A DNA stretch of 32,000 nucleotides from positions 2,250,001 through 2,282,000 of the forward strand of contig NC_008312.1 in assembly GCF_000014265.1 (NCBI RefSeq), written 5' to 3'. This document shows positions 1-32,000 of the stretch, one piece after another. The DNA comes from Trichodesmium erythraeum IMS101. Its GTDB lineage: Bacteria; Cyanobacteriota; Cyanobacteriia; Cyanobacteriales; Microcoleaceae. The translations under genes and the position numbers were made by a program. How positions within the stretch are numbered: the first letter of the stretch is position 1; every line of letters begins with the position of its first letter. The notes under the pieces were generated by a model. That model was not told where the DNA came from, searched no databases, and worked only from the letters and a program-made list of their open reading frames with translations.

Positions 1-44
1 ATTTGCTAACCCTACGACTTCTACTTTCCGTTTCCTGTTCCCTC

Positions 45-1889
45 TTAAAAACTTTTTTCCAATACTAACAAATCTTCTTTAATAGATGAAGTCCGACCAC
101 ACCAAGAACCATAAGATTTTTCTAGAACATTAAAGCCTCGTTCTTCTATCCATTGTAATATTAGATTTTCCCTAAAACCAATCCCTTTCTCTGGCAGATT
201 AATATCTATAGTAAAACCATCCTCTATTTCATAAATAAGCTGTTGAGAACTTTTACCTTTAGTAATCAACTCTTCTGATTCTGAATTAATTAAAAAGCAA
301 ATTAATAAACATCTCCCTCCCGGTTGTAAAACTCTATATATTTCATCAAGAAAATGACGAACTACAGAACTTTGTAAATGAATAAATAAACGGGAAATAC
401 AAACACAATTAACACTTGAATTAGGATAAGGAAAAATAAAATCATTGGCAGATATTTTACCTGTAGAATTGTAGATACAGTGATAAATATTGTACCAGTT
501 AAAATTAAAATTCGGCTTACGAGTCGTAATTTCTTGTTTTATCAAGGAAATAAAATCTTCCGTCATATCAAAACCTTGATAACGACCAGAAGGTTGTAAA
601 TAATGAACTAAAGTATAAGCTACAGTACCAATATTGCAACCAATATCAAGAATATAGTCTGTTGGTTGTAAACCTAATCTTTGAATTAAACTTCCTAATA
701 ACTTGAAGGAATTATTAATAAATTGATTACTAATATCTTTCCCAACTATTTCTAGATATTCCCTATCTGGCAGTGGTAAAAGAGGTGTTAATGCTGTTAA
801 TATAACTATACCCTCACCCCTATTAAACAGAGGAATCAAACAAATTAATGAATGTTTTATTTGATTAATTTGTTCTTGATTTAAAAGAACTTTTATGCGG
901 AATCTAGCATTACCTGCACCAGATAAACTAGGGTGAATTTTTTCCACATCTGGACTAGGTATATTCAGAGTTTGTTCAAAGAAACTAAAATCTTGATTCC
1001 CAACAGAAACTTTAAATCCTTGCACCATACCAGCATCTAAGGAGGCAACCCAACCAGATAAATATAAAACTTGATTTTTAAGTATTACCCGATCGATAGA
1101 ACCCCAAGTAAGTAAAGGATTAATTTTTCGTTTCTTGCCAATAATATCTTTCTTTTCAGAGTTATTTTGAGTATAGTATTGTATCTCTGATGTTTTTTTC
1201 CGCCGCTCCCGTAAACTTAATGCTTCTTGATAAATTTCTATATCTTCGTGATTTATGGCTGATATTTTACCGACTATTTCTTGGTTAGATAATACTTCTT
1301 TAATTAATAATTTATATTCTAAATAAGGATTAGTATTTGGAGCTTCTAATTCATACTCTGACCAATCTAACATTACCTTAAGTTCATATAAATCCTCACT
1401 AAAAAATTCTTGGATACCCACAAAATAAAAATATTTTAGTTGCTCGTTTTGCAGAAAATTTAATTTGATTAGATTCTGCATTTCTGGTTTTTCAGCAAAT
1501 TCTATAAAACTCAAATTAGTATCTTTGGAATTTCCTAAATATTCTTGATCATTTGCTAGTAATATTTGCCAGCTCTTCCAAAAAAAGTAAAGAGAAACTA
1601 ACCGCTTGATCGGATTCCTCAGCCAAATAATTTTTTTAGCTCCCGGAAATTTTTGATTATATTTTGGAGCAGGAAAATGACCATGAATTATTTTGACTTC
1701 TGGCTTTTGTTTGGTTAACATCCGATTCCGAATCTGACCTTTGTGAGGGTAGTCAAAGAAAATTTCTTCTGAGCTATATACCTGTCTAATAACACCCTTA
1801 AATGCAGTACCAGCAGTTCTTGGTATATGAATTGAAATAATTTCTATATTAGTACGATCAGGTTTTATAGTTTGATTTCTTTGGGTCAT
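45..1889 (-). CDS. Three-module enzyme: N-terminal Sulfotransfer_2-like domain, central 'GW' module, C-terminal class I SAM-dependent methyltransferase
   Basis: 614-aa ORF. 'IEIISIHIPRTAGTAF' and 'IIWLRNPIKRLVSLYF' resemble the PAPS-binding motifs of sulfotransferase family 2 (hIPKTgGTs / RdPv.R.vS.y). aa ~258-365 hold the 'LSGWV...NIPSPDVEK' module. 'ILDIGCNIGTVAY' and 'VLQPGGRCLL' are Rossmann methyltransferase motifs. Confidence 0.8.
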   Translation of the reverse strand: MTQRNQTIKPDRTNIEIISIHIPRTAGTAFKGVIRQVYSSEEIFFDYPHKGQIRNRMLTKQKPEVKIIHGHFPAPKYNQKFPGAKKIIWLRNPIKRLVSLYFFWKSWQILLANDQEYLGNSKDTNLSFIEFAEKPEMQNLIKLNFLQNEQLKYFYFVGIQEFFSEDLYELKVMLDWSEYELEAPNTNPYLEYKLLIKEVLSNQEIVGKISAINHEDIEIYQEALSLRERRKKTSEIQYYTQNNSEKKDIIGKKRKINPLLTWGSIDRVILKNQVLYLSGWVASLDAGMVQGFKVSVGNQDFSFFEQTLNIPSPDVEKIHPSLSGAGNARFRIKVLLNQEQINQIKHSLICLIPLFNRGEGIVILTALTPLLPLPDREYLEIVGKDISNQFINNSFKLLGSLIQRLGLQPTDYILDIGCNIGTVAYTLVHYLQPSGRYQGFDMTEDFISLIKQEITTRKPNFNFNWYNIYHCIYNSTGKISANDFIFPYPNSSVNCVCISRLFIHLQSSVVRHFLDEIYRVLQPGGRCLLICFLINSESEELITKGKSSQQLIYEIEDGFTIDINLPEKGIGFRENLILQWIEERGFNVLEKSYGSWCGRTSSIKEDLLVLEKSF

Positions 1890-1945
1890 AGTAGCAGACC
1901 GAAGCTTGACTTTTATGATAATAAATGAGGGTTATTAACCCTTTT

Positions 1946-3229
1946 TTAGTTAACAGAATATCCAAATTCTCGCAAAGCATCAGCTAAAACCCGATTGCAT
2001 AATTTTTGCAGGGAAGGTTCTAGATCTTGCCGCCACCTTCCGATAGAGTCTTTAGCGTTAGAGCTAGTTTGATGCCATTGGGTATAGGCAGTATTTTCCG
2101 ATGCTTTTTCTAGCATATTAGCGATCGCCTCCTGAGAGTTATCTAAGTTTAAATATTCTAGAGCTCCCTTTAAAGTTTTTTCTGGGGAGAGAATTAAATC
2201 TTCGTAATGGACTAAATATGCTTCTTGTCTGCGCTTCTTCCACCGCTCCCGCAAACCAGATGACGCATTTTTCATAACTCCTTTAATATATTCCTCATCA
2301 CTTTTAAACTTATTGCGACTAAAACCATCGTTACCTCGTTTCTTATTAAAGGCTAATATTGAAGAAGCTACATCTCGAAAATCCCGAACCAGAATTATTT
2401 CTTTAGCCTGGGGATAAATTTCTGTTAATAAGTCAAGATTAGGATTAAAAGCATTCTTTTCTACAAAATAAGTTAATTCAGAAGAAGAAATTATCTTACC
2501 TTGAGCTTCCGCTATATGTTCGTAAAAAGCATCCAAAGTTTCCTGACAGAAAGCTGCTGCTTTTGGTGGATAATCTGCTTGAAAAGGAGTTTCTATCGGA
2601 TTAGCTCTTTGAGACAAAAATTGCAGCAATTGCATCCAAAAAGGCCATACTCTGGTTTCATAAGCATATATTGGACAAGCTACAATTGCTGGATGTTGGG
2701 AAAGCAACCGCATAAACCAAGTACTTCCCGATCGCCCCGTAGAATTTAATACTAAAGGTTGCAATCTTGGTTGATAACCAGAATCCAGGGGTTCATGGCG
2801 AAATTTTATATCTGCTAAGGGAACAATAGTGCCGTCAGCCAACAAACACCGCAATTTTAAGTTAGCTACCGGAGGCAATCCCAATACCCCTACTGCTGCA
2901 GCAAAACCGCTACTTTTGGCTTCGCTCACTTTTGGGAAACGTTTTTCTACTCCCGGACGGGACTTACTGACCGGAACTTTCTGTAATACTTTTCCTCCAT
3001 TAAGAAATTCTACTGCAACTGCAGGTGATCCCTTACCTAATACCCAGCCTACAATTGAAATTGAATAATTATCTATTTTTTTACCTTTCTGGAGCGAGTC
3101 TATATTAAATCCGATTAATGATTCAGATTCTTGAGACAATTTTTGGACTTGTAAGATTTCAATAAAGGAATTTTGAGTCATTTTTATTTGTGGCAAAGGA
3201 ATCTCAGTTTCATTGTACCTGTTTCTCAT
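1946..3229 (-). CDS. 'GW' module fused to a P-loop sulfotransferase domain
   Basis: 427-aa ORF. aa ~22-146 'GFNIDSLQKG...IVGWVLGK...RPGVEKRFP'. 'NSTGRSGSTWFMRLL' is a 5'-phosphosulfate-binding loop and 'IILVRDFRDVASS' a 3'-phosphate-binding motif. Lies 57 nt upstream of the 45..1889 gene on the same strand. Confidence 0.8.
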   Translation of the reverse strand: MRNRYNETEIPLPQIKMTQNSFIEILQVQKLSQESESLIGFNIDSLQKGKKIDNYSISIVGWVLGKGSPAVAVEFLNGGKVLQKVPVSKSRPGVEKRFPKVSEAKSSGFAAAVGVLGLPPVANLKLRCLLADGTIVPLADIKFRHEPLDSGYQPRLQPLVLNSTGRSGSTWFMRLLSQHPAIVACPIYAYETRVWPFWMQLLQFLSQRANPIETPFQADYPPKAAAFCQETLDAFYEHIAEAQGKIISSSELTYFVEKNAFNPNLDLLTEIYPQAKEIILVRDFRDVASSILAFNKKRGNDGFSRNKFKSDEEYIKGVMKNASSGLRERWKKRRQEAYLVHYEDLILSPEKTLKGALEYLNLDNSQEAIANMLEKASENTAYTQWHQTSSNAKDSIGRWRQDLEPSLQKLCNRVLADALREFGYSVN

Positions 3230-3240
3230 ACAAAAAAATA

Positions 3241-3998
3241 TGGGTGTTGCACAATAGAGAATGATATTCTAGAATTTTATTGAGAGATGGATTGTCCTTA
3301 TTGTCAAAGCCATAAAGTAGTGAAAAATAGTCATCGTCAGGGAAAACAGAGTTATCTTTGCCGTGATTGTGGCCGTCAATTTCGAGATAGCCCCTGTCCT
3401 GCGGGTTATAGTTCTGATGTTAAAGAGCTTTGTGTAAAAATGTCCCTTAATGCCTAGGGATTCCGAGGCATTGAGAGAGTGACTGGTATTTCCTATAATA
3501 CGGTCCTTAATTGGGTACGACTTGCACACAGCACAGAGAGAGTGATCATAACTTAGAAAATCCTGAGACGGCTCAAATTGATGAACTGCAAACTTTTATC
3601 GGCTCAAAAAAAACCAAATTTGGGTCTGGACAGTGTTAAAAAGCAAAATGCCAGGAATTTTCAAGTTTGTGATCGGCGATCGCTGGGCCGCTACCTTTAC
3701 AGTATTATGGCAGATGATTCACGGTTGGGCTTGTTTTCTCGGTTGTTACAGATGCTTACAAGGTGTATCCTTGCTTAATTGATGATTGGGAGCACCTAGT
3801 AAGCAAAACAGAAATGACCATTGTAGTTGGAGAAAACTGCCCTCTGAGAGACTATCTAGCTAGGTTACATCCCAAAACTTTGTGCTACTCCAAGTGAATT
3901 GATATGTACAACATATCAATTCACTTGTTGATCTATTATTTATTTGAAACATCAACAAATTCCTCAATTCTCCTAATCATTCGTCATTGTGCAACGCC
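3241..3998 (+). mobile_element. IS1-family insertion sequence, degenerate (758 bp)
   Basis: Terminal inverted repeats GGTGTTGCACAATAGAGAATGAT (3243..3265) and ATCATTCGTCATTGTGCAACGCC (3976..3998) match at about 20 of 23 positions when complemented. A perfect 9-bp direct repeat AAAAAAATA flanks it (3232..3240 and 3999..4007). Size and 9-bp duplication fit IS1. Confidence 0.8.
3287..3897 (+). pseudogene. IS1-family transposase (InsA/InsB-like), inactivated
   Basis: Translation begins MDCPYCQSHKVVKNSHRQGKQSYLCRDCGRQF (zinc-finger N-terminus of cyanobacterial IS1-type transposases). Recognisable later pieces are GFRGIERVTGISYNTVLNWV, IDELQTFIGSKK, GDRWAATF, VTDAYKVYP and VGENCPLRDYLARLHPKTLCYSK. 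There is an in-frame TAG at 3455..3457 and at least three frame changes, one at the A8 run 3606..3613. Confidence 0.75.
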
Positions 3999-4022
3999 AA
4001 AAAAATAGCTCCATATTCACCC

Positions 4023-4062
4023 TCTCCCCATCTCCCCATCTCCCCATCTCCCCATCTCCCCC
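4023..4062. repeat. Tandem octamer TCTCCCCA, 4 perfect copies plus 1 imperfect
   Basis: Direct reading: tctcccca four times, then tctccccc. Lies 25 nt to the right of the IS1 relic. Reminiscent of cyanobacterial short tandemly repeated (STRR-type) sequences, but an octamer rather than a heptamer. Confidence 0.9.
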
Positions 4063-4169
4063 GCTCTCCTACTCCTTAAAAAAATACTTTTGCAGCAAAC
4101 CCTAATTATACCCAAGCAGGATCGTGAATAGCATCTGAGTCTTTAGTAATCTCAGAAGCATAACATTCA

Positions 4170-4730
4170 TCAATAAATTTTTCTCCTCTTTATATTGTAC
4201 TGACTATACTGTTTTTGCCAGAAGCCACCATATTTTTTTGATATATCTGAGGTTGCATTATAAGCTTTTCCCCCATTCAGAATTTTTTGTTTTATCTGTT
4301 CTCTAGAACGATATCTATATTGTCTGAGTATAAGTCCATGATTCTGTCCAAGTATTGTAATAGGTAGCTTCTCATCATTCAACCTGATCAGGTGATGCCC
4401 TTGAGTAATTTCCATACCAGGTTGCCAGCGAACCATAACCTTACGAATATTAGTATCTTTCTTTTTTCTGTGAGTCATTCTTTTCAGAGGATTAATTTCA
4501 GATAAATCGTAAAATGAACGGAGTACATGGTTCCTATGTTGTAAACCAAGACAAAAGTGTTCTGGTTCCAATTGGCTCAGAATATCTGGTAGAGGTTTCC
4601 CTGATGAAGACATCACTTCATCAGCATCAAATGGAAATATCCATTCTGCTCCCCACATTCTATGGGCAAACTCAGCAGCAGCAGACATTTTCCTAAATTT
4701 ATGAAATAAAGGATCTCGATCTTCAATCAA
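4170..4730 (-). pseudogene. C-terminal fragment of a glycosyltransferase family 2-like domain, separated from its 5' part by an IS
   Basis: ORF starts artificially at a TTG. It contains 'WIFPFDADEVM', a DxDE motif of GT2-like (Glyco_tranf_2_4-type) proteins. It is in the same genomic phase as ORF 5847..7025 and continues that sequence once the IS is removed. Confidence 0.7.
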
Positions 4731-4734
4731 GTAA

Positions 4735-5877
4735 TACCAATTTCATAAACTTAAGCTACACTTTTAGAAGTAACCTATTATAGAAAATGTCCCCATGTCA
4801 GGAGTAGTAAAAATTGAGATAAATGAATCGGTAGAAACTCTCAAAAAACTTTTAAAAAGTGCGAGTACAGCTCAAGAAAAGGAAAGACTTCAAACTATTT
4901 ACTGGTTGAAAACTCAAACAGTAGAAACAGTAAAAGAAATTGCGATAATGTTAGGACGCAATCGAGTCACAGTACAAAAATGGTTAGGGAAATATCGTAC
5001 AGGTGGACTGAATCTTTTACTAGAACCAAAGAAAAATCTAGGAGGGAGGCCAAGTTCAATTCCACCAAATGTAATCGAGAAATTAGAAGCAGAATTGCAA
5101 AACCCGGAAGGTTTCCAAAGCTATGGTGAAATTCAACAGTGGTTAACGACTTGTTTTGACATCGAGCTGTCTTATCGAACAGTTCATCAATTAGTCAGAT
5201 ATAAATTAAAAAGTAAATTAAAAGTTCCACGTCCAAATCACATAAAACAAAATAAAGAAGCTCAAGAAAACTTTAAAAAAAACTCTCATCTCAACTAGAA
5301 GAGAAAATTAAGTTAATTAATAAATATTCGGAAAATCAACTGCCAATTCGCTATTGGTGTCAAGACGAGACTAGAATTGGATTAAAAACTATAACAGGTA
5401 AAGTCATTACTGCTTGCGGTGTTAAGCCCATTGGTTTATATCAATGGCTATTTAAATATCTATGGCTTTATGGTTTAGTAGAACCAAAAACAGGAGATTC
5501 CTTTTTTTATGAATTTAGTCATCTAGATACTCCTTGCTTTGAAAGATTTTTAGAGCTTTTTTCTCAAACATATCCTGAAGAGATTCATATTATTCAACTA
5601 GATAACGGGCGAGGGCATCTAGGGAATGATTTATCTATCCCTGATCACATCATTTTATTATTTCAACCTCCTTATTGTCCCGAAGTTAATCCCATTGAAA
5701 GACTGTGGAAAGAGGTGAAAAAATTCTTGAAAAATCGAGTTTTCGATTCCTTAGATTTCTTACGCAGAATCCTGAGAAATATATTAACTGGATTTAGTCA
5801 AAAAGATATTGCTTCTTGTACAGGATATGATTTTATTCTTGAAGCATTATGTGTAGTCGGACTTTAGGAAATTGGTA
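4735..5877 (+). mobile_element. IS630/Tc1-mariner-family insertion sequence (1143 bp including terminal TA)
   Basis: Terminal inverted repeats TACCAATTTCATAAACTTAAGCTACAC (4735..4761) and GTGTAGTCGGACTTTAGGAAATTGGTA (5851..5877): outer 11 bp perfect, inner part imperfect. Flanked by TAA on both sides (4732..4734 and 5878..5880). Encodes an HTH + DDE transposase. Confidence 0.85.
4795..5867 (+). CDS. IS630-family DDE transposase, two frames joined by a -1 shift at an A8 run
   Basis: orfA 4795..5298 has an HTH/winged-helix N-terminus ('VKEIAIMLGRNRVTVQKWLGKYRTGG'). The -1 frame continues from the A8 run 5275..5282 (A_AAA_AAC context) to the TAG at 5865..5867. That frame carries 'YWCQDETRIG', 'IQLDNGRGH' and 'FQPPYCPEVNPIERLWKEVK', a DD(35)E-type triad. 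Confidence 0.8.
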
Positions 5878-7025
5878 TAAACCATTGCTTCTGGATAGTC
5901 ATCAGCAAAGCGTCTAATTTCATCCCTAGTTCCATCTGAGGACATATGATCCAACATTACGAAATGTTTGATGCCTTCTCTATAATTTCCAGCTAGATTG
6001 TAATAGATAATATCCTCTTCATCTTTCACGATTGACACACCAGCTATAACTACATTTTCTTTAATCTTCTGAGATATTGGCCTTTGATTAGAAATTGATT
6101 GGCTTTTTCCTATAACTGTCCTTTGTTCAAATGGCTTTTCCCACCAATAAGTATGGCGAGGGTTGCTAACAGTTTTTGTCAATTGCCAATCTTGTAATAA
6201 ATCTTGAGCTTGTTTATACTTCCCCCTTTGCGCATCATCCAACATCAATATTCCACCTGGCTTTAAAAGTTTAATTGATGCTTCAAAACATTTCATTCGA
6301 TCGCGACCATCTACAATAATTAAATCGAAAGATTCTTCAGCAAACTTTTCGCATATTTTATGATATGGTCTTGCTAATAATTGAATATCTACTGGATGGC
6401 AATTTTTCTGCAGTTGAATCTGATTTTTTACCTCCTGAAACCACCTAGCATCGTGCTCAATAGAAGTCAGATTTTGAGTTAATTTAGATAGCCATATTGT
6501 CGAAGCGCCACTACCAAATTCTAAGACTTTAGCATGAGGTTTTTCCTGGAAAAATTTTTCTAAAAATTCAATAGCTTTTTTTGTTATTAGAGGAGTTTTA
6601 CGAACATTTAGTGATTTCTCCTGATAACTTTGAATACAACCTATTGGTATCCGAGTTTCATCAGCAAATACTGCTTGAATTAGCCAGTTAAATTTCGGTG
6701 GTAATTTATCAGCTATAAAATCTATATTAAAACCTATTTCTGCTCCTTGAGATGTTTCTGTATAAAACTTAACTATATCAGGATATGACTCATTAACAGA
6801 TACTTTTTTGACAACATGCCTCAAAGATGCTACTTCCACAGCAACAATAGGACACTTTTTTCCCAATACCCATCCAGAAATATTAATAATATCTTCGTTA
6901 TCAATTTGTTCCTTGATATATTTAATTTCATATCCCCAAAATAACTCATCATAAATTTCACCTAAATTCCGATCGTAGGTTTGAACAAACATTTGCACTG
7001 ACTGAGAGTTTTGATCTGGTAGCAT
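5847..7025 (-). pseudogene. 'GW' module + class I SAM methyltransferase + start of a GT2-like domain, truncated by the IS630 insertion (native sequence 5878..7025)
   Basis: aa ~12-132 'ISGWVLGKKCPIVAVEV'. 'VLEFGSGASTIWLS' and 'LIIVDGRDRMKCF...LKPGGILMLDD' are methyltransferase motifs. 'VSIVKDEEDIIYYNL...VMLDHMSSDGTRDEI' is the GT2-like N-terminus. The last nine codons and the stop (TNFLKSDYT*) are read from IS sequence. Confidence 0.75.
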
Positions 7026-7130
7026 AATTAAAATTTATTTTTCGTTAAATTTACTTGAGAAAATAAAAAGAGCGCAAAATGTTTTTAATTTTTTCCTATT
7101 CCCCACTCTTTCTATTGAAGACTTTTGAGG

Positions 7131-8564
7131 TTATTGAAGCTGGAGCAAGTTAGCAATTCTTTTTAATTGTTTAGGAGATTTACATAAAATAGCAAAACCT
7201 TTTCCATCTTTGTGCCATTCAAGTTTATGTACTTCTGGATAACGATTACAAAAATCCCTAACTGCTCTATTAACTGCAGGAAATCTCACACCTTTAGGAG
7301 GCTTTGATTTATAATCATCTACTATAATAATTCCCTGGGGATTTAAAAAAGGAAGTGAGGATTCTAAATCGTGAAAACATCCTTTATAAGAATGGTCTCC
7401 ATTAACAGTAAACAAATCTAAACCTGGCGAATAATTTTTTTGGTAAAATTCAGGATTAAGGAATTCGTTACTATCCCCTTCAATAATTTGATAGTGTTGA
7501 AATTCTCCCATTAATATAGAAGCCATTTCTCTGCCAAAGGGAGTTATATAATCCAGGTTTTTATCCAAAGATATAAAAGTTTTCGGACTACAAGAACTTA
7601 ATACTACTGCCGCGGACCTACCTGTGGCAAAACCAGTTTCTAAAACATTTTTCGGCTGAATTATCTTACAAAGATTACTAATGAAAATTGCTTGATCTGG
7701 GTTCAAATGTCCCTTTTTACACCACAACTTGCTGTCAAATAAATTTTCTAGGTTATTATTCGCGATCGCCTCTTTCACTGGATTAGATTTATGCTCAATT
7801 TTACTACTTTTAACAACACTCCTCACCTGCTGATTTTGTTGCTGTTTAATCTTATTTTTTTGTGGTTTTTGCAAAGTTTGACTGTAACGCTTTTCTCTGA
7901 TACTTAATGCCTGTTTATAAATTTCCATATCCTCACTATTAAGAGTCGCTACTTTCTTGACAATAGAGCGATCGTTGAACACCTCTTTTTTAATTCTTTG
8001 ATAATCAGAATAAATATTATTATTTTCTTGGCTAACTGTTACATCTGGCCAAAAAAGAAGATTTTTTAATTGCTGTAAATCTTCCTCAAAAAATTCCTGT
8101 ATCCCTACAAAGAAGAAATCTTCTAGTTTCATATCTCGCAGATAAACTGACATTATATTTTGATTTTCAGGTATTTGAGCAAACTCCCAAAAACTAAAAT
8201 TTTTCTGCTGTAGCAAATCATAAAATACTGTCCGTCTAAATACCTTATTAAAACAGTAATAAGATATTAAAAAATTAACTGGTTCTCTCAGCCAAATAAT
8301 TCTTTTAGCATCCGCAAATTTATGCTTATATCTAGACCCAGGAAAATGCCCGTGAATCACCCTTACATTAGCATCTCCTTCTTTCATAAACTGACGTTGG
8401 TAATCTTTTTCATAAGGATAATCCAAAAATACTGCTTCTGGACTGTACACTTTGAATAAAACCCTAGTAAAAGCTGAACCAGCAGTTTTTGGCACATGAA
8501 CAGAAATAATTTCCACTCCTGTTTTTTTGTCTTTCATTTCTTTGAAATTAGAACTAATTACCAT
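7131..8564 (-). CDS. Sulfotransfer_2-like domain fused to an O-methyltransferase-like (Methyltransf_24/3-type) class I SAM methyltransferase
   Basis: 477-aa ORF. 'VEIISVHVPKTAGSAF' and 'IIWLREPVNFLISYY' are paralogous to the N-terminus of the 45..1889 product. 'VLETGFATGRSAAVV' and 'DLFTVNGDHSYKGCFHDL...GIIIVDDY' are the methyltransferase motifs. Confidence 0.8.
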   Translation of the reverse strand: MVISSNFKEMKDKKTGVEIISVHVPKTAGSAFTRVLFKVYSPEAVFLDYPYEKDYQRQFMKEGDANVRVIHGHFPGSRYKHKFADAKRIIWLREPVNFLISYYCFNKVFRRTVFYDLLQQKNFSFWEFAQIPENQNIMSVYLRDMKLEDFFFVGIQEFFEEDLQQLKNLLFWPDVTVSQENNNIYSDYQRIKKEVFNDRSIVKKVATLNSEDMEIYKQALSIREKRYSQTLQKPQKNKIKQQQNQQVRSVVKSSKIEHKSNPVKEAIANNNLENLFDSKLWCKKGHLNPDQAIFISNLCKIIQPKNVLETGFATGRSAAVVLSSCSPKTFISLDKNLDYITPFGREMASILMGEFQHYQIIEGDSNEFLNPEFYQKNYSPGLDLFTVNGDHSYKGCFHDLESSLPFLNPQGIIIVDDYKSKPPKGVRFPAVNRAVRDFCNRYPEVHKLEWHKDGKGFAILCKSPKQLKRIANLLQLQ

Positions 8565-8639
8565 TAATTTATTCTGCTCCTGATCATACCAAATATCAAA
8601 ATTATTACTATACTATATTTCCTTTATCCATTAATTAAC

Positions 8640-10496
8640 TTAGCTATAACCAAATTCTTGCAAAGCTGCTTCGCATACTTCGCTACATAAAACTTGCAAA
8701 GAAGCTGGCATTTCATACTGCCAGTCTCCCAGTAATGCCTCTGGTTTCGAGTTATTTTTTGTTATTTTTTTCAACATAGTATTAATAACTTCCTGAGAAC
8801 TATTAACACTTAAATATTCCAAAATCCCCCTTAAAGTTGGTTCTGGAGATAAAATTAAATCCTCGTATTTTACAAAATAAATGTGAGGCGATCGCTCCTT
8901 CCATCTGGCAAGTAAACTACCAACAGAATATTTGCCAAAATGATAGACAAACTGTTGATAACTCTTAAATTTTTTTGAATCAAAACCCGCACATTTACGC
9001 CCGCTAAAAGGTAGCATAGAGTAAACTACATCTCGAAAATCACGAACCAAAATAATTTCCTTACCCTCTGGATATAATTCGGATAAAAGATTTAAAAATT
9101 TAGGACGGGAAATATCATATCTTTCTACAAAATAAGTAATTTCTGATGCTTCAGCTTGAACATTTGAATAGAAACCATCAATACTTTCCAGACAGAAGCT
9201 TCCTAAATTTTCTGGATAAGTTTGCTCTCTCCAAAAAGATAAGTTTGATAGTTTGAACCGTTGTTCCTTGCTCCTCAAATTTCTCTGAGTACTAGCATCA
9301 AAAATTCCATTTTCTGACGATAACTCAGCCAACAACTTTAACCAATAATAACTAGGTGGAGTATCATTAGTTGACTCACTTATTCCTACCAGAGATGGAT
9401 GTCCCACCAAAAGTTGCAATAGCTGTTCGGCACCCGAAGGTCCAATAGATGATATAGCCAGAGGTTGTATCTTTGGACTGTACCAAGACTTTAACCCCTG
9501 CAAGCGTCGAAATTTGATATTTCCCAAGGGAAAGCGACTACCATTTTCCAGAACTGCTTGTAAAGTTAGTTCAGATGCCATTGGCAGACCCAGTAGTCCT
9601 ACCCTGATGCTAAAACCACTATTTTTAGCTGCTGGTATTTCGGGGAATTGTTTGCTTACTCCTGGACGAGCTATATCCACTGGGACTGTTTCTACAACTA
9701 TACCCTCACTGACTACTTCTACTGTAACTACCTGATACTTTTGGCCTAGAACCCAACCTATTATAGGTAGAAAATAGGTATTCAAACGGTCTCCTTTTTT
9801 TAGTGAATCTATATTACATCCTCTAAATTCTTGTTGGATAAACTCTGGAAAATTTGCCCCAAAGCTCACATTACTAATTTCTACTAAAGCTTTTTCTTTC
9901 ATTTTCCTTACTTGAATACTATCTTGATTTTTGGGGGAAGCATTGTGTTTTCTATCCCAGGTTTCTAAAGCTAATTCTAAATTACCTTTAGCACCTATTT
10001 TTTGCCAAAACTCTCTAAAATTTTCTTGAGCATTTTCGACCTTAAATACAATTTTGTGAGATTTGTCTTTCAAAAATAATTGAATATTTTTTGTTACTGT
10101 CTCATAATAATCTTCACAAACTTCTAGGTCATTCTCAAGTTGGCGATCGCCTCTCACTAAAATAGCTCGTCCATAAGCATTAATAATACTTGCTGGCAAA
10201 TTCCATCGCTTGTTAATACTAATAGCAGTTTTCTGTTTATTTCTAATTAAATGAACGTAAAAAGCATTATCTCCATATAGCTCATCTAAATAACCCAAAA
10301 ACCAAGCCAAACGATTATCTACTTCTATATGATTTTCTGGATATACTACCCTTTTTTTTCCTAACAATCCACTGTTTGATTCATGGGCTACTCTATAATT
10401 AGATATATAGGTGCAAGCTTTAGCAAAAGTGTAAGAACTAGACCTAGGCGTACATAATACAAATACATTCATTCCCATAATTTTTTTCCTCTTCAT
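8640..10496 (-). CDS. Double sulfotransferase-like protein: N-terminal sulfotransferase-like domain, 'GW' module, C-terminal sulfotransferase domain
   Basis: 618-aa ORF. N-terminus has 'VLCTPRSSSYTF' (P-loop-like) and 'FYVHLIRNKQKTAIS'. aa ~205-332 'IIGWVLGQK...ARPGVSKQFP'. The C-terminal domain, 'SSIGPSGAEQLLQLL' and 'IILVRDFRDVVYS', is collinear with the 1946..3229 product. The true start may be an internal Met (MGMNVF). Confidence 0.75.
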   Translation of the reverse strand: MKRKKIMGMNVFVLCTPRSSSYTFAKACTYISNYRVAHESNSGLLGKKRVVYPENHIEVDNRLAWFLGYLDELYGDNAFYVHLIRNKQKTAISINKRWNLPASIINAYGRAILVRGDRQLENDLEVCEDYYETVTKNIQLFLKDKSHKIVFKVENAQENFREFWQKIGAKGNLELALETWDRKHNASPKNQDSIQVRKMKEKALVEISNVSFGANFPEFIQQEFRGCNIDSLKKGDRLNTYFLPIIGWVLGQKYQVVTVEVVSEGIVVETVPVDIARPGVSKQFPEIPAAKNSGFSIRVGLLGLPMASELTLQAVLENGSRFPLGNIKFRRLQGLKSWYSPKIQPLAISSIGPSGAEQLLQLLVGHPSLVGISESTNDTPPSYYWLKLLAELSSENGIFDASTQRNLRSKEQRFKLSNLSFWREQTYPENLGSFCLESIDGFYSNVQAEASEITYFVERYDISRPKFLNLLSELYPEGKEIILVRDFRDVVYSMLPFSGRKCAGFDSKKFKSYQQFVYHFGKYSVGSLLARWKERSPHIYFVKYEDLILSPEPTLRGILEYLSVNSSQEVINTMLKKITKNNSKPEALLGDWQYEMPASLQVLCSEVCEAALQEFGYS

Positions 10497-10561
10497 TTGT
10501 CAAGCTAAAAAATAAAATTTACTCCTAAACATTCAGTTCTCAAGAATAATATCCCCATCTT

Positions 10562-10576
10562 AAAAAAAGGGGGGGG
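10562..10576. repeat. Adjacent homopolymer tracts A7 and G8
   Basis: taAAAAAAAGGGGGGGGtaa read directly. Lies 66-80 nt upstream (on the minus strand) of the 8640..10496 start codon. Confidence 0.9.
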
Positions 10577-10810
10577 TAAATGAATATATAACAATCCAAA
10601 AATAGGTTATTAAAACTTTTATAATAGTTAATTTAAAAGAAAAGCATGAGTAAATTATGACTCCTGAATACTACCAAAATATTACAACTAAAATAGGATG
10701 GCTATAGATATTTTTAGTCTGCTTTTGTAGCCAGATTTAATTATGATTAATGAATAAAGCTATGATCTAAAACTAAAAAATGGCTGATACCTAACAGCTA
10801 ATTCCTAAAT

Positions 10811-12151
10811 TTACTCGAATTTAAAATAATTAGCTTTATATACTCTTAGACCTTTTTCAGAATTAATTTTTTGCGCAACATCATCCAGATTAGGATGTCT
10901 CCCGTGAAGTATTTTTACAGTTCCACATACAAAAAATGGGAAAGGAAATCGACAATTATATTCTGCTGTTAAAGTAGCTATTCTCAATTGACTATTAAAT
11001 AATGCTTCTCTAAAACTAGGTTGATCTGGTTCTCCTGACTTATATAATTTTACCCAATATTCAAAAAACTTTTTCACTTCTGGAGACTTCTTAAATAAAA
11101 TGACTCCTGTATTCATTTGTTGATAACATTCTGGCACTCCATTAACAATACCCGGTATTTTTGTTGGAGCATGAACTGCTGCAATATCAAAATTATCTAA
11201 GATAGCAAATAACTCGGAAAAATCTTCACATATATAAGTATCAGTATCCAGAAATAAAGTGTATTCATAAGGAGAATCATACATATAAACTACTTTATCT
11301 TCAAAGCTATAATATGACTTCTTTACTACCACAGATTTATCAAATTCTTGCTCATTAACTTCTTGATTAGCAAAAATTGTGACTGGAATATTCGGCATTT
11401 TAGCTTTTAAACTTGCTGCAGAAATCTTTGCTTCCTCAATATATTTCTTACCCATTGCTATGTAAACTACCCCTAGAGCTTGGGGGGGATGAAATTGCAA
11501 TTTCACTGAAGCCAGAGGAACAATAGTTTTATCTTTAAGAACAGCTCTAATCGTCAAATCTGCTGTGGTTTTTTGTGGCATTCCAGCTATTCCTAATTCG
11601 GCTACAAAACCACATTTTTTAGCTTTTGGTAATTTTTGATAATGTTTAGCTACACCTAGTCGCTGTTTTCTAATCAAAGCCTGATTAATTACCCGCTCGT
11701 CTTTAACTATTTCTATTTTCATAGCTGGAGATTTTTTCCCTAAAACCCAACCAATTATTTCTATGACATAACTATTAAATTTATCTCCTTTTTGCGGTAA
11801 ATCTATATTGAATCCCCACAGGTAAGCGTCCACAGGTTCTAAAATAATATCTATTATTTCTACAATGGAATTTTCAACTGTTTGAGAACATCTTGTCATA
11901 TTTTTACTTTTAAGCTTTTTCGGTATAATTTCTTGAGTGGTAGGAACAATAGGTGATTGTGCTACTCTCGGTTCCTGATTTTTTTTAAATTCTTCTACCC
12001 ACTTACCAAGTTTATTAGAATATTCTTCTAATACTTGTTTATGTTTATTTATTTGAGAAGAATATTGTGTCAATAGAGCCTTTTTATCCCCTAGTTTAAC
12101 AGGTAATTCTGGCAAATTTTTCTGATTTTTTTGATATTTTTTTTTATCCAA
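10811..12151 (-). CDS. 'GW' module fused to a GT-A-fold (GT8 / nucleotide-diphospho-sugar transferase-like) glycosyltransferase
   Basis: 446-aa ORF. aa ~95-220 'GFNIDLPQKGDKF...IIGWVLGKKSP'. The C-terminal half has 'VVYIAMGKKY', a DxD motif 'FLDTDTYICEDF' and 'NTGVILFKKS'. Confidence 0.75.
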   Translation of the reverse strand: MDKKKYQKNQKNLPELPVKLGDKKALLTQYSSQINKHKQVLEEYSNKLGKWVEEFKKNQEPRVAQSPIVPTTQEIIPKKLKSKNMTRCSQTVENSIVEIIDIILEPVDAYLWGFNIDLPQKGDKFNSYVIEIIGWVLGKKSPAMKIEIVKDERVINQALIRKQRLGVAKHYQKLPKAKKCGFVAELGIAGMPQKTTADLTIRAVLKDKTIVPLASVKLQFHPPQALGVVYIAMGKKYIEEAKISAASLKAKMPNIPVTIFANQEVNEQEFDKSVVVKKSYYSFEDKVVYMYDSPYEYTLFLDTDTYICEDFSELFAILDNFDIAAVHAPTKIPGIVNGVPECYQQMNTGVILFKKSPEVKKFFEYWVKLYKSGEPDQPSFREALFNSQLRIATLTAEYNCRFPFPFFVCGTVKILHGRHPNLDDVAQKINSEKGLRVYKANYFKFE

Positions 12152-12895
12152 TTTTTATGATGCCCGATTTTTTTATGTAAGTATTCGGCTATTAGTAGTA
12201 AACTTTCAGCTTTTTAATCAAGCAAACATTAGTTTAATTTAATAGCTTCATAAGATAATGAAGCTATGAAGCTAATAGCTATTATTTTTTGTGCGTTCAA
12301 AGCTTTATTAATTCACTCATCATTAAATCTTACTACAAAAGACTGAGTTAACTTTGAAGCCTGTATTCATTTCAACTTTCTCTTTAAAAGGACAATACTA
12401 TACCATTTATTAAAAACTTTTCAACCTGTATTTTCAGCAGGATACCAACCCATAACCCCGATCATGGAGGAGAAGTAGCTAGGGACTTTTTATAGAATCT
12501 CTGTACAGGTAAATATGTTCCATGTAACTTCCGTACAACATAAGAATAATTAACACAATAAGGGGAGGGTTAATGGTGCAAGAAGACTATTGGTACCTAT
12601 GTTAATTACTTAATAACTCAAGCCCTAATTATAGCATTAATACATGGAAGGTGGTATTATTAATTTTAACTGACAGCTAATAGCTGAATATTTACAACTA
12701 TAATTTTTGAGACTTTCATCTAAAAAAGAGAAAGGCTCATGAGTACTATCTCGAGAAATTAAAAAATACTACAGTAACTTATTCAAGATAAAACAATCAA
12801 TTAAAATGGTGTATAAATTCAAAAGAAGCGATCGCTCACCTCTTCAATGTGTCAAAAAATCATAAATAACAACCAACAACTAACAAGCAACAAAA

Positions 12896-13981
12896 ATGAA
12901 ATTTTTTAAACCAACGGAACCCGTATTAACTAGGGGTAAACTTGAAAAATCAATTATGGTAGATGGTACGGTACATTTACAAGGTTGGGTAACATCCTTC
13001 GAGCAGAAAAAATTAGATGGAATGCTAGTTTCTATCGCTGGCCAGGAATTTAGAAACATTGAATTAACCTACAACTTACCTTCTCCAGGGGTCAAAAAAA
13101 AATATCCCTACATTCCAGGAACGGAAAAAGCTAGATACCAGATCCGAATACCTCTGACAAAGCAACAGCAAAAGCAATTTAAAAATTCTTTGGTTTTGTT
13201 AACTCCCTCATTAGATGGGCAACCTGGTGGAATAATGACGAACGCTTTAGAACCCTCTTTGCCTATTCCTCCTCATGAATACATTAAGTTTGTAGGGGGG
13301 CATTTTACAGATGTGGGTTTCAACTTTCTCGGTTATTAGATCCAAATGGTAGGTTTGGAACCGACGGACAAAGTCTTAGATATTGGTTGCGGTGTAGGCC
13401 GCATTGCTTATCCTTTAACCTATTATCTAAAAGATGGAGGTGGATATGAGGGTTTTGATATTAGTGAAAAGTTAATTAAGTGGGCTAAATCTGAAATTAG
13501 TTTGAGGTTTCCTAATTTCAATTTTCAGGTAGTCGATATCCATAATAAAATGTACAATCCTGAAGGAAATGTTCAAACTTTGGATTTTGTATTTCCCTAC
13601 CAGGATAAAAGTTTTGATTGGGTTGTGTTAACTTCGGTGTTTACTCATTTGCAGGCAAAGGAAGTCCGACATTATCTGGATGAAATTACTAGGGTATTAA
13701 AACCTCGCGGTCGATGTTTGTGTACTTGTTTTCTCTTAAACCCTGAGTCAGAAGCAGCAATGACCAAAAATAAAAAGGCTCGTCAAATTGTACATCCACT
13801 TGAGGAGTGTTTTACCGCCACTCCCAAGATACCAGAGTCTACTATTGGTTATAAAGAAGGGTTACTTTTAGGCTGGATGCAAGAACGAGGGTTAAGTCTA
13901 GCGGGAAAATATTATGGTCATTGGTGTGGGCGGAGAAAGTTTACCAGTCATCAAGATATATTGGTATTGCAAAAAAGTTAG
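12896..13981 (+). pseudogene. 'GW' module + class I SAM methyltransferase, interrupted by one in-frame TAG (13337..13339)
   Basis: ORFs 12896..13339 and 13346..13981 are in the same frame. Together they are collinear to the very C-terminus with aa ~258-614 of the 45..1889 product ('FLGY*IQMVGLEPTDKVLDIGCGVGRIAY' vs 'LLGSLIQRLGLQPTDYILDIGCNIGTVAY'; 'ILVLQKS' vs 'LLVLEKS'). Confidence 0.75.
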
Positions 13982-14474
13982 GGCAAATGGTCTGGCAATG
14001 GTATTGTAAAAATTTATTTAAATGTTGGTTAACGACCAGTGCTTTTCAGAGATTACTTTTGACTTTCTTAATGGTAAATCAACACTTTTAGGTGGACAAA
14101 ATGCTTCAAAGCCAGCTTAGACATGGGAATTAGGTGGATGTAATGAAAATAGCTCAAAGCCATGGTCCTACCCTAATTTATACCTTTTTGATCTAAAAGC
14201 CTTTGCAAGCCCAGACTTGATCATGTTTAATGACTCCTTGGCAGCTTTTGTCTAATTAAATGGGAGACCTAATTTTTGGATTATAGATTACTTTTGATTT
14301 TTTACTTTTGAGTGATGTTGATGCAATTTATAAATTTATTTTACTTTTGCCTTTGCCTTCAATAGTCAAAATACATATTGGTTTCCTAATGCTTATTCAC
14401 TTATGTATTTACCTGCATACTGTTCATTTAGAATGACCGATATATTGTGAAGTTTTATCGCTCAAAGAATTTGC

Positions 14475-14762
14475 TTGGAAAACGGTTGGCGGATTTTGTT
14501 TCACAGTCTAACTATTTATCAAGAGCGTAATATTCATACTCTAATGAAAGATTTTGAACAAGAAATTCCTGGCTATCTCCACAATGAAAAAATAGCAAAG
14601 TTATTATCTGAAGTTAAACTGATAACGGGAAAAAATGAAATATTAGATAACCTCGGAAAATGCTACGATCCTTTAATTGAAAATGAAATATTCCCACCAA
14701 AAGAAGGAGATTTACTGGAAGCTGGGCTTAAAGATATAAACTCAGTAATCACAATAAAATAG
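14475..14762 (+). CDS. Hypothetical small protein (TTG start in the track; first ATG gives ~72 aa)
   Basis: ORF only, with no recognisable motif. Ends 60 nt upstream of the giant TPR-glycosyltransferase gene on the same strand. Confidence 0.3.
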   Translation: MENGWRILFHSLTIYQERNIHTLMKDFEQEIPGYLHNEKIAKLLSEVKLITGKNEILDNLGKCYDPLIENEIFPPKEGDLLEAGLKDINSVITIK

Positions 14763-14822
14763 TTTCTAGCCCATGACAATTCTACCGAGAATCAGAAGTA
14801 TAGTCTTTCTTAACAATAAACT

Positions 14823-17800
14823 ATGAGAGAAATGAATTCTTTATCATCACTTAATTCAGAAACTCCAACCCAATACTTCCAACAAGGCCAACAAGCTGTA
14901 GCAGCAGGCCAACTAGAAAAAGCTGTTACTCTCTACAAAAAGACTATCGAACTGAATCCTAACTTGGCCTTGTATCAGCAAAATTTAGGAGATGTTCTAG
15001 CTAAAATAGGTAAATGGGAAGAAGCAGCTACAGTCTATCAAAAAGCGATAGAACTAAAACCTACTTCTGCATTATCTCATTACAACTTGGGAAATGTCCA
15101 AGAAAAACAAGGTCAGTTGGAACAAGCGATCGCTTCTTATTCCCAGGCCATTAAGATTAATCCTAATTTCTCAGAATTATACATTAGTTTGGGATCAGCC
15201 TTAGTCCAGAAAGGGTTACTTTATGAAGCGATCGCCAATTTCCAAAAGGCTATATCCCTAGAACCTGAATCTAGTATTGCCCATCAAAACTTAGGAGTGG
15301 CTTTAGAAAAACAAGGTCAGATTGAAGAAGGGATAATCTGTTATCGCAAAGCTATTGAAATTGACCCTGGCTTCTGGGAAGGATACCAAAAGTTAGGAAT
15401 AGCCTTGACAAAACAGGGAGAATTCCATCAAGCTGCCAAAATTTATTTAAAGGCTTGTCAAATAATTCCTAATTCTGCTACGGTTTATCATCATTATGGG
15501 GAAACTCTGGCCAAATTGCGTCGGTGGGATGAGGCTATTGCTGCTTATCGTCAAGCAATAAAACTTGAAGCAAATTCCCCCGTTATTTATCATCAATTTG
15601 GATATGTTCTAACCCAAAAACAACAATGGGAAGAAGCTATATCTGCTTATCGCCAGGCAATCAAAATTAAACCAAACTCCCCAGATGTTTATCACCATCT
15701 TGGTGACGCTCTGACTCAACAGCAAAATTGGGAAGAAGCTGTAGGAGCTTACCGCAAAGTAACGGAACTCCAGCCCAATTCCCCAGAAGTTTATCATTAT
15801 TTCGGATATGCCCTCTCTCAACTCCAACAATGGGAGGAAGCTATAGTTGCTTACCGCAAAGCTTCTGAACTTCAACCTAACTCTCCAGATGTGCATCATC
15901 AGTTAGGCCATGCTTTGATTGAATTGAAACAAAATGATTGGGCCGTCGTAGAACTCCGCCAGGCCGTGGAACTTAATCCTAACTTAGCTGAAGCTTACAG
16001 GGACTTGGGCAGAGCTTTGAGTAATATTAAGCAGTGGGATGAGGCGATCGCTTCTTTCCAAGGTGCCATTGAACTTAATCCTAACTTAGCTGAAGTATAT
16101 GGTTATTTAGGGAAAGCTTATGCCTCACAAAAACAGTGGGATGAAGCTATTGTTAATTATGGCCATGCTCTAAAACTTAACCCCAAGTTGCCGGAAGTTC
16201 ATCATAATCTAGCTTTAACTTTGGTGCAGCAACAAAAATTTGATGATGCTATTGTCAGTTATGGTCAAGCTATTGAACTAGGTATTAATACAGCAGAAAT
16301 TCACCATCAGTTAGGTCATACCTTGAGTAAACTGAAACGGTGGGATGAGGCAGTTATCAGTTATCGCCAGGCAGCAGAAATTAATCCTAATTCGGCCGCA
16401 GTTTATCATGTCCTGGGGGAAAGTCTGGCTCAACTAGAAAAGTGGGATGAAGCTGTGGCTGCTTATACTAAAGCTAGTCAACTTCACCCTAAATCTGCTG
16501 ATGTGAGGTACCATATTGGGGAAGTTATGTCAAGATTAGGTAGATGGGATGAAGCAGTGGAAGCTTATGGGAAAGCTGTAGAATTAAGACCATCATCGGC
16601 AAAGTTTCATTTTCAGTTAGGGGAAGCTAAGACTAAAAAAAATCCATTAACTGAAGCAATAAGTTGTTATCGTCGTGCTTTAGAAATAGACCCTCATTTT
16701 TCTAAGGCTAAGAAAAAATTAGAAGAAGTTTCATCATTTCAAAATGTCCTGAGAACAGGGGAACTTGGTAGCCTAAGTTTGTTAGGAGAAACAGAATTTG
16801 AAGGTTGTCTTGATTATGCCACTATCGACTATGTTTCTGGTTGGGCAAGACATAAAAAAGATCCTGAAAAAGTTGTATTTCTTGATATTTTTGTCGGCAA
16901 TAATTTAGTTGGTACATTAGTCGCAAATAAATATCGTCAAGATTTAGCAGAAGCTTTTGATACTCACGGATATCATGCTTTTGCTCATAAAATTCCTCCA
17001 TCTTTACATAGTAATGGTTTAGTTGAAGTTAGTGTCAAAATAACAGAAACAGGTCAACAACTAAAAAATTCTCCTAAACCATTAGTAGTCGGACCAAAAG
17101 GTCAAAAACATGAAATTAATCTCAGTTTTAATCAGGGAGAAATTAATAAACTTATCTATCGCCTTCAAAAGGTAAAAACTCAGAAGTTAAAATTCACAAG
17201 TCAGATACCACCAGCAAAAATTCAGACAGAAAAACCAGCAGTAGCAGTAATTATTTTGAGTTTGAATGGAGCAAAACTATTAAAAGAGTTATTTGCTTCC
17301 TTTGAAATTTACAACAGCTATGAAAATTTTGAATTAATAGTAGTAGACCACGGGTCAATAGATAATACTATTGATGTTTGTAACCAGTGGTCAGAAAAAT
17401 TACCAATTACAATTATTGCCAGGGGAGATAATTATTCTTTTTCCAACTCAAATAATGTGGGAGTGAACCAAACAAAAGCTCCTTTATTGCTATTTATGAA
17501 TAATGATATTACTTTTTGCCAAGACATTATTCCCCAGATGGTTGATTTAATTCAAGCAGATGAAAATCTAGGAATGGTAGGAGTAAAATTATTAGATATA
17601 GTCAGCGATCGCTCCTTAGCTTTTCCTCCTACTCAACATTTAGGAGTACAGTTATATTTCCACAGTCAAAATGAGCCTTTTTATCCTTATGAAGTTCGAT
17701 ATGCTCCTCAATTATTAAAAGTACAATCTGCTCCTTGGAAAGTGCCTGTTGTTACTGGAGCATTAATGATGTGTCGGCGTGAAGATTTTCAGAAAGTTGG

Positions 17801-20045
17801 AGGTTTTAATGAAGACTATTTTTATGGTTATGAAGATGTAGATTTATGTTTAACTATCCAACAAAAACTAGGCAAAGAAATTATCAGCGCTAATCATTTA
17901 ACAGCTTTTCATAATCGAGGTTTTTCTCGGTTTAATAAAGGGAAAGAATTTGTCAATAAAATCTTGAAAAATCGCCCAATAATTGAAGAAAGGTTTGCTT
18001 ATTATTTGCGTCGAAAACATCTACAAGATTTCTTTGAAAAAGGAATGTATTGGACTGGGCATCCTTTAACTATTGGATTTGCTGTAACCGAAGCAGATAT
18101 GGCAGCTTCCGCAGGAGATTATTTCACAGCGGTGGAATTAGGAGAACAATTAGTTAAAGAATTCGGATGGGATGTTTATTATATTTCTGAAGGAGAAGAT
18201 TGGTATGATATGACACGATTAGATGTAATTGTAGTTATGCGCCATGATTATGATTTAGAAAGAATAGAAAATGCTAAACCAAGTTTAGTAAAAGTGGCTT
18301 GGGCAAGAAATTGGTTTGAGATTTGGGCTTCTCAAAAATCAGCAGGAGATTATGATTGTTTCTGGTGTTCTTCTCAAAAATCAGCTGATTATATTCAGCA
18401 GAAATTATTTAAGCCAGTAACAGTAGTTAGAATAGCAACTAATGATGAACGTTTTTATCAGGAGGGCAGAAGTCAAGAAGGAGTTAATTCTGAAGTTAAA
18501 AGTCAAAATTCAAAAGTTACAAGTTTAGACAATAATTCTGAAGTAGCAATTTTTGAACAAACGGAAAAAGTTAATTCAGAATTAGAGAATAAGTATAAAT
18601 CTGACTATTGTTTCACAGGAAGTTTCTGGAAATATCCACGGGATATTATGAGTTTTTTGAAACCAGATAATTTACCTTTTGAGTTTGCTTTGTATGGATA
18701 TAATTGGGAAAAATTTGATAAGTTTAAAAAGTATAATCGGGGACCTTTTCCTTATACAGATATGCCTCAAATTTATGCTTCGACAAAAATAGTAATTGAT
18801 GATGCAAATTCAGTTACAAAACAATGGGGTTCCACAAATTCTAGGGTATTTGATGCTATTATTTCTGGTGCATTAGTTATTACTAATAGCGAGCTGGGAA
18901 ATCAAGAATCTTTCGACGGACTATTACCTACTTATAATTCCCGCGAATCTCTGGAAAATTTATTACGAGAGTATCTAACAAATGAGGAGTTAAGATTAGC
19001 CAAAGTGGCAGAGTTACAGAAAATAGTCAAAGAAAAACATACTTATAAACATCGCGCTTATACAGTATTTTCTACCTTGCGCGAAAAAATGAGTAATAGT
19101 TTCCGCATCAGTATAAAAATTGGAGTTCCTGACTGGAAACAGGCGCAAGAATGGGGAGACTATCATTTTGCTTTAGCTATGAAACGGCAATTTGAAATTA
19201 ATGGTCATTCCGTCAGAATTGATATTTTGCCAGAGTGGGAAACTCCCGAAGCATTTGGAGATGATGTGGCAATTACTATCCGTGGTTTAAGTCGTTATCA
19301 ACCTAAGTCTTATCATATTAATTTGATGTGGAATATTAGTCATCCAGATAAAGTATCTCTGGAAGAATATGAGGAATATGACCAAGTATTTGTGGCATCT
19401 AATTCTTATGCTAAAGAGTTACAAAAACAAGTGAAAGTTCCGGTAAAAACTTTGCTCCAATGTACAGATCCAAGTTTGTTTTACCCTGATAAAGAAGGTT
19501 ATGAAGAAGTAGGAGAAATTTTGTTTGTGGGAAATTCTCGAAAAGTTTACCGTCAGATAGTAAAAGATGCAGTTGAGAGTGGTTTAAAGATAGATGTTTA
19601 TGGTACAAACTGGGGTAATTTATTGCCTGATGGTTATTTAAAAGGAGAATATATTCCCAATGAAATTTTACGACGTTATTACAGTAAGTCTGGCGTGTTA
19701 TTAAATGACCATTGGAATACTATGAGAGAAAAAGGGTTTATTTCAAATCGTTTATTTGATGCTGCTGCTTGTGGGGCAACAATTGTATCTGACAAAATTT
19801 CAGGTTTAGAAGAGGTATTTGGAGATCAAATTTCTACTTATAATTCTGGGGAAGATTTGCCAAAAGTAGTAGAATATTGTTTGCAGCAAAAAAGTCATAA
19901 TTCAGGAGAAGAATTAGAGTTAGCAAAGTATGTTCAAGAAAATCATAGTTTTGAGAAAAGGGTCTGGGAAATCTTAGGAACTATTGAGAGGTTGAATGAA
20001 GAAAAAATGTTGGGTAAGTTCATAAAATCAGAAGCAGCAATCTAG
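14823..20045 (+). CDS. Giant multidomain protein: ~18 TPR repeats, 'GW' module, GT2 glycosyltransferase, two CgeB-like (Glyco_trans_1_2-type) domains
   Basis: 1740-aa ORF. A 34-aa periodicity runs over aa ~15-628 ('WEEAIxAYRQAIxLxPNSPxVYHxLG'). aa ~657-755 'IDYVSGWARH...YRQDLAEAF'. The GT2 region has 'AVAVIILSLNG', 'LIVVDHGSIDNT', 'LFMNNDITF' and 'GYEDVDLCL'. 'STNSRVFDAIISGALVITNS' and 'ISNRLFDAAACGATIVSDK' mark two CgeB-like C-terminal glycosyltransferase folds. Confidence 0.85.
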   Translation: MREMNSLSSLNSETPTQYFQQGQQAVAAGQLEKAVTLYKKTIELNPNLALYQQNLGDVLAKIGKWEEAATVYQKAIELKPTSALSHYNLGNVQEKQGQLEQAIASYSQAIKINPNFSELYISLGSALVQKGLLYEAIANFQKAISLEPESSIAHQNLGVALEKQGQIEEGIICYRKAIEIDPGFWEGYQKLGIALTKQGEFHQAAKIYLKACQIIPNSATVYHHYGETLAKLRRWDEAIAAYRQAIKLEANSPVIYHQFGYVLTQKQQWEEAISAYRQAIKIKPNSPDVYHHLGDALTQQQNWEEAVGAYRKVTELQPNSPEVYHYFGYALSQLQQWEEAIVAYRKASELQPNSPDVHHQLGHALIELKQNDWAVVELRQAVELNPNLAEAYRDLGRALSNIKQWDEAIASFQGAIELNPNLAEVYGYLGKAYASQKQWDEAIVNYGHALKLNPKLPEVHHNLALTLVQQQKFDDAIVSYGQAIELGINTAEIHHQLGHTLSKLKRWDEAVISYRQAAEINPNSAAVYHVLGESLAQLEKWDEAVAAYTKASQLHPKSADVRYHIGEVMSRLGRWDEAVEAYGKAVELRPSSAKFHFQLGEAKTKKNPLTEAISCYRRALEIDPHFSKAKKKLEEVSSFQNVLRTGELGSLSLLGETEFEGCLDYATIDYVSGWARHKKDPEKVVFLDIFVGNNLVGTLVANKYRQDLAEAFDTHGYHAFAHKIPPSLHSNGLVEVSVKITETGQQLKNSPKPLVVGPKGQKHEINLSFNQGEINKLIYRLQKVKTQKLKFTSQIPPAKIQTEKPAVAVIILSLNGAKLLKELFASFEIYNSYENFELIVVDHGSIDNTIDVCNQWSEKLPITIIARGDNYSFSNSNNVGVNQTKAPLLLFMNNDITFCQDIIPQMVDLIQADENLGMVGVKLLDIVSDRSLAFPPTQHLGVQLYFHSQNEPFYPYEVRYAPQLLKVQSAPWKVPVVTGALMMCRREDFQKVGGFNEDYFYGYEDVDLCLTIQQKLGKEIISANHLTAFHNRGFSRFNKGKEFVNKILKNRPIIEERFAYYLRRKHLQDFFEKGMYWTGHPLTIGFAVTEADMAASAGDYFTAVELGEQLVKEFGWDVYYISEGEDWYDMTRLDVIVVMRHDYDLERIENAKPSLVKVAWARNWFEIWASQKSAGDYDCFWCSSQKSADYIQQKLFKPVTVVRIATNDERFYQEGRSQEGVNSEVKSQNSKVTSLDNNSEVAIFEQTEKVNSELENKYKSDYCFTGSFWKYPRDIMSFLKPDNLPFEFALYGYNWEKFDKFKKYNRGPFPYTDMPQIYASTKIVIDDANSVTKQWGSTNSRVFDAIISGALVITNSELGNQESFDGLLPTYNSRESLENLLREYLTNEELRLAKVAELQKIVKEKHTYKHRAYTVFSTLREKMSNSFRISIKIGVPDWKQAQEWGDYHFALAMKRQFEINGHSVRIDILPEWETPEAFGDDVAITIRGLSRYQPKSYHINLMWNISHPDKVSLEEYEEYDQVFVASNSYAKELQKQVKVPVKTLLQCTDPSLFYPDKEGYEEVGEILFVGNSRKVYRQIVKDAVESGLKIDVYGTNWGNLLPDGYLKGEYIPNEILRRYYSKSGVLLNDHWNTMREKGFISNRLFDAAACGATIVSDKISGLEEVFGDQISTYNSGEDLPKVVEYCLQQKSHNSGEELELAKYVQENHSFEKRVWEILGTIERLNEEKMLGKFIKSEAAI

Positions 20046-20595
20046 AATTTATGCTAATTAGTGAAACAGAAATAACAACCTTAATAAAACTAACTGAGGT
20101 TGACCTATATCAAAATATTTTTGTCTAAATAAATGCCAAATATAATTATGCAAAAAAGTTAGCCTCTGAAGCTATTTTAAGAATATCTGAATCTGCCAGT
20201 TTATTTGTCATCTATAATATTTTGATGCAATTATATTTAGCTTATAAATTGGCAGAAGATAAGGAAGCTGGTAAATTAGTAAAAATATAGTCAATAAAAT
20301 TAGCAAAAATTATTCTGAATGGAAAAGCTTTTTAATAAACAGACAGATATAAATTAGTTTATAAAGTAATTATTAGTACTAAAAAACATAATTGTATCCT
20401 TTTTTTTTGTATATAATAATTAAGTATTTGGAGTAAAAATTGAACTTTTTTCATTTATTTGGAGGAGGATAGCAGGAAATAAACTAATAGCAATTATGGC
20501 TAAATATTGGCAAGTTTACTTTCAAAAAAAAAGCTTAATTGAGCTTTATTGTACTATAAAATCTAGTAATAAAATTTATTTATTATGGCAAAAAT

Positions 20596-21160
20596 ATGAC
20601 AGCTATAACCATCAAATTTAACAATATTCTCAGACTAACTGATGACCAATTCTATCAATTATGTCGAGATAATCCCGAAATTAAATTTGAACGTAATATC
20701 AGGGGGGAAATAACAATTATGTCGCCCACAGGAGGAGAAATAGGAAAACAAAATGCTTCTATTATTGCTGATTTTGTAATATGGAACCGTCAAACAAAAC
20801 TAGGAATAGTGATTCGACTCTTCGACCTGTTTCAAACTTCCCAATAATTCTAATCGTTCTCCCGATGTATCCTGGGTTAAATTAGAAAGATGGAATCAAT
20901 TAACTCCCCAACAAAGAGAAAAATTTCCTCCTATTGCCCCAGATTTTGTATTAGAATTAATGTCACCATCTGATAGTTTAAAGGATGTTCAAAATAAAAT
21001 GCTGGAATATATGGATGGAGGAGTAAAATTAGGCTGGCTAATTGATAATAAAAATCATCGTGTGGAAATTTATCGTCAAGGAAAAGAAGTAGAAATACTA
21101 GATTTTCCCACAAATTTATTAGGGGAAGATGTATTACCTGGTTTGATATTAGAGCTTTAG
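20596..21160 (+). pseudogene. Uma2-family (DUF820) putative endonuclease with a single frameshift near 20811
   Basis: ORF 20596..20847 gives '...ITIMSPTGGEIGKQNA...'. After a +1 shift the reading continues as 'FDSSTCFKLPNNSNRSPDVSWVKLERW...PPIAPDFVLELMSPSDS', which joins ORF 20960..21160 ('VKLGWLIDNKNHRVEIYRQGKE'). This is the typical Uma2 layout. Confidence 0.7.
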
Positions 21161-21383
21161 TATAGGGCAGGCAAAACGGAAAAAATTATACAAAATAATA
21201 GAGTTGTTGGGAAAATTTACAACATTTGTACTCAGAGACTCCAACAGAGTGAAAGGAAGCAACTCTCTTGGCTTTAGACTGCATCAAAATTTCGTTACAT
21301 AGTGAGGTTTATTGGTGTCTTTTACTTACTAGTTATCAAGGTGTATTAGTATTGAAAAAAATTAGGATACAAATATTTCATAG

Positions 21384-22046
21384 ATGTCAGTAAAACAGTT
21401 ACGCTTAAGTCCTCATAATTATAACGGCATTAAAAAAGTTCAAGTGGGTTGTGGCCCCCATAATATCATGGACGACTGGTGGAATGTGGATATTCGACCT
21501 TTTCCTGGTATTGATCAAGTGATGGATGTGACTAAACCTTGGCCTTTTAATGGTTTGGAATATGTGTATGGGGAACATTTTCTCGAACATTTAAGTCTGG
21601 AAGGAGCGATCGCTTTCCTGAATAATGTTTGGAAAAGCCTGAAACCTGGTGGAGTAATTCGACTTTCTACTCCTTCCATAGAATGGGTACTTTCTACTCA
21701 TTTTAACTTGTCAGAAACTAATCCACAAAGACGGATTGATTCTACATTTTCGATGAATCGTGCTTTTCACGGGTGGGGTCATCAATTTATTTATTCAAAA
21801 GATTTTTTGCAATCTTTACTGGATAATTTAGGATGGCAAAAAGTTGTATTTTGTGAATATGGAAAAAGTGAACATTCAAGTTTGCAAGGTATCGAACGTC
21901 ATGGAAATTATCGAGTTGATAATGGATATCCTAATGTTTGGATTGTAGAAGGTACACGCGGGGATGGTCGTTCAGAATCTAGTGCTTCATCTTATCAGAA
22001 ATTACTAGATAAATCTTATATAAGTTATGTTAGATCTGGTCATTAA
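21384..22046 (+). CDS. Class I SAM-dependent methyltransferase (Methyltransf_11/23-like)
   Basis: 220-aa ORF. 'KVQVGCGPHNIMDDWWNVD', 'VYGEHFLEHLS' and 'LKPGGVIRLSTP'. Confidence 0.75.
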   Translation: MSVKQLRLSPHNYNGIKKVQVGCGPHNIMDDWWNVDIRPFPGIDQVMDVTKPWPFNGLEYVYGEHFLEHLSLEGAIAFLNNVWKSLKPGGVIRLSTPSIEWVLSTHFNLSETNPQRRIDSTFSMNRAFHGWGHQFIYSKDFLQSLLDNLGWQKVVFCEYGKSEHSSLQGIERHGNYRVDNGYPNVWIVEGTRGDGRSESSASSYQKLLDKSYISYVRSGH

Positions 22047-22167
22047 TTAATGTTATAATCTAATTTTTCTCGGGTTAATTTATAGTTAGTACTAGCTAAG
22101 TCTAAAACTCAAGTTAAGTTGAACCAAGTCACAGAGAATCATAACTACATATCAAATAAAGTTATGA

Positions 22168-25125
22168 TTAATTCAAATCCTTTTTTATACGTTCAAAAAT
22201 ATTTTCGTATGGTTCTCTCTTAAATAAACTGGTTTGTAGTTCGAGAAAATCTGAATACTCTAAGCGACTAATAGTTTCTAAGCAATTCCATTTAGGTCTA
22301 AAATTTTCTCTCCACTTACTCCATACAACTGTTTGACCATGATGGGGAAAGTGAGCAAAACTATACTGAGGGAAAAAATCATGAATAGCTGCAATAACTT
22401 TAAAGACATCACCCATCCAGCTTTTATTTTTTTCCCCCGAAACCTTTTTTAAAGATATGCAACGTTGATGTGATGATTGAGCTTGAGCATAGCTTCCAGG
22501 AAAAGTATCATCAATTAGCCAGATAGTCTTTAAATGTGAGCAAGCAATAGATGCACAAAAGTCACGAAAACTTTGTTCAAAGGTGTGAAGACCGTCTAAG
22601 TAAATAAGGTCAAATGGAGTATATTCCTGAGCGTAATTCCTAAAAAAATCATCACTAGCAACTTCAAGAAAATTAATATTTTCAGTAGCATATTCGCCTG
22701 TATTAAACTGAAATTTTGGATCTACAGCTACTTTAGATTTGATATTAATTGCATTAAAGGTTTTACCTTCAGATACACCTATTTCTAGATATCTAAATGA
22801 TTCATTTATAGTAGCAAGTTGGTTAAGACGACCATCTCTGGTTGTAATCTCTTTACTTTCAAAAATATTAGAAATGGAGTTATCTTTTAATGTAGTTCGC
22901 ATCTTTAAATACTTTTCTTTTACAGCCAAACAATAAACTTTATTTTGATTCTTTAATAACTTAGATCCTCTATCTATATAGGCCATTACATCAGAATTTT
23001 CTTGAGCTAAGAAATCATCTTCTCTCCAGTTTTCTAAGATAGCAAAATTTTGGTTTCTCAGAGATTCAACTATTTGAAAAGGATTTTTGGCTATGGAAAT
23101 TGAATATGGCGCATCTTTAGTATTATAAGCTCCTAATCTCATAGCATTATCTACACCCCCAGCTATAATATAATTTGAACACTTATTATAAATATGTGGA
23201 TAAAAATTAACGTTATTTCCTCTTCTGGGAATACATACAATATCTGCCTCTAAATAACTCAGAAACTCTAACAGATATATAGCACTTCCTTCCACAAATA
23301 TAATTTTTTTTGCACTTATTAAATAAGATAACTGTTCTAGAATATTGTAATTTTCCGGCTGGATAGAAACATAACCCTCATTCAACAAACAATTCTCCAA
23401 ATATTTTTCCCCAGCTACTCCCCCACGAAGCAAAATATGAGACCTACCAAAAAAGAGTTTTAAATCTTGTTTCTCTTTTCTAAGTTGATTAGTCATCTCC
23501 AAAATTCTCTGCTGTAGTCTCTCTAGATATGAGCAATACCATTCCTTGACTCCTACTGACAGCTCGCTACCTGGTTCTGGAATAATCAAATTTTCAAAAG
23601 TGCAGTTATATATCACAAAAATGCACTTTTCAAGAGAAATGTTGAAAATTTTTAAGATTTGAATTAACCATTGAGGAGGATTAAATGAAGCTGAATTGCT
23701 CCCTACAGGTAAAGCAAAAACTAAACCATCATGTAATTTGGGATTGAATGCCCAAATGCGATGGATACTTTCTGTGAGAACATGTCCAAAATGAAATATT
23801 AAAGGTCCTGCATAAATGTATGTACCTTGATAAAAATTTGAACTATAGGTTTGATTTTTACTATTATCAATGACATTTACTTCTTTGGAATTATCGACAA
23901 TTTCTGGTCTATCTATGTATATAGGTTCATTTTTACCTACTAATTTCCCTGAGCGTCGATGACGAAAAACTCCAGGCATATTCTCTGGAAAACAAACACC
24001 TCCCATCCATTCGTAATTGCTCTTAATTTCAATTGGTTTAACAACTGCATTGTTAATTTTGAATAATCGGGATTCGTCACTATAATCTATCTGTTCTTTA
24101 TTTGTCTTAGATAGTTCTTGAATTTTTTGATGAGCTTCTTGACAGCTAGAGTCTATAGATATTATCTTTTGGTATAAAAAACCAGATGGCTGTGTTTTTT
24201 TTGCAGTTTGTTGAACTTGGTGTAACTCAAATTTAGTCTGTTCTAACTCTTTCTGATTACTATCTAGTTGGGACAAAGACTCTTCCAATGTTGCCATTGT
24301 CTCCTCCAACTGAGACTGATATTTCTCCAACAATTCCTCAGTCTCTCGCCACTGAGACTTAGTTTCCTCTAACTCTTTGTGCAACTCTGACTCTACTCCC
24401 AACTGCTTCTCTGCTAACTCCCCCTTAACCTGCTCCAGCTCTTCATGCTTCTGCTGCAACTTCCCTTGGGACTCCTCCAATGCCCCCATGGTCTGCTCCA
24501 TTTGAGACTTATACTCCTCTAACACTCCCATCATTTCACCTAACTGGGACTGGGACTCCTCTAGCAATTGTTCAGTCTCCTGCAACTTGGCCTTAGTTTC
24601 TGCCAACTCCTGCTTAACTTGTCCATTGGCTTCAGATTGATGTTGCTGTCCTTTTTCTTTGAACTGATGTAACTCAAAGTGGGTTTGCTCCAACTCTCCC
24701 AATACCTCATCTAATTGAGATTGCGATCGCTCCAACTCTTCCCTCACATCATGGAACTCTGACTTAGTTTTGTCCAACTTTTGCTGAGTTTCTTGCCATT
24801 TGGCCTTAAATTCTTCTGTTTCTTTTTGAGACTGGGACTCCTGCAACAACTTTTCTGTCTCCTGCAACTTGGCCTTAGTTTCTGCCAACTCCTGCTTAAC
24901 TTGTCCATTGGCTTCAGATTGATGTTGCTGTCCTTTTTCTTTGAACTGATGTAACTCAAAGTGGGTTTGCTCCAACTCTCCCAATACCTCATCTAATTGA
25001 GATTGCGATCGCTCCAACTCCTCCCTTACATCATGCAACTCTGACTTAGTTTTGTCCAACTCTTCCTGAGTTTGTTGCCACTTGACTTTAGTTTCCTCTA
25101 ATTCTTTTTCTATTGCTATTACCAT
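22168..25125 (-). CDS. N-terminal ~320-aa coiled coil + GT61/DUF563-like glycosyltransferase + C-terminal class I SAM methyltransferase (Methyltransf_24-like)
   Basis: 985-aa ORF. The E/Q/K/L-rich heptad-like N-terminus contains a 94-aa duplication. 'YIYAGPLIFHFGHVLTESIHRIWAF' and 'ISAKKIIFVEGSAIYLLEF' fit GT61. 'FRYLEIGVSEGKTF' and 'FDLIYLDGLHTFEQSFRDF...IWLIDD' are methyltransferase motifs. Confidence 0.8.
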   Translation of the reverse strand: MVIAIEKELEETKVKWQQTQEELDKTKSELHDVREELERSQSQLDEVLGELEQTHFELHQFKEKGQQHQSEANGQVKQELAETKAKLQETEKLLQESQSQKETEEFKAKWQETQQKLDKTKSEFHDVREELERSQSQLDEVLGELEQTHFELHQFKEKGQQHQSEANGQVKQELAETKAKLQETEQLLEESQSQLGEMMGVLEEYKSQMEQTMGALEESQGKLQQKHEELEQVKGELAEKQLGVESELHKELEETKSQWRETEELLEKYQSQLEETMATLEESLSQLDSNQKELEQTKFELHQVQQTAKKTQPSGFLYQKIISIDSSCQEAHQKIQELSKTNKEQIDYSDESRLFKINNAVVKPIEIKSNYEWMGGVCFPENMPGVFRHRRSGKLVGKNEPIYIDRPEIVDNSKEVNVIDNSKNQTYSSNFYQGTYIYAGPLIFHFGHVLTESIHRIWAFNPKLHDGLVFALPVGSNSASFNPPQWLIQILKIFNISLEKCIFVIYNCTFENLIIPEPGSELSVGVKEWYCSYLERLQQRILEMTNQLRKEKQDLKLFFGRSHILLRGGVAGEKYLENCLLNEGYVSIQPENYNILEQLSYLISAKKIIFVEGSAIYLLEFLSYLEADIVCIPRRGNNVNFYPHIYNKCSNYIIAGGVDNAMRLGAYNTKDAPYSISIAKNPFQIVESLRNQNFAILENWREDDFLAQENSDVMAYIDRGSKLLKNQNKVYCLAVKEKYLKMRTTLKDNSISNIFESKEITTRDGRLNQLATINESFRYLEIGVSEGKTFNAINIKSKVAVDPKFQFNTGEYATENINFLEVASDDFFRNYAQEYTPFDLIYLDGLHTFEQSFRDFCASIACSHLKTIWLIDDTFPGSYAQAQSSHQRCISLKKVSGEKNKSWMGDVFKVIAAIHDFFPQYSFAHFPHHGQTVVWSKWRENFRPKWNCLETISRLEYSDFLELQTSLFKREPYENIFERIKKDLN
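24548..25111. repeat. Two tandem copies of a 282-bp unit (94 aa) inside the coiled-coil region of 22168..25125
   Basis: Anchor 'gtctcctgcaacttggccttagtttctgcc' occurs at 24575 and 24857. Long stretches are identical, including the HIP1 sites at 24723 and 25005. Confidence 0.9.
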
Positions 25126-25782
25126 TAACTTATTTTCCTTTAATTATTAATATAAATCAAACTATAATCTAGTCGATAAAATAAAATTTACTATCACCAT
25201 TCTTGATTTTACTCCAACTTGTTTGAAATCATCCTATATTTTTCAAAAAATACACTATTCCTCTAAATCAAGCTTTTATTTATTCTCAGTTAATTAGAGA
25301 CTTATTCTCTTTTCTCAAGACAATTGGTTTTGAACCCATAGGTAAATATTCTCACCTATGATTTAACCATACCTATCAAAAATTTACTTTCGTCTGCTAA
25401 CCAAGCTTGTAATAATCACTAATCAGTTTATAGCAACTCCAATAAATCCATAATTACGACAAAACTACTTTTTTTACCTCTGCAACATCTGAATAAATCC
25501 AATCCAAATATGTAGGTAATTCATCAAGATAAACCTTTTATAAAATCCTTTCATTATTAACATAATTATAACTTAACAACCATATTTTTTACCTATTATC
25601 CTACAAAAAAAGTCTATTTCTGAACCATCAAGATTATTTTATTACTAAGATTTTTCAAAACCATAACCGAATAATAATTCACAATCATCAGGTTCAACTC
25701 TAACTATATCTAATATCTTTATTTTTAGTAATTTTTATATTTTAACCATAGTTAAATTTAATTAATTCTGTCTTCTAGAAAC

Positions 25783-28700
25783 TTATTTATCATTACTTAC
25801 CAAAACCTTTTGTTGAATTCTCATAGTGCGTTTCATCAGATTTTGCCATTCTTCATAACTTGTAAGTTTTTCACTATCAAACTCTAGACCTTTTTCCTGA
25901 AAGAAATTAGCAAACCTATCTAACCAATCCATAACTACTTCTGTGCGAGAAATTTCTGTATATTTCAAGGACTTCTGAAGGCGCTCTTGCATCTCAGCTA
26001 AATTATTATTTTGATAAGCATACCATGCTTCCCATACTAACAATTTATATTCTGTTTTACCCTCTGATTTTAAATCTCTCAAAATAGCTTGCTGATATTG
26101 CAATTTCTCTAACTCCGACTTGGTTTCTATTAGTTGAGACTTAGTTCCTACTAATTCTTTCTGCACATTTTGTTGTTGAGATTGGGACTGTTGCAATAAT
26201 ATTTCTGTTTTCCGCCATTGAGTCTGAATTTCTTGCAATACTGCCTGAGTTTCTTGTAGCTGTATTTGCATATTTTCCCGTTCTTCATCAGTTTGATGTA
26301 GTTGAGTTTTAAACTCTATTAATAAGGATTTTGTTTGTTGTGATTGAGAATTAGATTTTTGCAAGAGTGTTTCTGTCTGCTGAAGTTGAGAATTAGACTC
26401 TACTAATTCTGTTTTTGTCTGCTGAAGTTGAGAGTTAGACTCTACTAATTCTGTTTTTGTCTGCTGAAGTTGAGAATTAGACTCTACTAATTCTGTTTTT
26501 GTCTGCTGAAGTTGAGAATTAGACTCTACTAATTCTGTTTTTGTCTGCTGAAGTTGAGAATTAGACTCTACTAATTCTGTTTTTGTCTGCTGAAGTTGAG
26601 AATTAGACTCTACTAATTCTGTTTTTGTCTGCTGAAGTTGAGAATTAGACTCTACTAATTCTGTTTTTGTCTGCTGAAGTTGAGAATTAGACTCTACTAA
26701 TTCTGTTTTTGTCTGCTGAAGTTGAGAATTAGACTCTACTAACTCTATTTGAAGTTCTTGATTTTGTAGTTGCGATCGCTTCAACTCTTGTTTAGTTTTA
26801 TGTAACTCAGACTTTGATATTTCCCATTTGTTTTGACTTTTTTGAATTTCTTTTAATTCTGCTTCTGACTTTTCCCATCTTGTTTCTTTGTCTTTTAGTT
26901 GAGAATTAGATTCTGTTAAATCTGCTTGAGTTTGATTCAGTTGAGATTGAATTTGTTGTAATTCTTGGTGAGTTTTTTGCAAGTCAGATCCAGACCTTTC
27001 TAATTCTAGTTTAATCTTTTCTAGCTCAGAATTAGATTCTGTTAACTCTGCCTCTTTTGCCTGCAATATTGCCTCAGTTTCTGTTAACTTAGACTGAGTT
27101 TGCTGTTTTTGTTCTTCAGCCTGTTTTAGCTGAGATTGATTTTTTTCTACTTCTTGGTGAGTTTTTTGTAAGTCAGATCCAGACCTTTCTAATTCTAGTT
27201 TAATCTTTTCTAGCTCAGAATTAGATTCTGTTAACTCTGCCTCTTTTGCCTGCAATATTGCCTCAGTTTCTGTTAACTTAGACTGAGTTTGCTGTTTTTG
27301 TTCTGTAGCCTGTTTTAGCTGAGAGTGATATTCTTCCAACAGAACCTCAGTTCCTGCTAACTGAGACTGATATTTTTCCCACTCTTCCTGACTTTGATGT
27401 AGCTGATATTTATAAATGAATAATTCACCTTTACTTTCCGACAAATTCTGTCTTGTTACTCCTAATTCTATCTGAGTTCGTTGAAGTTGTGAATAAGTAT
27501 CTTCTAATGCTTTTTCTGCATCTTGTAAATCTTGCTGATATTTTTTTAAAACTACCTCTTTTGCTACTAATTGTGATTGAGAAGATTCCCAAAATTCTTG
27601 AGTTTTGTGTAGCTGATTTTGGCTAGTTTTTAATTTAATTTTAGTCTCGTACAGACTATGTTTTGTTTGTCCTAATTCCGCTTGATTTTGTTTATCTTGA
27701 AATTTAAATTTATCCAATAATTCTTCATTAGTTTCTAGCTGAAATTTCAATTCTTTCCATGCTAATTCTGCTTCCTGAAGTTTACATATATTTTTTTCTA
27801 ATTCTTCTAGATTTTGATGCAATTGTGACTGATATTGTACTAATTCCCCTTGAGTTTCATCTAGCTTAGATTGTGTTTCTAGCAACTCTTTTTGTGTCCC
27901 TTGATATTTTTGTAATTCACCTTCTTTTTCCTTTAGCTCTGACTGACATTGTATGAGTTCAGTTTTAGTTTCATTTAACTGGGATTTAGCAGTAGCTAAT
28001 TCATTTTTAGTTTGGTCAAATTTAGTTTGAATCTGTTGAACTTTTTGAAACTCATCCTGTGTTTTTTCTAATACTTTTTCTTTGTTGTGGAGTTGTTGTT
28101 GAGATTCTGATAATTTCGCCTCTGTACCATTTAGTTGAGAAACATATTTTTCTAAATCATCTTGTGTTTTTGTCAACTGAGACTTTACTTCTGTTAACTC
28201 TAACTGACTTTTTTCGTATACTTTTTCTTTGTTGTGGAGTTGTTGTTGAGATTCTGATAATTTCGCCTCTGTACCATTTAGTTGAGAAACATATTTTTCT
28301 AAATCATCTTGTGTTTTTGTCAACTGAGACTTTACTTCTGTTAACTCTAACTGACTTTTTTCGTATACTTTTTCTTTGTTGTGGAGTTGTTGTTGAGATT
28401 CTGATAATTTCGCCTCTGTACCATCTAGTTGAGTAATATATTTTTCTAACTCATCTTGTATTTGTATTAACTGAGACTTTACTTCTGTTAATTCTAACTG
28501 ACTTTTTTCGTCTTGATTTTTATACTTTTCTAGTTCTACTAGCAGAATTTTATTTTGTTTTCCTAAGCTCGATAAATTCATCCAATCTTGAAATGCCCAA
28601 TTTCTATAGGGAGATGATTTAATTTTTTCTTGCCAAGAAAAGTCTAGTGTTTCATCTTCTGCTTTCCATGATCTTGCTTCTAACTCCTGATACATTTCTA

Positions 28701-29412
28701 TAGCTTCAGGAAAGTAATAATCTATGATAGTAGGTCTATGACTTTCTGTTGATACTCGATTATTAAATAATAATGGATCATAATTATTTACAACAGGATA
28801 ATTAAAATTTGTCTTAAATTTTTGATTTATTTTTTCGATAAATACTTCTTGACTATTAATTATTGTTTGAATATTTGTCAACAGGCAACGATCAGCAGCA
28901 TAATTATAAAAATCAATAATTTTTTGGTTGTAGTGTAACCATAATTTTATGGCTAGTTCTGGCTGGTTTTGAAATATCTGATATTGCTGATTATACAGAG
29001 AATTAACTACTTCCCAAGGAGACCGATAAATCAATATAAATTTAGCATTTGGTAGTAGGTATGACCAAAAATCTAGGAATAAAGTTGTCCGGGGTTCTTT
29101 CCATCCCCAATTTTCACTTATTGAGTTTTTGGCAATAATTTCTCTAGCTTTTTCTTGAAAGCTTTCTTCTACATCTATTTTTTCTTGTAAAGTCCACCCA
29201 TCCTCATCTATACCTTGGGATTGTAATACATTTTTATGAAATTCATAGAAGTCTAAATTTTCAAAATCTCCTTTAGTATTGTATTCATTTCCCTTCATTA
29301 ATTTCCGGCCTATGTGCAAACCTGCACTTTGGAGGATAGAAGCTGTTAAGGAACTTCCCGAACGGTGCATACTGCTAATAATTAGAGTTGATTTTTCTGT
29401 TCTATGCATCAT
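25783..29412 (-). CDS. N-terminal P-loop sulfotransferase domain followed by a ~800-aa coiled coil built from nested tandem repeats
   Basis: 1209-aa ORF. 'LIISSMHRSGSSLTASIL', 'WGWKEPRTTLFLDFW' and 'FILIYRSPWEVVNSL' are sulfotransferase motifs. The rest is Q/E/K/L/S/T-rich with repeat families of 14, 49 and 63 aa. The short C-terminal tail is non-repetitive. Confidence 0.85.
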   Translation of the reverse strand: MMHRTEKSTLIISSMHRSGSSLTASILQSAGLHIGRKLMKGNEYNTKGDFENLDFYEFHKNVLQSQGIDEDGWTLQEKIDVEESFQEKAREIIAKNSISENWGWKEPRTTLFLDFWSYLLPNAKFILIYRSPWEVVNSLYNQQYQIFQNQPELAIKLWLHYNQKIIDFYNYAADRCLLTNIQTIINSQEVFIEKINQKFKTNFNYPVVNNYDPLLFNNRVSTESHRPTIIDYYFPEAIEMYQELEARSWKAEDETLDFSWQEKIKSSPYRNWAFQDWMNLSSLGKQNKILLVELEKYKNQDEKSQLELTEVKSQLIQIQDELEKYITQLDGTEAKLSESQQQLHNKEKVYEKSQLELTEVKSQLTKTQDDLEKYVSQLNGTEAKLSESQQQLHNKEKVYEKSQLELTEVKSQLTKTQDDLEKYVSQLNGTEAKLSESQQQLHNKEKVLEKTQDEFQKVQQIQTKFDQTKNELATAKSQLNETKTELIQCQSELKEKEGELQKYQGTQKELLETQSKLDETQGELVQYQSQLHQNLEELEKNICKLQEAELAWKELKFQLETNEELLDKFKFQDKQNQAELGQTKHSLYETKIKLKTSQNQLHKTQEFWESSQSQLVAKEVVLKKYQQDLQDAEKALEDTYSQLQRTQIELGVTRQNLSESKGELFIYKYQLHQSQEEWEKYQSQLAGTEVLLEEYHSQLKQATEQKQQTQSKLTETEAILQAKEAELTESNSELEKIKLELERSGSDLQKTHQEVEKNQSQLKQAEEQKQQTQSKLTETEAILQAKEAELTESNSELEKIKLELERSGSDLQKTHQELQQIQSQLNQTQADLTESNSQLKDKETRWEKSEAELKEIQKSQNKWEISKSELHKTKQELKRSQLQNQELQIELVESNSQLQQTKTELVESNSQLQQTKTELVESNSQLQQTKTELVESNSQLQQTKTELVESNSQLQQTKTELVESNSQLQQTKTELVESNSQLQQTKTELVESNSQLQQTKTELVESNSQLQQTETLLQKSNSQSQQTKSLLIEFKTQLHQTDEERENMQIQLQETQAVLQEIQTQWRKTEILLQQSQSQQQNVQKELVGTKSQLIETKSELEKLQYQQAILRDLKSEGKTEYKLLVWEAWYAYQNNNLAEMQERLQKSLKYTEISRTEVVMDWLDRFANFFQEKGLEFDSEKLTSYEEWQNLMKRTMRIQQKVLVSNDK
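26377..26754. repeat. 42-bp tandem array, 8 near-identical copies plus 1 diverged terminal copy (14-aa unit LVESNSQLQQTKTE)
   Basis: Unit ctgctgaagttgagaattagactctactaattctgtttttgt tiles exactly from 26377 in 42-nt steps. The only substitution in copies 1-8 is A>G in copy 2. A degenerate copy lies at 26335..26376. Confidence 0.95.
26964..27325. repeat. Two tandem copies of a 189-bp unit (63 aa)
   Basis: Anchor 'cttggtgagttttttg(c/t)aagtcagatccagacc' occurs at 26964 and 27153. The copies are nearly identical over ~170 nt. Confidence 0.9.
28073..28513. repeat. Three tandem copies of a 147-bp unit (49 aa)
   Basis: Anchor 'actttttctttgttgtggagttgttgttgag' occurs at 28073, 28220 and 28367. The protein repeat is 'EKSQLELTEVKSQLTKTQDDLEKYVSQLNGTEAKLSESQQQLHNKEKVY'. 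Confidence 0.9.
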
Positions 29413-30693
29413 GTTTATTTTGATTATGTATTGCTGAATATTAGTAAGTACTTACATAAAACCATTTACCTATTCTAATTCTCTGCAATTTTTATAATGC
29501 AAATAATTTCCTTATATAAATGTGTAATTGTAATTAATTTTGTGTACTTACTTATTTAGTATATAATTTAATTTTAACCTTTTTTCAAATAATTAATAAC
29601 CCTTCCATAGCATTCCATAGAAACATAAAGTAATCCCAAGAGTTTGCTTTATTTTTATCTAAGTTAGGTGTTCTATATTTATTTTATCTTGTTACCATTA
29701 TTTATGTATATTTGTCAACCAATTTTAAATTCCCATTTTAGAAAGATATCATACCTCTAAAGGAATATTTCACTAGATCACAACTTACATAAAACCACCT
29801 CTAGAGATGATGTATAATTTTATATGATTACTTAATCCAGATTTATCACATCTTATCGTCAATAGTATATTAATCTGCTACTACTCAAAATCATCAATCA
29901 ATTATATTTTAGGGTAGAAAAATTATTTTTTTTGACAAAAATTAAAGCTAATTAGTTTCCTTCTTTAATCCTAGAAAAATTAAAATTCATGGATTCCTCA
30001 AAAAAAATTTATTACAAAAGTTTGTTATTGTAATTGATGCTTAAAAATGCGTCATATTATTACCTCTTTACCTGCAAATAATCACTCTTTCTTAATTTTA
30101 TACAGAGAAATATTATCCGAGAATTGAGATAGAAAACAGAATTAAATAATAACAACTATATTTATTCTTATGCCCTACTTCAACACAGACATTTCAGACT
30201 AATAAACTAAAATTGGGCCATCTTAATTTGCTTATATCTTAATTCCATCTTTTTGACAAAATCGTTTAAATAAAACATCTTTTTCTCAAGCTATAATCAG
30301 AACAATTAGTTTAATTTTTATGAAACTGGGAACCATAAATACTATTAGCTATAGAATAACTGTAATTAGAATTATGCATATGTTGTCCTGCTTAACATAT
30401 TCTAAATATCCCTTTCTCTCAAATTAAAGCTATTCCTGATACTAGGTGATATTTCGATATAAAATATACGTATCATAATATAACCCTGATTAGATAAAAA
30501 AGGACTGTCATAAAATTTCAGTATATTTTGAGATTAAAGATTATATTGAGCCCCTCAATTTACATAATATAATCACTCAGTTTTTAGCTATATTCTTCAT
30601 ATTATTACTCAGAAAACTATAATTTTTATCTTCCTTTTAGATTATTCTAATTTTGATAATTATCAGAAGTATATAAAATCAACTTGTGGCAAA

Positions 30694-30727
30694 TTATAGA
30701 TAAATTATCTATATAATTTATCTATAA
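30694..30727. repeat. Perfect 14-bp inverted repeat with a 6-nt spacer
   Basis: TTATAGATAAATTA (30694..30707), tctata, TAATTTATCTATAA (30714..30727). Located in the ORF-free AT-rich region. Confidence 0.8.
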
Positions 30728-31237
30728 AATCTATCCTTACCTTTATTACACAACCAAATAATTGACTTAAAACTTTATGGGTAATATTGTTCAGATATAT
30801 TCTGTATTGATATGTTGCTTTAATATTTCCCCTGATTGACCGTACCTATATCATAACATAAATCATATATACGCATTAGAGAAACATCTTAAAAATAATC
30901 AATATAATATAATAACATATGATAATAGCCAGATTAAATTCAGGTAATATGCAATAACACAAGGGAAAATTAAATTTCAAGTAATAGATAATTTGCCAGA
31001 ATTTGTTATCGAATTAACTGAACAATAAAGAATTTTTGTAAGTAATTAAACTCCCTTATAAGAGGGAAGCTTGAAATCCACTTTTTTGGTAAATTTAAAA
31101 ATATTAAACTAAGTATCTGACACAGTATAACATTTATTCTATAATGCTAACTACCTCATATAAATTTCATTTTATCTCAAGCTATTAGCAGAATTAGTCT
31201 GCTCAAGTAGTAGGCATTCTTAACATCCTCCTTAGCT

Positions 31238-31416
31238 GTTAGGTGCGCGGGGCTTCTTGCGAGCCGCATCTCCTGGGGGGTTAACCTTTTGCACTTAGTA
31301 AAACTTCCCACTCTATTGGCTGCTACAATTCTAGTCGCGAGCACGAAACATTACCCTAGTCTTGTGTTTGCCTAATAAGTCCGTTTTTTGTCTGATGACT
31401 GCCCGCTCGCTACTAA
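31238..31416. ncRNA. GC-rich, hairpin-forming island: candidate structured RNA or fragment of an RNA element, unclassified
   Basis: My count gives ~58% G+C over 31241..31300 against ~20% over 31081..31140. A local hairpin at 31251..31265 reads GGCUC-GCAA-GAAGCC on the minus strand, giving a GNRA loop. A long-range 10/11 complement links TAGTCGCGAGC (31332..31342) and GCTCGCTACTA (31405..31415). No tRNA, rRNA, RNase P or tmRNA signature was recognised. Confidence 0.25.
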
Positions 31417-31660
31417 TTAATTAACAGAACTAACATAATGTTTTCAAAAAAAACAACTAAAAAATCGCACGCTTATGGGCGAGGCTTTAAATCTAATTTT
31501 TCGGTAAACAAGTAGTAATTTTGTACCTTACCTCCTGAAAATGGAATGAATTTAGCAACAATATCCTGACATATTTACAACTAGCAAATAGTGTAGAATA
31601 TTATTAATAAGTAATATTATTCCACCCTCAATTATCAAATACAGGAAACTCTATATAACA

Positions 31661-32000
31661 ATGACAACAACAGCAACAGAAACCAGTGTTAACTATCTTC
31701 ATATTGGGAATAAATTATTAAGGCAAGGTAACTTCCCTGAAGCTGCTGATGCTTATCGCCAAGTCATTAAACTTAACCCCAAATCAGCAGTAGGTCATCA
31801 AAACCTAGGAGAAGCTCTCAGTTTACAGGGAAATTTAGAAGAGGCAGCAAATATCTATTATCAAGGAATTCAACTACAGAAAAATTATCCCTGGTCTTAC
31901 TATAATTTAGGAGAAATTCTGATTAAACTTGAGAGGTTTGATGAAGCAGTTATTTATCTACGTCAAGCTATTGAACTTAATCCAGATTTTTCCAATTTTC
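31661..32000 (+). CDS. TPR-repeat protein, 5' partial (runs off the window)
   Basis: From the ATG at 31661 the frame is open to the window end. It reads 'MTTTATETSVNYLHIGNKLLRQGNFPEAADAYRQVIKLNPKSAVGHQNLGEAL...EEAANIYYQGIQL...FDEAVIYLRQAIELNPDF', which are canonical TPR units. It is absent from the ORF track, presumably because no stop codon is reached. Confidence 0.75.
   Translation, partial: MTTTATETSVNYLHIGNKLLRQGNFPEAADAYRQVIKLNPKSAVGHQNLGEALSLQGNLEEAANIYYQGIQLQKNYPWSYYNLGEILIKLERFDEAVIYLRQAIELNPDFSNF

What the first reader, a model, noticed from the sequence alone, without database searches (positions are those of the whole stretch)
45..20045. A ~110-aa 'GW' module is fused to seven different catalytic scaffolds
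Seven genes carry a collinear segment centred on an invariant G-W.

Subtype A has the pattern GFNID..KG......I.GWVLGK......E......RPGV.K.FP....GF......L...L.D.T..PL. It occurs at aa ~22-146 of 1946..3229, ~205-332 of 8640..10496, ~95-220 of 10811..12151 and ~12-132 of 5847..7025.

Subtype B has the pattern L.GWV/A.....N(L/I)PSP(D/G)V.K......AR(F/Y).I. It occurs at aa ~258-365 of 45..1889 and ~8-112 of 12896..13339, with a more distant copy at ~657-755 of 14823..20045.

The fusion partners differ: P-loop sulfotransferase, two methyltransferase types, a GT-A/DxD transferase, and GT2 with CgeB-like domains. A non-catalytic module shared across chemically different tailoring enzymes suggests a common substrate-recognition or targeting domain, for example a carbohydrate-binding module comparable in role to the Wzt C-terminal domain that reads capped O-antigen termini. 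I cannot assign it to a named family from memory.
Basis: partly seen in the sequence, partly recalled or inferred. Interest (0 to 1): 0.8.

Follow-up and report, generated by a model that had tools for sequence, protein, structure and literature searches.

The report
Ig-like accessory domain on glycan-tailoring enzymes
Seven genes in this cyanobacterial sugar-modification cluster carry the same small, unannotated Ig-like beta-sandwich domain just in front of different enzymes. It is a distant cytoplasmic cousin of the Big_7 repeats of bacterial cell-wall hydrolases, and it probably holds the sugar polymer or assembles the enzymes, though neither has been shown.

Summary
All seven segments exist at the stated places and a six-frame profile scan finds no others in the window. 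Subtype A (4 copies) and subtype B (2 copies) are each significant by BLASTP (E 1e-10 to 1e-29). A, B and the distant copy in the TPR-glycosyltransferase link only by profile-profile comparison (A-B 95.9%, A-I 95.4%; controls E >= 0.03).

The module is not orphan. An exhaustive profile search finds 2226 cluster representatives. Most top hits are secreted peptidoglycan hydrolases with 4-15 tandem copies that Pfam calls Big_7. The window's own copies hit no Pfam or NCBIfam model. AlphaFold gives confident Ig-like beta-sandwiches (pLDDT 90 and 88) with no close solved structure and no Wzt-C match.

Corrections: there are five partner architectures, not seven. The "stand-alone" copy is a module+methyltransferase gene cut by a real in-frame TAG. 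One carrier gene is split by an insertion sequence. Four more copies lie in the next gene outside the window.

The function is inferred, not shown. I favour a substrate-holding, CBM-like accessory domain placed directly N-terminal to each catalytic domain (0.45), over an oligomerisation or scaffold role as in TarS (0.3). It is an unannotated variant of a known fold class, of moderate interest.

The parts
2783..3133 (-). Subtype A module, aa 33-149 of 1946..3229. It is followed after 9 residues by a Sulfotransfer_3 domain (aa 159-363).
   Evidence: famA HMM 154-175 bits. Pfam partner. AlphaFold model pLDDT 90.3, 7 strands plus 2 short helices.
9489..9842 (-). Subtype A module, aa 219-336 of 8640..10496. 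It lies between an N-terminal domain of about 195 aa (PSB-like motif, weak NoeE hit) and Sulfotransfer_3 (aa 354-564).
   Evidence: BLASTP to 1946..3229 over the whole length, E 2e-96. famA 144-177 bits. Pfam and NCBIfam.
11480..11836 (-). Subtype A module, aa 106-224 of 10811..12151. It lies between a charged or coiled N-terminus and a GT-A-like (Nucleotid_trans-like) domain.
   Evidence: BLASTP to the 1946 module, E 6e-29, 42% identity. Pfam Nucleotid_trans 20.7 bits, just under its 22-bit cutoff.
6606..6956 (-). Subtype A module, aa 24-140 of 5847..7025. It is followed by Methyltransf_24 and the start of Glyco_tranf_2_4. The gene is truncated by an IS insertion, and its remainder is ORF 4170..4730.
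   Evidence: BLASTP E 2e-13, 6e-12 and 5e-10 to the other A copies. P0043 aligns contiguously across both ORFs.
765..1124 (-). Subtype B module, aa 256-375 of 45..1889. It lies between a Sulfotransfer_2-like domain and a class I methyltransferase (Methyltransf_25/11).
   Evidence: BLASTP to 12896..13339, E 6e-29. famB 163-221 bits. Pfam.
12914..13270 (+). Subtype B module, aa 7-125 of 12896..13339. The ORF ends at a TAG (13337-13339) and continues in frame as the methyltransferase ORF 13346..13981.
   Evidence: Read-through translation. 13346..13981 is 48% identical to aa 405-613 of 45..1889. AlphaFold model pLDDT 88.5. The same 147-aa product is found in 67 blocks of the public assembly collection.
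16785..17102 (+). Distant (I-type) module, aa 655-760 of 14823..20045. It lies between 18 TPR repeats and GT2 (aa 809-992) plus two Glyco_trans_1_2 domains.
   Evidence: hhalign to family A 95.4%, E 2e-8, and to Big_7-type repeats 88.9%, E 2.4e-6. As a single sequence it finds tandem-array proteins at E 1e-49 to 1e-126 with Z = 1.8e9. It is 88% identical to its ortholog against 67% for the rest of the protein.
13337..13339 (+). In-frame TAG that separates the subtype B module ORF from its methyltransferase ORF.
4170..5847 (.). Detached 3' part of the 5847..7025 gene (4170..4730, minus strand) and the inserted element that carries a transposase-like ORF (4795..5298, plus strand).
   Evidence: P0043 alignment. 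(HTH_32, HTH_23 and HTH_33 hits).

Best explanation
The 'GW module' is a domain of about 115 residues with an Ig-like (E-set type) beta-sandwich fold. It is a remote, currently unannotated relative of the Pfam Big_7 repeats that form tandem arrays in secreted peptidoglycan hydrolases.

In this cluster it occurs as single copies in soluble, apparently cytoplasmic enzymes. It is nearly always fused directly N-terminal to a catalytic domain that modifies a glycan: sulfotransferase, SAM methyltransferase or glycosyltransferase.

Most likely it is a non-catalytic accessory domain that binds or positions the polymeric, lipid-linked glycan acceptor next to the active site. That would be a CBM-like role, comparable to the E-set/CBM48 domains in front of GH13 catalytic domains and to the Ig-like domains of TarS. 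Each paralog would be tuned to its own catalytic partner rather than all reading one common epitope.

Shown: the homology, the fold class, the domain order and the distribution. Inferred: the cytoplasmic location, the glycan substrate and the binding role.
For: 1. Homology and extent. A profile of the seven segments finds 2226 cluster representatives at E <= 1e-3. Subtype-only profiles and hhalign tie A, B and I to the same hub family, and the controls are clean.

2. The hub family is Big_7. All 40 tandem-array proteins scanned match PF17957. Of these, 24 also carry Amidase_3 and 23 carry Glucosaminidase, with others carrying GH25 or NlpC/P60. Single repeats score 20-45 bits against a cutoff of 24.1. 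That is the architectural position normally held by wall-binding repeats.

3. An endolysin link. The C-terminal domain of the E. faecium prophage amidase EfAmi1 matches the hub profile (E 1.2e-4 at PDB size; weakly matches the A2 profile). Its authors describe that domain as of unknown structure and function and suggest a new carbohydrate-binding module (PMC10167349). An Enterococcus phage endolysin is the second-best BFVD structural match.

4. Fold. AlphaFold models reach pLDDT 90.3 and 88.5 with the same strand order. Foldseek returns only Ig/FN3-like sandwiches.

5. Anatomy. The module directly precedes a catalytic domain in all seven window genes and in most relatives. The gap is 8-9 residues before every Sulfotransfer_3 examined and 3-14 residues before GT2 or Sulfotransfer_2. 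Multi-enzyme polypeptides carry about one module per catalytic domain: P0046 is GT92-A-ST-B-MT, and the neighbouring 2041-aa gene is B-ST2-B-MT-B-B-MT-GT2-GT2.

6. Location. Of the 40 hits with 3 or fewer copies, 1 has a signal-peptide-like N-terminus, against 86 of the 111 tandem-array proteins. No TM or signal segment is found in the window proteins.

7. Precedent. TarS is a cytoplasmic glycopolymer glycosyltransferase whose Ig-like CBM-type domains contribute to processivity (PMC5156392).
Against: - No binding has been measured for this module or for any Big_7 repeat, as far as I could find.
- Conserved positions in family A are mostly hydrophobic, Gly or Pro. Only D15, E45, R62 and D103 are conserved polar residues, and there is no aromatic platform typical of many CBMs.
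- Across subtypes only G-W is invariant. That looks like a fold signature rather than a shared ligand site.
- Ig-like domains often serve as spacers or oligomerisation units, and in TarS the same domains form the trimer.
- The modules evolve slightly faster than their catalytic partners in orthologs: 48-67% against 56-73% identity.
Confidence: 0.45

Rival explanations
1. Oligomerisation or assembly domain. The Ig-like modules pair with each other, homo- or heterotypically. This would build oligomers, or a multi-enzyme tailoring complex, from the many module-bearing enzymes encoded side by side.
For: - At least 11 copies are encoded within about 26 kb of one cluster.
- The TarS Ig-like domains form an extensive trimer interface (PMC5156392).
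- The conserved residues look structural.
- The short fixed linkers would suit a rigid dimer handle.
Against: - Multi-catalytic polypeptides carry one module per catalytic domain, which is more than oligomerisation would need.
- Homologous repeats in secreted hydrolases occur as 4-15 tandem copies, a pattern typical of ligand-binding or stalk repeats.
- No interface prediction could be run.
Confidence: 0.3
2. Passive structural spacer or folding aid. A generic Ig-like domain with no ligand of its own, spread by domain shuffling and kept as an N-terminal cap that stabilises the catalytic domain.
For: - Ig/FN3-like modules are common spacers.
- Only a fold-type signature is conserved across subtypes.
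- The modules are slightly less conserved than their catalytic partners.
Against: - Within each subtype conservation is high, and several polar positions are fixed.
- The I-type copy is more conserved than the rest of its protein, 88% against 67%.
- The association with glycan-acting enzymes is strict, across at least Cyanobacteriota and Planctomycetota.
Confidence: 0.15
3. One shared recognition or targeting domain that reads a common terminal epitope of the polymer, like the Wzt C-terminal domain, and so directs all seven enzymes to the same substrate end.
For: - All partner enzymes act on glycans, and all are encoded in one cluster.
- The A module is shuffled between unrelated catalytic folds while keeping 42-46% identity.
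Against: - Pfam Wzt_C gives no hit at E <= 10, and no Wzt structure is among the top 50 Foldseek matches.
- The A, B and I subtypes share under 20% identity.
- B and I are not even directly linked by hhalign.
- No ABC transporter or export gene lies in the window.
Confidence: 0.1

Closest known systems
Pfam Big_7 (PF17957, 'Bacterial Ig domain'), specifically the tandem repeats of clostridial-type peptidoglycan hydrolases (Glucosaminidase - repeats - Amidase_3)
   Same: - Homologous by profile-profile comparison: family A 99.2%, B 97.6%, I 88.9%.
- Same GW ... RPDV..YP ... SGF signature, aligned in register.
- Ig-like beta-sandwich.
- Non-catalytic module attached to enzymes that act on glycans.
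   Different: - The window modules do not reach the Pfam model at all: no hit at E <= 10 or E <= 1.
- They occur as single copies in proteins without signal peptides, not as 4-15 tandem copies in secreted proteins.
- The partners are biosynthetic (sulfo-, methyl- and glycosyltransferases) rather than hydrolytic.
C-terminal Ig-like (CBM-type) domains of S. aureus TarS, the wall teichoic acid beta-GlcNAc transferase
   Same: A cytoplasmic enzyme that tailors a lipid-linked glycopolymer and carries Ig-like accessory domains. Those domains are proposed to bind the polymer and were shown to affect processivity (PMC5156392).
   Different: - The TarS domains are C-terminal, tandem, resemble CBM48/CBM68 and form a trimer.
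- No sequence or Foldseek link to the GW module was found.
- The module here is N-terminal to the catalytic domain and single.
Wzt C-terminal carbohydrate-binding domain of O-antigen ABC transporters
   Same: A cytoplasmic beta-sandwich that recognises a modified glycan. The established role is stated from my own knowledge and was not tested here. It serves only as a conceptual analogue for a cytoplasmic glycan reader.
   Different: - No Pfam Wzt_C match and no structural match in the top 50.
- Wzt-C is attached to a transporter ATPase, not to tailoring enzymes.
- No transporter gene lies in the window.
C-terminal domain of the Enterococcus faecium prophage endolysin EfAmi1 (sequence of PDB entry 8C4D)
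   Same: - Matches the hub repeat profile (E 1.2e-4) and weakly the A2 profile (E 0.15), with GW, RPDV and GF aligned.
- A related Enterococcus phage endolysin is a top BFVD structural match.
   Different: - It is an extracellular lysin domain.
- Its structure is not in the crystal and its function is only guessed (PMC10167349).
- The link to the window modules themselves is indirect.
Listeria 'GW' cell-wall-anchoring modules (InlB, Ami; SH3b-like)
   Same: Only the name, and the presence of a Gly-Trp dipeptide.
   Different: - No Pfam GW-domain hit.
- The predicted fold is a seven-stranded Ig-like sandwich with two short helices, not an SH3-like barrel.
- The label 'GW module' should be avoided to prevent confusion.

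Membership tests
Pfam Big_7 (PF17957) | Sequence scores at or above the family's gathering threshold (24.1 bits) against the Pfam HMM | tested here: not met
   None of the 7 window segments hits at E <= 10. None of 47 A/B/I module sequences hits at E <= 1.
Pfam Big_7 (PF17957) | Homology to bona fide members, at superfamily level | tested here: met
   hhalign of families A, B and I against repeats that Pfam itself calls Big_7 gives 99.2%, 97.6% and 88.9%. Controls give E >= 0.03.
Ig-like / E-set beta-sandwich fold | Seven-stranded two-sheet sandwich whose best structural neighbours are Ig/FN3-type domains | tested here: met
   AlphaFold pLDDT 90.3 and 88.5. Foldseek neighbours are FN3, Ig constant-like and E-set domains, but only at E 2e-3 to 1e-1 and TM <= 0.5.
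Wzt C-terminal glycan-binding domain (Pfam Wzt_C) | Sequence match to Wzt_C, or structural match to the Wzt-C jelly-roll | tested here: not met
   No Pfam hit at E <= 10. No Wzt entry among the 50 best PDB matches.
Wzt C-terminal glycan-binding domain (Pfam Wzt_C) | Fusion to an ABC-transporter nucleotide-binding domain | tested here: not met
   The partners are sulfotransferases, methyltransferases and glycosyltransferases. No ABC ATPase lies in the window.
Carbohydrate-binding module (CAZy sense) | Demonstrated carbohydrate binding by the isolated module | not testable with these tools
   This needs recombinant protein and glycan binding assays. Only contextual evidence is available.
Carbohydrate-binding module (CAZy sense) | Sequence membership in an existing CBM family | tested here: inconclusive
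   No CBM-type Pfam model hits. The CAZy CBM library itself was not available.
Listeria GW module (SH3b-like) | Match to the GW/SH3b profile and an SH3-like fold | tested here: not met
   No Pfam hit. The predicted fold is an Ig-like sandwich.
TarS-type Ig-like trimerisation / CBM48-68-like domains | Structural similarity to CBM48/68, and trimer formation | tested here: inconclusive
   No TarS or pullulanase N-domain entry appears in the Foldseek top 50. The oligomeric state cannot be tested here.

The most novel reading that the evidence does not exclude
The A and B subtypes define a new family of cytoplasmic glycan-binding modules. It descends from the same stock as the wall-binding Big_7 repeats of autolysins and endolysins. 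Each paralog would recognise a particular state of the growing sulfated or methylated polysaccharide. The set of modules would then dictate which tailoring enzyme acts where and in what order: a built-in 'reader' attached to each 'writer'.
Probability: 0.25. Interest if true: 0.65.

Novelty: new variant of a known kind. Interest (0 to 1): 0.42.

Why it matters
Biosynthesis of sulfated polysaccharides in cyanobacteria is barely understood, and marine filamentous forms carry many sulfotransferase genes (PMC8205485).

A recurrent, unannotated domain sits 8-9 residues in front of each sulfotransferase domain. It also sits in front of methyl- and glycosyltransferase domains in the same clusters. 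That makes it an obvious handle for learning how these enzymes find and order their substrates, and for engineering modified polysaccharides.

A profile for it would annotate the glycan-tailoring relatives that Pfam misses (33 among the 150 best of 2226 representatives). It would also link them to the Big_7 repeats of autolysins and endolysins, whose own function is untested. If the module binds glycans, both groups gain a function at once.

Tried and rejected
- **Word-index homolog search.** Three runs (one segment, a 7-sequence profile and a 47-sequence profile) returned only one protein, P0001, an ortholog of the 12896 ORF. This tool was useless for the family. The exhaustive HMMER search was needed.
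- **Direct family scans.** Pfam at E <= 10, NCBIfam and PHROGs gave nothing for the window modules.
- **PDB sequence searches.** Profiles and two tandem-array proteins gave no solved relative. The only hit was the weak EfAmi1 match, and that domain is missing from the crystal.
- **Foldseek.** Only generic Ig/FN3 neighbours at E >= 2e-3, so no functional transfer is possible.
- **The search for related loci with alignments.** Both runs failed because no stretch was conserved enough. A single-protein scan found only two related MAG loci, so a genome-wide table of fusion partners could not be built. The partner table rests on the 33 A/B-type proteins among the 150 best exhaustive hits.
- **Module as an integral subdomain of one enzyme family.** Rejected, because the same module sits on unrelated catalytic folds.
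- **Relation to Listeria GW/SH3b modules.** Rejected: no hit and a different fold.
- **The TAG after the 12896 ORF as a sequencing error.** Rejected, because the same product is in 67 blocks of public assemblies.
- **Surface mapping of conserved residues.** Could not be done because model coordinates are not exposed. Only a strand-wise hydrophobicity and conservation list was made.
Full report
**1. What is in the window**

Pfam assigns the following partners.

| ORF | Strand | Architecture |
|---|---|---|
| 45..1889 | - | Sulfotransfer_2-like, gap, class I methyltransferase |
| 1946..3229 | - | gap, Sulfotransfer_3 |
| 5847..7025 | - | gap, Methyltransf_24, first third of Glyco_tranf_2_4 |
| 8640..10496 | - | about 195 aa unknown, gap, Sulfotransfer_3 |
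| 10811..12151 | - | charged N-terminus, gap, weak Nucleotid_trans (GT-A) |
| 12896..13339 | + | nothing |
| 14823..20045 | + | 18 TPR repeats, gap, GT2, two Glyco_trans_1_2 |

The "gaps" are the finding. No Pfam or NCBIfam model touches any of the seven segments, even at E <= 10.

**2. Is the repeat real?**

An all-against-all BLASTP of the window's proteins gives these results.
- The four subtype A segments match each other at E 5e-10 to 6e-29. The 1946 and 10811 modules are 42% identical although their catalytic parts are unrelated.
- The two subtype B segments match at E 6e-29.
- Between subtypes, BLASTP and simple HMMs see nothing significant.

I therefore collected relatives with an exhaustive HMMER search. 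I built separate family alignments with subtype-specific profiles and compared them with hhalign.

| Comparison | Probability | E-value | Columns |
|---|---|---|---|
| A vs B | 95.9% | 5.7e-9 | 88 |
| A vs I | 95.4% | 2e-8 | 55 |
| B vs I | 3.8% | 0.011 | 57 |
| A vs hub tandem repeats | 99.2% | 9e-20 | 98 |
| B vs hub tandem repeats | 97.6% | 3e-12 | 70 |
| I vs hub tandem repeats | 88.9% | 2.4e-6 | 76 |

- B vs I is not significant on its own.
- Reversed-sequence and column-shuffled controls never fall below E 0.03.
- The alignments put GW on GW, (R/S)P(D/G)V on RPDV and GF/RF on GF.
- G-W is invariant in a 47-sequence alignment.
- A six-frame scan with all four profiles finds exactly seven copies in the window. 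None lies in 7131..8564, 22168..25125 or 25783..29412.

**3. Corrections to the description**

- **(a) The stand-alone copy is not stand-alone.** 12896..13339 and 13346..13981 are one reading frame interrupted by a single TAG. Read through, the product (...FLGY*IQMVGLEPTD...) is collinear with aa 254-613 of 45..1889. The same 147-aa product is found in 67 blocks of public assemblies, so the stop is genuine.
- **(b) 5847..7025 is truncated.** P0043 (658 aa) aligns to it over residues 67-445 (79% identity) and to ORF 4170..4730 over residues 446-635 (70% identity). A transposase-like ORF lies between them (4795..5298). The original gene was module + Methyltransf_24 + Glyco_tranf_2_4.
- **(c) There are five architectures, not seven.** 1946 and 8640 are paralogs over their full length. 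45..1889 and 12896+13346 share the module+methyltransferase unit.
- **(d) The cluster holds more copies.** The gene just beyond the left edge (2041 aa, locus L002) reads B-Sulfotransfer_2-B-MT-B-B-MT-GT2-GT2.

**4. What the module is**

The profile of the seven segments finds 2226 cluster representatives at E <= 1e-3 and 809 at E <= 1e-10. Among the best 150:
- 111 carry 4-15 tandem copies, and 86 of these start with a signal-peptide-like hydrophobic stretch.
- 40 carry 1-3 copies, and only one of these has such a start.

I scanned 40 of the tandem-array proteins.
- All 40 match Pfam Big_7 (PF17957, "Bacterial Ig domain").
- 24 also carry Amidase_3 and 23 carry Glucosaminidase.
- Others carry GH25, NlpC/P60 or subtilase domains.
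- Single repeats score 20-45 bits against Big_7, whose cutoff is 24.1 bits. They match over its whole length with an insertion of about 17 residues that holds the RPDV..YP motif.

None of 47 A/B/I modules reaches Big_7, or any consistent Pfam family, even at E <= 1. The window's modules are therefore an unannotated, divergent branch of the Big_7 / Ig-like superfamily.

**5. Structure**

- AlphaFold2 on the subtype A module with a 47-sequence alignment gives pLDDT 90.3 and pTM 0.83. It predicts seven strands, with GW in the middle of strand 2 and two short helices formed by the RPGV..FP....A segment.
- Subtype B with 13 sequences gives pLDDT 88.5. It has the same order of elements plus one extra helix.
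- Foldseek against the PDB returns only FN3, Ig constant-like and other E-set sandwiches, at E >= 2e-3 and TM <= 0.5. No Wzt entry appears.
- Against viral models the best matches are at E of about 2e-3. They include an Enterococcus phage endolysin.
- By sequence, the only PDB-listed protein with the motif set is the E. faecium prophage amidase EfAmi1 (8C4D, aa 207-290). It scores E 0.15 against the A2 profile and E 1.2e-4 against the hub profile.
- The EfAmi1 paper states that this C-terminal domain had no known structure or function and was lost from the crystal. Its authors think it may be a new peptidoglycan-binding module (PMC10167349).

So no solved structure of this family exists.

**6. 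Anatomy and distribution of the cytoplasmic branch**

The 33 A/B-type proteins among the top hits carry the following partners:
- Sulfotransfer_3/1 and Sulfotransfer_2
- Methyltransf_24 and Methyltransf_11/25
- Glycos_transf_2, Glyco_tranf_2_4 and GT92
- an IRX15/GXM-type methyltransferase
- in one case, radical SAM + SPASM + sulfotransferase

The module almost always lies directly N-terminal to a catalytic domain (coordinates).
- Every Sulfotransfer_3 examined starts 8-9 residues after it: 1946..3229, P0005, P0033, P0056, P0075, P0091, P0098, P0115 and P0117.
- GT2 and Sulfotransfer_2 domains start 3-14 residues after it.
- Methyltransferase domains start 11-51 residues after it.
- Exceptions with a C-terminal module exist (P0102, P0124).

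Polypeptides with several catalytic domains carry roughly one module each. P0046 is GT92-A-sulfotransferase-B-methyltransferase.

Named sources are Microcoleaceae cyanobacteria (Okeania, Dapis, MO_207.B10) and a Thermoguttaceae (Planctomycetota) MAG. Orthologous clusters occur in a Microcoleaceae MAG and a "tar biofilm" cyanobacterial MAG. The window's own source is not named. Its low G+C (about 33%) and its nearest relatives suggest a marine Microcoleaceae such as Trichodesmium, but that is inference.

The window proteins have no TM or signal segments. PAPS-, SAM- and NDP-sugar-dependent chemistry also points to the cytoplasm, which is again inference.

In orthologs the A and B modules are slightly less conserved than the catalytic parts (48-67% against 56-73% identity). 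The I module is more conserved than the rest of its protein (88% against 67%).

**7. How it most likely works**

Shown:
- a shuffled, non-catalytic Ig-like domain
- homologous to the non-catalytic repeats of wall hydrolases
- fixed immediately in front of glycan-modifying catalytic domains, one per domain

Inferred: it binds or positions the polymeric acceptor beside the active site. This would resemble E-set/CBM48 domains in front of GH13 enzymes (my own knowledge). It would also resemble the Ig-like domains of TarS, which contribute to processivity and are proposed to bind poly-ribitol phosphate (PMC5156392). I put this at 0.45.

The main rival, at 0.3, is oligomerisation or assembly of a multi-enzyme complex. 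TarS illustrates this as well.

Evidence against a simple binding model:
- Conserved positions are mostly core-type. In family A only D15, E45, R62 and D103 are conserved polar residues.
- Only G-W is invariant across subtypes.

There is no relation to Wzt-C. The three subtypes are under 20% identical. Each subtype tends to keep its own partner class, with B on Sulfotransfer_2 and Methyltransf_25-type domains and A on Sulfotransfer_3, Methyltransf_24 and glycosyltransferases.

**8. Comparison with known families, and novelty**

- **What it works like:** an appended Ig-like or CBM-type accessory domain of carbohydrate-active enzymes.
- **What it belongs to:** the Ig-like/E-set fold class and, by remote homology, the Big_7 superfamily. 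It fails the Pfam membership threshold. It is not Wzt_C and not the Listeria GW/SH3b module, so the nickname "GW module" invites confusion.
- **What is new:** a sequence family not covered by current libraries, and its cytoplasmic deployment on sulfo-, methyl- and glycosyltransferases with a fixed N-terminal placement.
- **What is not new:** the fold, and the idea of Ig-like accessory domains on glycan enzymes.

I rate it a new variant of a known kind. It is of moderate interest (0.42) because the function remains untested.

Noticed in passing
window 12896..13981 (+), TAG at 13337-13339: A module+methyltransferase gene is split by one in-frame TAG, and an ATG follows two codons later. The same 147-aa product occurs in 67 blocks of public assemblies, so the stop is fixed in the population. 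It is either a pseudogene or a genuine two-ORF arrangement.
   Followed up: partly
window 4170..7025: An insertion carrying an HTH_32/HTH_23/HTH_33 transposase-like ORF (4795..5298, +) splits a module+Methyltransf_24+Glyco_tranf_2_4 gene into 5847..7025 and 4170..4730. The intact relative P0043 aligns contiguously across both pieces.
   Followed up: yes
window 3269..3800: Short ORFs lie between 1946..3229 and the GT remnant. One has a CxxC...CxxC zinc-finger-like start (3287..3457, MDCPYCQSHK...CRDCGRQF). They look like further mobile-element debris.
   Followed up: no
window 22168..25125 (-) and 25783..29412 (-): Two giant coiled-coil enzymes without the module. The first is about 330 aa of coiled coil plus a Glyco_transf_61-like domain plus Methyltransf_24. 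The second is a Sulfotransfer_3-like head plus about 900 aa of coiled coil. The coiled coil contains a 42-bp x 9.1 tandem repeat (26368-26750) that encodes the 14-residue unit TELVESNSQLQQTK, and further repeats of 147, 189 and 282 bp. Enzymes joined to long coiled coils recall WbdD-type molecular rulers (my own knowledge, untested here).
   Followed up: partly
window 8640..10496 (-), aa 1-195: An extra N-terminal domain with a sulfotransferase PSB-like motif (CTPRSSSYTF) and a weak NoeE hit precedes the module. It is conserved in P0091 (82% identity). It may be a second, degenerate sulfotransferase domain.
   Followed up: partly
window 7131..8564 (-): A Sulfotransfer_2-like + Methyltransf_24 enzyme whose N-terminal half is 43% identical to that of 45..1889. 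It has a Q/K-rich low-complexity linker where 45..1889 has the module. It looks like a natural 'module-less' comparator.
   Followed up: no
L002 3500..9625 (gene adjoining the window's left edge): A 2041-aa protein with four more subtype B modules interleaved with Sulfotransfer_2, two methyltransferase domains and two GT2 domains. The cluster therefore holds at least 11 module copies.
   Followed up: yes
P0056 (Thermoguttaceae MAG) and P0006, P0022, P0074 (T9SS-type cargo): A-type modules also occur on a planctomycete sulfotransferase. I-type modules form arrays of 9-15 copies in proteins that end in a Por_Secre_tail sorting domain, and Pfam does not annotate those repeats either.
   Followed up: partly

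Follow-up and report, generated by a model that had tools for sequence, protein, structure and literature searches.

An earlier note had proposed, for two adjacent genes of Trichodesmium erythraeum IMS101, a molecular ruler in which a capping enzyme is carried on a long rod. This logic was partly supported: judged by module homology, it appears to be real for the protein family of the sulfotransferase head encoded by one of these genes, and not by the locus of that gene (25783..29412) itself. By sequence comparison, the head falls within a large family of cyanobacterial proteins that are built in four ways (classes A, B, C, and D). A sulfotransferase version of the terminator-ruler system very probably exists, because class D genes lie directly behind wzm and a Wzt_C-bearing wzt, which is the terminator-ruler signature. 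The 1209-aa product of 25783..29412 may be a derived class A member that works like WbdD and WbbB, as in a full split-gene mechanism; by analogy with those proteins, we give this reading a probability of approximately 0.45. No description of a sulfotransferase terminator-ruler was found in the literature. The window referred to below is the whole stretch of DNA analyzed (32 kb).

Sulfotransferase head and protein family

Both genes that the earlier note had described as an enzyme joined to a long coiled coil were found as ORFs at exactly 22168..25125 and 25783..29412. The second begins with the sulfotransferase head.

25783..29412, minus strand: ST-CC-CTD gene, 1209 aa, class A of the sulfotransferase-coiled-coil family (ORF and translation)
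28558..29412, minus strand: sulfotransferase head, aa 1-285 (Pfam Sulfotransfer_3, invariant motifs, AlphaFold2 model, PDB fold matches)

The head, also claimed previously, was backed by cofactor motifs, predicted fold, and a near-threshold Pfam match (Sulfotransfer_3, PF13469, aa 11-168; E 1.9e-5, 25.4 bits, slightly below the Pfam cut-off of 27 bits). The HRSGS motif (5'-phosphosulfate loop) and R130-x7-S138 (3'-phosphate motif) were invariant in 19/19 aligned relatives, and the WGWK(D/E)PRT motif was likewise invariant in the alignment. In the AlphaFold2 model of the head (pLDDT 85.7), the HRSGS loop follows strand 8-14 and R130...S138 follows strand 124-129. When this model was compared with the PDB using Foldseek, the top 20 matches were all PAPS-dependent sulfotransferases; the best were tyrosylprotein sulfotransferases, at a weak level (E about 1e-5, TM about 0.45), with glycan and polyketide sulfotransferases ranking close behind. 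In fold and cofactor motifs, the head is that of a PAPS-type sulfotransferase.

Class A (ST-CC-CTD) includes the 1209-aa protein and has orthologues in Okeania, Dapis, Microcoleus, Planktothrix, Limnospira, and others. Class B proteins, (MT-)ST-CC-amphipathic helix, are WbdD-like and end in an SKFWKLRxxW helix. Classes C and D are WbbB-like and carry glycosyltransferase modules, as ST-CC-GT2 (approximately 1000-1100 aa) and ST-CC-GT2-GT2-GT4 (with or without MT; approximately 1780-2100 aa). Heads of these three other forms were 40-50% identical to that of the 1209-aa protein, and the enzyme invariably lay opposite the docking-domain or glycosyltransferase end.

Among class D loci, a wzt with the Wzt_C carbohydrate-binding module was found just upstream on the same strand in 22 of 26, and wzm in 23 of 26. 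Linkage to wzm/wzt (Wzt_C) was confirmed with Pfam at two loci (L063 and L044), the latter a class B locus that encodes an MT-ST-CC-amphipathic helix protein in the order wzm-wzt(Wzt_C)-terminator-x-GT2/GT2/GT4. The architecture of classes B-D and this linkage support ruler logic for the family of the head. Support did not extend to the 1209-aa gene itself: wzm, wzt, or Wzt_C occurred within 10 kb at 0/17 class A loci and nowhere in the 32-kb window, and the protein had neither a glycosyltransferase fusion nor the W/F/K/R-rich (SKFWKLR-type) terminal helix of class B. The wide range of class A rod lengths (116 to 850 aa) also stands against it.

Rod A and rod length among relatives

The head is followed by a stalk, Rod A, which contains three tandem repeats.

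26128..28557, minus strand: Rod A, 810-aa heptad-periodic coiled-coil-like stalk, aa 286-1095 (Fourier analysis and register tracking)
26368..26750, minus strand: 42-bp tandem repeat, 9.1 copies, 98% identity, 14-aa unit TELVESNSQLQQTK, two heptads (repeat analysis and translation)
26942..27336, minus strand: 189-bp tandem repeat, 2.1 copies, 63-aa unit, nine heptads (repeat analysis)
28062..28511, minus strand: 147-bp tandem repeat, 3.1 copies, 49-aa unit, seven heptads (repeat analysis)

Hydrophobicity power at period 3.5 was high relative to shuffled sequences (Fourier, z = 11.6), and Rod A was nearly free of Pro and Gly. A modeled segment was predicted to be helical (AlphaFold2, pLDDT 81-86). 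The approximately 800 aa of uninterrupted coiled coil claimed previously were recovered as an 810-aa heptad rod, but with three register breaks in the register-tracking pass and with the last ~115 aa of the protein not coiled coil. The core of Rod A was unusual: position a was hydrophobic in 89% of cases (Leu in 91/116), whereas position d was hydrophobic in 28% and mainly Thr/Ser, a canonical coiled coil being hydrophobic at both. Because d is mostly Thr/Ser, the stability and oligomer state of Rod A are uncertain. The earlier estimate of a rod on the order of 100 nm becomes about 120 nm (810 aa at about 0.148 nm per residue), if Rod A is a single straight coiled coil.

The expansions behind the variation in rod length are recent (tandem repeats 92-98% identical at the DNA level), and the repeat units of 14, 49, and 63 aa were whole numbers of heptads in each case. 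A short-read assembly of the locus (L003) had 168 bp (four units) less in the 42-bp repeat region, other assemblies were broken or collapsed within the repeats, and no other record of the exact 1209-aa product was found, so the exact copy number rests on a single assembly (GCF_000014265.1).

The rods of class A relatives spanned 116-850 aa, with most genera at about 300-445 aa (median 344, n = 137). This confinement speaks for some constraint on rod length. Four marine-clade rods (584, 640, 710, and 850 aa) differed by 8, 10, and 20 heptads and were all in the same phase; heptad phase was kept in 22-25% of rod-length pairs, compared with 14% by chance. Within Trichodesmium, rods differed by up to 7-fold (116 aa in MAG_R02 vs. 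850 aa in the IMS101 protein), and a 475-aa form was also found in the genus, from a cluster of 74 member sequences.

C-terminal domain

The earlier note had overlooked a conserved five-helix TPR-like domain (CTD) that ends the 1209-aa protein and spans ~115 aa.

25795..26052, minus strand: CTD core, aa 1121-1206, five-helix TPR-like bundle with a final basic amphipathic helix (HMM, AlphaFold2)

The CTD HMM matched the protein with E 2e-36, and the AlphaFold2 model had a pLDDT of 86.6 overall and >90 in the core. Only weak TPR-like matches were obtained in the fold search against the PDB. Amphipathic character was confined to the last helix (hydrophobic moment 0.61, net charge +2). In proteins encoded beside other ST-CC genes, the CTD was fused to GT2 (GT2-CTD in L026, GT2-CTD-GT2-GT2 in L074); no CTD-bearing GT2 partner was detected in the 32-kb window with the CTD HMM. 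The CTD looks like a protein-binding module.

The adjacent gene and the island

The 985-aa protein encoded by the adjacent gene combines a second rod, Rod B, with two enzyme domains.

22168..25125, minus strand: CC-GT61-MT24 gene, 985 aa (ORF, translation, Pfam)
24151..25125, minus strand: Rod B, N-terminal 325-aa coiled-coil-like region (heptad analysis)
23269..23790, minus strand: GT61-like (DUF563) glycosyltransferase domain, aa 446-619 (Pfam PF04577)
22504..22788, minus strand: Methyltransf_24 domain, aa 780-874 (Pfam PF13578)

This layout agreed with the previous reading of ~320 aa of coiled coil followed by GT61-like and methyltransferase domains, at borderline Pfam scores: Glyco_transf_61 reached its gathering score (27.1 bits, cut-off 27 bits), and Methyltransf_24 fell marginally short (26.2 bits, cut-off 26.3 bits). 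The sequences LEIGVSEGKT and DLIYLDGLH resemble SAM-methyltransferase motifs by eye, with no tool behind this reading. No PDB relative of the GT61-like domain was found by sequence. Rod B (aa 1-325) was heptad-periodic (z = 9.4) with seven register breaks, a hydrophobic share of 84% at position a and 47% at position d, and a 282-bp repeat in two copies. Its first ~40 aa were conserved (MxxxIEKELEExKxKWQQTQ.ELDKTKSELHDVREELERS), and this N-terminus was common to orthologues with rods of 55 to 360 aa. Rods A and B were alike in sequence style and 30-34% identical over many registers, so they could co-assemble.

Orthologues of the 985-aa protein were found in Trichodesmium, Okeania, Dapis, and Lyngbya only, under the source names "glycosyltransferase 61 family" or DUF563. 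In Trichodesmium, Dapis, and Okeania, the next downstream gene of the ST/MT/GT type opened with the same conserved coiled-coil N-terminus, followed by varying enzymes; in one Okeania locus (L014), a transposase-like ORF separated it from the class A gene. In other family members (Okeania, Trichodesmium), Sulfotransfer_2-CC-GT61-MT24 formed one polypeptide.

Two further genes of the island contain TPR repeats.

14823..20045, plus strand: 1740-aa protein with about 17 TPR repeats, GT2, and two Glyco_trans_1_2 domains (Pfam)
31661..32000, plus strand: start of a divergent 486-aa TPR protein (sequence; full gene in L001)

A TPR gene was the single neighbor kept beside class A genes in most genera examined (483-534 aa in Dapis, Okeania, Planktothrix, Limnospira, and Tychonema). 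The 1740-aa protein, at most a candidate partner or polymerase, has a syntenic orthologue in Dapis (L012). Sulfotransferase domains occurred in at least five genes of the island and methyltransferase domains in at least six; because of these numbers, sulfation and methylation need not be terminal caps. At Planktothrix-type class A loci, a WecA-like polyprenol-phosphate sugar-phosphate transferase was adjacent, and class A genes of other lineages adjoined multi-domain ST/MT/GT genes.

Proposed mechanism and alternatives

If the 1209-aa protein works as WbdD and WbbB do, a rigid alpha-helical stalk would keep a chain-end-modifying enzyme away from the polymerizing glycosyltransferases while a polyprenol-linked polysaccharide is being built on the cytoplasmic side of the membrane. 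Functions would be split between genes. The PAPS-dependent sulfotransferase would sit N-terminally at the far end of the ~810-aa stalk, the TPR-like CTD at the stalk base would dock to glycosyltransferase partners, and the 985-aa protein would add a second stalk (325 aa) that carries GT61-like and O-methyltransferase domains. With the many other sulfo-, methyl-, and glycosyltransferases encoded in the island, these proteins would jointly make a sulfated, methylated surface or extracellular glycan, and the head would sulfate only those chains that had grown far enough to meet it. We infer that the head acts on the glycan end, that the CTD docks to glycosyltransferases, that the stalk runs straight with its helices parallel, and that chain length depends on stalk length. 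The architecture (an N-terminal sulfotransferase head, then an 810-aa heptad rod) has the layout of a ruler, whose head would act on a chain end. Also in favor of this reading are the GT2 fusions of the CTD elsewhere, the WecA-like neighbor at Planktothrix-type loci, and the conserved coiled-coil N-terminus of the next downstream gene. Against it, a straight 120-nm rod would be about six times as long as that of WbdD, which reportedly measures ~20 nm and comprises roughly 140 aa (vs. 810 aa). The lack of a CTD-bearing GT2 partner in the window, the Thr/Ser-rich d positions, and the up to 7-fold spread of rod length within Trichodesmium also count against it.

The main rival to the ruler, which we consider somewhat unlikely, is that the proteins serve for docking or scaffolding and do not control length. 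The coiled coils would then only oligomerize and cluster the enzymes of the island, as golgins or Golgi stalks do, the glycan would be decorated along its whole length, and rod length would drift by repeat slippage. The scatter of rod lengths (116-850 aa in class A, through recent tandem duplications, and 55-360 aa among Rod B orthologues) fits such a role, as do the numerous sulfotransferase and methyltransferase genes, the transporter-unlinked class A loci, the TPR-like interaction module, and the possible co-assembly of Rods A and B. Scaffolding accounts less well for paralogous heads in canonical terminator positions beside wzt-CBM genes, for rods held at 300-445 aa in most genera, for a heptad phase preserved above chance (including four marine rods in phase), and for an enzyme that is always distal to the docking domain or glycosyltransferase end. 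Modification of a protein is a good deal less probable. The substrate would be a surface, sheath, pilus, or similar protein, sulfated by the head and glycosylated by the GT61-like domain, with TPR proteins recruiting it (OGT/SPY-type) and the rods serving as spacers or oligomerization elements. In fold, the head matches tyrosylprotein sulfotransferases best, GT61 includes EOGT, a protein O-GlcNAc transferase, and TPR proteins are present both beside most class A loci examined and as the TPR-GT giant of the island. However, these fold matches are weak and closely followed by glycan and polyketide enzymes, other classes of the family carry GT2/GT4 modules of the polymerase type and show linkage to wzm/wzt-CBM, and the WecA-like initiating transferase adjoins Planktothrix-type loci.

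It is very improbable that the proteins are cytoskeleton-like filaments unrelated to glycan or that the rods are disordered Q/E/K/S/T-rich slippage repeats. Orthologues are annotated as ParA, SMC, or myosin-like, NCBIfam SMC and HmpF matches were obtained below threshold, and the repeats are nearly identical in DNA. These annotations and matches are nonetheless compositional, with all scores far under the family cut-offs, conserved enzyme or docking domains always flank the rods, and such proteins are unmentioned in the published cyanobacterial survey of coiled-coil-rich proteins. Strict heptad phase, repeat units of whole heptads, near absence of Pro and Gly, and the helix predicted for the modeled segment argue against disorder.

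Significance

To our knowledge, coiled-coil rulers are the only bacterial means of gauging the length of a polysaccharide ahead of its export. Methyl, methyl-phosphate, and Kdo are the caps to which control of chain length is ascribed; terminal pyruvate is also reported and is dispensable for length control (PMC11231755). Cyanobacteria are nearly the sole bacteria known to make sulfated polysaccharides (PMC8205485). If real, a sulfotransferase-headed ruler would be new cap chemistry, would extend the mechanism to cyanobacteria, and would open the length and sulfation of their sulfated polysaccharides to direct genetic study; these polysaccharides are of ecological interest for the Trichodesmium colony matrix and its binding of metal and dust and of applied interest for spirulan-type antivirals. 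The natural rods of 116-850 aa are a ready-made series for asking whether stalk length encodes polymer length. If scaffolding were true instead, bacteria would have in these proteins an equivalent of the stalked or tethered enzymes of the Golgi. A more far-reaching proposal, which we regard as rather unlikely, is that sulfate is a new chain-terminating cap in ABC-transporter-dependent assembly, added by a widespread family of cyanobacterial sulfotransferase rulers with coiled coils and recognized by the carbohydrate-binding modules of Wzt, and that a transporter-unlinked Trichodesmium/marine branch has reached a stalk of about 120 nm by heptad-preserving duplication, which would set how far a very long colony-matrix polysaccharide, sulfated and methylated, is extended.

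Comparison with known systems

Synechan (xss) of Synechocystis PCC 6803 likewise involves cyanobacterial cytoplasmic sulfotransferases that act on a lipid-linked glycan; the paper describing it notes Trichodesmium as sulfotransferase-rich and does not contain the word "coiled" (PMC8205485). ORF7 of K. pneumoniae O4 (a GT137 Kdo terminator) resembles the 1209-aa protein, whose head is a putative terminator, in joining its head to a coiled coil and a TPR-like bundle of alpha helices, and other polypeptides hold all polymerase activities (PMC11231755). No sequence relationship between the two was detected, and the bundle of ORF7 precedes its C-terminal coiled coil, whereas that of the 1209-aa protein follows the coiled coil and forms the C-terminus. 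Assembly of synechan is said to be of the Wzx/Wzy type, with single-domain enzymes.

WbdD is a trimer. In E. coli O9a and K. pneumoniae O3/O5, this methyltransferase-kinase or methyltransferase likewise has an N-terminal small-group transferase, an extended coiled coil, a C-terminal region that binds partner or membrane, and a separate polymerase. PAPS-dependent sulfation (predicted) would replace its phosphorylation and methylation, and the 1209-aa protein ends in a TPR-like bundle rather than a W/F/K/R-rich helix, with no wzm/wzt nearby. Class B relatives such as that of L044 match the O9a gene order almost exactly. The ruler assembly strategy is marked by a terminator that sits at the distal end of an extended coiled coil, and the O9a order wzm-wzt-wbdD-wbdA and K. 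pneumoniae WbbB (PMC11231755) have the same gene order and architecture as classes B-D. In rulers of this type, the base of the coiled coil either bears a membrane-binding amphipathic helix and a site that recruits the polymerase or continues into polymerase GT modules, and the terminal cap is recognized by the carbohydrate-binding module at the C-terminus of Wzt. WbbB (K. pneumoniae O12) and ORF6 (serotype O7) carry terminator, coiled coil, and polymerase in one chain. Classes C and D have the same order, behind wzm/wzt-CBM, and Sulfotransfer_2-CC-GT61-MT24 of Okeania and Trichodesmium is a further single-chain version. In contrast to WbbB and ORF6, the window encodes head plus stalk and stalk plus GT61-MT24 as two genes, and the head is a sulfotransferase instead of a Kdo transferase or methyltransferase-kinase.

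The glycan-tailoring island and its flanks

An island of genes for cytoplasmic glycan tailoring fills almost the entire window, which is a part of a Trichodesmium genome with low GC content (~33%). Pfam and NCBIfam placed sulfotransferase domains in at least five of its genes and methyltransferase domains in at least six, together with GT2, GT61 and nucleotide-diphospho-sugar transferase domains; the same domain scan found no membrane or export proteins in the window. A transporter was found neither in the window nor in the Trichodesmium flanking genes seen to the left and right. The features discussed are as follows (ST, sulfotransferase; CC, coiled coil; CTD, C-terminal domain; MT, methyltransferase).

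45..1889 (-), carrier of a shared ~100-aa domain
1946..3229 (-), carrier of the shared domain
5847..7025 (-), carrier of the shared domain; 392-aa Methyltransf_24 protein
8640..10496 (-), carrier of the shared domain
10811..12151 (-), carrier of the shared domain
12896..13339 (+), carrier of the shared domain
14823..20045 (+), 1740-aa protein with ~17 TPR repeats, one GT2 and two Glyco_trans_1_2 domains (Pfam); shared domain at aa ~650-740
22168..25125 (-), 985-aa protein (rod B, GT61-like and Methyltransf_24 domains)
25783..29412 (-), 1209-aa protein (ST head, rod A, CTD)
29413..31660, non-coding spacer (2.25 kb, 24-28% GC) between the divergent ST-CC and TPR genes

Seven of the island's sulfo-, methyl- and glycosyltransferases, otherwise dissimilar, share the ~100-aa domain. 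With the consensus IxGWVLGKKxPxVxVE...RPGVxKxxP...GF, the domain had no match in Pfam or NCBIfam and no sequence match in the PDB (best E 0.7); a glycan- or partner-binding module used throughout the pathway is one possibility.

The left end of the window is directly adjoined by a 2046-aa Sulfotransfer_2-MT-MT-GT2 giant. Assemblies disagree on its length (2004-2046 aa; contig L005, 3808..9948), a sign that it is one more multi-module protein of the island that carries repeats. To the right of the 1209-aa gene, the AT-rich spacer is followed by a divergent gene for a 486-aa TPR protein; beyond the right end lie the TPR gene and a 245-aa gene without assigned identity. The spacer holds a GC-rich island at ~31200-31400, and Dapis and Okeania have spacers of 1.2-2.5 kb at the equivalent position, in which short patches of the window's spacer (about 29553-29740, 31087-31209 and 31528-31661) are conserved. 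Rfam gave no match in the spacer, and promoter and terminator scans of the flanks were likewise uninformative.

Several small ORFs were also observed. A 186-aa ORF (4170..4730, -) had a weak Glyco_tranf_2_4 match, and the 392-aa protein closes with a sequence resembling the beginning of a GT2-type domain. The two are separated by a 167-aa HTH_32/HTH_23/HTH_33 ORF (4795..5298, +) with the look of the N-terminal part of a transposase; a gene spanning 4170..7025 may have been split by insertion of a mobile element. The window carries a broken Uma2-family endonuclease gene (20596..21160, +): its two short ORFs, 83 and 66 aa long, correspond to fragments that sister contigs label Uma2 (PF05685), and in contig L004 the position is taken by an unbroken gene of 187 aa. 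A 125-aa ORF (28059..28436, +) runs antisense to the 147-bp repeats of rod A. Being itself repetitive in sequence, it is almost certainly no gene but a by-product of those repeats.

The 1209-aa protein

Both large ORFs were present as first reported. Residues 1-285 of the 1209-aa protein form a PAPS-type sulfotransferase (Pfam Sulfotransfer_3 just sub-threshold) and match a partial protein from Trichodesmium sp. St16_bin4-tuft at 100% identity; exact look-up of the full product returned no database record. Sequence matches to the PDB were marginal (TPST and CurM only, E 0.1-0.4), and a fold search was used in their place. The AlphaFold2 model of the head (pLDDT 85.7) had only sulfotransferases as top PDB fold matches (TPST1/2, CurM and OLS ST, HS 3-OST, NDST and Stf). 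Among 19 diverse relatives there was no variation in HRSGS, the 5'-phosphosulfate loop that follows strand 1, or in R130-x7-S138, the 3'-phosphate motif. The head that the earlier note had proposed is thus predicted, at sequence level, to have kept PAPS binding, the loss of which was to count against it.

Rod A (aa 286-1095, 810 residues) showed period-3.5 hydrophobicity power 11.6 SD above shuffled sequences. Scoring heptads by a/d occupancy over stretches of 28 aa had failed to tell rods from TPR repeats and was replaced by Fourier analysis and register tracking; by the latter, three register shifts sufficed across all 810 residues. Leucine occupied position a in 91 of 116 heptads, position d was mostly Thr or Ser, and Pro and Gly were almost absent. 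As judged from these features disorder is very unlikely, and the predicted a/d hydrophobic core departs from the textbook type. The tandem DNA repeats of 42, 147 and 189 bp (95-98% identical) equal exactly 2, 7 and 9 heptads, and duplication therefore kept the heptad phase; their copy number is not settled by other Trichodesmium assemblies, which have scaffold gaps or possible collapse there. The ~800 aa of uninterrupted coiled-coil-like sequence described earlier thus stand as a long heptad rod, but one with register shifts and an atypical d position, followed by a C-terminal domain that had been missed. Assignment of the rods to SMC, Rad50, HmpF, DUF745, LegC2C7 or GrpE was rejected, since Pfam and NCBIfam scores were far under the cut-offs and compositional.

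The CTD (aa ~1121-1206) is a conserved five-helix TPR-like bundle (AlphaFold2 pLDDT >90 in the core) with a basic, amphipathic last helix. Its fold had no significant match in the PDB, and an HMM search found it neither in class D proteins (defined below) nor in other ORFs of the window. At two loci adjoining ST-CC genes it directly follows GT2 domains (GT2-CTD, L026 2561..3547; GT2-CTD-GT2-GT2, L074 4917..8111); the hosts of these fusions are Laspinema and a Synechococcales MAG. These fusions suggest a shared docking module and are the strongest evidence for a possible GT-docking role of the CTD. The window has no CTD-bearing GT2 partner.

The 985-aa protein

The 985-aa protein occurs unchanged on Trichodesmium contigs. 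Its description as ~320 aa of coiled coil followed by GT61-like and methyltransferase domains agreed with heptad analysis and Pfam: rod B (aa 1-325) is heptad-periodic (z = 9.4), with more register breaks than rod A and a duplicated 282-bp unit, and is followed by GT61-like (DUF563) and then Methyltransf_24 domains. The GT61-MT24 part had no sequence match in the PDB, and the module was found only in Trichodesmium, Okeania, Dapis and Lyngbya. What precedes the module varied: nothing at all, a coiled coil (55-360 aa), TPR plus GT2, or Sulfotransfer_2 plus a coiled coil of ~200 aa, the last being a single-chain "head-stalk-GT" protein. In the coiled-coil versions the initial ~40 residues were unusually conserved. 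Alignments of rod A with rod B at 30-34% identity were many, but such values are typical for like-styled coiled coils and give no evidence of specific pairing.

Relatives of the sulfotransferase head

A full HMMER scan with the head found 11,328 relatives (E ≤ 0.001). The best 150 representatives of these, with 80 genomic loci, were sorted into four architectures.

Architecture classes of the head's family
Class A: ST-CC-CTD; orthologue group of the 1209-aa gene, filamentous Oscillatoriales
Class B: (MT-)ST-CC-helix; terminal W/F/K/R-rich helix SKFWKLRxxW
Class C: ST-CC-GT2; ~1000-1100 aa
Class D: ST-CC-GT2-GT2-GT4(+/-MT); ~1780-2100 aa

Just 5' of the class D gene, in the same orientation, lay the ABC exporter gene wzm (23 of 26 loci) and a wzt of ~470 aa with the carbohydrate-binding module (CBM) Wzt_C (22 of 26 loci). 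Pfam confirmed ABC2_membrane, ABC_tran plus Wzt_C and the class D domain string at locus L063, and at the Hormoscilla locus L044 the order wzm, wzt(Wzt_C), MT-ST-CC-helix, a 456-aa gene and GT2-GT2-GT4. ST proteins resembling WbdD or WbbB lay directly 3' of wzm and wzt(Wzt_C) at these two loci, at L072 and L046, and at ~40 more among L012-L091, in Microcoleus, Tychonema, Nostoc, Hormoscilla, Arthrospira, Limnoraphis and others.

In none of the 17 class A loci did wzm or Wzt_C lie within 10 kb. Loci of classes A and D were found together in Arthrospira PCC 7345, Microcoleus Pol11C3 and Tychonema LEGE 06208, and other strains of Dapis and Okeania have class D too. Since the two classes frequently share a genome, class A may use a transporter in trans. 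A divergent TPR protein adjoined class A genes in most genera examined. Freshwater lineages had an additional GT1-like neighbour of 361-379 aa, and Planktothrix-type loci a nearby WecA-like initiating transferase. In marine class A, the next downstream ST/MT/GT-type gene encodes a conserved N-terminal coiled coil plus enzymes; a transposase-like ORF separates the two genes in Okeania L014.

Rod length in 137 class A orthologues had a median of 344 aa and was mostly 300-445 aa, the window's rod being the longest. Marine clade rods (584, 640, 710 and 850 aa) shared one heptad phase, and a widespread Trichodesmium form has a rod of only 116 aa. Length differences that were multiples of seven were modestly enriched (0.22-0.25 vs 0.14 by chance).

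Interpretation of the window pair

The most economical reading, to which we give a probability of about 0.45, is that the window pair derives from an ST terminator-stalk module, split here between two genes and unlinked from a transporter. Such a pair would act in polyprenol-linked assembly at the cytoplasmic face, and the product would be a sulfated and methylated glycan. The earlier proposal that the rods set chain length as molecular rulers draws partial support from homology of the module, with class B-D relatives behind wzm/wzt-CBM, but none from this locus; for the Trichodesmium version, about 120 nm long if the rod is straight, the function is one that we infer. The extreme variation in rod length and the many further sulfotransferase and methyltransferase genes in the island favour docking or scaffolding with rod length not instructive, the main alternative, which we hold to be less likely. 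Protein-directed sulfation and glycosylation, consistent with the TPST-like fold matches of the head and with the TPR partners, appears improbable. A cytoskeletal filament or junk repeat is very unlikely, and explanations outside these four readings are given only slightly more weight.

Comparison with known terminator systems

In O9a/WbbB-type systems the Wzt module reads the cap, and a terminator carried on the far end of an extended coiled coil is described as the marker of this assembly strategy (PMC11231755). The wzm/wzt-linked ST-CC proteins look like an undescribed sulfate-capping terminator class. Neither a sulfotransferase terminator nor these proteins were described in the literature that could be searched, so that the finding of ST heads in WbdD-like and WbbB-like proteins behind wzm/wzt-CBM is new to it; this finding is directly testable. 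By analogy, a sulfotransferase-type terminator-ruler very probably exists in cyanobacteria, because the wzm/wzt-linked ST-CC loci share gene order and logic with wzm-wzt-wbdD-wbdA of E. coli O9a and with WbbB and ORF6-O7.

What the first reader, a model, noticed from the sequence alone, without database searches (positions are those of the whole stretch)
26377..28513. Near-perfect in-frame tandem repeats whose periods preserve heptad register
Inside one gene there are three independent arrays: 42 bp (8 near-identical copies plus 1 diverged copy, 14 aa = 2 heptads), 189 bp x 2 (63 aa = 9 heptads) and 147 bp x 3 (49 aa = 7 heptads). The neighbouring gene has 282 bp x 2 (94 aa), which is not a heptad multiple.

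The 42-bp array has a single substitution across eight copies. That implies very recent expansion or ongoing homogenisation. Gain or loss of units would lengthen or shorten the rod in quantised steps of ~2 nm per 14-aa unit without breaking the coiled-coil register.

This is the kind of locus expected to be length-polymorphic between strains, and it is easily collapsed in short-read assemblies.
Basis: seen in the sequence. Interest (0 to 1): 0.65.

Follow-up and report, generated by a model that had tools for sequence, protein, structure and literature searches.

The report
Length-variable coiled-coil stalk of a sulfotransferase
The repeats are real, recent, in-frame duplications inside the roughly 120 nm coiled-coil stalk of a cyanobacterial sulfotransferase, and in this protein family the stalk gains and loses length in seven-residue steps between species and strains.

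Summary
Observation confirmed. Gene 25783..29412 (-) (1209 aa) carries in-frame arrays of 147 bp x3, 189 bp x2 and 42 bp x9 (plus 2 decayed copies). The neighbour 22168..25125 (-) carries 282 bp x2.

The protein has three parts:
- a sulfotransferase-fold head with conserved putative PAPS-binding motifs;
- about 830 aa of Pro-free heptad coiled coil with nearly continuous 3.5-residue phase;
- a conserved 77-aa helical module that elsewhere trails catalytic modules of multi-glycosyltransferase proteins.

The family is widespread in Oscillatoriales. Its stalks are built from degenerate 14-aa units, and the DNA keeps a 21/42-nt periodicity. Of 37 tallied indels between close orthologues, 25 are multiples of 7 aa, and 10 of the other 12 fall in the 3- or 4-residue classes. 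Relatives have one copy where the window has nine.

Near-identical short-read assemblies gap, break or shorten at these arrays. Two show a different unit order.

The stalk's function is inferred: most likely a spacer between the enzyme head and a docking module, perhaps a WbdD-like ruler. No ABC transporter lies nearby.

The parts
25783..29412 (-). Gene 1: 1209-aa protein with a sulfotransferase head, a coiled-coil stalk and a C-terminal helical module
   Evidence: ORF. About 219 homologues at E<=1e-20, all in filamentous cyanobacteria, usually 660-830 aa. Orthologues of 709-1110 aa in Dapis, Trichodesmium MAGs and Okeania.
28564..29412 (-). N-terminal sulfotransferase-fold domain (aa 1 to about 283)
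   Evidence: Pfam Sulfotransfer_3 scores 25.4 bits, just under the 27-bit cut-off; homologues score 30-33 bits. MHRSGSS and YRSPWEVVNS are (nearly) invariant in 33 family members; I read them as the 5'-PSB and 3'-PB PAPS-binding motifs from my own knowledge. AF2 model pLDDT 81, pTM 0.83; top Foldseek PDB hits are TPST1/2, the CurM and Ols sulfotransferases and HS 3-OST, E 2e-5.
26077..28563 (-). Coiled-coil stalk (aa 284 to about 1112), about 120 nm if continuous
   Evidence: Periodicity at 3.5 residues with near-constant phase and only 3-4 stutter-like steps. 0 Pro and 12 Gly in aa 290-1060; rich in Q, E, L, K, S and T. AF2 gives one continuous helix for aa 1052-1112.
28084..28524 (-). 147-bp (49-aa) array x3, aa 297-443
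   Evidence: Copies 2 and 3 are identical. Trichodesmium MAG_R04 has one copy fewer and Dapis M229 two fewer. L001 has a 100-N gap here and contig L003 starts here.
26965..27342 (-). 189-bp (63-aa) array x2, aa 691-816
   Evidence: 11 nt differences between the copies. Reproduced in L002 and L003.
26368..26745 (-). 42-bp (14-aa, ELVESNSQLQQTKT) array, nine near-identical copies, aa 890-1015
   Evidence: Relatives lack 112 aa (8 units) here. L001 and L002 are gapped, L003 has 5 copies, and L004 and L005 have a different unit order.
26284..26367 (-). Two decayed 14-aa units (aa 1016-1043)
   Evidence: 15 and 14 differences out of 42 from the unit consensus.
25828..26058 (-). Conserved C-terminal 77-aa helical module (aa 1119-1195)
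   Evidence: Highly conserved in the family. The AF2 model of the C-terminal 159 aa (pLDDT 85) gives a TPR-like bundle of five helices, with only weak PDB matches (E about 0.3). No Pfam or PDB sequence hit. 179 representative proteins at E<=1e-3. In the multi-module glycosyltransferases examined it follows GT2 and GT4 modules, up to four copies per protein.
22168..25125 (-). Gene 2: 985-aa protein with a segmented N-terminal coiled coil (about 310 aa), a GT61 domain and a Methyltransf_24 domain
   Evidence: The gene 1 - gene 2 pair is conserved in Dapis, Okeania and MAGs.
24529..25092 (-). 282-bp (94-aa) array x2 in gene 2
   Evidence: Each unit contains the break KEKGQQHQSEANGQ, where the heptad phase jumps. 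The Dapis orthologue has one copy: the gaps of 36 and 58 aa add up to 94 aa. Logan contigs end here.

Best explanation
SHOWN
- The arrays are genuine, recent, in-frame tandem duplications.
- They lie in the coiled-coil stalk that separates an N-terminal sulfotransferase-fold head from a conserved C-terminal helical module.
- The gene sits in a cluster of sulfo-, methyl- and glycosyltransferase genes of a filamentous cyanobacterium of the Trichodesmium/Dapis/Okeania clade.
- Throughout this family the stalk is made of degenerate 14-residue (two-heptad) units.
- The coding DNA keeps a 21/42-nt periodicity.
- Length differences between close relatives are mostly multiples of 7 residues. The exceptions are mostly in the 3- or 4-residue classes.
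- Stalk spans range from about 85 aa to about 846 aa.

INFERRED
- The periodic DNA lets replication slippage or unequal recombination misalign units in register, so units are gained and lost about 1 nm per heptad.
- Selection for an unbroken rod removes the other products, leaving the stammer and stutter classes that coiled coils tolerate.
- The stalk is a parallel homo-oligomeric spacer. It holds the sulfotransferase at a strain-specific distance from whatever the C-terminal module docks to, probably a multi-enzyme glycan-assembly complex.
- Repeat gain or loss would then retune that distance. This is the logic of the WbdD and WbbB molecular rulers, without membership of that family.
For: - Arrays and reading frame.
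- Heptad phase continuity. No Pro in the stalk.
- Sulfotransferase head.
- Family-wide 14-aa unit, with 51 of 55 tandem-repeat periods a multiple of 7.
- Orthologue and strain indels, 25 of 37 multiples of 7 and 10 of the remaining 12 congruent to 3 or 4 mod 7.
- Cryptic DNA periodicity, identity 0.485 at lag 42 against a mean of 0.33 at lags that are not multiples of 21.
- Recent expansion relative to Trichodesmium MAG_R04 and Dapis.
- Differences between near-identical assemblies.
- Stalk span from about 85 aa (447-aa proteins of Lyngbya PCC 8106 and Limnoraphis) to 846 aa.
- C-terminal module following GT2 and GT4 modules in the multi-module glycosyltransferases examined.
- Glycan-type gene context and conserved synteny with a TPR protein and the coiled-coil-GT61-methyltransferase gene.
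- Coiled-coil rulers as a hallmark of glycan-terminating enzymes: PMC11231755 and PMC5082667.
Against: - No experiment or structure shows the oligomeric state, orientation or binding partner.
- No ABC transporter, Wzx or Wzy gene lies in the 32-kb window or within 10 kb of the orthologues. The only ABC protein seen is of the oligopeptide type.
- No other ORF in the window carries the C-terminal module.
- Extreme length variation between near-identical strains could equally mean that length is unconstrained.
- The bias towards multiples of 7 can be produced by mutation alone.
- The substrate is unknown. The best fold matches are tyrosylprotein sulfotransferases, so a protein substrate is not excluded.
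- The nine-copy count rests on the window assembly only.
Confidence: 0.6

Rival explanations
1. Length-neutral tether. The stalk serves only for oligomerisation or tethering. Its length drifts freely because slippage in periodic DNA is frequent and in-register products are harmless. Copy number has no functional read-out.
For: - Large length differences between near-identical strains and species.
- The mutational bias alone predicts periods that are multiples of 7.
- Units that are not multiples of 7 (38, 31, 17 and 11 aa) also vary.
- Classical spacers are conserved in length (PMC5082667), and this one is not.
Against: - The stalk is retained in every family member and keeps a clean a/d pattern, without Pro or frameshifts, over more than 800 aa.
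- The exceptions to the rule of 7 are confined to the structurally tolerated classes of 3 and 4 residues, which argues for selection on rod integrity.
Confidence: 0.3
2. A true WbdD/WbbB-type chain-terminating molecular ruler. Sulfation caps a growing polysaccharide, and stalk length sets the modal chain length.
For: - The layout of enzyme head, extended coiled coil and docking region parallels WbdD.
- The docking module is shared with multi-GT2/GT4 proteins that look like polymerases.
- The gene context is a glycan cluster.
Against: - No wzm/wzt genes nearby.
- No sequence similarity to WbdD or WbbB.
- The C-terminus is a helical bundle, not an amphipathic membrane helix.
- The stalk is about six times longer than WbdD's 20 nm.
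- I found no report of sulfate as a chain terminator in the papers I read.
Confidence: 0.2
3. Assembly artefact. The near-perfect arrays, especially the nine 42-bp copies, are mis-assembled.
For: Other assemblies gap, break or shorten at these arrays.
Against: - 147x3, 189x2 and 282x2 are reproduced in independent assemblies.
- The 42-bp array has at least 5 copies in L003, and at least 6 and 4 in the truncated contigs L004 and L005, with distinct unit variants.
- Equivalent arrays occur in orthologues and in Mb-scale contigs of other genera.
Confidence: 0.05
4. A cytoskeletal or SMC/ParA-like protein, as some database names suggest ('chromosome partitioning protein ParA', 'chromosome segregation ATPase').
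For: Database names. Weak NCBIfam hits to SMC, Rad50 and HmpF over the coiled coil.
Against: - Those hits score 87 bits against a 567-bit cut-off (SMC) and 35 against 200 (HmpF), and they cover only the coiled coil.
- There is no ATPase head. The head is a sulfotransferase fold.
Confidence: 0.05

Closest known systems
WbdD (E. coli O9a / Klebsiella O3) and WbbB (Klebsiella O12) coiled-coil molecular rulers of ABC-transporter-dependent O-antigen synthesis
   Same: A glycan-modifying enzyme sits at one end of an extended coiled coil and a docking region at the other. Engineered insertions or truncations of the WbdD coiled coil change the product's chain length (PMC5082667; PMC11231755). Here nature makes such insertions and deletions through tandem repeats.
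   Different: - No sequence homology.
- The head is a sulfotransferase, not a kinase/methyltransferase or a Kdo transferase.
- The C-terminus is a TPR-like module, not an amphipathic membrane helix.
- No wzm/wzt genes nearby.
- The stalk is about 50-125 nm in the Trichodesmium/Dapis/Okeania orthologues, against about 20 nm.
- The function is untested.
Streptococcal M proteins: size variants generated by intragenic repeats
   Same: A dimeric coiled-coil rod with tandem sequence repeats. Size mutants arise at high frequency within a strain (PMC2188411).
   Different: M proteins are secreted, wall-anchored surface fibrils under immune selection. This protein has no signal peptide and carries a cytoplasmic-type enzyme head.
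Cyanobacterial coiled-coil-rich proteins and HmpF
   Same: Long Q/E/L-rich coiled coils in filamentous cyanobacteria. There is a weak NCBIfam HmpF hit.
   Different: The hit scores 34.6 bits against a 200-bit cut-off and covers only the coiled coil. HmpF has no sulfotransferase head or C-terminal module. The comparison otherwise rests on my own knowledge.
Tyrosylprotein sulfotransferases and the CurM/Ols sulfotransferase domains (Sulfotransfer_3-like)
   Same: Fold and conserved putative PAPS-binding motifs of the head.
   Different: None of these carries a coiled-coil stalk. Identity is 12-20%, and the substrate here is unknown.

Membership tests
Canonical heptad coiled coil | Hydrophobic periodicity of 3.5 residues with a persistent a/d register | tested here: met
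   Fourier power is 5.5 at period 3.5 against less than 1 elsewhere. The phase is constant over aa 285-1045 apart from 3-4 steps of about +50 degrees.
Canonical heptad coiled coil | Uninterrupted helix (no Pro, few Gly) | tested here: met
   0 Pro and 12 Gly in 771 aa. AF2 gives a single helix for aa 1052-1112.
Canonical heptad coiled coil | Oligomeric state and parallel or antiparallel orientation | not testable with these tools
   Only monomer prediction is available, and the protein exceeds the 1200-aa limit.
PAPS-dependent sulfotransferase (Sulfotransfer_3 / TPST-like) | Profile match above the curated cut-off | tested here: inconclusive
   The window protein scores 25.4 bits against the 27-bit cut-off. 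Orthologues P0003 (32.7) and P0040 (30.4) pass.
PAPS-dependent sulfotransferase (Sulfotransfer_3 / TPST-like) | 5'-PSB and 3'-PB PAPS-binding motifs | tested here: met
   M15-H-R-S18-G19-S-S21 and R130-S-P132-W133-x-V135-x-x-S138 are invariant or nearly so in 33 members. The assignment of these motifs rests on established knowledge of the family.
PAPS-dependent sulfotransferase (Sulfotransfer_3 / TPST-like) | Sulfotransferase fold | tested here: met
   Foldseek gives TPST1/2, CurM and Ols sulfotransferases and HS 3-OST as top hits: E 2e-5, probability 1.0, TM 0.42-0.53.
WbdD/WbbB-type molecular ruler | Chain-terminating enzyme at the distal end of an extended coiled coil | tested here: inconclusive
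   A modifying enzyme and a coiled coil are present. Terminator activity cannot be tested here.
WbdD/WbbB-type molecular ruler | Membrane-associated amphipathic helix and polymerase recruitment site, or fused polymerase GT modules, at the proximal end | tested here: not met
   The C-terminus is a soluble-looking five-helix bundle. No GT is fused. The module is, however, shared with multi-GT2/GT4 proteins.
WbdD/WbbB-type molecular ruler | Location in a cluster with the wzm/wzt ABC transporter | tested here: not met
   None in the window or within 10 kb in the orthologous loci scanned.
WbdD/WbbB-type molecular ruler | Coiled-coil length determines glycan chain length | not testable with these tools
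   Needs genetics and glycan analysis.
M-protein-like size-variable surface fibril | Signal peptide and cell-wall anchor | tested here: not met
   The N-terminus runs straight into the PAPS loop, and the C-terminus is the helical module.
M-protein-like size-variable surface fibril | Intragenic tandem repeats that give size variants between strains | tested here: met
SMC / Rad50 / ParA (database names) | ATPase head and a score above the family cut-off | tested here: not met
   SMC_prok_B scores 87 bits against 567, over the coiled coil only.

The most novel reading that the evidence does not exclude
The stalk is a naturally tunable molecular ruler. Gain and loss of 7n-residue repeat units resets, strain by strain, the distance between a sulfotransferase and a glycan-polymerising complex. 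That would dial the chain length or sulfation pattern of a cyanobacterial surface polysaccharide, a repeat-driven contingency mechanism for glycan architecture rather than for on/off expression. The 77-aa C-terminal module would be a new docking domain shared by the catalytic modules of such assembly lines.
Probability: 0.2. Interest if true: 0.75.

Novelty: new member of a known kind. Interest (0 to 1): 0.5.

Why it matters
Coiled-coil rulers in glycan synthesis have been studied with engineered insertions in a few enterobacterial proteins. This family offers hundreds of natural length variants in Trichodesmium, Okeania, Planktothrix, Limnospira and Microcoleus. Their stalks range from about 85 to about 846 residues.

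Two questions become directly testable by comparing strains:
- Does stalk length set a property of sulfated cyanobacterial polysaccharides?
- Which register shifts does a long coiled coil tolerate in vivo?

There is also a practical point. These genes are systematically gapped, truncated or split in short-read assemblies and MAGs. Many are misnamed as ParA or SMC.

Tried and rejected
- **Exact protein look-up.** Looking up the 1209-aa protein found nothing. Strain-level comparison therefore had to use contigs found through gene 2 and the 220-aa neighbour.
- **Metagenome scan.** A scan with the C-terminal region found only other species, at 59-84% identity, and no further strains.
- **Genome scan.** It gave no 100% match. 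The closest are Dapis, Trichodesmium MAGs and Okeania at 77-84% in the head, so the organism is placed only to clade.
- **C-terminal domain.** The PDB sequence search gave no hit. The fold search gave only weak TPR-like matches at E about 0.3.
- **C-terminal module elsewhere in the window.** A profile of the module finds no second copy in the window.
- **Rfam.** No match in the window.
- **Literature.** No paper on this family turned up. The WbdD ruler paper PMC4650267 is not held, so it is cited through a review and a later paper.
- **SMC/ParA/HmpF readings.** Rejected, because the hits cover only the coiled coil and fall far below the cut-offs.
- **Intramolecular antiparallel hairpin.** Okeania insertions of +126 and +28 aa both lie in the C-terminal half of the stalk. 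This argues weakly against a hairpin, but a movable apex cannot be excluded.
- **Antisense ORF 28059..28436 (+).** I take it to be a by-product of the repeats: its translation repeats with them.
- **Stalk lengths of gene 1 against gene 2.** Too few intact pairs to test a correlation.
Full report
**1. The observation**

Tandem Repeats Finder reports four strong arrays in the region:
- 42 bp x 9.1 at 26368-26750, 98% matches;
- 189 bp x 2.1 at 26942-27336, 95% matches;
- 147 bp x 3.1 at 28062-28511, 96% matches;
- 282 bp x 2.0 at 24548-25109, 92% matches.

The first three lie in one ORF on the minus strand, 25783..29412 (1209 aa). The fourth lies in the next ORF downstream, 22168..25125 (985 aa). 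All are in frame, giving units of 14, 63, 49 and 94 aa.

Read copy by copy, the 42-bp array has nine near-identical units, ELVESNSQLQQTKT:
- Units 2-7 are identical.
- Unit 1 has a synonymous A>G and unit 8 a synonymous T>C.
- Unit 9 has an A>G that changes K to E.
- Two decayed units follow, with 15 and 14 differences out of 42.

Only the substitution count is slightly off: three in nine copies, not one in eight.

**2. What the gene is**

*Head.* The first ~283 residues are a sulfotransferase-fold domain.
- Pfam Sulfotransfer_3 scores 25.4 bits, just under the 27-bit cut-off. Orthologues pass at 30-33 bits.
- MHRSGSS and YRSPWEVVNS are invariant or nearly so in 33 family members. I read them as the two PAPS-binding motifs, the 5'-PSB loop and the 3'-PB motif; that assignment is from my own knowledge of the family.
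- An AlphaFold2 model (pLDDT 81, pTM 0.83) matches tyrosylprotein sulfotransferases, the CurM and Ols sulfotransferase domains and heparan-sulfate 3-O-sulfotransferase at E 2e-5.

*Stalk.* Residues ~284-1112 form a coiled coil.
- The hydrophobic pattern has a sharp peak at period 3.5: power 5.5 against less than 1 at other periods, and 0.15 in the head.
- Its phase stays almost constant for ~760 residues, with only three or four stutter-like steps of about +50 degrees.
- There are no prolines.
- AF2 models the last 60 stalk residues as one helix.

*C-terminal module.* The last ~90 residues are strongly conserved.
- They fold with high confidence (pLDDT 85 for the modelled C-terminal 159 aa) into a bundle of five helices. 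It resembles TPR proteins only weakly, at E ~0.3.
- It has no Pfam or PDB sequence match.
- An exhaustive search of 1.8 billion representative proteins finds the module in 179 proteins at E<=1e-3.
- Besides the stalked sulfotransferases, ten other carriers were scanned. Most are multi-module glycosyltransferases in which the module follows GT2 and GT4 catalytic modules, up to four times per protein, often with TPR repeats.
- I infer that it is an adaptor or docking element of glycan-assembly enzymes.

**3. Context**

The window is a glycan-type island. It contains:
- five ORFs with sulfotransferase domains;
- several with methyltransferase domains;
- a 1740-aa TPR-GT2-GT1 protein;
- gene 2, which is a coiled coil fused to GT61 and a methyltransferase.

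The order TPR protein (divergent), gene 1, gene 2 is conserved in Dapis, Okeania and related MAGs. No ABC transporter, Wzx or Wzy gene lies in the window or within 10 kb of the orthologues.

The head is 77-84% identical to those of Dapis, Trichodesmium MAGs and Okeania. Together with ~33% G+C, this places the organism in that clade. A paper notes that sulfotransferases are abundant in Trichodesmium (PMC8205485).

**4. The family and its length variation**

A database search gives 219 homologues at E<=1e-20. Those with names come from filamentous cyanobacteria, mostly Oscillatoriales. Most are 660-830 aa, and many are misnamed ParA or SMC. The window protein is the longest seen.

The span between the head and the module ranges widely:
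- ~85 aa in the 447-aa proteins of Lyngbya PCC 8106 and Limnoraphis (my estimate);
- 306-441 aa in most homologues;
- 346-706 aa in Dapis and Okeania;
- 846 aa in the window protein.

Three independent tests support the heptad-preserving reading.
- *Array periods in orthologous genes.* The high-identity arrays found by TRF in 21 orthologous genes are 42, 84, 126, 147 or 210 bp. The exceptions are 114 and 177 bp, plus three short or low-identity arrays of 24, 57 and 72 bp.
- *Tandem repeats in homologues.* In the 120 homologues, 51 of 55 distinct protein tandem repeats have a period that is a multiple of 7. The common building block is a degenerate 14-mer, ELEQSQSQLHQTQx.
- *Indels between close orthologues.* Pairwise alignments place the stalk indels at sizes of 7, 14, 21, 28, 42, 49, 56, 63, 70, 84, 98, 105, 112 and 126 aa.
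   - 25 of 37 hand-tallied entries are multiples of 7. Some entries are shared between pairs. The binomial p is 2e-13 if they are treated as independent.
   - Of the other 12, ten are congruent to 3 or 4 mod 7 (38, 31, 17, 11, 4 and 3 aa). These are the stammer and stutter classes that coiled coils accommodate (PMC5082667).

**5. Recency and polymorphism**

Against Trichodesmium MAG_R04 the window protein has +49, +70, +105 and +112 aa. Against Dapis M229 it has +98, +49, +112 and +7 aa. The 14-aa array is therefore a lineage-specific expansion from one unit to nine.

Okeania species differ by one to three copies of a 42-aa unit and one copy of a 28-aa unit.

Groups of Planktothrix, Microcoleus and Limnospira proteins with 92-100% overall identity differ by 14, 28, 38, 56 and 63-aa units. 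Some of these come from Mb-scale contigs.

For the window's own species, assemblies with 99.3-100% identical flanks behave as follows:
- L001 has 100-N gaps exactly at the 147-bp and 42-bp arrays.
- L002 has a gap at the 42-bp array.
- L003 starts inside the 147-bp array and has only five 42-bp units, without the T>C unit.
- L004 and L005 start inside the 42-bp array and show a different order of GAG, GAA, K and E unit variants. Simple collapse cannot produce this.
- Logan contigs end inside gene 2's 282-bp array.

The prediction that the locus is polymorphic and fragile in short-read assemblies is borne out. The absolute copy number of nine remains unverified.

**6. Why multiples of seven**

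After the recent extra copies are removed, the stalk-coding DNA still matches itself best at a lag of 42 nt. Identity there is 0.485, against a mean of 0.33 at lags that are not multiples of 21. Further peaks fall at 21, 63, 84 and 126 nt.

Misalignment during replication or recombination is therefore biased towards in-register products. The confinement of the exceptions to the 3- and 4-residue classes suggests an additional structural filter. Both steps are inferences; only the pattern is shown.

The neighbour's 94-aa unit is not a counter-example. Each unit contains a Gly-rich segment, KEKGQQHQSEANGQ, at which the heptad phase jumps. Gene 2's coiled coil is thus segmented rather than continuous.

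**7. Mechanism and comparison with known systems**

The best-supported reading is a spacer. An enzyme head is held at a strain-specific distance from a docking module that is otherwise attached directly to glycosyltransferase modules.

This is the logic of WbdD and WbbB. There, a terminating enzyme sits at the far end of a coiled coil, and engineered length changes alter O-antigen chain length (PMC11231755; PMC5082667).

Membership of that family is not supported:
- there is no homology;
- there is no amphipathic membrane helix;
- there is no wzm/wzt gene nearby;
- the stalk is several times longer.

The repeat behaviour itself is a known kind, best documented for streptococcal M proteins (PMC2188411).

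A length-neutral tether remains a serious rival, because length varies so freely. Assembly artefact and the SMC/ParA readings are rejected.

**8. Verdict**

It is a new, well-populated example of a known phenomenon, in an uncharacterised enzyme family with an undescribed C-terminal module. The functional claim (ruler or spacer) is inference. I put it at about 0.2 for a true chain-length ruler, and at about 0.6 for the overall spacer and repeat-dynamics account.

Noticed in passing
window 25828-26058 (aa 1119-1195 of gene 1): The 77-aa C-terminal helical module has no Pfam or PDB match. It recurs after GT2 and GT4 catalytic modules in multi-module glycosyltransferases (up to 4 copies per protein) and at the C-terminus of small 160-230 aa proteins. 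It looks like an undescribed adaptor domain.
   Followed up: partly
L009, L011, L013-L015 (Okeania) and P0036, P0040, P0090, P0109 (Planktothrix): A 38-aa unit (3 mod 7) varies in copy number (0 to 2 extra copies) in two distant genera. Stalk indels that are not multiples of 7 are almost all congruent to 3 or 4 mod 7.
   Followed up: partly
window 20596-20847 and 20960-21160 (+): A Uma2-family endonuclease gene is split into two ORFs here and in L002 and L003. It is intact (187 aa) in L004, L040 and L041, so this is a strain-level pseudogene difference.
   Followed up: no
window 29413-31600: About 2.2 kb of AT-rich sequence (24-28% G+C) upstream of gene 1 has no ORF of 60 aa or more and no Rfam match. 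It contains a 13-bp repeat at 30700-30735.
   Followed up: no
window 4023-4075: An octanucleotide microsatellite, TCTCCCCA x4.9, lies in the intergenic region between two minus-strand genes of the cluster.
   Followed up: no
window 45-12151: There is an unusual density of fused modifying enzymes: sulfotransferase plus methyltransferase (45..1889 and 7131..8564) and three further ORFs with sulfotransferase domains. A transposase-like HTH ORF at 4795..5298 sits in the middle.
   Followed up: no
L024 8983-10326 and L025 6025-7368: Lyngbya PCC 8106 and Limnoraphis carry 447-aa short-stalk members of the family, with about 85 aa between head and module. These are convenient minimal versions for structural work.
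   Followed up: no
window 28059-28436 (+): A 125-aa antisense ORF lies across the 147-bp array. Its translation repeats with the array, so I take it to be a by-product of the repeats, not a gene.
   Followed up: yes
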